DNA from: a virus
DNA length: 33,431 nucleotides
IMG/VR virus record: IMGVR_UViG_3300022659_000035
Strand: one strand, 5' to 3'
Shown: positions 1-33,431 of the stretch, in pieces
Position numbering within the stretch: the first letter of the stretch is position 1
How the letters are laid out: each line of letters begins with the position of its first letter
The notes under the pieces: model-generated
The model's input: only the letters and a program-made list of their open reading frames with translations
Database searches by the model: none
Told to the model about the DNA's origin: nothing
Position numbers and translations under genes: made by a program

Positions 1-53
1 CCTATCCCCTGTGTGCCTTGGCAGTCTCAGCCTCTCTATGGGCAGTCGGTGAT
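1..53. other. Synthetic sequencing adaptor, not biological: 454 Titanium primer-B 30-mer followed by the 3' 23-mer of the SOLiD/Ion P1 adaptor
   Basis: 1-30 = CCTATCCCCTGTGTGCCTTGGCAGTCTCAG. 31-53 = CCTCTCTATGGGCAGTCGGTGAT. The exact reverse complement sits at 33379-33431. Confidence 0.9.
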
Positions 54-311
54 TCCCGGCGCAGCGCCTCAAACCGCAGCCGCTCCGCGTGGGCGCCCGC
101 TTTCGCACGCTCACCTCCCGCAGGTAGCGGTCCAGCGCATCACCCAGCGTCTTGCTCGGGTATTCCGCGCTCGCCTCCGCCAGAATGGCGCCTCCTCGGC
201 CAGCGCCCAGGCCTGCGCCGCCGCCTTCGTCGGGAACATCTGCGACTTGCGCACACCCTTGCGGGCCACCTGCGCCCGCCATCCGGTTTTGAGTTTGGTG
301 ATCGAAGCCAT
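54..311 (-). CDS. int: Tyrosine integrase, N-terminal fragment. The 3' part is lost at the adaptor boundary, and there are two apparent 1-nt frameshifts.
   Basis: ATG at 311 gives MASITKLKTGWRAQVARKGVRKSQMFPTKAAAQAWALAEEA. After single-base shifts near 187-192 and at TTT 101-103, the reading continues ILAEASAEYPSKTLGDALDRYLREVS and then AGAHAERLRFEALRR. This is a typical phage integrase N-terminus. Confidence 0.7.
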
Positions 312-389
312 CGCGTGGGTAAATTTTTGGCCCGCGTGGGGAAAAATGGGGAACGCGATTGTAAATCTCGGTGTTTTTGGGTGCTAGTG

Positions 390-467
390 TGCGCGACTCG
401 GCGCACCGCACAGGGCAACAAAAAAGCCCGAATCTCATAGAGAAACGGGCCTTAATGCGCGACTCGG
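390..467. repeat. Pair of 12-bp direct repeats (TGCGCGACTCGG) in the non-coding region next to int; candidate attP arm or Int-binding sites
   Basis: Identical 12-mers at 390-401 and 456-467. Each is part of a local hairpin: GTGCGC/GCGCAC and GCGACT/AGTCGC. A further hairpin, CAACCAT-TTTTG-ATGGTTG, lies at 485-503. Confidence 0.5.
421..450 (-). terminator. Possible intrinsic terminator after the lysis cluster
   Basis: Minus-strand stem GCCCG(450-446)/CGGGC(430-426) is followed by TTTTTTGTT. The 15-nt loop is long, so this is weak. Confidence 0.3.
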
Positions 468-628
468 TGAAAGTCGCTAGTTTTCAACCATTTTTGATGG
501 TTGGTGCGCGGGGGGTGCGTCGGCAATCGTTACAAATCAACCACTTGCACGCCAGATGGGGAAATCCTGGGGAACCACCACGAAAGCACGCAGCAACCCC
601 CTACCCGCACGAAACCCTGCATTGTAGA

Positions 629-811
629 TCAATCAATCCTAGGCACCGGCTCCCGATCCGCCTCGCCGCCGTACTCATCCAGTCGCCGCACCAGCTCATC
701 GCGGCGCTCGCGCTCCCGCCAGCGCAGCCGCTCTGCCGCCTGGCGCAGCGCCTTGCGGTTGCGCTCCATCTTCCAGTCGCCCAGGTCCTGGTCGTCGGTC
801 GGCCGCCTCAT
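629..811 (-). CDS. Hypothetical highly charged 60-aa protein, last ORF of the lysis cluster
   Basis: The start overlaps the stop of the upstream gene (ATGA). It has no TM segment and is Arg/Glu-rich. Confidence 0.4.
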   Translation of the reverse strand: MRRPTDDQDLGDWKMERNRKALRQAAERLRWRERERRDELVRRLDEYGGEADREPVPRID

Positions 812-1329
812 TTGCGTGGCCCCGCCAGCAACTCTGTCTTTTCGGCAGATCCACGCGAGCTGCCGAACTCAAACTGGTGGGCATCTCGCAGACACAATCC
901 AAAAATGCTCGCCACCGTACTGATAAGCGCAATCGCCTCCCCAGCCAGCCGGTCACTGTACAAGGCCAGCACCACCAGGCACACAATCAGCCCCAGCGCA
1001 TCCAGCGCCACCATCACATCCGCCCTCACATTGCGCCGGCCCGCCTGCACATAGGCCACGTCCCGGCCTCGCGCATCCTGTCGGTCGGCCAGGTACGCTC
1101 GTTCCATCTCCAGCTCAATCTCGGCCAATGCTTGACGGAATTGCAACACCAGCGCCGGGTCTGCCTGCATTGCCTCGATGGCTTGAGGGCCTTGGCGACC
1201 AGTCACCACCTCTGCCACATCGACCACCCGCTGCGCCACCTGCTCGGCCTTGTCGCTGCCACTCAACCAGCGCACCACAGAGGGCGCGAACTGCGCCAAG
1301 CCCATGGCCAGAGTGATCGGGTCCATCAT
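808..1329 (-). CDS. Holin-like membrane protein, GTA_holin_3TM (PF11351)-like
   Basis: 173 aa. The N-terminus MMDPITLAMGLAQFAPSVVRWLSG and the C-terminal hydrophobic segments are typical of that family. The start overlaps the endolysin stop. Confidence 0.7.
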   Translation of the reverse strand: MMDPITLAMGLAQFAPSVVRWLSGSDKAEQVAQRVVDVAEVVTGRQGPQAIEAMQADPALVLQFRQALAEIELEMERAYLADRQDARGRDVAYVQAGRRNVRADVMVALDALGLIVCLVVLALYSDRLAGEAIALISTVASIFGLCLRDAHQFEFGSSRGSAEKTELLAGPRK

Positions 1330-1802
1330 GCCTCCAGAAGGTCAGAGATGCGCCGTGCCCAGCCGCGCCCAAACGCGGGCCAGTTGGACAGCCCAGCCAT
1401 GAACCGCAGGCGTTGAGCCAGCAATCGGCGCAGCAAGACGTTGGGGCTTTGCGTCTTGACCGCCAGCAGGGTTTGCGGGCCAAACACACCGTCATCTTTT
1501 ACGCCAGCCGCCCGCTGGAGCCACAGAATCGCCTGACGCACCCCAGAGTTCACCGCCGCATCAAAAACGGCGTAGCGGACCTCTGCGGGCAGTTCATCGC
1601 CCCGGATCGGTCGCCAGTAGTCGCTCCAGTAGATCGACTTCGCCATGGGGATGGGAAGATCCCGCATGTCGCCCGTGTACCCATGCCTGCGGGCCACAGC
1701 TTGCGTGATCCCGTAGTTCGTCGCCCCACCGGGGTCGGAGGGGTGGTTCACAAAGCCACCCTCATGCTTCAGGACTTGCTCAAAGGCTTGCTCAAACACC
1801 AT
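1326..1802 (-). CDS. Endolysin, glycoside hydrolase family 108 with a PG_binding_3-like C-terminus
   Basis: 158 aa with the motif KHEGGFVNHPSDPGGATNYGIT. A GGAGG RBS lies 4-5 nt upstream of the ATG at 1802. Confidence 0.85.
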   Translation of the reverse strand: MVFEQAFEQVLKHEGGFVNHPSDPGGATNYGITQAVARRHGYTGDMRDLPIPMAKSIYWSDYWRPIRGDELPAEVRYAVFDAAVNSGVRQAILWLQRAAGVKDDGVFGPQTLLAVKTQSPNVLLRRLLAQRLRFMAGLSNWPAFGRGWARRISDLLEA

Positions 1803-1841
1803 ACAGCCTCCACCATAGATAGGGCCAAAGCAGATAGAAAA

Positions 1842-2249
1842 TCACGGCCTAACAACCACAACCGCAACCAATGCGGTAATCACAGTGCCGACAATCAGCC
1901 ACTGAACCCTCTCCACCCATTCTGTGGTTTTTTTCTGAATAGGCTCAGCCTTTTCCAGATTGGCCAGCCGAACTTCCAGCGTGGCACGTTGTAGCTGGTT
2001 TTCTTCTTTGGCCTTTTCCAAAGCTTTGGCAAACTCTGAGGTCAACCCATCAATGCGGGAGTGCGCCTTGTCCGTTGCTGCACTCAGCTTGTCCATTGTG
2101 ATTGCCGACTGAATCTGGCGCTCATCAATGATGGCCAGCTTGTGTATGGCGTTGGTCAACTCCTTGATTGCATCCTTTAAGTCCATATGGGACTCCTCAA
2201 TCGAGGAAATACGATGCTCAATCAGAGCGATGGTTTCAGATGTTGCCAT
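1842..2249 (-). CDS. Coiled-coil protein with a single C-terminal TM anchor, function unknown; possible lysis accessory
   Basis: I take the internal ATG at 2249, 1 nt after the upstream stop, as the start. The protein begins MATSETIALIEHRI and ends WLIVGTVITALVAVVVVRP. It lies in a lower-GC island. Confidence 0.6.
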   Translation of the reverse strand: MATSETIALIEHRISSIEESHMDLKDAIKELTNAIHKLAIIDERQIQSAITMDKLSAATDKAHSRIDGLTSEFAKALEKAKEENQLQRATLEVRLANLEKAEPIQKKTTEWVERVQWLIVGTVITALVAVVVVRP

Positions 2250-2250
2250 A

Positions 2251-2589
2251 TCAGATGTGATTGCCCGTGGGGTCGTAAGGATCAAGGATTGGCTCAAACC
2301 ATCCAGCCACTTTCCTGCGCCATCCTGTGCCCTTCATGTGCCGCTGGAGTCGTGCCGTCACCGTGGTTTCCCGGGGAATCTCCAACAGCACCAAGGTCAT
2401 CACACCGACATTCGCATTGAAGTCCAGCAGGTAGCCAATGAACAGCACCGGATACCCCAAAACCTTGCTCTGCCAGTTCAAACCGTCTTTGCGCTTGACC
2501 AGCCAAAGTTTCATCACTGCGAGGTAAAACACCCACAGCAGGAACATGGACGAAGCGGCATAGGCCAGATACCAGAGCACGTAATTCAT
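2251..2589 (-). CDS. Small integral membrane protein with about 2 TM segments, unknown function; candidate holin or moron
   Basis: 112 aa with hydrophobic segments [23 protein letters not shown] and [26 protein letters not shown] overlap with the upstream gene. Lower GC than the flanks. Confidence 0.65.
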
Positions 2590-2978
2590 AGCTGCGATGC
2601 TTGAATGAACAACTCGTTTTTCTGCTCGTCCGTCAAACCCAAACCCTGCGCGAGTTGTTTGGTAAACGGGCTGTCACGGTCAACGGTCTGGGCGTATTCC
2701 CATTCAATCTCTGCCGCTTTGCGCTGGACTGGATCGGGAATCGAAGCGATTGCCGCATCCACATCGTCCAGCAACCCTGCATTTAGCAGGGCCAAACGGG
2801 CTTGGCGCATCGTCACGCTGGTGATAACAGGGACTGGAGGCGGATCAGCAGGCTCGGGCGTGTTGCCTTCTGCGAGCCACTGCTGGTATTGCTGCCAGTC
2901 GGTGTTGGCCGGGTCTGCCGGGATGCAAGCGTTGTCTGACAGACGGATGATGCTGGTGGTGTTGGTTAGCTTGTACAT
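2586..2978 (-). CDS. Hypothetical protein directly downstream of the tail fibre; possible fibre assembly or chaperone protein
   Basis: 130 aa, beginning [54 protein letters not shown]. The function is guessed from position only. Confidence 0.55.
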
Positions 2979-2987
2979 GGTCTGTCC

Positions 2988-3992
2988 TTAGAGTTCGCTG
3001 GAGGCCGTGTAACCTTGAACAATTTGACCTTGACCGGACGAGCTAACGGTTCCAGCAACGGTAAAACCATAATTCGAAGCAGTTATTTCTGGCCCTGTTG
3101 ACCAAGTGTTTGCAGGAGATCCAACATTTACAGTCGGAGCGGCCCGCATAGTTACAGGGAAAAGAAACGAGTTCGCCCTATTTGTCCCTGTATCGCTTTG
3201 TGGTACTCTCAAACCAAGTGTTGTCGTCTGGTAATACCGCTGGCACAACGCCAACTCAGTCCCATAAGGCCGATGCTCAAACGGTGTGGCGACAGTTCCA
3301 GGCTCCAACTGCACCAACCCAACAGTCCCTGAAGAGAAACGAACCGTGGCGTTGGTGTTGGCAGTCAGCGTGAAGGGTTCGCCCTTGGCCCGTGCAGTGC
3401 CGTTGACGGTTGCCGTAGCGGTCCCCGTCCAATTCAGCACATAGGTGCCGCCTTCGATGTTGATGCCCTCAATCACCTGCTCCAGACCGCCTGCTGGGGC
3501 AGTAACCAGATTGCCGTTGCCAGAGGCGGTGAAGGTGATGTTCTGGCCGGAGGTCACAACACGCCAACGATCCAATGTGTAGGTATTGGCTGCTCCCACG
3601 TTGGTGCCCGACACATAACCGCGCTGATTGACCTGGAAGTTGCCGTTGATGATCTTGTTGCGCATCCCGGCGAGTTGGCCCCCGTTCAGGCCAGGAACCA
3701 AAGGCGCAGAACTGAAGGTTTTGGTCCCGGCAATGGTTTCGTTGCCAGTCAGACTCACTTGAGTGGTGGTAGAGCCTGCAATCGGGCTGGAGAAGGTTTT
3801 GGTCCCGTCAATAGTCTGGTTACCTGTCAGCTTCACCACATCGGCATCGTTAGCCTTGGAATCACTGACCTGCTTGATGAACGCCGCATGGGTTCTCAAA
3901 TAGTCATCCACCAGTGCAGGGGACTCACTGCCTGCTGGACTGTTGAGGGATGGCGTGGTAGAAAGGTCTGAGATCGCGCTCGGGATGGGCAT
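2988..3992 (-). CDS. Tail fibre or receptor-binding protein
   Basis: 334 aa. It has a conserved fibre-type N-terminus, a duplicated LTGN(Q/E)TI(D/A)GTKTFSS unit, and a lower-GC C-terminal half. An AAGGAG RBS lies 7 nt upstream. Confidence 0.8.
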   Translation of the reverse strand: MPIPSAISDLSTTPSLNSPAGSESPALVDDYLRTHAAFIKQVSDSKANDADVVKLTGNQTIDGTKTFSSPIAGSTTTQVSLTGNETIAGTKTFSSAPLVPGLNGGQLAGMRNKIINGNFQVNQRGYVSGTNVGAANTYTLDRWRVVTSGQNITFTASGNGNLVTAPAGGLEQVIEGINIEGGTYVLNWTGTATATVNGTARAKGEPFTLTANTNATVRFSSGTVGLVQLEPGTVATPFEHRPYGTELALCQRYYQTTTLGLRVPQSDTGTNRANSFLFPVTMRAAPTVNVGSPANTWSTGPEITASNYGFTVAGTVSSSGQGQIVQGYTASSEL

Positions 3993-4024
3993 GGCATAAC
4001 TCCTTGCCCGTTACTGTCCATAGT

Positions 4025-4032
4025 GGTAAAGC
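4025..4032 (-). promoter_or_regulatory. GCTTTACC motif, copy 1
   Basis: Minus strand reads GCTTTACCACTATGGACA. There are 32 nt between the motif and the tail-fibre ATG, and it lies directly after a hairpin. Confidence 0.5.
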
Positions 4033-4050
4033 AAAGCCCCCGAAGGGGCT
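4028..4050 (-). terminator. Intrinsic terminator-like hairpin between the internal-virion genes and the tail fibre
   Basis: Minus strand reads AGCCCC-TTCG-GGGGCT followed by TTGCTTTA. The tail is only moderately U-rich. Confidence 0.45.
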
Positions 4051-4126
4051 GGAAAGGGAAGATATGACTGAAGATCAGTTTTGGCGTGTAGCCATTACCG
4101 GAGCCTCAATCCCGATTTGGGCGCTC

Positions 4127-5821
4127 TTATTGCAGAAGGCCGAGTCCTATCTGGCTGCCAAACGGAGCGAAACGGGGCGCAGCCTCCTGAATCGCCTGGC
4201 CTATCGCCTGGGCACCTTGTGGTCTCGCGCTCGCAGACCAGCTAAGTAGGTTCTGCATGGGTGTCGTGTAAAGCCCAAGCCCCAAAGCGCCGCCAGCAGC
4301 AGTCCAAGGGCTAATCATTCCAGCAGCACCGGCACCCACAGCACCCAACGGGCCAAGTGTCGTCAGCAGGCGTCCAGCCGTTCCACTGTCAGGCACGCGG
4401 TTACCCAAAACAGATGTACCGGCACCCGCCAAATCCTGCATCAAAGCCGATCCACGCGCCGTCGCCCGGTCACGCACCGATCTATCGGCCTGACGCACGG
4501 CAGTCATCAACTGTCCAGGCGTGAACACACCGCCCGACCCCTTCGCACCAACCGCCGCGCCTTCGACTCGCACCAAGTTTGCAAAGGCAGAGTCTGCGGC
4601 ACGCATGGCTTTGGCGGCTTCTGGGTTGGCCCGCATGGCGTTCTCACGAATGATGCGCTGCACCTCTTTCAGAGCGTCACCAAGGTTTTGCTGGTAAGCG
4701 TCTGAACTGCCGCTGTAACGCGCAATGTCCTTGCCCAGCTTGCTGTCCAGTTCCTTGAATGCTTCGGCAGTTAGACCCTTTTTGGTCTGGATGTACTCGC
4801 TGAAATAGTTGTTGAAAATCTTGCGCTCTGTGCCTTCCAATCCCTTGGTGGCCATCATCTTCAGATTGTTCAACTCGTTGCGGGCAGGCTGGTCAATGCG
4901 GAAAGCACCCATTTGCTGCTTGGCCGCTTCGTAGGCATCAGAGACCACATCACCGGCACGGGCCACGCCCGCCGTTCCAATGTCGTCCACCTGTTGCCCC
5001 AGAGGCTTGGTCACGCGGTTGAGTGCCGCTTTGTTGAACTCCTCCACCGCCCTGCGCCGCTGGTCAGCCACCGCATCGCCAATGAACGGCACGCTGGCGA
5101 GGCGCTCCTCAAGGGTGTTGGCACGACCACCCAGCGTCTGGCCAATCGTTGGGCGCACACCTGCGTCACGCAACATCTTCACATCCGGGTTGACCGATGC
5201 GCGAGGACTCACCACGGATGCAATGCCACGGGCAACCACCGGACCGGCAGCGCCACCAATGGCACCAATCTTGACCTGCTGGGCCTTGCCTTCCGCAAAA
5301 TCCCCTTCCGTGACAGGCGCAAGAGCAGCCGAGGCAGCGCCACCCGCAGCCCCCAACGCAGCCTGACGGGTCAAGGACGAAGCCAAAGGCACCGCACGCG
5401 CCAGCGCCACGTTGGCAGGACTCACCACGTTTCCAATCATCCGGTATCCATCAATGCCAGACTCTCCGGCAGCGGCACGGCGATATTGGTACTCAGACTC
5501 ACGCTCTCGGACTTGCTGATCGACTCCGCCTTCAGGCAAGCGAGGCACCAGGCCAGTTTTGTCGGCCAGCCAGTTGTTGAACTCATTGCCAGCACGCACC
5601 ACGCCTTCCGGCAGGATTTTGGTCAGCAGTTGAGCGCCACCGTGAATGGGGTCCGCCATCCCGGTTGTGATCTTTTCGGTCCTTGTCAACGGTCCTTTGG
5701 ACGCGCCAAGGTTCGGCAGTGCCTCTTGGATCATTGCCTGCGCCTGCTCGGGCGTGGTGCCCTCCGGCACCTCAAAGCGTGCAATGCGTCCATCAGGCAT
5801 CTCAAAACGGGCAACAGGCAT
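4127..5821 (-). CDS. Large virion protein, probably an internal or ejection protein
   Basis: 564 aa, starting MPVARFEMPDGRIARFEVPEGTTPEQAQAMIQE. Ala/Gly-rich. TAAGGAG RBS. The role is inferred from its position in the structural module. Confidence 0.7.
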   Translation of the reverse strand: MPVARFEMPDGRIARFEVPEGTTPEQAQAMIQEALPNLGASKGPLTRTEKITTGMADPIHGGAQLLTKILPEGVVRAGNEFNNWLADKTGLVPRLPEGGVDQQVRERESEYQYRRAAAGESGIDGYRMIGNVVSPANVALARAVPLASSLTRQAALGAAGGAASAALAPVTEGDFAEGKAQQVKIGAIGGAAGPVVARGIASVVSPRASVNPDVKMLRDAGVRPTIGQTLGGRANTLEERLASVPFIGDAVADQRRRAVEEFNKAALNRVTKPLGQQVDDIGTAGVARAGDVVSDAYEAAKQQMGAFRIDQPARNELNNLKMMATKGLEGTERKIFNNYFSEYIQTKKGLTAEAFKELDSKLGKDIARYSGSSDAYQQNLGDALKEVQRIIRENAMRANPEAAKAMRAADSAFANLVRVEGAAVGAKGSGGVFTPGQLMTAVRQADRSVRDRATARGSALMQDLAGAGTSVLGNRVPDSGTAGRLLTTLGPLGAVGAGAAGMISPWTAAGGALGLGLYTTPMQNLLSWSASARPQGAQAIGQAIQEAAPRFAPFGSQIGLGLLQ

Positions 5822-5830
5822 ATCTGCTCC

Positions 5831-7138
5831 TTACTGCTCAAAGCCGAGGAAACGAGCGCCAGCCGCCTTTGGTGCGGAAGGTGCGTTCGGGTTGGCGCGC
5901 ATGACGCTGGATTGCGGGAAAAGCGGGTTCTGCGCCGACCAAGCGGACAGCATGTTGTAGAAGCCCTCATCAATCGAGCCATTCCTGGTGCGGTACTCAC
6001 GCGCCAACCGGGCCACGTCCTGGTCGCGCTGGGCCAGTTTGCGAGCCGTATCCAACATGAGTTTCCGACCTTGCGGCGTTGTTGTCAGGCCAGGGACCAT
6101 AGAAACCAGGAACTGACGGTCTGCGTCAGACATTGCACCAGGCATACCAGCACCGCCAGAGGGGTTGCGAAGCTCCAGAGCGATTTCGCCGGACAGTGCT
6201 TGCGCCGCCTCTTTGTTTGGCAGGCTTGGATCAATCTTGATACCAAGACTTTCGGCGGTTTTGGCAACCTCCACGCCAAACGGAGTGAATTTGCCGGTAC
6301 TGACGCCTTCCAACAAAGAACCCAGCCGGTCGTAACGATTGAGTTTGGAGGAGGCGTTCATTCCCGCCTTCTGAATGTCGGCATAAGAGCCGCCAAAGAA
6401 CTCGCCAACCGTTTTGGCTTCTGCGCCTTCCTGCTTGTTGATGACAGTTTGGCTGGAGGCTCCGGCACGTTTCAGTGCGGCTTGGTAGTCGAAGAACGAT
6501 CCCGTGAAGCCCTGAGACTGCGCCAATTGGTAGCCGCGAATCTCTGCCGGGGTAGCCTCTTTCTTTTCTGGACCCTGAGCAACCACCCGCCCTTGGCCGT
6601 CGTACCGAACCTGACCCTCGCCCAACGTAAAAGCCTCGGCCTCCTTGGGGAACAACTGGCGTTCCAGCATCTTGTCCGCAAACGGGCTGTCAGGGCTCAT
6701 CAAATGGGCCTGCAAGGCGTTCTGATCGGGTCCGTAGGAGATATTCAACGGGGTGCGCAGGTCGGCCAACTTCTGCACGCCAAAGTCGCCAAACTCGGCG
6801 TTCTCGGCTGCGATCTGGTTGGTCACTGCATCGGTGCCTTGCAGTTTGGGTTGCATCAGGGCGGGCAGTTGGGTGCGCCATGCTTGTTGGCGCTTCTGCT
6901 GTTCCGCTTGCTGACGGAGTTGATCCATCTGCAAGGCGCGGTATTCCTGCTGGAAGGCGTTGTCCTTGGCCTGTTGCTCACGCTCCATGGCATTGGAGTA
7001 CCCCAGCAGACCCGCAATCCCACCTCGACCGAGGCTATTTATAGGCTGACCGCGCCTCGCATTGGCAGCATAACCAAATATCCCAGAAAGCAGCCCTTGG
7101 CCCTCGGGAGTCTTTACAAAATCCAGCAAACCGTTCAT
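5831..7138 (-). CDS. Virion protein, probably an internal or ejection protein
   Basis: 435 aa with a Gly-rich hydrophobic N-terminus (MNGLLDFVKTPEGQGLLSGIFGY) and a Gln-rich coiled region. AAGGAG RBS. Confidence 0.7.
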   Translation of the reverse strand: MNGLLDFVKTPEGQGLLSGIFGYAANARRGQPINSLGRGGIAGLLGYSNAMEREQQAKDNAFQQEYRALQMDQLRQQAEQQKRQQAWRTQLPALMQPKLQGTDAVTNQIAAENAEFGDFGVQKLADLRTPLNISYGPDQNALQAHLMSPDSPFADKMLERQLFPKEAEAFTLGEGQVRYDGQGRVVAQGPEKKEATPAEIRGYQLAQSQGFTGSFFDYQAALKRAGASSQTVINKQEGAEAKTVGEFFGGSYADIQKAGMNASSKLNRYDRLGSLLEGVSTGKFTPFGVEVAKTAESLGIKIDPSLPNKEAAQALSGEIALELRNPSGGAGMPGAMSDADRQFLVSMVPGLTTTPQGRKLMLDTARKLAQRDQDVARLAREYRTRNGSIDEGFYNMLSAWSAQNPLFPQSSVMRANPNAPSAPKAAGARFLGFEQ

Positions 7139-7147
7139 AGCTACTCC

Positions 7148-7636
7148 TTACATCGTGCACCCAATGTGCACTTCTCTTTTCTTTGCAACATAGGCTGCGT
7201 GCGCTTCCTCTGGCGTTGCGTATGTGCCGACATAGATCATTTTTCTGTTCAGTTTGACCCGCGCCCTGAAGCTATTGCCCCGCCGAATCACGCCGAGATA
7301 GCCACACTGGTTGTCCTTTTGTGGGCCGGCACGGTTTTGTGCATTGATGGCTTGAGGAACATCTCTCAGGTTTGCAAGGCGGTTGTCTGTCGTCACATGG
7401 TTAATGTGATCCATGACGCCAAGCGGCCAATGTCCGTGAACCCACATCCAGATCAGGCGCTGGTTTTGATACAGCTTCCCATTCAATCTGGTAACCAAGT
7501 AGCCGTGGACATTGAGACACCCAACCACGGCACCTTTAGGGCCGCGCGACCCTCTGGTGACAAGTCGACTCAACTCTCCCGTTTCCGGGTTGTAGTCAAA
7601 CAACTTCCGCAGCAACTCTTGCGTGACCGGCTTCAT
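7148..7636 (-). mobile_element. Free-standing HNH homing endonuclease (HNH_3 plus AP2-like DNA-binding domain), copy 1
   Basis: 162 aa with HGYLVTRLNGKLYQNQRLIWMWVHG, DHINHVTTDNRLANLR and an AP2-like GYLGV..FRARV..YVGTYATPEEAHAAY. GC is clearly lower than in the flanking structural genes. Confidence 0.85.
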
Positions 7637-7639
7637 ATG

Positions 7640-7720
7640 TCACCCCAGCAGCCCACGGCGGGCCATGCGTTTCTGTTGCAGTTGCGCCACTTGCCCATTG
7701 CCAAGCAAACCTTGCATCAT
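7640..7720 (-). CDS. Possible 26-aa ORF between a virion gene and the HNH insertion
   Basis: MMQGLLGNGQVAQLQQKRMARRGLLG. ATGA overlap with the upstream stop, and its own stop lies 3 nt before the HNH ATG. It could be a remnant. Confidence 0.25.
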   Translation of the reverse strand: MMQGLLGNGQVAQLQQKRMARRGLLG

Positions 7721-8466
7721 CGCGCTCCCATTGCATAGCGGGCATATTCGCCCATTGATTGACGGCGTTTCATGTCCTCTTCAAACGTCCGGGCCATCTC
7801 TTGCTGGTTGCTGTTCAACACCCCACTCAGGTCCAGCGGTTGAGACTGGATCGGCATGGCAGGAGGGGGAGCCATTTCCGGCTCGGCCAAAAGTCCCTGC
7901 GCCAGCTTCGCGGTGCCCATTGCCTCGCCAACAGGCTTGACTGCGCTGTTGAAGCTCTTGAGTGTTTCCATTGCCCCGGTCATGCCAGGAAGCTGCGTGG
8001 CGTTGGCGTAGGTGCCCGTGATCGGGTTGAAGGCCGGGAGCGAGGTTGCCATGCCTTTGCCAGCGCCGCCCGCAAATCTTGCGAACGTGGCTTTGTCCAT
8101 TGCCGACTTCCACGGCGCTTCCGCAGCCTGGGAGAGCAATTTGTCGCCAGCCAAGCCGAAGCCCTCATTCTGAGCAGCCAACATTGCAGACTGTGACTGC
8201 GGGCCAAACGCCGCCGATTCAGGCAAGCCAAGCAGTGTTGCGGTTTGTCCGGCTGTCGTGGAGGCACCAGCAGCACCAGCAGCACCGGCAGAAGCACCAG
8301 AGGCTGCAGGAGCCGAACCCAGCAACCCACCGCCACCCGCCGCCAGCGTGCCCCCTGCTGCACCCAAGCCAGCACCCAGCAAAGCGCCTTTGAGTGGGTC
8401 TTTTTTGTTCGCCACAGCACCCAGACCCGCGCCAATCAAAAGAGGCATCAGCATGGGAAACATCAC
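7717..8466 (-). CDS. Gly/Ala-rich virion protein with an N-terminal hydrophobic segment
   Basis: 249 aa, beginning MMFPMLMPLLIGAGLGAVANKKDPLKGALLGAGLGAAGG. ATGA coupling to the upstream gene. Confidence 0.65.
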   Translation of the reverse strand: MMFPMLMPLLIGAGLGAVANKKDPLKGALLGAGLGAAGGTLAAGGGGLLGSAPAASGASAGAAGAAGASTTAGQTATLLGLPESAAFGPQSQSAMLAAQNEGFGLAGDKLLSQAAEAPWKSAMDKATFARFAGGAGKGMATSLPAFNPITGTYANATQLPGMTGAMETLKSFNSAVKPVGEAMGTAKLAQGLLAEPEMAPPPAMPIQSQPLDLSGVLNSNQQEMARTFEEDMKRRQSMGEYARYAMGAR

Positions 8467-8801
8467 TTGACTCCTTTGGTCGATGTGGCCACGGGAGCCG
8501 CCTGCATCATCGGCGTGGCCGGTTGCTGCCAGGGCACGAAAGAACTTTGCTGGGCAGGCATCTGGCCCGACTGCTTGAACGCCTGGAACTGCGCCAGAGG
8601 ACTCAGCGAGTTGTCAGTAGCAGGCGCGCGGGTATATCGAGGATTGATGAACTGCGCCGGGTCCACGCCTTGAACGGGGATGGACTGGAAAGGGTTGTTC
8701 TGCTTGAAGTAGGCGTCAAGGTCTGCCGCTGTGAGTGGTTGCGCCTCCTTACGAGTAAGGCCAAATTTCTCGGCCAAAAATGGGCTTTTAAAAATCGCCA
8801 T
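8463..8801 (-). CDS. Hypothetical structural-module protein
   Basis: I take the internal ATG at 8801 as the start (MAIFKSPFLAEKFGL), with a GGAGGT RBS 7 nt upstream and 1 nt after the upstream stop. The longer ORF-track start at 8864 overlaps the upstream gene. Confidence 0.65.
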   Translation of the reverse strand: MAIFKSPFLAEKFGLTRKEAQPLTAADLDAYFKQNNPFQSIPVQGVDPAQFINPRYTRAPATDNSLSPLAQFQAFKQSGQMPAQQSSFVPWQQPATPMMQAAPVATSTKGVK

Positions 8802-8802
8802 T

Positions 8803-9564
8803 TCACTTACCTCCGCCACTGGTCGTCGTCGTTGAACCCTGCGCCTGACCCACCACACCGCCAATCGTCTGGAGTTTCTTGTAGGGGTTGTTCTGCGCGT
8901 CTTGGTACTGCTGGTAGCCGAAATCGAGGTTGTTCTGGACTTGCTGTTGTTGCAGGTTCCCGGCGTTCAGCAGTTGGCCCGCGTCTTGGTAGGCCGCATT
9001 GCCGAATGTCGGTGCCATGCCAATCGCCTGCATCCGGTTCGCTTGGTCGGTGTTGTAGGCGTTGCCGTACATTTGGGTCGCCACGTCCGTCAATCCGGCT
9101 GCGTACTGTTGCTGAAGCCCGGAGTTACCAAAGGAGCCGGAGTTCACCGCCGCAGTGTTGAAGTTGGACTTCACCGAATCCTGCGCCTTCTGCACCATCT
9201 GGTCGAGGTACGGATTCGTGTTACCCCCCTGAATGAACTGGTTCAGGTTGGCCTCGGCGTTGTTCATGGTCTGCGAACCATTCAGTGCCCGGTCTTGGAT
9301 CATTCCAATCCCGAGGTTCTGGGTCGAGTTCAGGTCCGCAAACCGTTGCCCCGAATACGCCTGCCACGGGGTGGAGGCGAGTTGCTGCGCTTGCTGGGTG
9401 TACAGGTTGGCCAGAGGGCGAAGCTCAGGCGCGATTTGTGGCGTTGTGGTGGATGTGCCCCCTCCCCCGCCCCCACCGCCGTAGATCCGGCCAAAGGGTT
9501 TCTCCTGGGTGGCGCTGTCGCCTAGCGGCTCACCCATTGCATATAGTTCACGCCGACTGGTCAT
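8803..9564 (-). CDS. Gln/Asn/Gly-rich virion protein
   Basis: I take the start at 9564 (MTSRRELYAMGEPLG), an ATGA overlap with the upstream stop. I reject the 390-aa track ORF extension because it overlaps 9561..9968 in another frame. Confidence 0.65.
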   Translation of the reverse strand: MTSRRELYAMGEPLGDSATQEKPFGRIYGGGGGGGGTSTTTPQIAPELRPLANLYTQQAQQLASTPWQAYSGQRFADLNSTQNLGIGMIQDRALNGSQTMNNAEANLNQFIQGGNTNPYLDQMVQKAQDSVKSNFNTAAVNSGSFGNSGLQQQYAAGLTDVATQMYGNAYNTDQANRMQAIGMAPTFGNAAYQDAGQLLNAGNLQQQQVQNNLDFGYQQYQDAQNNPYKKLQTIGGVVGQAQGSTTTTSGGGK

Positions 9565-9968
9565 GCTTCCACCTCCAAAATCGAGTACACGGGCTGGAAC
9601 CCGCAAGTCATCCGGTACAAACGCTCCTGGGCTTTCCCTGCCGCACAGCGGACCCTGGAACACCCCAGCGTGCGGGCCATCTCCTTGATCGCCCCGAAAA
9701 AGTCCTGAAACCTGCCGTGATGCGCCACCAAGTCGGTGACGAACAAGACTCTCAGGTTGGGCAGTTGATCCACCCTCACCACCCCCCAGCCACGCACACC
9801 GTCCTCGGCATCCATGCGGATCAGGGTGCGCTCCCCACGGGAGAGGATCATCTTCAGTTGGTCCCCCGTAATCTCCCCGCCCGAGGTGTCGCAGGCTTCG
9901 GCAAGGCAGGAAGCCCCTTCCTTCCAGGCGAGGTCGATGTGGGAGGCGGGAATGGGGGTAAGGGTCAT
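9561..9968 (-). CDS. Hypothetical protein, possibly with a GNAT-like fold
   Basis: I take the start at 9968 (MTLTPIPASHIDLAWKEG), an ATGA overlap with the upstream gene. The function is not securely recognised. Confidence 0.6.
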   Translation of the reverse strand: MTLTPIPASHIDLAWKEGASCLAEACDTSGGEITGDQLKMILSRGERTLIRMDAEDGVRGWGVVRVDQLPNLRVLFVTDLVAHHGRFQDFFGAIKEMARTLGCSRVRCAAGKAQERLYRMTCGFQPVYSILEVEA

Positions 9969-10258
9969 CAGGCACCTGTCAAGTACCGACATTCCACCCA
10001 TGTGCCGGGTGTGCCACCGATCACGCATTTCCAGCCGTCGATGACATACTTTGACCCAGCAGTGCCCAACTCGGTGGGCGTGTTGTTGGCTACAAAGTCA
10101 CCCTGTGCATAGGTGCCTGTCGTTGGTGCAGATGATGCGGATTGGTAAAGCGCAACCGCCCTGCCCTCTGACAGTCCGTTGATCTGGTTCGCCACCTCGC
10201 GCATCCACTGCGCGGTTTCGGCGTCCACGTTCTTTCTGGGGGTTTTGCTGATCCTCAT
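9968..10258 (-). CDS. Small conserved structural-module protein
   Basis: 96 aa ending GDFVANNTPTELGTAGSKYVIDGWKCVIGGTPGTWVECRYLTGA. ATGA overlap at its start. Confidence 0.65.
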   Translation of the reverse strand: MRISKTPRKNVDAETAQWMREVANQINGLSEGRAVALYQSASSAPTTGTYAQGDFVANNTPTELGTAGSKYVIDGWKCVIGGTPGTWVECRYLTGA

Positions 10259-11712
10259 TGCGTGCCCTCGGGGATCAGGGTCAGCTCATGCCCTACCGCC
10301 GTCACCCGTCCGGTGAACTCAAACGTCACCCGATGCCAGCGCGAGGAATCCAGGGCGTCGAACTTGCCATCTGCCCAAGTGGAAACCGTGGCAGGCATCA
10401 AGGCATCCCCGGCGTCGTTCTTGGTTTGGCTGGTCATCGTGGCGCTCGTCGGCTTCTCGCCAGGAGCAAACCGCACCCGCACCTTGGTCAGCAGGGAGTA
10501 GGCGTCATCGTCCCCGTAGTCCCCCGAGGTGTAGCCGGAAGTCACCGAGTCCCCGGTCACGGTCTGCAACTGGTGCGAGTTGTTGAAGATCGCCAACGAC
10601 CTTCCCCCCACCAGCCAGAATTGGGAGTCGAACGAGTATTCCGTCAGCCCGTCCATCGTGGGCGCAATAGAAGGCAGGTCGTCAATCGCCAAACCCTCGC
10701 CCACGTAGTTCACCACCGCCTCAGACGCCAAATCCACCGCGCCCCACTGCTGAGTGACGGTGTGGTAGACCAAGGCTTTGTCGGGTTGGGTCGAACTCAG
10801 GGAGGGGTAGAACACCCAGACCAGATTGTTCTGCTTGTCATACGCGCAGCGGGTCCGGTAACGGTGTTGCGGACTCGATTGGGCGTAGAACCAGTCCCGC
10901 ACCACCCCGTTGCCGATCTTGTTGGGGCGCGAACCGTCGAAGATCCAGAAGTTGTCTATCCCCACGATGAAGTGGGCACCACCAATGTCGCACCACGCCT
11001 CTTGACCGACACACCCAGCCTCACCGCCTGGGATCTCCTGCCAGTCCCACACCACCGGCGGGCCGACGTACTGCCCCAGATAGATTGCACGTTCCTTGTA
11101 GGCCACGGCGTAATCGCCCAACTTCCCGCCTGCCGTGAACCGGCCTTGGGTACTCACCAAGCGGCCTGTCGTGGCTTGGGTCGTGATCGAAGGCGTCCAG
11201 TCGGTGTCGTTGAACGCAGCACAGCACCACCAGCGGTCCGGGTTGTCACCAAAGCCGGAATCGTTGGTGTGCAGCGCCATCACAAAGCCCTGCACCGAGA
11301 AGATGATCCGCGCCTTGGGTGCGCCCGAGATGGCCGCAAACGCCCCAGAACCCGGTGAACGTTGGATCGTGTCCGCGAGGTTCGCCGCCAGGGTGGAGTC
11401 CCCGAACTGCGTGTAACACCAGCGGGTTTCTGCCCCGCCTGCATAGGTCGTGGCCGAACGGTCCACCCATGCGCCCAGCACCAGTTCGTACAACTTGGTC
11501 GTGGTCCCGGCAAAGATACGGCGGGTGTCGTCCAGCTTGGTCGTCACTGCCGCGCCGATGCACTCTGCTGCCAGCACCGGGACGTTGGCAGGCGTCACAG
11601 GAGTGGGCGCGCCCTTCATGCCCTTTTCGTCGGGCACCATGTTGACCACCTCGGTCATCACCCCCGGCGTGGTCGGATCGGCGTCCGGGGTGAAGCCTAA
11701 GAGCTTATCCAC
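10255..11712 (-). CDS. Tail or particle protein, 485 aa, probably beta-rich
   Basis: GTG start at 11712 with an AAGGTG RBS. High GC3 throughout. Position is between the adaptor and the tail-associated genes. Confidence 0.7.
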   Translation of the reverse strand: MDKLLGFTPDADPTTPGVMTEVVNMVPDEKGMKGAPTPVTPANVPVLAAECIGAAVTTKLDDTRRIFAGTTTKLYELVLGAWVDRSATTYAGGAETRWCYTQFGDSTLAANLADTIQRSPGSGAFAAISGAPKARIIFSVQGFVMALHTNDSGFGDNPDRWWCCAAFNDTDWTPSITTQATTGRLVSTQGRFTAGGKLGDYAVAYKERAIYLGQYVGPPVVWDWQEIPGGEAGCVGQEAWCDIGGAHFIVGIDNFWIFDGSRPNKIGNGVVRDWFYAQSSPQHRYRTRCAYDKQNNLVWVFYPSLSSTQPDKALVYHTVTQQWGAVDLASEAVVNYVGEGLAIDDLPSIAPTMDGLTEYSFDSQFWLVGGRSLAIFNNSHQLQTVTGDSVTSGYTSGDYGDDDAYSLLTKVRVRFAPGEKPTSATMTSQTKNDAGDALMPATVSTWADGKFDALDSSRWHRVTFEFTGRVTAVGHELTLIPEGTQ

Positions 11713-12301
11713 GGCGCACCTTGATCTGCAAGCCTGTGTTGGTCGGCTGGCCCTTGCGCTCGATAAAGCGCTTCACCGCCTCCAGCTTGTCGTTCACCAT
11801 CCCTGTGAGGGTCTGCACCAAATCCCCCGCACGGATGTACTTGGCCCCCTCCAGGCAGCAGGCAAACAGGTACAAGTCCTGTGCATTGCTCAACACCCAA
11901 TTGGTCGGGTTGCTGTTGCTCAGCGCCTCGATCTTGGGCACGTAGTACAGCGTCAGGGTGGTTCCAGTACCCGCCCCGAACACGCGGATCTGCCCGTTTT
12001 CGAAGGAGAACTTGTGCGGGTAGGCGTCCGGGTCGGTGTAGCGCTGCGGGTCGCTCTGGTAGTCCAGCGCGTAGGTCTTGCCACCCACCGTCACCTCAAT
12101 CTTGGACAGCGAGCCGAAGTCAGCCGGGAGCGAGGCGTATTCCCCCGTGGTCGTCAGCGTGGTGGAGGTCTGAAGCTCCTTCACGTTCAGTTCACGGAAC
12201 AGGAACGCTTCGGCCAAGCCAATGAAGGTGGGGATCTTGGAGCCCAGGTCGCCCCGGTGCAGGTAGGAGGCAATCTCTGCCTGAAGGGTGGTGTAGTTCA
12301 T
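11705..12301 (-). CDS. Head-tail adaptor or head-completion protein
   Basis: 198 aa. The N-terminus MNYTTLQAEIASYLHRGDLGSKIPTFIGLAEAFLFREL is typical of phage adaptor proteins. ATGA coupling. Confidence 0.6.
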   Translation of the reverse strand: MNYTTLQAEIASYLHRGDLGSKIPTFIGLAEAFLFRELNVKELQTSTTLTTTGEYASLPADFGSLSKIEVTVGGKTYALDYQSDPQRYTDPDAYPHKFSFENGQIRVFGAGTGTTLTLYYVPKIEALSNSNPTNWVLSNAQDLYLFACCLEGAKYIRAGDLVQTLTGMVNDKLEAVKRFIERKGQPTNTGLQIKVRRG

Positions 12302-12615
12302 CGCTTCAGGTAGGCGTCAAAGGTAACGAAAGCAGGGTTCTGCACCAGATACTCTTTGAGTTTCTTCTTGCGCTCGTTCTGGTCGGGGATGGCCAGCAGC
12401 TCGGCATAGATGTGCATGGGAATGGTGCCCACATGCCGCATCTCGCCCCAGCGCTCGCCTGCCGTGGCGTTGCGCTTGGCCTTGGCAAACTCCAGAATCG
12501 GCTCCACATCCTGCGAGGTGTGCTTCACCACCTCGTCACCCTGGTAGATCAGGCGGGTATGGACACCGTACTGGTCTGTGCCCTCGTCAAGTGTGAAAGA
12601 TTCAACAGGTGTCAT
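12298..12615 (-). CDS. Hypothetical protein downstream of the major capsid gene
   Basis: ATG at 12615 with an AAGGAG RBS 7 nt upstream. I do not favour the track start (GTG at 12633). Confidence 0.65.
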   Translation of the reverse strand: MTPVESFTLDEGTDQYGVHTRLIYQGDEVVKHTSQDVEPILEFAKAKRNATAGERWGEMRHVGTIPMHIYAELLAIPDQNERKKKLKEYLVQNPAFVTFDAYLKR

Positions 12616-12647
12616 AGATACGCTCCTTGACACCTAATGTCTACATC

Positions 12648-12655
12648 GGTAAAGC
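12648..12655 (-). promoter_or_regulatory. GCTTTACC motif, copy 2
   Basis: Minus strand reads GCTTTACCGATGTAGACA. There are 32 nt between the motif and the ATG at 12615, and it lies directly after the post-capsid terminator. Confidence 0.5.
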
Positions 12656-12658
12656 ACG

Positions 12659-12680
12659 AAAAAGGGGGCCGAAGCCCCCT
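12659..12680 (-). terminator. Intrinsic terminator after the major capsid gene
   Basis: Minus strand reads A-GGGGGC-TTCG-GCCCCC-T followed by TTTTT. GC-rich stem with a UUCG tetraloop. Confidence 0.75.
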
Positions 12681-12712
12681 CTCTGTATCAACCTCCCTAG
12701 AGGTCAGTCAAC

Positions 12713-13693
12713 TCATCCGCCGCTCAGATCGCTGATCTTGCCAAATGCCTTGGGCGCACGAACAGCCAAGGCACAGTCAACGGTCACGAGGACGCGCTCG
12801 CTGTCACCAGACTTGCCGAGTTCTTCGGTACGGAAACCGTCGAGGTAGGCAACGTCTGCGTAGTTCGTGTTAAGCAGATGAACGTCGGTGGCACCAGCCA
12901 TCAGATAGTGAGGCACGATCTCAAGCTCGCCAAAGTCGCTCATGTAAACGTCCGCGCCGCCGATGATGCGACCCTGCTCCTTCTTGGAGACTTGGTAGCG
13001 GTTCACAGCGATACCGGCAAAGCCCGAGAACACGCCCTTGTGGTTGGGCGACATGATGACCATGCGGGGCACTTCGCCAGAGGCGATGTAGGCCGACTGC
13101 ACAACGGTCTTGAGCAGGGTTTCAGAGAAGGCACGCAACGTTCCGCTCAACGTCGGCGCCGTGGTCGGTGCGCCAGAAGTCCAAGAGGCGGTAGATCCGT
13201 TCGGTGTGCCGGTACCGTGCGATGTGTTGGCGTAGTTCTGCACACCCAGACCACCCATCTTGCCAGCCACGGAAGTGGTGGGAGCGACAGCGGCGTTGTT
13301 GGACACGATGGCGGCTTCAATGTCGCGCTTCAGTTCCAGCATGGCCTTGGCCTTGATGTAGGCCATTTCAGAGCCACGACCGGCTTTCTTCACGATGTTG
13401 GCGCGGCGGGACACACCGGGCTTCTTTGCGAAGATTTGCATGTAGTTGCCCACACGCTCGGTTGCGGTCTGTGCGTCCAGCGTCACGTCGTCGCCGTCGA
13501 TCTGCGCGTTGTCCTTGTTGGCGGTAGCCAAGGAATCGCGCTGCCATTCGTGGTACGTATTGGTCGCAGTCACGCGGCCAATGGCACTCAGCACCGGGGT
13601 TTCGGTCGGGCTGGTGTTGTAGATTTTGTCGGTCAAGTCCTCGCGGTCACCGCGCAGGGAGGCTTTCTGGTACAGGTTGGTTGGCACAGCCAT
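12713..13693 (-). CDS. Major capsid protein (HK97 fold, SU10/DUF5309-like)
   Basis: 326 aa containing LRGDREDLTDKIYNTSPTETPVLSAIGRVTATNTYHEWQRDSL. It is followed by a strong terminator and preceded by the scaffold gene. Confidence 0.85.
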   Translation of the reverse strand: MAVPTNLYQKASLRGDREDLTDKIYNTSPTETPVLSAIGRVTATNTYHEWQRDSLATANKDNAQIDGDDVTLDAQTATERVGNYMQIFAKKPGVSRRANIVKKAGRGSEMAYIKAKAMLELKRDIEAAIVSNNAAVAPTTSVAGKMGGLGVQNYANTSHGTGTPNGSTASWTSGAPTTAPTLSGTLRAFSETLLKTVVQSAYIASGEVPRMVIMSPNHKGVFSGFAGIAVNRYQVSKKEQGRIIGGADVYMSDFGELEIVPHYLMAGATDVHLLNTNYADVAYLDGFRTEELGKSGDSERVLVTVDCALAVRAPKAFGKISDLSGG

Positions 13694-13739
13694 TTCAATA
13701 CTCCTTCAATTGGTCAACGTAGGTAGGCTGCAAGGTCGT

Positions 13740-14681
13740 TCAACTTGGCGCGTCCACCCTGGAAGCGTTTTCAAGTTGCACATCCCTGCGTTTCTGCGGT
13801 GTCGGGTTGTTCTTGCTGGGCAGCTTCGGGGCCTCGCTCACCTTCTTCTGAACGGCAGGTTTCTGCTCTTTCAGTTGGCGGTAAGCCAGGGCATCCAACA
13901 TCACGCGCACCTGACGGTGATCCAGCACCTGCCCGAGTTCCTCTTGGGTGAACCCGTAGGTCTTGGAAACGTCCTGGTACGCCTTCGCCAGCCGGTCGCG
14001 GTCGATCCCGTCTTTCTGAAGCTCTGCCCAGCTACGCTGGAACATCTCAGCCCGTGCCTGTTGGATCTGCTGCTGATTGCGCTGCTCGATGGCCTGTCGC
14101 TCAGTGGCAATCTGCTGATCCAGTTGGCTCAAGACGCTGTAAATCGACTGTTGACGCTGGTTCTCTGCGACCCATGCAGCCGGATCGGTCTGGGCCAATT
14201 GCGCCATCTCTTCCGGGCTGCGCAGTCCTGCAAGCTGAACGATGGCGGCCCGACTGGCTTCCGCTTTCGTCAGATACTCTTGCGCGAACTCGTCATGTTT
14301 TGCCTTCAGGATTTCGACCGCCTGATGCTCCCGCTGTGCCAGCTCCTGGGTCTTGCGGGTGTAATCCGCTTGACGTTGGTAGCCCTTCACAAGCTCGGAT
14401 TCATCGACTTCGATCTCCTGCTCTGTGCCGTCCTCACCTTTGACAGTGACTTTCAGTTTCCGGTCGGGTGCAGGCGTATCTTCGGCATCTTCGTCGTCGG
14501 ACTCTTCGTCATCAGACTCTTCCTGTCCGTCCGTTTCCTCATCGTCCGTGTCGATCTCGTCGGTGGACTCTTCGGTGTCGGCCTCCAGTTCCTCTTGCTC
14601 GGATTCCGCGTCGGGAGTGTCCGAAAGGAAGGAAGCCAGGTCGCTCAAGGAATCGGGTGCGTTTTCAGCGTGTCCGTCCAT
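13740..14681 (-). CDS. Scaffolding protein
   Basis: 313 aa with an extremely acidic N-terminal 70 aa (runs of D/E), then helical coiled-coil sequence. It lies between the portal and capsid genes. Confidence 0.7.
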   Translation of the reverse strand: MDGHAENAPDSLSDLASFLSDTPDAESEQEELEADTEESTDEIDTDDEETDGQEESDDEESDDEDAEDTPAPDRKLKVTVKGEDGTEQEIEVDESELVKGYQRQADYTRKTQELAQREHQAVEILKAKHDEFAQEYLTKAEASRAAIVQLAGLRSPEEMAQLAQTDPAAWVAENQRQQSIYSVLSQLDQQIATERQAIEQRNQQQIQQARAEMFQRSWAELQKDGIDRDRLAKAYQDVSKTYGFTQEELGQVLDHRQVRVMLDALAYRQLKEQKPAVQKKVSEAPKLPSKNNPTPQKRRDVQLENASRVDAPS

Positions 14682-14703
14682 ATCGCTTTCTCTCTAGGTC
14701 TTT

Positions 14704-14711
14704 GCTTTACC
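14704..14711 (+). promoter_or_regulatory. GCTTTACC motif, the single copy in inverted orientation
   Basis: Plus strand reads TTTGCTTTACCCTCAAG, in the gap between 14775..15071 and the scaffold gene. Confidence 0.35.
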
Positions 14712-14774
14712 CTCAAGTCACCAGGGTTAGGCGCGGCGCATCTCTGCGGACGCAAAAAGGCGGGTGATCGCCGG

Positions 14775-15071
14775 TTAAGCCACTTTCCTCAAGAACCGCT
14801 TGGCAAGGGATTCATTGCGCTCACGGTCCAGATCAATCCTGTGTTGAGCCAGCTTGCCGGTTTCGATCATCCCTTGCAGGATCGACTCGAACTTGTCGGT
14901 GAGCTTGGCCAACTGCAACAGAAGCAACTGACCTTCACGGTCACGCACTGGGCAGTCTTTCCACTGCTGAATCACCACGGATTTCAGTTGGCTCATGGCC
15001 TCCTGATACGCCGGGTTGTCCAGCACCAAGGCTGCTTCCGTGGCTCGTTGAACGGTCTGTTGCTCAGTCAT
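14775..15071 (-). CDS. Hypothetical protein between portal and scaffold
   Basis: ATG at 15071 (MTEQQTVQRATEAALVLDNPAYQEAM). The track start at 15086 is a GTG. Confidence 0.6.
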   Translation of the reverse strand: MTEQQTVQRATEAALVLDNPAYQEAMSQLKSVVIQQWKDCPVRDREGQLLLLQLAKLTDKFESILQGMIETGKLAQHRIDLDRERNESLAKRFLRKVA

Positions 15072-15089
15072 GGAATCAGTTTGCACAGA

Positions 15090-15097
15090 GGTAAAGC
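15090..15097 (-). promoter_or_regulatory. GCTTTACC motif, copy 3
   Basis: Minus strand reads TGAGTGCTTTACCTCTGTGCAAA. It lies just after the portal stop and 18 nt before the ATG at 15071. Confidence 0.45.
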
Positions 15098-15099
15098 AC

Positions 15100-17196
15100 T
15101 CAGATGCCCAGGCCGTTTTGCATCTCAGCTTGCAGGCCAGAAAGGTTCATCTGCTGCGCTGTCTGTTGTCTCATCTGCTCGATGTAAATCTGCGTCTGCG
15201 CCATGTATTCCACCTTCCAGCGTTCAAACTCGATCTTCTGCGCCTCGAGTTGGGCATCCATTTGCGCCTTCATCTGCTCGCGCTCGGCGTCCCGCTGGTC
15301 GTTGGCGGCTTGGAGTTCCAAGGTGGCGCGGGTTTCTTCCAACTTGGCCTGAAGCTCGATCTGGCGTTTCTGCTGGTCTGCCTGCATCTGTGCCTGGAAC
15401 TTCTGTTGGTCGGCTTGCAGCTTCATTTGCTCGATCTGGATCGGCAACGGCGGCTGCTGTGGTTGAGGCGGCAGGGTGGTCGGGTCCACCGCGAAGCTCT
15501 GCACATCCTTGAAGCCCGCGTTCTCGATCAATTTGCTGAACGAGTGATACAGATGCTTCGGCTGCACCATGCCCAGCGCCATGCCCTTTTCTTGAAGCTG
15601 CATGATCTGCATCAGCGCCGCAGCCTGGGCCATCTTGTCGCCCGTGCCCAGACCCACATGGATGGTCATGTCGTACTGGTCCCGCCACTCGTTCGGGTCG
15701 TACTCCACGAACTCGTCGCGCAGGCGGAAGGCCAGCTTCTCAATACCCCCATCCGTCAGGGTCTTCAGAATCCCCTGGAAGATGGGTTTGACCAGGATCT
15801 CGGCGAAGATGCGGGCGACCAGTTCAATGCGCTGCTGGGCTGCGCTCTGGTCGATCTGACGACCCGTGGCCGTGTTGTTCAGGCTGTCCGGGTTCAGGCC
15901 CATGGAGGTGCGAGACACCCCGGTACGGTTTTCGCGCATCCCCTGGACGTACTCCAGCATCGGCAGGGACGCACCAGCCGCGAACGGGATCACATCGGAC
16001 TGGATGGCATTGGGATCGCGTGCCCGGATGATGCCGCCCGGACGGGAATCCAGCAGGTCGTCAATGTTCGCCAGCGGGGACCAGTTGGAATCCGTCAGCA
16101 CCTTGGTGCGGGGGTTGTTGGTCAGGTAGAGGTTGTTGAGCGTCTGACGCAGCAGTTCGGTGTGCAGCTTCTGGAGATCAGACACCGCCTCGGCCATGCT
16201 CATGCCTGCCCACTGGTGGGTGTTCAGGATGGGAGAGGCCGTGGCAATGGGTACGTGCGAGACTTCCTCGATCTTGAGGATCTTGTCTTGCAGGCGGTAC
16301 ACACACAGACGTTCCGCAATGCCGTCGCCGTCGCGGTCCACCAGCACGAACTCGATGCGCAGGTAGCCATCAGCCTGGGAGGTGTCCAGATCCTCCGTCA
16401 TGGCGTCGTAGGCGGTTTCCTCCACCTCGCGCTGCATCAGGTTGCGATCGGAGGCTTCCAGGTCTTCCTCGTCCACATCGAAACCCATCAGCTTCAAGTC
16501 GGACAAAGTAACTTCCATCACCCGGCAGACGTAGGGGCAGTCTTGCAGCAGAGGGGAAGTCCACTCGGCATCCACCAACAGGTCGTTGGGGTCGAACGCC
16601 TCAACCTTGACGATGTTGCGCTTCTCGATCCGTTTCAGCCGCCCGGTGTGGATGTTCATCACCTGGCCGGTCATCTGGTCCACCACCTGCTCAGTGCGGA
16701 CCTCCTGAATCTCTGCGCCATCCTCTTGAAGCATCAGGGCCAGCATCTCGTCCGTAGCACCCTGGAACGGGATGGAGATGACGCTTTCCTTGGCTTCCTT
16801 GCGCCACATCACCGCACTGTTGCCCGTGATGAGTGCGTCCTTGAAGGCGGTGTACAGGATCAGAAAGCCGTTGTTCTGCTTGTAGAACACGTAGTTGCAG
16901 GCGTCCGTGGCCTGCTCTGCGCCCTTCACATCGTTGGCCCGTGAAGGCTCGAACGACACCGCCTTGTCCGTGCTGGTGAAAATCTTCAGCAGAGCGGGCA
17001 AGACCCATTCCACCGTGTCGGACACATCGGAGGCGACGATCTGCGACCAATCCTCCTGCTCGTTGCCGTAGGGCAGCTTGTAGTATTCCCGGCGCGACTG
17101 CTCACGGGTCGTGGCCAGTTCACCCCAGACGTACTTGGCTGAAGCCTCTTCCTTGTCCTGAAGGGCGCGCAGGAGGTCGTCGTCCTGCATCTTCAT
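15100..17196 (-). CDS. Portal protein
   Basis: 698 aa containing REYYKLPYGNEQEDWSQIVASDVSDTVEWVLPALLKIFTS, with a Gln-rich C-terminal coil. It lies downstream of terminase. Confidence 0.85.
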   Translation of the reverse strand: MKMQDDDLLRALQDKEEASAKYVWGELATTREQSRREYYKLPYGNEQEDWSQIVASDVSDTVEWVLPALLKIFTSTDKAVSFEPSRANDVKGAEQATDACNYVFYKQNNGFLILYTAFKDALITGNSAVMWRKEAKESVISIPFQGATDEMLALMLQEDGAEIQEVRTEQVVDQMTGQVMNIHTGRLKRIEKRNIVKVEAFDPNDLLVDAEWTSPLLQDCPYVCRVMEVTLSDLKLMGFDVDEEDLEASDRNLMQREVEETAYDAMTEDLDTSQADGYLRIEFVLVDRDGDGIAERLCVYRLQDKILKIEEVSHVPIATASPILNTHQWAGMSMAEAVSDLQKLHTELLRQTLNNLYLTNNPRTKVLTDSNWSPLANIDDLLDSRPGGIIRARDPNAIQSDVIPFAAGASLPMLEYVQGMRENRTGVSRTSMGLNPDSLNNTATGRQIDQSAAQQRIELVARIFAEILVKPIFQGILKTLTDGGIEKLAFRLRDEFVEYDPNEWRDQYDMTIHVGLGTGDKMAQAAALMQIMQLQEKGMALGMVQPKHLYHSFSKLIENAGFKDVQSFAVDPTTLPPQPQQPPLPIQIEQMKLQADQQKFQAQMQADQQKRQIELQAKLEETRATLELQAANDQRDAEREQMKAQMDAQLEAQKIEFERWKVEYMAQTQIYIEQMRQQTAQQMNLSGLQAEMQNGLGI

Positions 17197-17339
17197 TCGG
17201 CCACCTTGCGCTTGGTGACTTTGGGAGCCGGTTCCTCCTGCTTGAGCAGCGGGAACAGCACTTCGGCCAGCTTGTCGGCTGCGTCACGGCGTCCCTGGCA
17301 AACCAGTCGGATGAGGTCTTGTAGCTCTTGCTGTGTCAT
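17193..17339 (-). CDS. Small 48-aa ORF coupled to the portal gene (not in the ORF track)
   Basis: My own translation is MTQQELQDLIRLVCQGRRDAADKLAEVLFPLLKQEEPAPKVTKRKVAE. AGGAGT RBS. Its stop overlaps the portal ATG (ATGA). Confidence 0.5.
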   Translation of the reverse strand: MTQQELQDLIRLVCQGRRDAADKLAEVLFPLLKQEEPAPKVTKRKVAE

Positions 17340-17887
17340 GTGGATACTCCTGCTGGCAGTCTATGTAGTGGTAAAGCGCAACCAGGACCCCCAAAACCCG
17401 GCACCATTTTCTTAGATGCCTCGATATAAGCTAAATGCGCCTCATAAGCTGAGTCAAATGAGCCTAGGTAGTGGTACTTACTGTTAACTTTTATGGATGC
17501 CCGGTATTTCTTTGCCCTTCTGCTCCACGACACGCCTTTGTAGCCACTTGTATTCCTTGAAGAAAGGCCGGTGTTATGAAGGTTTTCGGAGTTGGAGCAA
17601 TCCCTCAAATTACTGATTCTGTTGTCTGTTTTGTCTCCATTGATATGGTCAATGTAGCCATTTGGGAACGAACCATGCACATACAACCATGCCAGCCTGT
17701 GCGCCAGACAATAAAAGCCAGCGAACCTGATGTATAGATATCCTTTGCCTCCTATGCTGCCAGTTTCTTTCCAAAGAAACTCTTGATTGACCTTTGCGGT
17801 CTTTATTTTTCTGAACAACCCGGTTTCTGGGTCGTAGTGCAAATGTTCTTTGAGTAAGTCTTGAGTGATAAGATCGGTCTTAGCCAT
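17336..17887 (-). mobile_element. Free-standing HNH homing endonuclease (HNH_3 plus AP2-like domain), copy 2
   Basis: 183 aa with GYLYIRFAGFYCLAHRLAWLYVHG, DHINGDKTDNRISNLR and GYKGVSW..YRASIKV..HYLGSFDSAYEAHLAY. It is the most AT-rich segment of the window. AAGGAG RBS. It sits between terL and portal. Confidence 0.85.
17370..17377 (-). promoter_or_regulatory. GCTTTACC motif, copy 4
   Basis: Minus strand reads GGTTGCGCTTTACCACTACATAGACT, with 30 nt between the motif and the ATG at 17339. The 14-mer GGTTGCGCTTTACC recurs at 10144-10157. Confidence 0.5.
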
Positions 17888-17965
17888 GATGACTCCTTCT
17901 CAGTCGGATTGGTTAGAGCCTCCAGTCCACGCCAATGCACTGGGGGCTCGTTTATTTTGTTTGCG

Positions 17966-17973
17966 GGTAAAGC
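17966..17973 (-). promoter_or_regulatory. GCTTTACC motif, copy 5
   Basis: Minus strand reads TGACCGCTTTACCCGCAAACAAA, immediately after the terL stop and upstream of HNH copy 2. Confidence 0.45.
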
Positions 17974-17975
17974 GG

Positions 17976-19304
17976 TCATGCCACAAACCCCTTGGAGCGG
18001 TACTTGATCGGTGCAACCCGTGGGTCGCTCTGGCCCACAGACTCAAAGACCACGCACAGCAAACCAAAGCTGTCTGCCCCGTGCGATGACCAGTCATGCT
18101 CCGGCCCTAAGCCGATGTTGCGGACCTCATCACGCTTTTCGTGATACCAGCCCAAAGCCTCCAGCCCAGCGGCGCAGCCTTCCTCGTCCATGTAGATGGA
18201 TGGCCACACCCTTTGCGCCGACTTGATGCGACCCATTGCCGCGCCCTTGCCTTGGTTGGGCACCACCTCCACCGCATAGCCAGCAGCCTCAAACGCCTTG
18301 CGGTAGGACACATCGAATACGGCGTCTTGCTTGTCCCCGTCATGGGGTAGCCAGATGGTGGTGTTGGCCCCGTTGTAGCCGTTTTCTCGCAGCCATGTCA
18401 TGTGCGCCGAAGCTGGCTGGCCAACTGCCTCGTAATACTTCAGCACCCGAGGCTCCCGCCCAACGAACTGAGCGACCCATATGGTGAAGGCGTCTGCCTT
18501 TTGACCCGTGCCGCCCAAGTCGCAAAACGCTTTGTACGTCAGTAGTTCATCCGGTCCGACCCGGCCTATCCTGCGCTCTTCCCTGGCTCTGACAATGGCC
18601 TTGGCGTAATACGCACCCTTCACCGTGCCGATGTAGTCGCCTTCCCAGATGTGGTCGTACTGCTCCGGGTTCTCTTCCTTGTCCCTCAGACGGTCGCGCT
18701 CCAGCTTGGCCGGAAACCTGGGGTTATCTCGCCAGTTGCACTGCACCACCTTAATCAAGGGATCGTTGGAGAACCTGAACCGCCGATCTACCGGAGCCGT
18801 CCTCCTTTTCGGGTTCCATGTCACCCACAGTTCAGCGTTCCAGTTCTCACCCTCTTCCCGCAGCGTGGGGATCAGGGTCTGCCATGCATCGTCGGTCACC
18901 GGCTCGGCTTCATCCACCCAGCAGATAAGGATGCGCCCCTTGGACTTGATGGAGGCAATGTTTCTGTCCAGACCTGCGAAGGCAAACCAGATGCGGCCAT
19001 CCTTGGACTTGATGTACCTGTCCCCTACGTCGTAGTAGCTGGACAGCACAGGGTCATCCTGAATGGCTCGCTTGCATTCCTCCAGACTGGAGTCGTCCAG
19101 GGAGTTCATGAACTGACGGGCGCACAGGAGTTGTCCAGTCACTCCGCCCAAGCCAAATGCCATCCCGTAGGCGGCAATCATGGTAGCGAAAGATCGAGTC
19201 TTGCCAGATCCCCGACCACCGTATGCGCCCCTTACGTCTGCTGGCTTGCCATCAAAGACTTCCAGCAGCTTGGGGACAATCGCTATCTGATGAGTCCCAC
19301 TCAT
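17976..19304 (-). CDS. terL: Terminase large subunit
   Basis: 442 aa with Walker A GGRGSGKT, Walker B-like ILICWVDEAE, and a C-terminal nuclease region. It is coupled to the upstream small ORF. Confidence 0.9.
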   Translation of the reverse strand: MSGTHQIAIVPKLLEVFDGKPADVRGAYGGRGSGKTRSFATMIAAYGMAFGLGGVTGQLLCARQFMNSLDDSSLEECKRAIQDDPVLSSYYDVGDRYIKSKDGRIWFAFAGLDRNIASIKSKGRILICWVDEAEPVTDDAWQTLIPTLREEGENWNAELWVTWNPKRRTAPVDRRFRFSNDPLIKVVQCNWRDNPRFPAKLERDRLRDKEENPEQYDHIWEGDYIGTVKGAYYAKAIVRAREERRIGRVGPDELLTYKAFCDLGGTGQKADAFTIWVAQFVGREPRVLKYYEAVGQPASAHMTWLRENGYNGANTTIWLPHDGDKQDAVFDVSYRKAFEAAGYAVEVVPNQGKGAAMGRIKSAQRVWPSIYMDEEGCAAGLEALGWYHEKRDEVRNIGLGPEHDWSSHGADSFGLLCVVFESVGQSDPRVAPIKYRSKGFVA

Positions 19305-19543
19305 TTCAGCGGGACGATCTCAAGGCGGGTGATGGACTGGATCGGCTGTTCCTCATCTCCAACGTGTTGAATCGTCTGAAGTTTTGGAACTGACCTATCT
19401 AGGAGCGAGTTGATCGCTTGAACCTGTACCGGCGTCAATTCAACCTTCCCCATCGCACAGTTGTGCAGGCGAGTGATAAGCGCCGAGGCTTGGATTTTTG
19501 CTCTGACTTGCTCAGAGTGCATTCGGTTTAAACGTGCTGCCAT
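19301..19543 (-). CDS. terS: Putative terminase small subunit
   Basis: 80 aa (MAARLNRMHSEQVRAKIQASALITRLHNCAMGKVELTPVQVQAINSLLDRSVPKL). ATGA overlap with terL. The call rests on position and a remembered pattern only. Confidence 0.5.
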   Translation of the reverse strand: MAARLNRMHSEQVRAKIQASALITRLHNCAMGKVELTPVQVQAINSLLDRSVPKLQTIQHVGDEEQPIQSITRLEIVPLK

Positions 19544-19552
19544 AACGAGTCC

Positions 19553-19894
19553 TTACGGGTGTTCGTTGCTCTTATTGTCGGAAGTAGTAAAGCAGGGTAG
19601 ATCCGTCCTGATGATCTTCACATCGAAGATGAAACTGACGCCCTTGAGTTCATCATTGATTGGCTCAGTCCACTCCCCTGGCAGGTGGTACACATGGCGA
19701 CCCAACTTGTCTCGCTTGCAGGAAATCACGCCAGTGCGCGACAGGTTATGGATGGCCGACCGAACCCTCCCGTATCTTAGTCCAGTGGCCTTGACCACAT
19801 CCTTCAAGGTTCTACTGCCGCTCTCAATCGCACTGAGTACGGTACGCATGGTGGACGGCTTTTCCAGTGGCAGGGGACGTCCTTTGCGTATCAT
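19553..19894 (-). CDS. Winged-helix (MarR/ArsR-like) DNA-binding protein
   Basis: I take the start at 19894 (MIRKGRPLPLEKPSTMRTVLSAIESGSRTLKDVVKATGLRYGRVRSAIHNLSRTGVISCKRD), an ATGA overlap. I reject the longer track ORF. Confidence 0.6.
   Translation of the reverse strand: MIRKGRPLPLEKPSTMRTVLSAIESGSRTLKDVVKATGLRYGRVRSAIHNLSRTGVISCKRDKLGRHVYHLPGEWTEPINDELKGVSFIFDVKIIRTDLPCFTTSDNKSNEHP
19586..19593 (-). promoter_or_regulatory. GCTTTACC motif, variant copy 6 (GCTTTACT)
   Basis: Minus strand reads CTGCTTTACTACTTCCGACA, inside the 3' end of 19553..19894. There are 42 nt between the motif and the terS ATG. Confidence 0.35.
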
Positions 19895-20100
19895 TTCCCG
19901 TCGTCCTCCTGGGCTTGCAGAACACATTCCAGCTTGGTCAGGTACACCGCCAGATCCAATGCCTCTTCCTTGGCATGACGGACCCACTCGATCAGTGCCA
20001 GTGGGTTGTCTGCCACGGTCGTGCCGTACTTGCTCATGCCGAGCTGCTGCCTCTTGGCAATTTCCCTGCACACCAGGGCTTCGATGCCTGTCACCCTCAT
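19891..20100 (-). CDS. Small all-helical hypothetical protein; possible MazG-like NTP-pyrophosphohydrolase fold, uncertain
   Basis: I take the start at 20100 (MRVTGIEALVCREIAKRQQLGMSKYGTTVADNPLALIEWVRHAKEEALDLAVYL). GGAGGA RBS. ATGA overlap. Confidence 0.6.
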   Translation of the reverse strand: MRVTGIEALVCREIAKRQQLGMSKYGTTVADNPLALIEWVRHAKEEALDLAVYLTKLECVLQAQEDDGK

Positions 20101-20624
20101 GCCCGATTCCTCCCCTCGTTGGCCGCCAGGCCGGTGAACAGGCCGGCAAACGGGTTGCGCTGCTGCTGCAGCGGCACCCAGCGTTCGCCAGACCACACCT
20201 TCTTCACGGTGCTCGCACTGATGCCGTACTGCACCGCCACGTCCACCAGCTCAGCCCGGCCCTTGAGCGATCGCACCTCATCGGCCAGCACCTGCGTCAG
20301 CTTCGTCCCTGGGTGAATGGCTTTGGCCCTGTGCCCGCCGGCCACTTTTCGGGCCACCACATCAGGGCGCTTGACAGCTTCTCGCACCACCCGGGCCTTC
20401 GTCCTGGCTTCCAGGTGCGCCACGCACAACGGCCGCCCACAGGTACACGACACCACCATGCTTCGTGGCAGTGGCGGGTTGTCTGCCTCCCACACCCACT
20501 GCCGAACCGTCCGCTTGCGGTACATCGGGTGGCCCTTGTTGGTCGTGCTGCCCGTCCAGATCAGGCAGTCGCCATCCTCACGGGTAAACCTCGCCAGCAT
20601 GGCCATTACTTCGTCCTTCGTCAT
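20097..20624 (-). CDS. Degenerate His-Me-finger (HNH-like) zinc module fused to a C-terminal HTH; candidate regulator
   Basis: 175 aa with DGDCLIWTGSTTNKGHPMY and VVSCTCGRPLCVAHLE. This resembles the CxxW..G / VxHxCxNxxCxNPxHL pattern but lacks the usual His. The C-terminal HTH reads ELVDVAVQYGISASTVKKVWSGERW. Confidence 0.6.
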   Translation of the reverse strand: MTKDEVMAMLARFTREDGDCLIWTGSTTNKGHPMYRKRTVRQWVWEADNPPLPRSMVVSCTCGRPLCVAHLEARTKARVVREAVKRPDVVARKVAGGHRAKAIHPGTKLTQVLADEVRSLKGRAELVDVAVQYGISASTVKKVWSGERWVPLQQQRNPFAGLFTGLAANEGRNRA

Positions 20625-20887
20625 TGACTCACCATCTCCACTGCTTTGTTGATCGCTTGCAACTCATTCATGCGGCGCAGCTTCCAGCGCATCCGCGTCC
20701 CATGCCAGCCATCCGGTCCACGGTGGCACGCCGGGCACAAGGGCATCGAGGCAAACCACAGCCCCTGTTCTGGCTCATGCACCTCGCTGGGCCCCGGCGC
20801 GTCACACACCACGCAGGGCAGTTGCGCCAGCTTTTCGATATGGCGGCGCTCGGCTGCCGTAGGGGCCGGCTTGTTCTTGCTTTTCAT
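20621..20887 (-). CDS. Ref-like or small HNH-type nuclease
   Basis: 88 aa with ERRHIEKLAQLPCVVCDAPGPSEVHEPEQG and MPLCPACHRGPDGWHG. ATGA coupling at both ends. Confidence 0.55.
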   Translation of the reverse strand: MKSKNKPAPTAAERRHIEKLAQLPCVVCDAPGPSEVHEPEQGLWFASMPLCPACHRGPDGWHGTRMRWKLRRMNELQAINKAVEMVSQ

Positions 20888-21297
20888 GCGTGCGGCTCCA
20901 GGTCGTAGAACGTCACGCCCAGCTCGGTCGCTGCATAGGCCTCCACCTGGTCGCTGAACTCGCAGAACTGCGCCGTGGTCAGCCCCGTGGAGCTTTGCCC
21001 CACCACCTCACCGTTTGGCAGCTCCACCACGCCGATGAACTTGCGCTTGAACAGCTCGTGCCAGGTTTCGGCTGGGTACAGCCTGCCGTTCACGGTCGCC
21101 TGTTCGGCCACCTGCTTCAGCACCCCATTGCCCCAGTAGCGGCGGTTCTGCTTCGGCGTGCGCTTGCGCCGGGTCACGGTCAGCACCCAACGGCCGCCCG
21201 CCTGCATCACCGTGGCCAGGAACGGGAACAGCTGCGCCTTGATCGCCGCCCAGGCTTGCTGGCGGTTGTGCAACTCAATCACCAGCTGCTCAGCCAT
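20884..21297 (-). CDS. ninB: NinB/Orf-family recombination mediator
   Basis: ATG at 21297 with a GGAGG RBS. The protein contains RRKRTPKQNRRYWGNGVLKQVAEQ and GLTTAQFCEFSDQVEAYAATELGV. Confidence 0.65.
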   Translation of the reverse strand: MAEQLVIELHNRQQAWAAIKAQLFPFLATVMQAGGRWVLTVTRRKRTPKQNRRYWGNGVLKQVAEQATVNGRLYPAETWHELFKRKFIGVVELPNGEVVGQSSTGLTTAQFCEFSDQVEAYAATELGVTFYDLEPHA

Positions 21298-21646
21298 GCG
21301 CCACCTCCACCCGCACAAACCCACCCACCTCGCCGGCCGGGGCTTTGCGAATCGTCAGTGACCACTTGGAATCGTCCACACGCAGGGCGTCGGCCAGGCC
21401 ATCCAGGCCCGACTTCATACGCGCCAGCGCGTTGTCCAGGTCGTACTGGCGCCGGGTTGGTGGCACGAACGTCAGCGTCAGGTGCAGCTTGTCGGCGTTC
21501 ATCGGATGGGCGCCCTGGCTCGCGGCCGTCCAGGCGCAGGCCTCTCGGTACTGGCGCTTCAGCTTGGCCAGCTTGGCCCAGTGGTTGCGCGCGTTGGGGC
21601 TCAGGCCCGCCGGCGGCCATGGCAGGGTGATCGTCAGACTCAACGC
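21290..21646 (-). CDS. rusA: RusA-family Holliday-junction resolvase
   Basis: ITLPWPPAGLSPNARNHWAKLAKLKRQYRE, plus DLDNALARMKSGLDGL. I prefer the TTG at 21646 (GGAGG 5 nt upstream) over the track start at 21655. Confidence 0.8.
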   Translation of the reverse strand, partial: ALSLTITLPWPPAGLSPNARNHWAKLAKLKRQYREACAWTAASQGAHPMNADKLHLTLTFVPPTRRQYDLDNALARMKSGLDGLADALRVDDSKWSLTIRKAPAGEVGGFVRVEVAHG

Positions 21647-21834
21647 GACCTCCAAAACATCTCGCGGGCCTCCACCGACTCTGGCGCGGCCTCATTCCAA
21701 TCGGCACAAAAACAGCCCGCCACCGGGATGCGGCCAGGGTGCTTCAGGCAAAAGCCGAACCCTTCCTTGGCCAGCGCCTTGTTGCGTTGGGCCAGCCCCC
21801 GAACGTCCATGTGTGCACAGTCGCGGCAGTTCAT
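21640..21834 (-). CDS. Small Cys-rich (zinc-finger-like) protein
   Basis: ATG at 21834 overlaps the helicase stop (ATGA). The protein begins MNCRDCAHMDVRGLAQRNKALAKEGFGFCLKHPGRIPVAGCFCADW. Confidence 0.55.
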   Translation of the reverse strand: MNCRDCAHMDVRGLAQRNKALAKEGFGFCLKHPGRIPVAGCFCADWNEAAPESVEAREMFWRSR

Positions 21835-22820
21835 CGGTAATCCGGCGTCCTGTGGTGGGGGTAAATGGGAAAGAACAACGGCGGATCGCCCTCGTTGCTC
21901 ACGTACTGGCCCGCGTCGCGGTTGAACCACAGCGCAATCGTGGGCTCACCCTCGCCGCTGCCCTCGTAGTTGCGCTGCTTGCGGCAAAACAGGATCTGGT
22001 CGGGCTCGGCCTGCTTCTGGTTGCGGCCCTCCTTTCGATCCTCTTCCTTGCCCTTGTTGCGCCACACCAAAAACAGGTTATCTGGCTGGTCCACGATGGC
22101 GCCCGAACCCTTCACGTCGCCCTTGTCAGGCCGCTCGGTTTCCTTCGGTGGCTTCTTCAGGTGGTGAACGATGTGGACATGCACCCCGTAGTCCTGGGCA
22201 ATCACCATCATCTCGTCCACAAACGCCTTCTGGCCGTTGTAGTCGTCTTCAGCCTTCACGCACTTTGCCAGGTTGTCCACAAAGATGTGGTTGATGCCCA
22301 TCTCCTTGGCGCAGTAGCGGGCCATGCCGATAACCTTTGTGCCTTCGACGCTGCCAACGTGGTCGTACAGCCACAGGCGGCCATCAGTCCATTCGCTGAA
22401 CTCGTCGTACAGCTCCTCGATGGCCTCGATACCGCCGTCGCCCTGAAACTCCGGCGAAAACGGGTTCATGCCCACAAACATGCGCGCCATCCGCTGCATG
22501 TTCACCACCGGCTTCAGCTCAAAGCTGGCAATCACCACCTTCTCGCCCTGCCCCATGAGGGACAGCGCCACCTGACTCGTCACCTGGCTCTTGCCGTGCC
22601 CGTTCTGCCCAGCCCAGATCGTCACCTCACCCTTGCGGAAATCGAAGCTCTCGCGGGTCTTCTCCCAGGGCAGATACACCATCCGCTGGTCACGCCGGCC
22701 CCTCAGCCGGTCCTTCAGCGCCTGCTTGTAGCTCGATGCCGGCCGCACCTTCGTCTGCGCGTCCGTCTCGCGCAGGTAAAGGTTGAAGTCGATCATGTCG
22801 TCGTCAAAGATCGCAGCCAT
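21831..22820 (-). CDS. DnaB-like (RecA-fold) replicative helicase
   Basis: I take the start at 22820 (MAAIFDDDM) with an AGGAGGTG RBS. Walker A GQNGHGKS, Walker B HIFVDNL, and a KGSGAIVDQPDNLF motif. Confidence 0.8.
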   Translation of the reverse strand: MAAIFDDDMIDFNLYLRETDAQTKVRPASSYKQALKDRLRGRRDQRMVYLPWEKTRESFDFRKGEVTIWAGQNGHGKSQVTSQVALSLMGQGEKVVIASFELKPVVNMQRMARMFVGMNPFSPEFQGDGGIEAIEELYDEFSEWTDGRLWLYDHVGSVEGTKVIGMARYCAKEMGINHIFVDNLAKCVKAEDDYNGQKAFVDEMMVIAQDYGVHVHIVHHLKKPPKETERPDKGDVKGSGAIVDQPDNLFLVWRNKGKEEDRKEGRNQKQAEPDQILFCRKQRNYEGSGEGEPTIALWFNRDAGQYVSNEGDPPLFFPIYPHHRTPDYR

Positions 22821-23167
22821 CACGCCACCTCCTGGACGGGCTTCACCCACACCTGAGACCAGCCAGACTGCTCCCAATGCCTCCGGTCGTCCTGCACATG
22901 GCAGGCGGCCACAGCGGCGGCGCCTGCGGCGCGGCACTGCTCAAACAAAGCCTTGGCGCGGATCTCCGACTTGGCGCTGATGCTCACCCGAAGGCCGACC
23001 AGGAACCGCAGGTCCAGCAGCTGGATCACATCGCCATCGGTGCAAATCGTCACCGCATCCCCGGGGTTGTCAAACCAGTCCGTGGCGCAGCTCCAGTCGT
23101 TGACGAAGACTGTGCGGGGCGCCTTGCCAGCGCGGCGAAGGTCGATCAATCGTTCGTGGCCACGCAT
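22820..23167 (-). CDS. Hypothetical protein between the replication initiator and the helicase
   Basis: ATG at 23167 (MRGHERLIDLRRAGKAPRTVFVNDW). TGATG overlap with the upstream stop. High GC3. Confidence 0.6.
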   Translation of the reverse strand: MRGHERLIDLRRAGKAPRTVFVNDWSCATDWFDNPGDAVTICTDGDVIQLLDLRFLVGLRVSISAKSEIRAKALFEQCRAAGAAAVAACHVQDDRRHWEQSGWSQVWVKPVQEVA

Positions 23168-23994
23168 CAAATCGCTCCCGCAAAAATTGGGTTCGAACGC
23201 CAGTTGCAAGCGGCGTTCGTCACCTCTGGGCCCGCCACCTCGTCCTGCCAGCGGCCCTGGTTCAGCCAGGTCGCCGGGTGCGGAATGAACTGCCCACCCT
23301 CCTTGCGCCACTCGTCCGTTTGACTCTGCAGCGCCACCGCCGCCAGCATGGCCGCCAGCAACCGCTCGTCCGGTTTTCGTTTTTCAAACGCTCGCTTGGC
23401 CGCGTCTTTGCCAACCTTCCGGGGGTACGCTCTCCAGAACCGCTCGAACCTCTCCACAACCCCCGGCGATTTCGCTGGGGGTTTGGGGGTATTCAGTGAA
23501 TCAGGATTCAGTGAATCAGGATTCAGGGTGTTTTTGCCCTGAGTCTTAACGGGTGGGTCACAGGTGTCTAACAGTGAGTCACCGTTACCTTCTTCTGTTT
23601 TAACGTTATTTTTCCGCTTTGAACCAGTGACATAACCGTTACTGCCCCGTTCATGCACAGTCATCGCACCGGTTTCATCCGGCAACTCACTGTCTTTTTC
23701 GGTGCCGTGCGGGGTCTGGTGCTTGTGAAAGTTGACGATGGAAATGACGCGCACACCGCCAACCTCGTAGCGCGTGACGAAACCATTTCGAGCCAACTCT
23801 TGCAGCCCGCTGTCCACGTCAAAGGCATCACACGGAAACAGCTCCATCTTGATGCGCTTCGGGCGATCCTCAATGCGGCCCTCGCGGTCGGCAAGGCACC
23901 ACAACCCAATGAACAGCAGCCGGTCGAAAGCCCCCATCTCCACAAGAAGCTCGTTCTTGAAGAATGACGGCTTGATGTTTCGTGCTCTTGCCAT
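23167..23994 (-). CDS. Replication initiator or replisome organiser (lambda O-like role)
   Basis: MARARNIKPSFFKNELLVEMGAFDRLLFIGLWCLADREGRIEDRPKRIK at the N-terminus and FERFWRAYPRKVGKDAAKRAF at the C-terminus. The central low-complexity linker carries DNA iterons. Confidence 0.75.
   Translation of the reverse strand: MARARNIKPSFFKNELLVEMGAFDRLLFIGLWCLADREGRIEDRPKRIKMELFPCDAFDVDSGLQELARNGFVTRYEVGGVRVISIVNFHKHQTPHGTEKDSELPDETGAMTVHERGSNGYVTGSKRKNNVKTEEGNGDSLLDTCDPPVKTQGKNTLNPDSLNPDSLNTPKPPAKSPGVVERFERFWRAYPRKVGKDAAKRAFEKRKPDERLLAAMLAAVALQSQTDEWRKEGGQFIPHPATWLNQGRWQDEVAGPEVTNAACNWRSNPIFAGAI
23491..23527. repeat. Tandem 15-bp iterons (ATTCAGTGAATCAGG, 2.5 copies) inside the initiator gene; candidate origin of replication
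   Basis: Exact copies at 23491-23505 and 23506-23520, with a partial copy at 23521-23527. Each unit holds the palindrome ATTCA-G-TGAAT. An AT-rich stretch lies at about 23591-23625. The repeats encode LNPDSLNPDSLN. Confidence 0.6.
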
Positions 23995-24293
23995 CAAACC
24001 CTCCCGGCCACTTCTTCACGGTCGTGTTCCGCAAAGTCGGCAGCCAACATTGCGGCGCTCAGGTACTTGCATTCCTCCTGGGAGCCAATGAAGGCGCCCG
24101 CCACAAACGAGTCGCGCAGCACGACCAGCAGGTCGCAAACTTCGCCATGCTCTTTGGCCGCTGCGCGCAACCGCTCAACAATCTTGATTTGCTCTGGGCT
24201 CACGTCCATCTCCATGGCATCGCAAAAATGGCCAGCGGCAGGCAGGCGATGGAACTGCTTTTCGGGAGCTACCCTAGCCGTGGTCAAAACCAT
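23994..24293 (-). CDS. Hypothetical early protein
   Basis: ATG at 24293 (MVLTTARVAPEKQFHRL). TGATG overlaps at both ends. Confidence 0.55.
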   Translation of the reverse strand: MVLTTARVAPEKQFHRLPAAGHFCDAMEMDVSPEQIKIVERLRAAAKEHGEVCDLLVVLRDSFVAGAFIGSQEECKYLSAAMLAADFAEHDREEVAGRV

Positions 24294-24589
24294 CACACCC
24301 CCACCCATCCCCTGGCCTCCGTGCCATTGCCAAACGCACGACGAAACCAGCCGCCCTGCTCCGGCCGGCGGATCACGCCTTGCTCGGCCAGCCGCGTGTA
24401 AATCGTCCCGGTGCAGCGGAAGTCGCGCGACGGAATGATTCCGCGGCGGATCGCCTCGGTGGTCACGTCCTCGCTGGAAAAGAAGCGGCCACGGTGCTTG
24501 CGAGCGAACTCGATCACCAAGCCCTCGTAGTCCTGCTCAAAGCTGCGAGGCTCATCTACATCAAACATGGGGAGTTGTTGAGCGCTCAT
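24293..24589 (-). CDS. Hypothetical early protein
   Basis: 98 aa (MSAQQLPMFDVDEPRSFEQDYEGLVIEFARKHRGRFFSSEDV). ATGA coupling to the upstream gene. Confidence 0.6.
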   Translation of the reverse strand: MSAQQLPMFDVDEPRSFEQDYEGLVIEFARKHRGRFFSSEDVTTEAIRRGIIPSRDFRCTGTIYTRLAEQGVIRRPEQGGWFRRAFGNGTEARGWVGV

Positions 24590-24804
24590 TCCGCATGTCC
24601 TCCTGATGCATCCGGCATCAGCGGATTGCCGCGCAGCACGCGGGCGATCACACTGACCTCATGCGTTACCTTCTTCACCTCGGCCTCCAGCACCTGCACC
24701 ACGTAGGCGTGGCGGTCCATGCCTTTGGCCATGGCGATGCCGTCCAAGGCAGCAGCCAGGTCGTGCGGCACCAGTCCGCGCAGCTCGGTCTTGTCGTTGG
24801 CCAT
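24586..24804 (-). CDS. Ribbon-helix-helix-like small DNA-binding protein, in the position lambda cII occupies
   Basis: 72 aa. LRGLVPHDLAAALDGIAMAKGMDRHAYVVQVLEAEVKK fits a strand-helix-helix pattern. It starts 3 nt after the cro stop. Confidence 0.55.
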   Translation of the reverse strand: MANDKTELRGLVPHDLAAALDGIAMAKGMDRHAYVVQVLEAEVKKVTHEVSVIARVLRGNPLMPDASGGHAE

Positions 24805-24807
24805 GGG

Positions 24808-25008
24808 TCAGGCCTTGGCGGGCTTTCGGCTGCGGCTCACGGACTTCAGCAGCTCGGCCAGCTTCAGGCCGTCGTCTGCGCCCGTAGGCACTTCGCCAGA
24901 CTCCCAGCGGGAGATGCGCGGTTGAGGGATACCGGTGCGTCTGGAAATTTCAGACTGCGACATGGGAAGCGCGCGGAGGCGCTTGATAAGGTCGGTGACT
25001 TGGCTCAT
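24808..25008 (-). CDS. cro: Cro-like HTH repressor
   Basis: ATG at 25008. The protein is MSQVTDLIKRLRALPMSQSEISRRTGIPQPRISRWESGEVP. It is divergent from the CI-like gene, and I reject the track's long N-terminal extension. Confidence 0.75.
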   Translation of the reverse strand: MSQVTDLIKRLRALPMSQSEISRRTGIPQPRISRWESGEVPTGADDGLKLAELLKSVSRSRKPAKA

Positions 25009-25080
25009 GCGGGCGAGTTTATGCGGTTCCGTATAACTTGGCAAGTCCCTACCGCATGATGGCTTTGGCATAGTCACAAC
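25009..25080. promoter_or_regulatory. Divergent immunity control region (OR-like)
   Basis: The operator palindrome TTATGCG-GTTC-CGTATAA is at 25019-25036. On the minus strand, TTGCCA (25044-25039), 17 nt, then TAAACT (25021-25016) lies 7 nt before the cro ATG. On the plus strand, CATAGT (25069-25074) lies 6 nt before the cI ATG. Neither gene has a Shine-Dalgarno sequence. Confidence 0.6.
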
Positions 25081-25836
25081 ATGAATACCCGCGCTCTGCT
25101 CAAGGCCCTGATGGACCGCGCCGGCGACAACCCGAACTCGCTGGCAGCCAAACTCAACCAGGCCACAAAGCAGCCCCAAATCCACCGATTCATCACCGGC
25201 GAGGCCAAAGAGCCGCGGCGCAGCACGCTCCAGCCGGTGGCCGACCACTACAAGGTCAACATCGAAGCCTTCTACGACGAGGAACTGGCACGCGAACTGC
25301 TTGATATGATCGAGCAGGGTAAACCTTTACCCACCTTCGCGCGGGCCACCGCGCCATCACCTCTCGCGCGCTTCGGGCCCCCTGTGGCCACATTTGGGGT
25401 GGCCGGCGCTTTTGTCAGCAATCCAAGCACCTCCAAAAAGGTGTGGGTCGTAGGGAAGGGCCAAGGCGGCATGCCTGAAAGAATCTGGACGGATGGGGAC
25501 CACCCCGTAGGAATCACCGACGAGTTTGCAGAGGTGCACAGCACCGACCCGCACGCCTTCCTGGTACGTGTGGAGGGCTCCAGCATGTACCCCAAGTTTG
25601 AGGACGGCAACTTCGTCCTGGTCGAGCCGGGCACCGAGCCCGAGCTGGAGGACTGCGTGTTGGTGCGCCTCAACTCAGGCCACACCCTCATCAAGCGCCT
25701 GCTGTCACGGCGCCACGGGTATCGGCTGGGCAGCTTCAACGATCCGCAGGTGCTGGAGTACCCGCGCGAGGACGTGACCTGGTGCTACTACGTGGCCCAC
25801 GAAGTGCCGCGCCGCAAGATAAAGAGTCGCCACTGA
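25081..25836 (+). CDS. cI: CI/LexA-type repressor (N-terminal HTH plus C-terminal S24 autopeptidase)
   Basis: 251 aa. HTH region NSLAAKLNQATKQPQIHRFITGE. S24 motifs VEGSSMYP (Ser) and LIKRL (Lys). Confidence 0.85.
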   Translation: MNTRALLKALMDRAGDNPNSLAAKLNQATKQPQIHRFITGEAKEPRRSTLQPVADHYKVNIEAFYDEELARELLDMIEQGKPLPTFARATAPSPLARFGPPVATFGVAGAFVSNPSTSKKVWVVGKGQGGMPERIWTDGDHPVGITDEFAEVHSTDPHAFLVRVEGSSMYPKFEDGNFVLVEPGTEPELEDCVLVRLNSGHTLIKRLLSRRHGYRLGSFNDPQVLEYPREDVTWCYYVAHEVPRRKIKSRH

Positions 25837-25853
25837 AGGCAAAAAGGGAGAAC

Positions 25854-26092
25854 ATGAAAAACACATCGCACTGCTTTTCGCGCTGATCCCTCTGGTGGTG
25901 CAAGCCGGGTTCGGCGGCATGGGCAACGTGGAGTACGACGGCGCCAGCGCATCCACCGGCGGCGGCATCTTCTTCGTACTCCTGGGTGCAGCGGCCGGCT
26001 TCATTTGGTCCGAATTCAAGGGATACCAGGCCGGGTTCGGCATCACCGTCGGCGCCGTGCTGGGCGTCATCGCACAGATTCTGTTGACCTGA
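25854..26092 (+). CDS. Small Gly-rich membrane protein (GlsB/YeaQ/YmgE-like), a moron downstream of cI; apparent 1-nt frameshift in an A5 run
   Basis: GGGAGA RBS, then ATG at 25854. With A5 (25857-25861) read as A6, the protein becomes MKKHIALLFALIPLVVQAGFGGMGNVEYDG...GFGITVGAVLGVIAQILLT. As sequenced, only the GTG ORF 25895..26092 is open. Confidence 0.55.
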
Positions 26093-26093
26093 C

Positions 26094-26180
26094 GTGTTCA
26101 TCCAATTAGGGCACATCGTCGTCTGGTTGCTGGCCATCGCGGCGGCGGCCGACTTGCTGGCTTGGGTTGGGCGCTTCTAG
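26094..26180 (+). CDS. Possible 28-aa hydrophobic peptide
   Basis: A GTG at 26094, 1 nt after the upstream stop, gives (M)FIQLGHIVVWLLAIAAAADLLAWVGRF. GC3 is high. There is no RBS. Confidence 0.3.
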   Translation: MFIQLGHIVVWLLAIAAAADLLAWVGRF

Positions 26181-26203
26181 CCCCGCACAGCCGCCACACA
26201 CCA

Positions 26204-26224
26204 CCCGCCTCGGCGGGTTTTTTC
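26204..26224 (+). terminator. Intrinsic terminator ending the cI-moron transcript
   Basis: CCCGCC-TC-GGCGGG, followed by seven T (26218-26224). Confidence 0.7.
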
Positions 26225-26242
26225 TTGGCCGGAACGCACTAC

Positions 26243-26316
26243 GTATGCGACTACGTAGTTTTTTCCGACTTTTTATGCGTTTACGTATTGACTTGTTTTA
26301 TACGGCTTCGCATAAT
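26243..26316 (+). promoter_or_regulatory. PL-type early-left promoter with three operators
   Basis: TTGACT (26288-26293), 17 nt, then CATAAT (26311-26316). OL1 is TTATACG-GCTT-CGCATAA (26298-26315). OL2 is TTATGCG-TTTA-CGTATTG (26273-26290). OL3 is GTATGCG-ACTA-CGTAGTT (26243-26260). All follow the same consensus as the site at 25019-25036. Confidence 0.7.
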
Positions 26317-26322
26317 TCACCC

Positions 26323-26418
26323 ATGCCGCAGCGAAAAGCATCAGACGGCAGCAAGGCGAAGGCAGAGGCGCGAAGGCATACCGTAGCGCAGTGGGTAGTC
26401 CAATCTCCACCACTCTGA
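26323..26418 (+). CDS. Short arginine-rich ORF with no 5' leader (31 aa as sequenced, 86 aa if fused to 26391..26582 by a 1-nt correction); candidate N-like protein
   Basis: The ATG is 6 nt after the -10 hexamer. The protein is MPQRKASDGSKAKAEARRHTVAQWVVQSPPL. The downstream ORF in the adjacent frame is basic and low-complexity. GC3 is only moderate. Confidence 0.35.
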   Translation: MPQRKASDGSKAKAEARRHTVAQWVVQSPPL

Positions 26419-26656
26419 AGGCCCCAGGGACAGCGCCAGCACAAACGGGCGTCACAAAGTACGTGTTGAGGCATTCCGGGATGCCAAGAACAGCAAAGCC
26501 CGACCGGCATTCGCAAGAGTGCCACCAATCAAGCCGCCTCAAGCGGCGAGACGGTTTGATTGGTAGCCGCGCCACGGGTTAGCGCCGTGGTCTCCTTTGG
26601 TTGTTGACATTGCACACGCTGCTTCATGCGAGCGGCTGCCAATCCTTACCTCCCTG

Positions 26657-26715
26657 CCCGGCCCAAAAGCCGGGGTTTTCGCCCCCAGCGCCCTCACAGC
26701 CTGGGGGCTTTTTTT
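26657..26715 (+). terminator. Tandem intrinsic terminators directly before the first early-left gene
   Basis: The first, CCCGGC-CCAAAA-GCCGGG plus GTTTT (26657-26679), is weak. The second, GCCCCCAG-12 nt-CTGGGGGC plus seven T (26681-26715), is strong. A GGAG RBS follows at 26716. Confidence 0.7.
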
Positions 26716-26725
26716 GGAGCGCAGC

Positions 26726-27043
26726 ATGAACTACGCAGCAATGCCCGGCTTTGGCGATCCCGCCACCTGGGGCGGCCGCAGCCCCAGCGCCAGCAGCCCG
26801 CACGACTACGAAGGCCCGGTGTTTTTCCCCATGACCATCGGCATGGCCGGCGCCCGGGTCATCGTCATGGGCCGAACCAACGGCTACGAGCTGGACTACA
26901 TCGACGAAGTGATGTTCGATGGAATGAACATCCTGCCCGCCCTCGACTCCTGCCAGCACATCGACATCCGTAACCACTACGAACGCCACTCAGCACAGAT
27001 CAACCGGGCCGCCATGCAGCCCTCGACGGAGTACGACGCATGA
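26726..27043 (+). CDS. Hypothetical early-left protein
   Basis: ATG at 26726 with GGAG 6 nt upstream. The protein begins MNYAAMPGFGDPATWGGRSPSASSPHDYEGPVFFPM. Confidence 0.65.
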   Translation: MNYAAMPGFGDPATWGGRSPSASSPHDYEGPVFFPMTIGMAGARVIVMGRTNGYELDYIDEVMFDGMNILPALDSCQHIDIRNHYERHSAQINRAAMQPSTEYDA

Positions 27044-27306
27044 CCGCCCACCGACTCATCAACCTGGCCCTGCTGGCGTTTCTCACAGTCGCGCTCGGCG
27101 CCAGCTACCTGCTGGACGAACCGCAGCCCTACACCGCCGCCCAGGCCGACGCCATCAAGGCCGCCAAGGCCGAAGCCCGCCGCGAGGCCGGCGCCCGTGA
27201 CCTCTGCAAGGAGCTGCACGGCCCCCAGGCCGCGCATTTATGGGACGCCTCCGGCTCCCTGGTCTGCATCAGTCGTCGCGGCGAGGTCGTCGCGGTCAAT
27301 CAATGA
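27040..27306 (+). CDS. Small protein with an N-terminal TM or signal anchor
   Basis: 88 aa (MTAHRLINLALLAFLTVALGASYLL). ATGA overlap with the upstream gene. Confidence 0.6.
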   Translation: MTAHRLINLALLAFLTVALGASYLLDEPQPYTAAQADAIKAAKAEARREAGARDLCKELHGPQAAHLWDASGSLVCISRRGEVVAVNQ

Positions 27307-28070
27307 AGGAAACCGAAATGAGCAACATCATCCCCTTCCAAGACGTTCAAGGCATGGCCCAAGCCATCGCTAAGTCCGGCCTGTTCGGCATGAAGACGCC
27401 AGACCAAGCCCTGGCCCTGATGCTTGTCGCCCAAGCCGAAGGACAGCACCCTGCCACCATCACCCAGGATTACGACATCATCCAGGGCAAGGCTGCGCGC
27501 AAGACCCACAGTGTCCTGGCCCGGTTTCAGCAAATGGGCGGCACGGTCGAATGGCACGAACTGTCCGACACCATTGCCGACGCCAGCTTCGCGCACAAAG
27601 CGGGCGGCAAGCTGCGCATCCAGTGGACCTTTGAGCAGGCCAAGAAAGCTGGCCTGACGGGCAAAGACAACTGGAAGAACTACCCTCGCGCCATGCTGCG
27701 CGCCCGGTGCATTGCCGAGGGCATCCGCGCGGTGTACCCCGCCGCGCTGGGCGGGATGATGGTCAGCGAGGAAGCGCAAGACCTGCCGCACCACGACGCG
27801 CCACCCAAGCAGATCGACCCGGCCACCGGTGAAATCCAACAGGCGCAGACCTCCCGCCCCGCCCTGGAGTCCTACCCCGCTGATCGCTTTGAAGCCAACC
27901 TGCCCAAATGGCAAGGGCTTGTGGAGTCTGGCCAGAAAACGCCGGCCGACATCGAGGCGATGTTGAGCAGCAAGGCCGCGCTCAGCGAAGAGCAGCGCCG
28001 CGCCATTCGCAACCTGGGCGTCATCGACGTGCCCAGCGAAACCGATCAATTCGTTCAAGACATGGAGTAA
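27303..28070 (+). CDS. recT: RecT/Red-beta-superfamily single-strand annealing protein
   Basis: AIAKSGLFGMKTPDQALALMLVAQAEGQHPATITQDYDIIQGK, plus KAGLTGKDNWKNYPRAMLRARCIAEGIRAVYP. It is paired with a YqaJ exonuclease. An alternative start is at 27318. Confidence 0.65.
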   Translation: MKETEMSNIIPFQDVQGMAQAIAKSGLFGMKTPDQALALMLVAQAEGQHPATITQDYDIIQGKAARKTHSVLARFQQMGGTVEWHELSDTIADASFAHKAGGKLRIQWTFEQAKKAGLTGKDNWKNYPRAMLRARCIAEGIRAVYPAALGGMMVSEEAQDLPHHDAPPKQIDPATGEIQQAQTSRPALESYPADRFEANLPKWQGLVESGQKTPADIEAMLSSKAALSEEQRRAIRNLGVIDVPSETDQFVQDME

Positions 28071-28073
28071 GCC

Positions 28074-29477
28074 ATGAAGGTTCACAACGTCATCCAAGGT
28101 TCGCCCGAGTGGCTGCAACTGCGCGCCACCGCATTCACCGCCAGCGAGGCGCCGGCCATGATGGGGTGCAGCCCCTACATGACCCGCACCGAACTGCTGC
28201 ACCAGAAACACACCGGCCTGGCGCCCGAAGTCCCAGCCGCCACGCAGCGCCTGTTCGATAACGGCCACGCCACCGAGGCGCAATTCCGCCCGATCGCCGA
28301 GGACATCATCGGCGACGACCTGTATCCGGTGACAGGCTCCATCGAACTGGACGGCATGCTGCTGCTGGCCAGCTTCGACGGCTTGACGATGGACTACTCC
28401 ATCGGTTTCGAGCACAAGCTCTGGAGCGAAACCAATGCCGCCGTCATCGAGATGGAAGGCGAGCCGCCTATCTACCACTGCTGGCAGATGGAGCACCAGA
28501 TGCTGGTGTCCGGGGCAGAGCACATCCTGTTCGCCACGAGCGACGGCACGGCCGAGAAATCCCTGGTGTGCCGCTACTTCAGCAAGCCCGAGCGCCGCGC
28601 CGCGCTGATCGCTGGCTGGAAACAGTTTGCCGCCGACCTGGCCGCCTACGTGCCCAGCACTGTGGCCGAGGCAAAGCCCACCGGCAAGGCGCCCGACACC
28701 CTGCCCGCCCTGCGCATCGAAGTCACCGGCATGGTGACGGCATCGAACCTGGCCGAGTTCAAGGAAACCGCCCTGACGGCCATCCGGGGCGTCAACCGCG
28801 ATCTGACGACCGACCAGGACTTTGCCGACGCCGAGCAATCGGTGAAGTGGTGCGAAGAGGTGGAATCGCGCCTGAAAGCCGCCAAGGAACACGCCCTGTC
28901 CCAGACGGCCAGCATCGACCAGTTGTTTAAGACCATTGACGACATCAGCGCCGAGGCTCGCAAGGTTCGGCTGGAGCTGGACAAACTGGTCAAGGCCCGC
29001 AAGGAAGAGTTGCGCAACCAGATCGTTGCCGCGGCACAGTCGGCACTGCGGGCGCACGCCCTCAAGCTGTCGGCCCGCATCGGCATGACGCTGCCCAATG
29101 TGATCGGCGCCGACTTTGCAGGCGCCATCAAAGGCAAGCGCAGCCTGGCCAGCATCCAGGACGCGGTGGACACCGAACTGGCTCGGGCAAAGATCGCCGC
29201 CAACGAGCTGGCCGACTTGATGGAGGCCAACATCAAGACGCTGCGCGGCGAGGCGCACGACTGGGGTTTCCTGTTCCCTGACCTGGCGTATGTGGCCGGT
29301 AAGCCTTCCGAGGACTTTGCCAACCTACTGGCCGCGCGCATTGCTGCGCACAAGCAGGCGGAAGAGCAGCGCCGGCAGCGCGAAGAGCAGGCCGAAGCCG
29401 CGCGGAAAGCCCGCGAGGCCGAAGCCGCAGCCAAGGCGCCCAGGTGGTGGAGAAGGCAGCAACCGCCGCTCCGGTAG
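28074..29477 (+). CDS. YqaJ-type (PD-(D/E)XK) recombination exonuclease with a long coiled-coil C-terminal extension; the reading frame is broken near 29439
   Basis: The N-terminus is MKVHNVIQGSPEWLQLRATAFTASEAPAMMGCSPYMTRTEL, with ..FDGL..EHK... The remaining ~270 aa are helical and Ala/Glu/Lys-rich. The last 11 aa (RWWRRQQPPLR) look out of frame. Confidence 0.75.
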   Translation: MKVHNVIQGSPEWLQLRATAFTASEAPAMMGCSPYMTRTELLHQKHTGLAPEVPAATQRLFDNGHATEAQFRPIAEDIIGDDLYPVTGSIELDGMLLLASFDGLTMDYSIGFEHKLWSETNAAVIEMEGEPPIYHCWQMEHQMLVSGAEHILFATSDGTAEKSLVCRYFSKPERRAALIAGWKQFAADLAAYVPSTVAEAKPTGKAPDTLPALRIEVTGMVTASNLAEFKETALTAIRGVNRDLTTDQDFADAEQSVKWCEEVESRLKAAKEHALSQTASIDQLFKTIDDISAEARKVRLELDKLVKARKEELRNQIVAAAQSALRAHALKLSARIGMTLPNVIGADFAGAIKGKRSLASIQDAVDTELARAKIAANELADLMEANIKTLRGEAHDWGFLFPDLAYVAGKPSEDFANLLAARIAAHKQAEEQRRQREEQAEAARKAREAEAAAKAPRWWRRQQPPLR

Positions 29478-29704
29478 TAGCTGCACCGGCTCCGGTGGTG
29501 GTGGGCGAGGCAGTCGCCACGATCAAGCTGGGCCAGATCAACGAGCGCCTGTCGCCCATCCAGATCACCGCCGCCGGCCTGGCCGAGCTGGGCTTCCAGC
29601 CGGTGGGCAAGGAAAAGGCCGCGGTGCTCTACGCCGAAAGCCAGTTCCCGCGCATCTGTGTGGCACTCATCAACCACATTCAGGGCGCCGTAGCCCTGGC
29701 CTGA
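29444..29704 (+). CDS. Probable C-terminal continuation of the exonuclease ORF after a 1-nt frameshift
   Basis: Reading CCC 29439-29441 as CCCC gives ..AAAKAPQVVEKAATAAPVVAAPAPVVVGEAVATIKLGQINERLSPIQITAAGLAELGF.. in one frame, ending at 29704. Confidence 0.55.
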   Translation: MVEKAATAAPVVAAPAPVVVGEAVATIKLGQINERLSPIQITAAGLAELGFQPVGKEKAAVLYAESQFPRICVALINHIQGAVALA

Positions 29705-29880
29705 CCCAACACACAGCGGGGGAGCCATTACCCGAGCCGAGCAACGGTCACTTGGCAAAAAGCAGATATGGCGAACCACCAGCGCCCGCGCGTGAGTTCA
29801 CGCCGGTGGGTAGCGACAGGGGGCGGCTCCTGAAATAGACGGCCCTCAATAACTGAACGACCACCCCATTCAACCCCCCT

Positions 29881-29903
29881 GGCCCGCCACCGAGCGGGCT
29901 TTT
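29881..29903 (+). terminator. Possible intrinsic terminator
   Basis: GCCCGC-CACCGA-GCGGGC followed by TTTTC. There are only four T. Confidence 0.4.
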
Positions 29904-29910
29904 CACGCCC

Positions 29911-30088
29911 ATGAAAAAGAAAACACCTACATCCCCGAGCCTTGGACCAACGAAACCGCCCGCCCCGAAGGCGAGCACCTAAACGCTACGGCAGCCTGCA
30001 GGCAGACGGCACCGTCAAGCCCTACCGGGCACCCGTGCACGGCTGCGTCGGGCAGCTGGCCGACAAGCGTGGGAATGCGAGGGACTGA
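29911..30088 (+). CDS. Possible 59-aa protein, recoverable only with two A-run corrections
   Basis: ATG at 29911. Reading A5 (29914-29918) as A6 and A3 (29981-29983) as A4 gives MKKENTYIPEPWTNETARPEGEHLKRYGSLQADGTVKPYRAPVHGCVGQLADKRGNARD. The 29984-30088 segment has about 90% GC3 in that frame. There is no RBS. Confidence 0.35.
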
Positions 30089-30092
30089 AACT

Positions 30093-30371
30093 ATGGCCCA
30101 TTTATCCGAAGTAGCGATGCCGACGCGAATGAGCCGGCAGGAATATGAACAGCGCAGCACTGAGTTTCAACCTCGCGGCCAAGACCTGCCGCAGGCCAAG
30201 CTGATGGACCTGGACGTAATCGACATCCGCAGCGCCGCCCGCCAACGCGCCGCCCTGCTCAAGCACATCCGCGAAAACCTCAGTAACGCCGCGCTCTGCC
30301 AGCGTTACGGCATCCACCGCCGCAACCTGGAAAAGATCCTCAGCAGAGAAACGTGGAGTCACCTGCCATGA
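30093..30371 (+). CDS. Small HTH DNA-binding protein
   Basis: ATG at 30093 with GAGGGA 8 nt upstream. The protein contains AKLMDLDVIDIRSAARQRAALLKHIRENLSNAALCQRYGIHRRNLEKILSRETWSH. Alternative starts are at 30069, 30075 and 30117. Confidence 0.65.
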   Translation: MAHLSEVAMPTRMSRQEYEQRSTEFQPRGQDLPQAKLMDLDVIDIRSAARQRAALLKHIRENLSNAALCQRYGIHRRNLEKILSRETWSHLP

Positions 30372-31756
30372 ACGATTACAGCGAATTTGTCCGCACCAAA
30401 CTGATGGCCGTGCCGCCCGTTGGCATTACCAAAGACGTGCCGCTAATAGAGGGCCTGTTCCCGCATCAGGTAGCTTTGGTCAAATGGGCACTGCGCCGCG
30501 GCCGATCCGCCATCTTTGCCGATACTGGCCTGGGCAAAACCCGCATGCAGGTCGCCTGGGCCGATGTGGTGCAGCGTGAAACCGGGGGCGACGTTCTGAT
30601 ACTGGCACCTCTGGCGGTGGCCCAGCAGACGGTCGAGGAAGCCGCAGCGGTCGGGGTGAAGATCACCCATGCACACGAAGCTGAAGATGTGCGACCAGGC
30701 ATCAACATCACCAACTACGACCGCTTGCACAAGTTCGAAGCCAGCCGGTTCGTTGGGGTTGTATTGGATGAATCCAGCGTCATCAAACACCACACCAGCA
30801 AAACCTTACAGGCCTTGCTTGACGCCTTCCGTCTTACGCCTTACCGGCTGTGTGCCACCGCCACCCCAGCCCCGAACGACTGGACAGAACTTGGCACCCA
30901 TGCTGAGTTTTTAGGAATCCGCACCCGCGCCGAAATGCTGGCCGAGTTCTTTGTGCATGACGGCGGCGACACCCAGACATGGCGCATTAAAGGCCATGCC
31001 CGCCAAATCTTCTGGCGCTGGGTGGCCAGTTGGGGGGTGATGTTACGAAGCCCTGCTGATCTGGGCTATGACGCATCGGCCTACAACCTGCCGCCCTTGC
31101 AGGTACACCAGCACACTGTCGAATCGGACCACGACCAGCAGGAAACCGGGTTTCTATTCGCCATGGAAGCCACCGACCTGATGGAGCGCCGAAACGCTCG
31201 CAAAAACAGCCTAGAGCAGCGCGTCAAAGCCTGCGCTGAACTGGTCAACGCAAGTGATGAACCTTGGGTAATTTGGTGTGACCTGAACGCTGAAGGCGAT
31301 GCACTGCGAGCAGCCATACCCGATGCGGTGGAGATACGCGGCGCAGACGACGAAGCCACCAAGGAGCAACGCCTGCACGACTTTGCCCACGGGAAGATCC
31401 GCGTGCTGGTCACCAAGGCATCCATCGCCGGATGGGGTCTGAACTGGCAGCACTGCCGCAACGTCGCATTCGTTGGGGTGACGGATTCCTGGGAGGCGTA
31501 TTACCAGGCTGTGCGCCGGTGCTACCGCTTCGGCCAAAAGCGCGATGTGCATGTCCACATATTCGCCAGTGAGCAGGAAGGGTCCATTGTGGCCAACCTC
31601 AAGCGCAAAGAGCAAGACGCCAAACAAATGGCCGAAGCACTGGCCACCGAAGTGCTGGATTCCGTCAAGTCCGAACTGTTCGGGCAGACCCGAGAGAGCA
31701 ACGAATACCAACCCAGGCAGGCCATCAACCTGCCGTCATTTTTGAGGCAAGCATGA
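30368..31756 (+). CDS. SNF2/DEAD-like superfamily-2 helicase
   Basis: ATG at 30368 (ATGA overlap). Motif I ADTGLGKT, motif II VLDESSVIK, and helicase-C motifs GLNWQHC and RCYRFGQKRDVHV. Confidence 0.8.
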   Translation: MNDYSEFVRTKLMAVPPVGITKDVPLIEGLFPHQVALVKWALRRGRSAIFADTGLGKTRMQVAWADVVQRETGGDVLILAPLAVAQQTVEEAAAVGVKITHAHEAEDVRPGINITNYDRLHKFEASRFVGVVLDESSVIKHHTSKTLQALLDAFRLTPYRLCATATPAPNDWTELGTHAEFLGIRTRAEMLAEFFVHDGGDTQTWRIKGHARQIFWRWVASWGVMLRSPADLGYDASAYNLPPLQVHQHTVESDHDQQETGFLFAMEATDLMERRNARKNSLEQRVKACAELVNASDEPWVIWCDLNAEGDALRAAIPDAVEIRGADDEATKEQRLHDFAHGKIRVLVTKASIAGWGLNWQHCRNVAFVGVTDSWEAYYQAVRRCYRFGQKRDVHVHIFASEQEGSIVANLKRKEQDAKQMAEALATEVLDSVKSELFGQTRESNEYQPRQAINLPSFLRQA

Positions 31757-32640
31757 ACGTCATAGACCAAACCCATGGCGAGAACTTCAGCATCTACAAC
31801 GGCGATTGCGTGGAAGTCATCAAAGGCATCCCCGATACCTCGATTGACTACTCCATCTTTTCCCCGCCGTTCGCCAGCCTGTACACATACAGCAACAGCC
31901 CACGCGACATGGGCAACGTGCGCAACGACGAAGAGTTCTTCGAACATTTCGAATTTCTGGTGGCCGAACTACGTCGGGTCATGAAGCCTGGTCATAACGT
32001 CAGCTTTCACTGCATGTTGATGCCTACCAGCAAAGAACGTGACGGCTACATCGGCTTGAAAGACTTTCGCGGCGACCTGATCCGGGCATTCCAGAAGCAC
32101 GGGTTCATTTACGCATCTGAGGTCTGCATCTGGAAAGACCCAGTGACTTCCATGCAGCGCACCAAGGCCTTGGGACTGCTGCACAAGACCGTGCGAACCA
32201 ACGCCTGCATGTCACGCCAAGGCATCCCAGACTATCTGGTGACGATGCGCGCCCCAGGCGAAATGGTGGACAAAGTGACCCACACCCCGGAACAGTACCC
32301 GGTGGACAAGTGGCAAAAGGTGGCCAGCCCGGTATGGATGGACATAGACCCATCCGACACCCTGCAATACCGCAGCGCCCGCGAGCATGACGACGAACGC
32401 CATATCTGTCCGTTGCAACTAGAAGTCATCCGGCGCGGCATTGACTTGTGGACCAACCCTGGCGATGTAGTGCTATCCCCTTTCACCGGCATCGGGTCGG
32501 AGGGCTTTGTCTCTATCCAGATGGGACGCAAGTTTGTCGGGGCCGAACTGAAGCAAAGCTACTACCAGCAAGCCGCGCGAAACCTGCAAGCCGCTGAGAC
32601 TGAGCAGACACAGGATCTGTTTGCCATCGAAGAAACATGA
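31753..32640 (+). CDS. DNA methyltransferase, N6_N4_Mtase family, beta-class motif order
   Basis: Motif IV SPPF near the N-terminus and AdoMet motif SPFTGIGSEG near the C-terminus. ATGA overlap with the helicase gene. Confidence 0.8.
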   Translation: MNVIDQTHGENFSIYNGDCVEVIKGIPDTSIDYSIFSPPFASLYTYSNSPRDMGNVRNDEEFFEHFEFLVAELRRVMKPGHNVSFHCMLMPTSKERDGYIGLKDFRGDLIRAFQKHGFIYASEVCIWKDPVTSMQRTKALGLLHKTVRTNACMSRQGIPDYLVTMRAPGEMVDKVTHTPEQYPVDKWQKVASPVWMDIDPSDTLQYRSAREHDDERHICPLQLEVIRRGIDLWTNPGDVVLSPFTGIGSEGFVSIQMGRKFVGAELKQSYYQQAARNLQAAETEQTQDLFAIEET

Positions 32641-33095
32641 CCCGCCGCCACCTCGCCAACCCGCTGCGCAACCCCGTCGCGGCCGCCATCATCAAGCGCC
32701 AGATCGTTGCCGACCTCCGCGCCCTGCAAACCGACGCCATGTTGCACGCGCTCATCGGCGCCAACGACGCAGCGCTCATCCACCACGCCGGCCGGCTCGC
32801 CTACATCACCGCCGACGCCGCCCGCGCCTGCCAGCTGCCCCAAGACGCGCCCGACATGCGCCATCGTCGCCGGCCATGGCCCACCGCCCTGGCCGAACTC
32901 GCCGCCAACGCCCGGCGAACAAAGCCCTGGCACCGCCTCGCCATCACCAGCGGCCTCAACGCCTGCCAGCGCCTGCTCGACCAGTGCAGCCCCTGGGCCA
33001 TCGGCACCGGCGCCCTCAAGGTCGACCAGCTCATCAACAGCGCCGAAGGCCTCACCGTTCACCACATCACCCAACCCAGCACCCAGCCCGCATGA
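32637..33095 (+). CDS. Hypothetical protein
   Basis: 152 aa with high GC3. ATGA overlaps at both ends. Confidence 0.6.
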   Translation: MTRRHLANPLRNPVAAAIIKRQIVADLRALQTDAMLHALIGANDAALIHHAGRLAYITADAARACQLPQDAPDMRHRRRPWPTALAELAANARRTKPWHRLAITSGLNACQRLLDQCSPWAIGTGALKVDQLINSAEGLTVHHITQPSTQPA

Positions 33096-33378
33096 AACTC
33101 CGCATCCAAACCCTTCACCCAGCCGCCCAGGTGCCCACCTACGCCACCGAAGGCGCCGCCTGCTTCGACCTCCACGCCGCCGAGCCCGCCCTCGTCTACG
33201 CCCGCCAAAGCACCATCGTGCGCACCGGCCTCGCCCTCGAGGTGCCCTGGGGCTACGCCCTCATGGTCTACAGCCGCAGCGGCCACGGCTTCAAGCACGG
33301 CCTGCGCCTGGCCAACGGCACCGGAGTGATTGACAGCGACTACCGAGGCGAGCTGCTCGTGTGCCTGCACAACGACGG
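33092..33378 (+). CDS. dut: dUTP diphosphatase (trimeric dUTPase), truncated at the 3' end by the adaptor
   Basis: MKLRIQTLHPAAQVPTYATEGAACFDLHA, SRSGHGFKHGLRLANGTGVIDSDYRGEL. The reading frame runs into adaptor sequence at 33379. Confidence 0.85.
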
Positions 33379-33431
33379 ATCACCGACTGCCCATAGAGAG
33401 GCTGAGACTGCCAAGGCACACAGGGGATAGG
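33379..33431. other. Synthetic sequencing adaptor (reverse complement of 1-53)
   Basis: ATCACCGACTGCCCATAGAGAGG followed by CTGAGACTGCCAAGGCACACAGGGGATAGG. Confidence 0.9.

Follow-up and report, generated by a model that had tools for sequence, protein, structure and literature searches.

Putative activator-dependent late promoters without a -35 element in a temperate phage, with a small winged-helix protein as their candidate reader

The late promoters of phage P1 need host SspA and, for their activator Lpa, we know of no natural specificity classes with a residue-base code. T4 middle promoters have a MotA box whose centre lies near -30, at 12 +/- 1 bp from the -10, and the MotA DNA-binding domain is a 'double wing'. 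In T7, T3 and SP6, the promoter sequence and a few residues of the protein that reads it vary together. The winged-helix domain of PhoB, placed beside the -10, stands in for the -35, and activators of the MerR family bind inside the spacer. P1 has 11 dispersed late promoters, each with a conserved short element, a 9-bp inverted repeat, that is the activator site (PMC10695390). The core of the MotA box is quoted as TGCTTtA in PMC9004378. For the RinA/ArpU/LtrC regulators, PMC3152322 describes control of the late operon by a small activator that is encoded immediately ahead of terS and, for RinA, one promoter, before terS.

Here we analysed a 33,431-nt stretch of viral DNA (the window; at 33.4 kb probably not the whole phage). 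We estimate at about 0.78 the probability that an 8-mer recurring in its late region is the upstream recognition element of seven late promoters of a temperate phage, which would be used by a 113-amino-acid winged-helix protein together with the host holoenzyme; six of these promoters are well placed and one, internal, is uncertain. As in P1, the proposed late promoters are many, dispersed and provided with a short activator element; the P1 RefSeq record annotates a '-22 region' next to the -10 at the two promoters examined, and lpa immediately precedes the packaging genes, separated from them by the late promoter LPpac, the same order as the winged-helix gene, promoter 1 and terS/terL here. 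By analogy, the promoter architecture appears to resemble that of the Lpa promoters, but the protein family is apparently unrelated (no detectable homology, with an hhalign probability of 0.1% for the family profile against P1 Lpa), and the asymmetric 8-mer differs from the 9-bp inverted repeat. T4 middle promoters (MotA/AsiA) offer a similar division of labour, a phage protein reading a box that replaces the -35 and sigma-70 reading the -10, and the MotA core resembles GCTTTA of the present motif. However, 8 bp separate the A of GCTTTA from the hexamer here, the protein is a plain winged helix rather than a 'double wing', and family scans found no MotA or AsiA relatives. The T7 group shares with this locus a phage-specific promoter repeated ahead of structural modules, terminator punctuation and promoter-reader covariation across related phages, and the structural genes here are related to the T7/SU10 podovirus group; in contrast, no phage RNA polymerase was found in the scanned window open reading frames (ORFs) or the large ORFs of relatives, the start region is unconserved and the downstream block is a sigma-70-type -10. 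PhoB, by replacing the -35, and MerR, by binding the spacer, provide further parallels, but PhoB/OmpR and MerR proteins act as dimers or tandem dimers on repeats, respond to signals and carry extra domains, whereas the protein here is a single domain of ~95-113 aa with a single asymmetric site (homology checked by Pfam scan). Finally, the small gene upstream of terS recalls RinA/ArpU/LtrC of Gram-positive temperate phages, but no sequence-family match to the protein was found in family scans, and the one RinA promoter described there compares with 4-8 predicted promoters per genome in the window and its relatives.

An oriented motif in the late region

The first-pass annotation had described a recurring oriented 8-mer upstream of late genes, and this motif is real, including the variant GCTTTACT at 19586-19593. 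Exact GCTTTACC occurs seven times in the window, six times on the minus strand (starting at 4025, 10144, 12648, 15090, 17370 and 17966) and once on the plus strand (14704), against a mean of 0.56 in dinucleotide-preserving shuffles, 0/100 of which reach seven; the third-order Markov expectation for the minus strand is 0.66. The count alone is without significance once corrected for all 65,536 8-mers, so that enrichment by itself is not decisive; placement and extension are. A weight matrix built solely from the sites of relatives finds exactly seven strong sites in the window (scores 15-24; Table 1), all on the minus, coding strand of the late region from 19593 to 4025, and in all seven, motif position 16 is A and position 20 is T. 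The single other match scoring at least 9 is a weak one on the plus strand (9.8, at 8465-8472); shuffles give about 2.5 such matches per strand. Motif-to-ATG distances are 32, 32 and 30 nt, as first reported, and 18, 42 and 78 nt for the remaining ones. The terminator-then-motif arrangement noticed at two places also holds: both hairpins are real and each is followed by a U-run (-20.1 kcal/mol, z -4.45 for 12663-12680; -11.8 kcal/mol for 4035-4050, whose loop is UUCG and whose tail is U-rich).

Table 1. Features of the putative late-promoter system in the window
Feature	Coordinates	Strand	Sequence	Score	Context
Winged-helix protein gene (113 aa)	19553..19894	-			proposed reader/activator; just upstream of putative terS
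Late promoter 1	19574..19593	-	GCTTTACT-N6-GACAAT	22.0	upstream of putative terS, ATG 19543; predicted start near 19567; position directly after winged-helix gene occupied in L004, L007, L009, L012, L022, L046, L051, L055, L076, L092, L093, L094
Late promoter 2	17954..17973	-	GCTTTACC-N6-CAAAAT	15.1	weakest of seven; directly past terL stop, upstream of inserted HNH-AP2 gene (ATG 17887); also in L003
Late promoter 3	17358..17377	-	GCTTTACC-N6-TAGACT	21.9	within 3' end of HNH gene; would drive 48-aa ORF and portal gene (ATG 17339)
Late promoter 4	15078..15097	-	GCTTTACC-N6-CAAACT		98-aa gene ATG 15071, 6 nt past hexamer
Inverted 8-mer copy	14704..14711	+	GCTTTACC	below 9	no -10-like hexamer
Intrinsic terminator	12663..12680	-			past major capsid gene, immediately ahead of promoter 5
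Late promoter 5	12636..12655	-	GCTTTACC-N6-GACATT	22.1	past capsid-gene terminator, upstream of 105-aa gene (ATG 12615)
Possible internal promoter 6	10132..10151	-	GCTTTACC-N6-CATCAT	23.3	within 96-aa ORF, 115 nt ahead of ATG 10028
Intrinsic terminator	4035..4050	-			immediately ahead of promoter 7; listed by terminator scan
Late promoter 7	4013..4032	-	GCTTTACC-N6-GACAGT	23.7	past terminator, upstream of tail-fibre gene (ATG 3992)

In relatives the positions are conserved while the sequence class of the 8-mer is not: in every promoter class a site follows the winged-helix gene, terL and the capsid gene and precedes the 98-aa gene, the post-capsid promoter is kept in all classes, and each class examined has a homologous pre-portal promoter. 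The internal site 10132..10151 is conserved in L002 and L017 only, where it encodes ALYQ, and six other winged-helix-positive relatives lack it at the corresponding codons; lying in coding sequence and not kept in most relatives, it remains uncertain as a promoter.

Promoter anatomy across relatives

The extended motif derived from 66 non-redundant sites of relatives is C-GCTTTACC-A.T.T.-GAcAAT, with A at position 16 in 58/66 sites, A at position 18 in 54/66 and T at position 20 in 58/66. Its second block carries the sigma-70 -10 signature, A at -11 and T at -7. There is no -35 element, as profile positions -9 to -4, its expected place, each hold at most 0.2 bit in these 66 sites; almost no information lies upstream of the 8-mer, and there is no conservation between -6 and +1 in the same profile. 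Over 34 loci, the coding strand has 116 copies of the 8-mer of the locus's own class and the opposite strand has 8. NANNNT follows it in 104 of 107 non-redundant sites, at a spacing of 6 nt in 99 and 7 nt in 5. The extension N4-6-T(A/G)GAC(A/T) proposed by the first-pass annotation thus exists, but is better described as N6 followed by NANNNT, with the consensus GACAAT. The same annotation's remark that the spacing does not fit a -35/-10 pair is half right: the 8-mer is no -35, but the 'TAGACA' extension is a sigma-70-type -10 at a normal distance from the start.

The start itself is suggested by the 98-aa gene after the portal gene. In 22 of 23 winged-helix-positive relatives its ATG lies in frame 5-8 nt past the hexamer, an arrangement found in 0/11 winged-helix-negative loci with enough upstream sequence, and the gene lacks a Shine-Dalgarno sequence in the window and in 22/23 relatives carrying the reader protein. 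With its ATG 6 nt past the hexamer in the window, its mRNA is predicted to be leaderless, which would fix the start of transcription, here deduced from the start codon of one gene family, and place the 8-mer at -26 to -19. A point against the promoter reading is that three predicted leaders are just 12-14 nt long and start nearly at the Shine-Dalgarno sequence. The -10 and the linker are constant between 8-mer classes, which would be expected of elements read by a conserved host component. On the other hand, the preferred bases of the hexamer at -12 and -10 are G and C, so that it differs from the canonical TATAAT, which makes the identity of the sigma factor an assumption.

A promoter would comprise an asymmetric 8-mer at about -26 to -19, a short A/T linker (A at -18, T at -16 and -14) and, from -12 to -7, a -10 hexamer of the sigma-70 type (consensus GACAAT), with no -35. 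Comparative evidence strongly supports such a set of activator-dependent, -35-less late promoters, in line with the late-activator site or non-standard promoter suggested at first.

The winged-helix protein and its covariation with the 8-mer

The first-pass annotation had named two candidate readers. The 175-aa protein (20097-20624) is rejected, as it is an HNH homing-type endonuclease with a patchy distribution among motif-bearing relatives, while co-occurrence and covariation favour the 113-aa protein. Homologues of the latter are confined to motif-carrying loci: among the first 90 sources, made up of the window and 89 loci, an iterated HMM search found it in 33, which are the motif-bearing ones. 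It belongs to no Pfam or PHROG family, the Pfam scan giving just sub-threshold generic winged-helix matches, and the family was previously unnamed and unannotated. It is predicted to fold as a winged helix, its AlphaFold2 model (mean pLDDT 81) having helices at 15-25, 30-37 and 41-54, followed by a beta-hairpin wing (58-70); the best Foldseek matches are MarR-type winged helices, and the model lacks the MarR dimerisation helices.

In the model, a single turn of the recognition helix (41-54) separates residues 45 and 49 (R45 and H49 in the window protein). Both covary with the 8-mer, whose variants in relatives are CCTTTACC, TCTTTACC, CGTCTACC, CTTCTACC and TCATTACC. Residue 45 is R or K in all GCTTTACC phages, Q, N or S with CCTTTACC, T with TCTTTACC, D (plus R49) with CGTCTACC and A (plus A49) with TCATTACC; R/K thus goes with G at position 1 of the 8-mer and Q/N/S with C, these counts resting on metagenomic contigs, many of them mutually related. 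When columns 45 and 49 are masked, the resulting tree has the G and C classes interleaved, which suggests that the class switches were independent. Three further R/K proteins were fetched with G-first promoters predicted beforehand, and all three have them: P0015 (R45) has GCTTTACC x8, P0048 (R45) GCTTTACC x4, and P0019 (K45) G at position 1 in 3/4 sites. P0031 (E45, K49) revealed the new class CTTCTACC (x3). In a motif-first scan of IMG/VR, the fragments with at least 2 sites and the protein all have R45, with the protein on the strand of the sites.

Strict co-occurrence and residue-base covariation indicate that the winged-helix protein is the reader of the motif. Its gene comes last in the early rightward operon, which begins with cro, replication genes and NinB, and its final codons overlap the first late promoter. 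In the model that we propose, the protein would accumulate as this operon is expressed and turn on the modules for packaging, head, tail and fibre, which are separated by terminators, the 98-aa gene being translated from a leaderless mRNA. It would bind the 8-mer as an oriented monomer, residues 45 and 49 contacting positions 1 and 3-4, and recruit or position the host RNA polymerase holoenzyme, which would read the -10. Host sigma-70 use, activation instead of repression, and monomeric binding are the parts of this model that we infer.

Alternative readings

It is unlikely that the protein is instead a repressor or timer that occludes constitutive -10-only promoters by binding their spacer. 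The spacer position of the 8-mer (-26 to -19), between the -35 place and the -10, is a common one for operators, and most of the small MarR-type winged helices that match best are repressors. However, with no -35 and an imperfect -10 these promoters should be weak unaided, and an asymmetric site in a single orientation, at a fixed 6 bp from the -10 in 99/107 sites, fits stereospecific contact with polymerase, whereas an operator would need neither constraint. In addition, the MarR dimerisation helices are missing, and a gene that ends the early operon and is followed at once by the late genes stands where late activators usually do, with P1 lpa, directly before LPpac and pacA, as precedent. 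We consider equally improbable that the whole 20-bp element serves as promoter for a phage RNA polymerase or sigma factor whose gene lies outside the window, which is probably incomplete, the winged-helix protein being accessory or unrelated. The T7/SU10 type of the structural module agrees with that idea, as do the pairing of terminators with promoters and the promoter ahead of the fibre gene, which recall T7 class III organisation. But the -6 to +1 region, where single-subunit polymerase promoters are most conserved, is unconserved, A-11, T-7 and a distance of 6-7 nt to the start are typical of the sigma-70 family, scans of window ORFs and of the large ORFs of relatives found neither a polymerase nor a sigma domain, and the 8-mer covaries with winged-helix residues.

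Still less credible is that the motif marks junctions of mobile cassettes, as homing-endonuclease targets or recombination joints, rather than a transcription signal. The window has three HNH genes, the inserted HNH-AP2 gene has copies on both sides (17966 and 17370), and inserted HNH genes or morons are also flanked in L010, L012, L022 and L076; nevertheless, most copies adjoin no insert, and the -10 hexamer, the fixed start-codon distance and the covariation with a non-endonuclease DNA-binding protein would be unexplained. Flanking is more simply accounted for if an insert that arrives next to a promoter brings or copies another, which keeps both genes expressed. We reject, as very improbable, an action in RNA, in which a long late transcript would carry the motif as a site for processing, for ribosome standby or for antitermination in the manner of boxA: strict strand specificity, two copies right after terminator hairpins and a weak likeness to rrn boxA (TGCTCTTTAACAA) agree with it, but in genes predicted to be leaderless, such as that after the portal, the start codon lies at the predicted transcription start, which leaves the motif upstream of and outside the mRNA, ATG distances vary (18-78 nt) while that to the -10-like hexamer is fixed, and specificity covaries with the recognition helix of a DNA-binding architecture.

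Two minor features of the first-pass annotation do not belong to the proposed promoter system. The 14-mer GGTTGCGCTTTACC is present at both places reported, but as a signal it is discounted, its upstream extension being common to these two sites only and upstream positions being nearly uninformative in the 66-site profile. The inverted copy at 14704 appears incidental: it lacks the hexamer, scores low and is not kept in L002, L003, L004 and L017, which include 95%-identical relatives. The scaffold-gene leader contains a structured RNA element, and the inverted copy overlaps the 3' arm of its hairpin 3.

Gene layout and placement of the motif

The window (33,431 bp, 60% G+C) carries nearly all of its genes on the minus strand from about 25 kb down to position 1, and its predicted gene layout, summarized in the table, is that of a temperate podovirus. 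The window probably covers only part of the phage genome. Relatives are found in Rhodoferax, Hydrogenophaga, Acidovorax and other Comamonadaceae, as prophages or contigs, and their head modules carry the precomputed Pfam labels SU10_portal, SU10_MCP and SU10_adaptor. A close deposited phage was not found, as megablast of 10 kb returned a single 141-bp match in terL; the best cultured portal matches show 27–37% identity. In the early operon, a match to the Rfam int-alpA RNA (24217–24284, minus strand; 39.4 bits, gathering score 35.8) falls within the ORF 23994–24308.

Predicted genes of the window, from the regulators to the endolysin
Feature	Position	Strand
Cro-like regulator	opposite the CI-type repressor	minus
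CI-type repressor	25081–25836	plus
Replication initiator	23167–23997	minus
DnaB-like helicase	21831–22937	minus
NinB	20884–21324	minus
HNH endonuclease (175 aa)	20097–20624	minus
113-aa ORF (winged helix)	19553–19894	minus
80-aa ORF in terS position	19301–19543	minus
terL	17976–19304	minus
HNH-AP2 endonuclease	17336–17887	minus
48-aa ORF	between HNH-AP2 gene and portal	minus
Portal	15100–17196	minus
98-aa ORF	after portal, ATG 15071	minus
Scaffold	13740–14681	minus
Major capsid	12713–13693	minus
Virion and ejection proteins	after major capsid	minus
Third HNH	7148–7636	minus
Tail fibre	2988–3992	minus
Endolysin	1326–1802	minus

The first-pass annotation had described an oriented 8-mer, GCTTTACC, in front of late genes. 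Its recurrence is confirmed (7 copies against 0.56 expected, a number reached in none of 100 shuffles), and the coordinates, the GCTTTACT variant, the 32-, 32- and 30-nt gaps to the start codons, the two terminators and the shared 14-mer described with it were all borne out. Plain k-mer enrichment was nevertheless rejected as the main argument, since GCTTTACC (6 copies against 0.66 expected) is no outlier after correction over all 8-mers; because enrichment alone fails this multiple-testing correction, placement and comparison carry the argument instead. A weight matrix trained on the sites of relatives only finds exactly seven strong sites in the window (19586, 17966, 17370, 15090, 12648, 10144 and 4025; scores 15–24), all on the coding strand and spanning terS to the tail fibre, with none in the early region. 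Among 89 loci fetched around portal homologues, many carry several copies of GCTTTACC on the strand of the portal gene and hardly ever one on the opposite strand, and over 34 loci the 8-mer of each locus's own class occurs 116 times on the coding strand vs 8 times on the other. The site at 10144 is intragenic, its 8-mer encoding ALYQ, and is conserved in only two fetched relatives (L002 and L017); it is not kept in six relatives that have the winged-helix protein and was rejected as a conserved internal promoter. An internal promoter peculiar to this lineage, or mere coincidence, may account for it.

The inverted copy at 14704–14711 lacks a hexamer and was rejected as a functional site, since it is not conserved. 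It makes up the 3' arm of hairpin 3, and the bases that follow, of a structured RNA in the scaffold-gene leader (minus strand, 14706–14772), downstream of the 98-aa gene and ahead of the scaffold ATG (14681). Forty-six distinct upstream sequences were seen, and the structure is conserved in the 38 relatives that were aligned, including ones without the promoter system. It consists of three hairpins, with loops 1 and 3 complementary as in kissing loops; 92.9% of the alignment cells pair, compensatory double changes affect 21 of 25 pairs, and the covariation score is 0.554 vs 0.246 for shuffles (none of 500 scored as high) and at most 0.147 for slid registers. Rfam returned no family match for this RNA, even at E ≤ 1. 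Scaffold autoregulation by P22 gp8 acts at the translational level, and by analogy this RNA could serve as an operator through which scaffold protein controls its own translation.

Many loci in an IMG/VR motif scan have a single site, and by a rough estimate about half of these are expected by chance at 16 specified bases. A 20-mer scan of IMG/VR (loci L095–L183) gave about 30 single-copy GCTTTACCANTNNNGACAAT matches from one metagenome (3300045988), on contigs of 24–62 kb in which the winged-helix homologue is absent from the fetched stretch; these matches may be chance or an unrelated conserved sequence. A 16-bp perfect palindrome, GGGTAAAGGTTTACCC (25317–25332), lies inside the CI-type repressor gene. 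On the strand antisense to that gene it includes a sequence close to the motif, GGTTTACC, with GATCAT 6 nt further on; chance, an operator function or weak antisense late promoter activity could each explain it. The 7-mer GGAATAC has eight copies on the coding strand (minus-strand positions 17556, 17089, 15211, 12143, 10642, 6947, 2700 and 166) and none on the other, with 0.86 expected, and all of them are in coding sequence.

Predicted promoter anatomy and start geometry

The consensus of 66 non-redundant sites is C-GCTTTACC-A-c-T-t-T-g-G-A-c-A-A-T. Within the hexamer that closes it, A occupies the second position in 58 of 66 sites, and T the sixth in just as many; A16 and T20 are present in all seven sites of the window, and NANNNT is found 6–7 nt past the 8-mer in 104 of 107 sites. 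The critical bases of the sigma-70 -10 hexamer are -11A and -7T, and the A/T pattern of the closing hexamer reads as that of a -10. The extension T(A/G)GAC(A/T), which the first-pass annotation had described as part of the motif, is present in the sites and turns out to be this -10-type hexamer. A TTGACA-like -35 is absent 16–18 bp upstream of the -10, where none of the aligned positions from -9 to -4 holds more than 0.2 bit, and a consensus promoter scan found no -35 at the motif sites. The 8-mer itself is not a -35, as no -10 is found 16–18 bp downstream of it, and the sigma-54, sigma-28, sigma-E and boxA consensus sequences do not match the motif. In many sites the preceding gene ends with its stop codon 2 nt upstream of the motif.

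The start position is suggested by the 98-aa gene after the portal, which has no Shine-Dalgarno sequence and whose ATG begins 6 nt past the hexamer, at the place where a sigma-70-type start, 6–8 nt downstream of the -10, would fall; the homologous gene of relatives has the same arrangement. Counted strictly (8-mer ending TACC, N6-7, NANNNT, N5-8, in-frame ATG), this arrangement without Shine-Dalgarno is present in 22 of the 23 loci that encode a homologue of the 113-aa protein, the sole exception being a very distant match, and in 0 of 11 loci without the homologue, each with at least 9 kb of upstream sequence. We infer that transcription starts at motif position 27, which places the 8-mer at -26 to -19. 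The predicted leaders would then be of 12–14 nt for the fibre, 105-aa and 48-aa/portal transcripts, 24 nt for terS and 60 nt for HNH, and the conserved head gene would lack a ribosome-binding site because its mRNA is predicted to be leaderless. In relatives of the GCTTTACC class, a small conserved inverted repeat, CGCTGTGATAGCG, was seen in the predicted portal leader just upstream of the Shine-Dalgarno sequence (3619–3650 in locus L040; equivalent place in L045, L047, L051, L055, L059, L060 and L082).

The winged-helix protein and its covariation with the 8-mer

The 113-aa ORF was picked out by a table of presence and absence of all window proteins across loci, and an iterated HMM finds its homologue in 33 of 90 sources, which are the motif-bearing ones. 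Two proteins had been put forward in the first pass as readers of the motif. The 175-aa protein is discarded, being an HNH endonuclease, and the 113-aa protein is retained, as it co-occurs with the motif and its residues covary with the 8-mer. It belongs to no Pfam or PHROG family: its TrmB, MarR and ArsR matches are all below threshold (at best 19.1 bits for TrmB, Pfam gathering cut-off 25.6; 12.8 for MarR_2, cut-off 27), and none of the libraries searched gave it the name of a regulator. A single-sequence word-index search returned two matches only; profile searches reached 55 clusters in an index of 5.8 billion proteins, all unnamed or 'hypothetical', and, when exhaustive, 137 representatives, 63 of them at E ≤ 1e-10. 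The homologue is absent from the 50,697 deposited phage genomes searched, and no published account of the motif or of the protein family was found in a search covering few subscription journals.

The AlphaFold (AF2) model (mean pLDDT 81; 91–97 over residues 11–70) predicts three helices and a beta-hairpin wing, that is, a winged helix, in which dimerisation elements appear to be absent. The top Foldseek matches in the PDB are the MarR-type proteins BpsR, MepR and SlyA (TM about 0.5 over 63–70 columns), and viral structure matches are generic HTH proteins. The protein was rejected as a small terminase: there are 4–8 dispersed sites per genome, each with a -10 hexamer, vs a single pac-type site, and a separate 80-aa ORF fills the terS position and overlaps the terL start. 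The 202-nt 'gap' upstream of the winged-helix gene contains an ORF of about 66–69 aa (19891–20100, minus strand), translationally coupled to it by a stop that overlaps its start codon (ATGA); this ORF is conserved in only 16 loci, three of them without the winged-helix protein, and was discarded as an obligatory partner, its occurrence not following that of the promoter system. At the other end of the gene, the terS promoter and leader (19553–19600, minus strand) encode the C-terminal tail, FTTSDNKSNEHP, which is conserved in L002 and L007, so that the winged-helix gene overlaps the first promoter it would activate.

At equivalent places relatives have the 8-mers CCTTTACC, TCTTTACC, CGTCTACC and TCATTACC, with linker and -10 unchanged in all, and base 1 of the 8-mer is tracked by residue 45 of the recognition helix (numbering of the window protein).

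Residue 45 of the winged-helix protein and 8-mer class in fetched loci
Residue 45	8-mer	Loci
R or K	GCTTTACC	all 18 such loci
Q, N or S	CCTTTACC	8 loci
T	TCTTTACC	L006; L007 with one TC and one GC site
D (with R49)	CGTCTACC	L013, L025
A (with A49)	TCATTACC	L036

L021 (R45), a short locus with one G-first and one T-first site, was kept outside this table. On a neighbour-joining tree built without columns 45 and 49 the G and C classes are interleaved, which indicates that the association between residue and base arose several times. As an out-of-sample test, the contigs of four further homologues were fetched: P0015 and P0048 (both R) have GCTTTACC eight and four times, P0019 (K) has G at position 1 in three of four sites, and P0031 (E45, K49) has a new class, CTTCTACC, three times. 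In a search of IMG/VR from the motif side, every fragment with at least two sites and the protein has R45 and has them on the same strand. A basic residue 45 pairs with G at base 1, and a basic residue 49 with C at base 4, that is, G on the opposite strand; Arg/Lys-guanine contacts are the commonest protein-DNA readout. Taken together, these sequences suggest a code of R/K-G, Q/N/S-C, T-T, D+R-CGTC, E+K-CTTC and A+A-TCAT, and the family that appears to control the late promoters, itself undescribed, thus shows a clear specificity code in nature.

A possible mode of late activation

In the most far-reaching reading, to which we give roughly one chance in three, a monomeric winged helix of about 100 aa would stand in portably for sigma region 4 at -26 to -19 and enable -10-only starts by the sigma-70 holoenzyme, with at least six distinct activator-promoter pairs whose specificity lies mostly between residue 45 and base 1 and between residue 49 and bases 3–4. 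In the mechanism proposed as the main reading, the host holoenzyme would read the -10, and the winged-helix protein, bound as an oriented monomer, would supply the contact otherwise given by the -35 and sigma region 4, its wing probably lying over the A/T-patterned linker. Since the winged-helix gene ends the early operon, the late genes would turn on once the protein accumulates, in units presumably delimited by two terminators, one following the capsid gene and one preceding the fibre gene.

The same protein could instead be a repressor of these sites. Activation is preferred because the -35 is missing, because orientation and spacing are fixed (6 bp in 99 of 107 sites; L022 has 7 bp throughout, with TAnnAT hexamers), because dimerisation elements are absent from the model, and because the gene closes the early operon. 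Another reader would be a polymerase or sigma factor of the phage whose gene lies beyond the window; scans of the window, which is probably an incomplete genome, and of seven large ORFs from relatives detected no RNA polymerase or sigma domain. Two further accounts of the motif, as a junction of mobile elements and as an RNA signal, were also weighed.

On comparative sequence evidence the sites form a real regulatory system, most probably one of activator-dependent, -35-less phage late promoters, a known general kind. They match canonical sigma-70 promoters in the A at -11 and the T at -7 of the -10, but have no -35. The T4 MotA box is centred near -30 at 12 ± 1 bp from its -10, which puts it some 4 bp upstream of the place seen here, where the A of GCTTTA is 8 bp from the hexamer in 99 of 107 sites. 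In sequence the MotA box resembles GCTTTA (box as quoted in PMC9004378). Among the roughly 40 window ORFs scanned, no PHROG or Pfam match to MotA or AsiA was found. The closest known system in architecture is P1 Lpa. In P1 a short conserved Lpa element, described as a 9-bp inverted repeat, marks each of 11 late promoters (PMC10695390); two of them are annotated with a '-22 region' and a -10, and the lpa gene immediately precedes LPpac and pacA. Both systems have several late promoters (here seven sites) with a -10, an element near -22 and no -35, but GCTTTACC and its variants are asymmetric and in a single orientation, and hhalign of the family profile against P1 Lpa gave no homology (probability 0.1%). 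The P1 promoters also depend on the host protein SspA. Promoters of T7-like single-subunit polymerases are conserved through -1/+1 and go with a phage RNA polymerase gene, and there is no information content here from -6 to +1; head-gene ancestry and the idea of promoter-reader co-variation are shared with the T7 group, but not the enzyme. Lambda Q acts at a single -35/-10 late promoter with a Q-binding element, in contrast with seven sites without -35, and no Q-family match lies between NinB and terS.

If the far-reaching reading is true, a stand-in for sigma region 4 would be a new activation mode with a readable recognition code. The promoter system offers a testable account of late control for a widespread temperate podovirus group of Comamonadaceae and related hosts. 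The promoter model also improves gene calls, as for the conserved head gene whose mRNA is predicted to be leaderless. If confirmed, the matched classes would amount to a ready-made set of small orthogonal switches for transcription by the host polymerase, comparable in use to sets of T7-family polymerases or ECF sigma factors with much smaller parts.

Inserted genes were observed around the late promoters. Three HNH homing-type endonuclease genes are present in the window, two of them HNH-AP2, and the one between terL and the portal has a promoter copy on either side (17966 and 17370). In six fetched relatives (L010, L012, L022, L076, L092 and L094), HNH genes or morons are inserted at the terL-portal or capsid-105aa junctions, again with a promoter copy on either side, which suggests that promoters are the places where such inserts arrive and are duplicated in the process. 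In two relatives, L008 (7408–9768) and L010 (1926–4352), the gene for the large terminase contains an intein (Terminase_3 and Intein_splicing domains).

Follow-up and report, generated by a model that had tools for sequence, protein, structure and literature searches.

A conserved, probably non-coding leader RNA between a PL-type promoter and the early-left genes of a temperate phage

Early-left transcription in IMG/VR virus record IMGVR_UViG_3300022659_000035 (a 33,431-nt stretch of DNA, henceforth the window) very probably opens with a functional non-coding RNA module that spans positions 26323-26715 and ends at a real terminator. We consider it moderately likely that this module is a repressor-controlled early-left leader that yields an sRNA-like terminated product and, through its terminator, gates the operon behind it. 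To our knowledge, how early terminators are passed in lambdoid phages beyond the E. coli models is largely unknown, and understanding is limited to N/nut, to Q and, as a lone case, to HK022 put. In the phage described here, the slot of N is filled by a conserved RNA module that lies outside all Rfam families and is mobile independently of both the immunity region and the genes that follow. Should the leader control read-through, it would represent a new device for antitermination or attenuation; should it act in trans, it would be an induction-only phage sRNA whose seed, directed against ribosome-binding sites, could reprogramme translation in the host. The comparisons reported below provide a defined family with defined helices that is now available for experiments (Table 1).

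Table 1. Features of the early-left leader region and its borders in the window.
Feature	Position	Strand	Basis
Intrinsic terminator closing the cI operon, upstream boundary of the PL region	26203-26224	+	terminator scan
Three operator copies, motif TATGCG-N3-YACGTA, flanking or overlapping the promoter hexamers	26244-26257, 26274-26287, 26301-26314		motif search
PL-type sigma-70 promoter, TTGACT-17-CATAAT	26288-26316	+	promoter scan; similarity among phages with differing operators begins right past the -10
Leader RNA, about 393 nt, very probably non-coding, predicted to run from about 26323 to the U run of T2	26323-26715	+	flat GC3; homologous leaders
31-aa ORF MPQRKASDGSKAKAEARRHTVAQWVVQSPPL, ATG at 26323, stop at 26416-26418, judged not to be a gene	26323-26418	+	GC3 0.56; unconserved; no family match
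HP1, 5'-proximal hairpin UGCCG...CGGCA, loop containing CGAAAAGC	26324-26350	+	folding
Purine-rich tandem hexamers AAGGCG AAGGCA GAGGCG (cg) AAGGCA, unstructured	26353-26378	+	sequence reading; z of the 5' fold
H0, hairpin GGCAU-UCCGGG-AUGCC, followed by conserved motif CCAAGAACA	26470-26492	+	folding, alignment
H1, hairpin GGCAUUC-GCAA-GAGUGCC, 7 bp, GNRA loop, module junction	26506-26523	+	alignment
P2a, hairpin directly 3' of H1, 13 outer pairs ACCAAUCAAGCCG/CGGUUUGAUUGGU	26524-26564	+	folding
P2b, hairpin domain with inner hairpin at 26570-26590	26565-26644	+	folding, inverted repeat
Unpaired CU-rich stretch CCUUACCUCCCUG, includes ACCUCC, the anti-Shine-Dalgarno hexamer	26644-26656	+	fold of the 3' module
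T1, hairpin CCCGGC-CCAAAA-GCCGGG with U-rich linker GUUUUC	26657-26680	+	alignment, covariation
T2, intrinsic terminator GCCCCCAG ... CUGGGGGC, then U7	26681-26715	+	terminator scan, covariation
GGAG ribosome-binding site immediately after the U run, and ATG of orf105; downstream junction of the module	26716-26728	+	conserved in all lineages

The genomic layout is lambda-like, with cro (HTH_3), an S24 repressor, a small membrane ORF, a terminator, OL/PL, and RecT and RecE-like genes in this order. A first-pass annotation, made from the sequence alone, had placed a near-consensus promoter under three operators at the head of this region, and both parts hold up. The promoter scores 10/12 against the consensus and is the top promoter-like site in scans of 24500-27500 and of 17000-33431. 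The operator motif occurs six times in the window against 1.6 expected, a count reached in 0 of 100 shuffles, and a fourth copy at 25020-25033 covers a leftward PR-like promoter. The evidence supports a PL-type promoter under repressor control, in a setting like that of lambda. The hairpin CCCGCYTCGGCGGG with its T run also lies 5' of PL in the phages L006, L007, L009, L013, L032 and L139. Among repressor relatives in IMG/VR and GTDB, only the C-terminal S24 domain is common and the leaders differ; no record was found of the exact cI or orf105 product of the window.

Downstream of the promoter, coding signal is low and RNA structure is evident, in agreement with the first-pass annotation. GC3 amounts to 0.78-0.85 in true neighbouring genes versus 0.56-0.63 for all ORFs in 26273-26729 on both strands, and it is flat in all frames of the leader as well as in all six homologous leaders tested. 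Several homologous leaders also lack a start codon. A gene on the opposite strand, for which a 100-aa ORF in the window and a called 192-aa gene in L009 were candidates, was rejected with a GC3 of only 0.55-0.57, and the window contains no tRNA or tmRNA. Folding confirmed the proposed hairpins at 26470-26485, 26525-26563 and 26572-26590. Compared with shuffled sequences, stability is concentrated in H1 and P2a (26506-26564, z = -6.9) and is still apparent for 26506-26645 (z = -3.9); the 5' 143 nt do not exceed shuffles (z = +1.36), and the whole leader yields z = -1.5. The most conserved element of all, the 7-bp GCAA hairpin at 26506-26523, had been overlooked in the first-pass annotation.

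Homologous leaders occur in L217, L139, L009, L013, L219, L209 and the group L032/L135/L136/L137, and the family comprises about 8-10 lineages. Similarity starts at the predicted transcription start, whatever operators lie upstream, and stops at UUUUGGAG, whatever gene lies downstream. The window and L139 share 48% identity over the 75 nt 5' of the start versus 98% over the 120 nt 3' of it, and L032 and L136 share 75% upstream versus 99% downstream. At the other border, L217 carries the same leader joined directly past UUUUGGAG to another first gene, and the window and L032 have unrelated first genes. At the level of sequence, these comparisons show a leader module that is exchanged as a unit between phages with differing operators and first genes. 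The leader is also optional, as L211-L215 have PL immediately 5' of the first gene. Neither the leader of the window, nor that of L032, nor two short-form H1 regions had a DNA match among GenBank phages.

The leader follows a common plan: a 5' domain, H1 with its GNRA loop, P2, the unpaired CU-rich CCUCCCUG, T1, T2 and the ribosome-binding site. A covariance model based on six sequences of the 3' module retrieved seven more copies in other leaders (E = 1e-5 to 5e-8). In the family alignment, which is fitted to the model and holds few independent lineages, all cells (100%) pair and both partners differ in 10 of the 12 pairs, namely all four modelled pairs of T1 and six of eight in T2. This pairing was reached by 0 of 500 shuffles, and slid controls attained at most 0.057 versus 0.516. 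P2, T1 and T2 covary among relatives. P2a remains fully paired despite changed sequence in L139, L009, L013, L032, L209 and L219; an alternative pairing of 26558-26570 with 26632-26644 (13 nt, 92% complementary) competes with it, and the triple CCAAUC/GAUUGG/CCAAUC reads CCAACC/GGUUGG/CCAACC in L139. H1 stands out as the most conserved element, its stem being identical in 8/8 aligned leaders. Further relatives show compensatory changes in its outer pairs (GCCCUUC-GCAA-GAGGGGC in L201, GCGAUUC-AUAA-GAGUCGC in L209, and also L202, with loop GAGA). The motif behind H0, CCAAGAACA, is found in the window, L139, L009, L032 and L136, with the variant CCAGAACA in L209, and a CU-rich core YCUCCCYUG is kept in all lineages. 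Nearer the 5' end, the HP1 stem varies (CCGCA/UGCGG in L009, CGAC/GUCG in L013 and L032, GGCUCAC-GAAA-GCGAGCC in L209) and is missing from L219, and AAGGCG and CAGGCA motifs resembling the hexamers of the window occur in L032.

At the 3' border of the module, the terminator adjoins the ribosome-binding site of the first gene. T2 combines eight GC-rich pairs (26681-26708) with a U7 tract (26709-26715) that meets GGAG at 26716, as the first-pass annotation had noted, and it is the sole canonical plus-strand terminator after PL that the scan finds in the window. Of the two tandem intrinsic terminators proposed there, only this second one is canonical; the first, at 26657-26674 with GUUUUC, has a short U run and was not called by the scan. 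The scan detected no promoter-like site between PL and orf105, and there is no room for one after T2. A TTGACA at 26604, considered as part of an internal promoter for the 3' module, is not followed by a usable -10 hexamer, and no promoter was called there. Because no further promoter was detected before orf105 and T2 sits at its ribosome-binding site, downstream expression needs read-through, as had been claimed for the early-left genes. The series of U run, GGAG, 6-7 nt and AUG is kept in every lineage, before at least three unrelated first genes. A conserved alternative pairing between terminator and antiterminator was not found in the leader family. Two specific candidates, a classical attenuator in which the 3' strand of T1 pairs with the 5' strand of T2 over 3-4 bp and a short long-range pairing of the CU-rich stretch with the upstream G-rich hexamers, can form in most members, but are unconserved in L032 and L136 and at chance level.

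As the first-pass annotation had stated, no known family is recognisable: Rfam 15 at gathering score returned nothing in 26243-26725 or in the homologous leaders. The sole gathering-score match in the window is int-alpA (24217-24284) in the rightward (PR) operon. A link between HP1 and int-alpA through a shared CGAAAAGCA was discarded, since other leader-bearing phages are without int-alpA and a chance 9-mer was estimated to be not rare. Below the gathering score of 49.5 bits, the Rfam family that the 3' module matches best is anti-hemB (RF02837), with 33.4 bits for the window and 32.1, 30.4, 24.0 and 23.0 bits for homologues. It is the best match in all five members tested (window, L013, L139, L136 and L009), and matches to mir-8499, chrB-a and Trp-leader at permissive E values were one-off noise. 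In the cmscan alignment, the first hairpin of anti-hemB, with the CU-rich stretch in its loop, is deleted. The anti-hemB order of CU-rich CCUCCCUG, internal hairpin, and terminator hairpin with U tail is present and kept in all lineages. Anti-hemB corresponds to the expressed sRNA ncS04, Burkholderia sRNAs carry unpaired CU-rich stretches predicted to cover ribosome-binding sites, and overexpression of ncS27 slows growth (PMC5688073, PMC1950547). The leader resembles anti-hemB/ncS04 and the Burkholderia CU-rich 'double-hairpin'/toxic RNAs (RF02278), likewise betaproteobacterial, in its CU-rich stretch, hairpin, U-rich linker and terminator. Unlike anti-hemB, with which the match is below threshold and short of the first hairpin, the module forms the 3' end of a phage leader of about 390 nt behind a repressor-controlled promoter and runs directly into the ribosome-binding site of the gene that follows. 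Features of the sRNA class are present in the form of the PL promoter, a CU-rich stretch that is unpaired in the 3'-module fold, and T2 with U7; a search for targets of the RNA inside the phage gave nothing interpretable. A second parallel is DicF of prophage Qin, an sRNA that lies mid-operon within the dicB operon and is excised by RNases. Like DicF, the leader would belong to an operon that a CI-like repressor keeps silent until derepression, but it has no Rfam DicF match and starts at the promoter.

From these observations, we propose the following course of events. Once the repressor leaves its operators, transcription would start at the predicted site near 26323 and produce a weakly structured, purine-rich 5' part, then the conserved H1-P2 core, and after it the CU-rich CCUCCCUG, T1, the U-rich linker and T2, which touches the GGAG of the first gene. 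Most transcripts would end at T2, giving an early RNA of about 390 nt that is made only upon derepression and may be trimmed to about 75 nt. Its 3' end, with seed, hairpin, U-rich linker and U-tailed terminator, would be akin to the CU-rich betaproteobacterial sRNAs that target ribosome-binding sites. The genes for orf105, RecT, exonuclease, helicase and methylase would be expressed only by T2 read-through, which would make T2 a gate to the operon. Whatever sets the balance, be it RNA processing, some factor or the polymerase itself, probably acts through the invariant H1-P2 core. Action of the terminated RNA in trans is a serious possibility that falls a little short of probable. We put active regulation of read-through through H1-P2 at much the same level. 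The two are compatible and not mutually exclusive. The first-pass annotation had listed an independent regulatory RNA of about 0.4 kb among its alternatives, and this comes close to the picture from the comparative data.

Its leading suggestion was instead an N-like arginine-rich protein, and to a frameshifted or recoded gene of this kind we give hardly any credence. The 31-aa ORF exists as described (ATG 26323, stop 26416-18), and its peptide KAKAEARRHTVAQW bears what we take to be a resemblance to the lambda N motif RRRERRAEKQAQW. Moreover, the start ATG of L009 is in frame with a 69-codon ORF that ends at the same TAG as frame 2 of the window, and the frame through H1 is open for 70-150 codons in most members. 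However, the leader region is T-poor (16-19% T), which in itself keeps stop codons rare, and the 'arginine-rich motif' is what the tandem hexamers at 26353-26378 yield when translated. The ORF is unconserved in L009, L013, L032 and L219; half of the homologous leaders lack a start codon, with no ATG, GTG or TTG at the 5' end of L013, L032 and L219; and among the near-identical leaders L032, L135, L136 and L137, uncompensated 1-nt indels distinguish L135 and L136 from L032. Amino-acid similarity is confined to nucleotides conserved as RNA motifs, and the flat GC3 argues in the same direction. The extra base that would have extended the ORF to an 86-aa protein is disfavoured by L139 and L217, independent assemblies that share the frame and stop of the window and make a sequencing error unlikely. 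No X XXY YYZ slippery site was seen by eye in 26323-26418, and searches with the ORF versions remained empty in Pfam and PHROGs up to E = 1. A protein might instead act on the RNA from elsewhere, with a phage or host factor bound to a boxB-like H1 permitting T2 read-through by antitermination or attenuation, a reading that we find quite unlikely. The invariance of the H1 stem next to covarying helices fits sequence-specific recognition, the fusion of terminator and ribosome-binding site is typical of cis-regulatory leaders, and the loops of lambda and P22 boxB adopt GNRA-like folds. The related Caballeronia prophages L001 and L006 have PL-leader hairpins together with a clear boxA GACGCUCUUUAACAAG, from which we conclude that Nus-factor antitermination exists in this phage group. 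The layout also recalls lambda nutL/N in slot and order (cI, terminator, OL/PL, leader, recombination genes), with a GNRA-type hairpin in the leader and a terminator to be passed. Unlike the lambda system, the region has neither a conserved N ORF, be it 3' of the site or in the unrelated first genes of the different lineages, nor a nutR-like second site. Viewed as a candidate boxB, H1 is a short hairpin with a true GNRA tetraloop, GCAA, on 7 bp, and not a 5-bp stem with a pentaloop. A boxA (CGCUCUUA-like; CGCTCTTWA with at most one mismatch) is absent from 24000-26800, which leaves both leader and rightward operon without one, and occurs four times elsewhere against 6.1 expected. A 19-nt match between the 5' ends of L013/L032 and the rrn-like boxA leader L200 was dismissed, as about three chance matches are expected. 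Co-occurrence with the leaders identified no partner protein: the repressor and RecT are most widespread near H1, which merely reflects position, and a 72-aa ribbon-helix-helix-like gene after cro, whose product is the only one seen to accompany several leaders, is also present in the leaderless L211-L215 and has no detected homologue in L135 or L137.

Three further readings were considered. HK022 put RNA replaces the protein antiterminator, and a self-sufficient processive antiterminator of this type would let H1-P2 bind RNA polymerase and pass T2 and later terminators protein-free. For such a put-like element speak its location between early promoter and first terminator (PL, RNA, terminator, with a non-coding RNA in the N position), H1 and P2 as adjacent and very stable stem-loops 0-1 nt apart, and the lack of a recognised N- or Q-like protein in the window. 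The published account of put likewise has a pair of stem-loops 3' of PL (PMC9378689). The length of put is about 70 nt, and H1 and P2 span 59-140 nt. We nevertheless judge it improbable here, and membership in the put family, which the first-pass annotation had raised, finds no confirmation. Blastn-short of the leader against the HK022 PL/PR regions yielded only 8-13-nt matches (E > 1). While put has two similar copies, putL and putR, no second H1 was found in the 33-kb window with up to three mismatches allowed, and the rightward operon holds a different motif, int-alpA. H1 starts 180 nt past the predicted transcription start rather than just downstream, the element is much larger than put, and there is only one strong terminator in the early-left operon of the window. 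In L201, two operon terminators each have their own upstream H1-type element, which would be superfluous if a single site were processive. We rate as very improbable a riboswitch-like leader in which H1-P2, with P3 in larger relatives, serves as aptamer and T1/T2 as expression platform. It would account for the order of structured domain, terminator and ribosome-binding site, for GNRA loops and multi-helix domains, and for the conserved P3 core immediately 5' of the same CU-rich/T1/T2 module in L201 and L202. Yet no Rfam riboswitch matched even at permissive thresholds, the core and T2 are not connected by any conserved alternative pairing, and the downstream genes are unrelated and non-metabolic. 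The last alternative, a purely trans-acting sRNA gene behind PL, comparable to DicF, with read-through as unregulated leakage and H1-P2 for stability or processing only, strikes us as unlikely, though less so than the others. The sub-threshold anti-hemB matches in all members, the unpaired CU-rich stretch followed by hairpin, U-rich linker and U-tailed terminator, and the absence of this optional leader from L211-L215 favour it. It leaves unexplained the fusion of U run, GGAG and AUG before unrelated genes, for which a plain sRNA gene has no need, and the size of the conserved structured 5'/core part (300 nt).

A broader proposal goes beyond the gated, sRNA-like leader that we favour: the leader might be the small form of an undescribed, modular superfamily of structured RNAs that temperate phages of Beta- and Gammaproteobacteria carry in their early-left operons. 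We hold this only tentatively and consider it somewhat unlikely in full. Such RNAs would replace N/nut in timing delayed-early expression, either by a new kind of RNA-directed terminator read-through or as large non-coding RNAs by a catalytic or sensing core, with H1 as the exchange junction. In the superfamily plan, an H1-type hairpin and P2 would be followed by a large P3 in some members, and then by a C/U-rich stretch, T1, T2 and the ribosome-binding site. The related type B elements possess a further, elaborately built domain, which also speaks against a pure sRNA gene, and the leader family has links with a far more numerous group of unannotated structured RNAs in phages of the Pseudomonas type.

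The window is a lambdoid prophage of about 61-63% G+C that shares with lambda the order cI, rex, terminator, OL/PL, (N) and recombination genes. Its early-left operon contains PL as the sole promoter-like site and T2 as the sole strong terminator. Three copies of an operator motif, TATGCG-N3-YACGTA, lie over the PL promoter and one over the leftward PR-like promoter, and the same operators therefore control both; the window holds six matches against 1.6 expected, a number reached in none of 100 shuffles. Together, promoter and terminator scans and this motif count confirm the promoter, leader and terminator that the first-pass annotation had placed at 26243-26725. Downstream of the 65-aa membrane ORF and ahead of the terminator of the cI operon lies a hydrophobic ORF of 28 aa (MFIQLGHIVVWLLAIAAAADLLAWVGRF). 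Its third-position G+C (GC3) is gene-like, prophage sequence L217 has a related ORF, and the product may be another small membrane protein made in the lysogen. Directly after cro lies a 72-aa ribbon-helix-helix-like gene that has no family match in Pfam or PHROG; more than 60 metagenomic proteins, 60-100% identical to it, derive from phages of many different immunity regions, and its location points to a CII-like or another early regulator.

Features of the early region of the window and of the loci compared with it (window coordinates unless a contig is named)
Feature	Position	Strand	Remark
int-alpA RNA motif (RF02996)	24217-24284	minus
72-aa gene after cro	24589-24804	minus
HTH cro-like gene	24808-25005	minus
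Operator over PR-like promoter	25020-33
S24 repressor	25081-25836	plus
Small membrane ORF	25895-26092		65 aa
28-aa hydrophobic ORF	26094-26180	plus
Intrinsic terminator	26203-26218		upstream of PL
PL promoter	26288-26316		TTGACT-17-CATAAT; best promoter-like site of region
Gene-free stretch	between PL-type promoter and orf105		about 400 nt
HP1	26324-26350		then unstructured purine-rich stretch
Tandem hexamers	26353-26378	plus	AAGGCG AAGGCA GAGGCG (cg) AAGGCA
H0	26470-26485		then motif CCAAGAACA
H1	26506-26523		GGCAUUC-GCAA-GAGUGCC
P2a	26524-26564
P2b	26565-26644
CCAAUC / GAUUGG / CCAAUC	26524-26531, 26558-26563, 26639-26644
CU-rich stretch	26644-26656		CCUUACCUCCCUG
T1	26657-26674		then linker GUUUUC
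T2	26681-26708		canonical terminator, then U7 ending 26715
GGAG	26716		adjoins U run; 6 nt, then ATG
orf105	ATG 26726		then orf88, RecT, RecE-like exonuclease, helicase, methyltransferase
L201 loci	690-1275, 1851-2100	minus
L202 locus	923-2245	minus
Type B element in L134	2950-3310		Pseudomonas phage PseuP_224
boxA-bearing leader in L001	about 4870-4960
boxA-bearing leader in L006	about 4040-4130

The interval between PL and orf105 had also been proposed to encode an arginine-rich, N-like protein, with a missing base hiding an 86-aa version. GC3 is 0.78-0.85 in the neighbouring genes versus 0.56-0.63 in every candidate ORF of 26273-26729 on both strands, and the profile is flat in six homologous leaders as well. 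The frame through H1 is unusually open in most leaders; the leader region is T-poor (16-19% T), and further frames also stay open over 60 codons. A sequencing error is unlikely because two independent assemblies, L139 and L217, carry the same 5' half, frame and stop. An ATG in L009 is by chance in frame with a 69-codon ORF whose peptide is unrelated to the window's past MPQR, no ATG, GTG or TTG is present at the 5' end of the L013, L032 and L219 leaders, and uncompensated indels of 1 nt set L135 and L136 apart from L032 within sequence that is 96-99% identical. Searches with four peptide versions returned no Pfam or PHROGs match up to E = 1, and the supposed arginine-rich motif is a translation of purine-rich tandem hexamers that recur as RNA motifs in other leaders. 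We reject the N-protein reading of the interval.

From its start to T2, the interval is a conserved non-coding transcript unit with conserved helices and an unpaired CU-rich stretch. Folding z-scores are -6.9 for H1 plus P2a, -3.9 for 26506-26645 and +1.4 for the 5' 143 nt. Within this unstructured 5' part, the tandem hexamers may be a protein-binding platform; similar AAGGC repeats are present in the L032 and PseuP_224 leaders. The H1 stem is identical in all eight leaders aligned, while its outer pairs change compensatorily in L201 (GCCCUUC-GCAA-GAGGGGC), L202 (loop GAGA) and L209 (GCGAUUC-AUAA-GAGUCGC), with the inner UUC/GAG retained. P2 differs in sequence between lineages and keeps its pairing (13-20 pairs). 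Of the tandem terminators described initially, the second, T2, is canonical, strong and fused to the next ribosome-binding site, whereas the first, T1, has a U run of just four and did not register as a terminator in the scan. In the fold of the 3' module, which comprises the CU-rich stretch, T1 and T2, the CU-rich stretch is unpaired; it includes ACCUCC, the anti-Shine-Dalgarno hexamer. A covariance model of this module, built from six sequences, recovers the seven leaders outside its building set (E = 5e-8 to 1e-5). In the alignment that this produced, all cells pair, both sides change in 10 of 12 pairs (reached in 0 of 500 shuffles), and the covariation score is 0.516, compared with at most 0.057 once the partners are slid, which we regard as supporting evidence rather than proof because the alignment was fitted to the model and independent lineages are few. 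A three-way relation, CCAAUC / GAUUGG / CCAAUC, means that either P2a or an extended P2b can form, but not both, and all three strands co-vary to CCAACC / GGUUGG / CCAACC in L139; the triple could represent a conformational switch or a duplication.

Homologous leaders were sought through orf105, an 18-nt pattern from H1 and the 72-aa gene after cro. The distinct lineages recovered, all of one plan, are the window with L217 (common operators); L139; L009, identical to L010, L011 and L138; L013; L219; L032 with L135, L136 and L137 (three different operator sets); and L209 with L210. A short version occurs in L201 and a ~1-kb version in L202. These homologues and their conserved helices support the proposed structured leader with a terminator and extend it to a family. 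Similarity starts directly after the -10 hexamer, where identity rises from 48% upstream to 98% downstream between the window and L139, and from 75% to 99% between L032 and L136. It stops after UUUUGGAG: L217 carries the window's leader but a different first gene, and the first genes of the window and L032 show no similarity. In L211-L215, from the same phage group, PL immediately precedes the first gene, which shows the leader to be a module that is optional and can be exchanged. Exchange also occurs within it, as L139 joins the window's 5' half as far as H1 to an L013-like P2a, and L202 continues the L201 PL leader, from H1 on, with the L201 mid-operon element. The exact point of joining in L202 falls within the H1-type hairpin, two genes having been lost, which marks H1 as a junction where modules are exchanged.

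Neither the leader nor its relatives yield an Rfam 15 hit at or above the gathering score. When the threshold is relaxed, anti-hemB (RF02837) is the top match to the 3' module in all members tested, at a sub-threshold 23-33 bits (gathering score 49.5), with ncS54 and Betaproteobacteria toxic sRNA ranking lower in the window. Anti-hemB is a proposed non-coding RNA with a terminator at its end (PMC1950547) and corresponds to ncS04, an expressed sRNA of Burkholderia cenocepacia; in this organism, such sRNAs are predicted to cover ribosome-binding sites with their unpaired CU-rich stretches, and growth slows when ncS27 is overexpressed (PMC5688073). The put RNA of HK022 is about 70 nt long, with two stem-loops and two similar copies after PL and PR (PMC9378689), whereas H1 is present once in the window and the leader matches the HK022 PL and PR regions only through 8-13-mers attributable to chance. 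No boxA was found in the leader or the rightward operon of the window. A different long non-coding PL leader occurs in the related prophages L001 and L006, one of them in Caballeronia: two hairpins at its start precede a clear boxA (GACGCUCUUUAACAAG) in an rrn-like boxB-boxA arrangement. The rightward operon contains an int-alpA RNA motif (39.4 bits; gathering score 35.8). It is flanked by a 98-aa gene and the gene for the replication initiator and ends in a U run, so that its position resembles that of tR1. Scans of other leader-bearing phages did not find the motif, and the 9-mer CGAAAAGCA that it has in common with hairpin HP1 of the PL leader is probably shared by chance. The H1 sequence was not found in the literature searched; neither that literature nor Rfam 15 includes the leader family, and the kinds of mechanism on offer, a leader gate or a phage sRNA, are already known.

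PL is a repressor-controlled promoter. Upon derepression, most transcripts would end at T2 and yield an sRNA-like RNA, and the recombination and replication-accessory genes would be expressed from T2 read-through transcripts only. The 3' end, being sRNA-like, speaks for action in trans. A cis-regulatory gate is favoured by the conserved U run-GGAG-N6-AUG fusion before unrelated genes and by L201, in which an H1-type element lies ahead of each of two terminators. Since these signs conflict, and neither a conserved antiterminator pairing in the leader family nor a partner protein was found, we describe the RNA as a dual-output leader, with antitermination as a hypothesis.

Beyond this family, the pattern GGCATTC-NNNA-GAGTGCC matches more than 119 IMG/VR contigs, where by our estimate matches to a 15-base pattern would number on the order of 100-200 by chance; GNRA accounts for 54 of 120 loops, with 12.5% expected. 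Many copies are intergenic and right behind a stop codon, with covarying stem extensions, and the protein most often common to H1 loci is the repressor (22 loci). The GGCAUUC-GNRA-GAGUGCC form, for which neither an Rfam family nor a paper was found, is dispersed between the genes of many unrelated phage contigs (L014-L132; 32-68% G+C), often 20-60 nt ahead of the next ribosome-binding site. In a large subset of copies, a long P2 hairpin begins at the very next base, and a conserved P3 core (GAUGCAGAUGAAUGCGCAGGCUGAUGCGC ... AAGCCGGAGAUCAGCGCCGGCCAUCUGCAUC) comes after it. These elements, which we named type B (L021, L025, L030, L033, L060, L061, L063, L066, L078, L079, L085, L142-L198 and L134, Pseudomonas phage PseuP_224), occur in unannotated gaps, both in 62 further contigs and in several Pseudomonas phages, in early-left operons downstream of cI. 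When they are anchored on P3, a hairpin is kept at the H1 position and its sequence varies; an intrinsic terminator follows within 600 nt in 41% of elements, against 0.08 expected. L201 and L202 tie the window type to type B because in both the P3 core leads into the CU-rich/T1/T2/GGAG module found in the window. Type B elements have no Rfam 15 match at gathering score and are unannotated in GenBank records. They represent a large structured RNA of Pseudomonas-type temperate phages, with a hairpin, a long P2 and a conserved three-way P3 core, and sometimes lie directly after tRNA genes or carry a tRNA-like insert.
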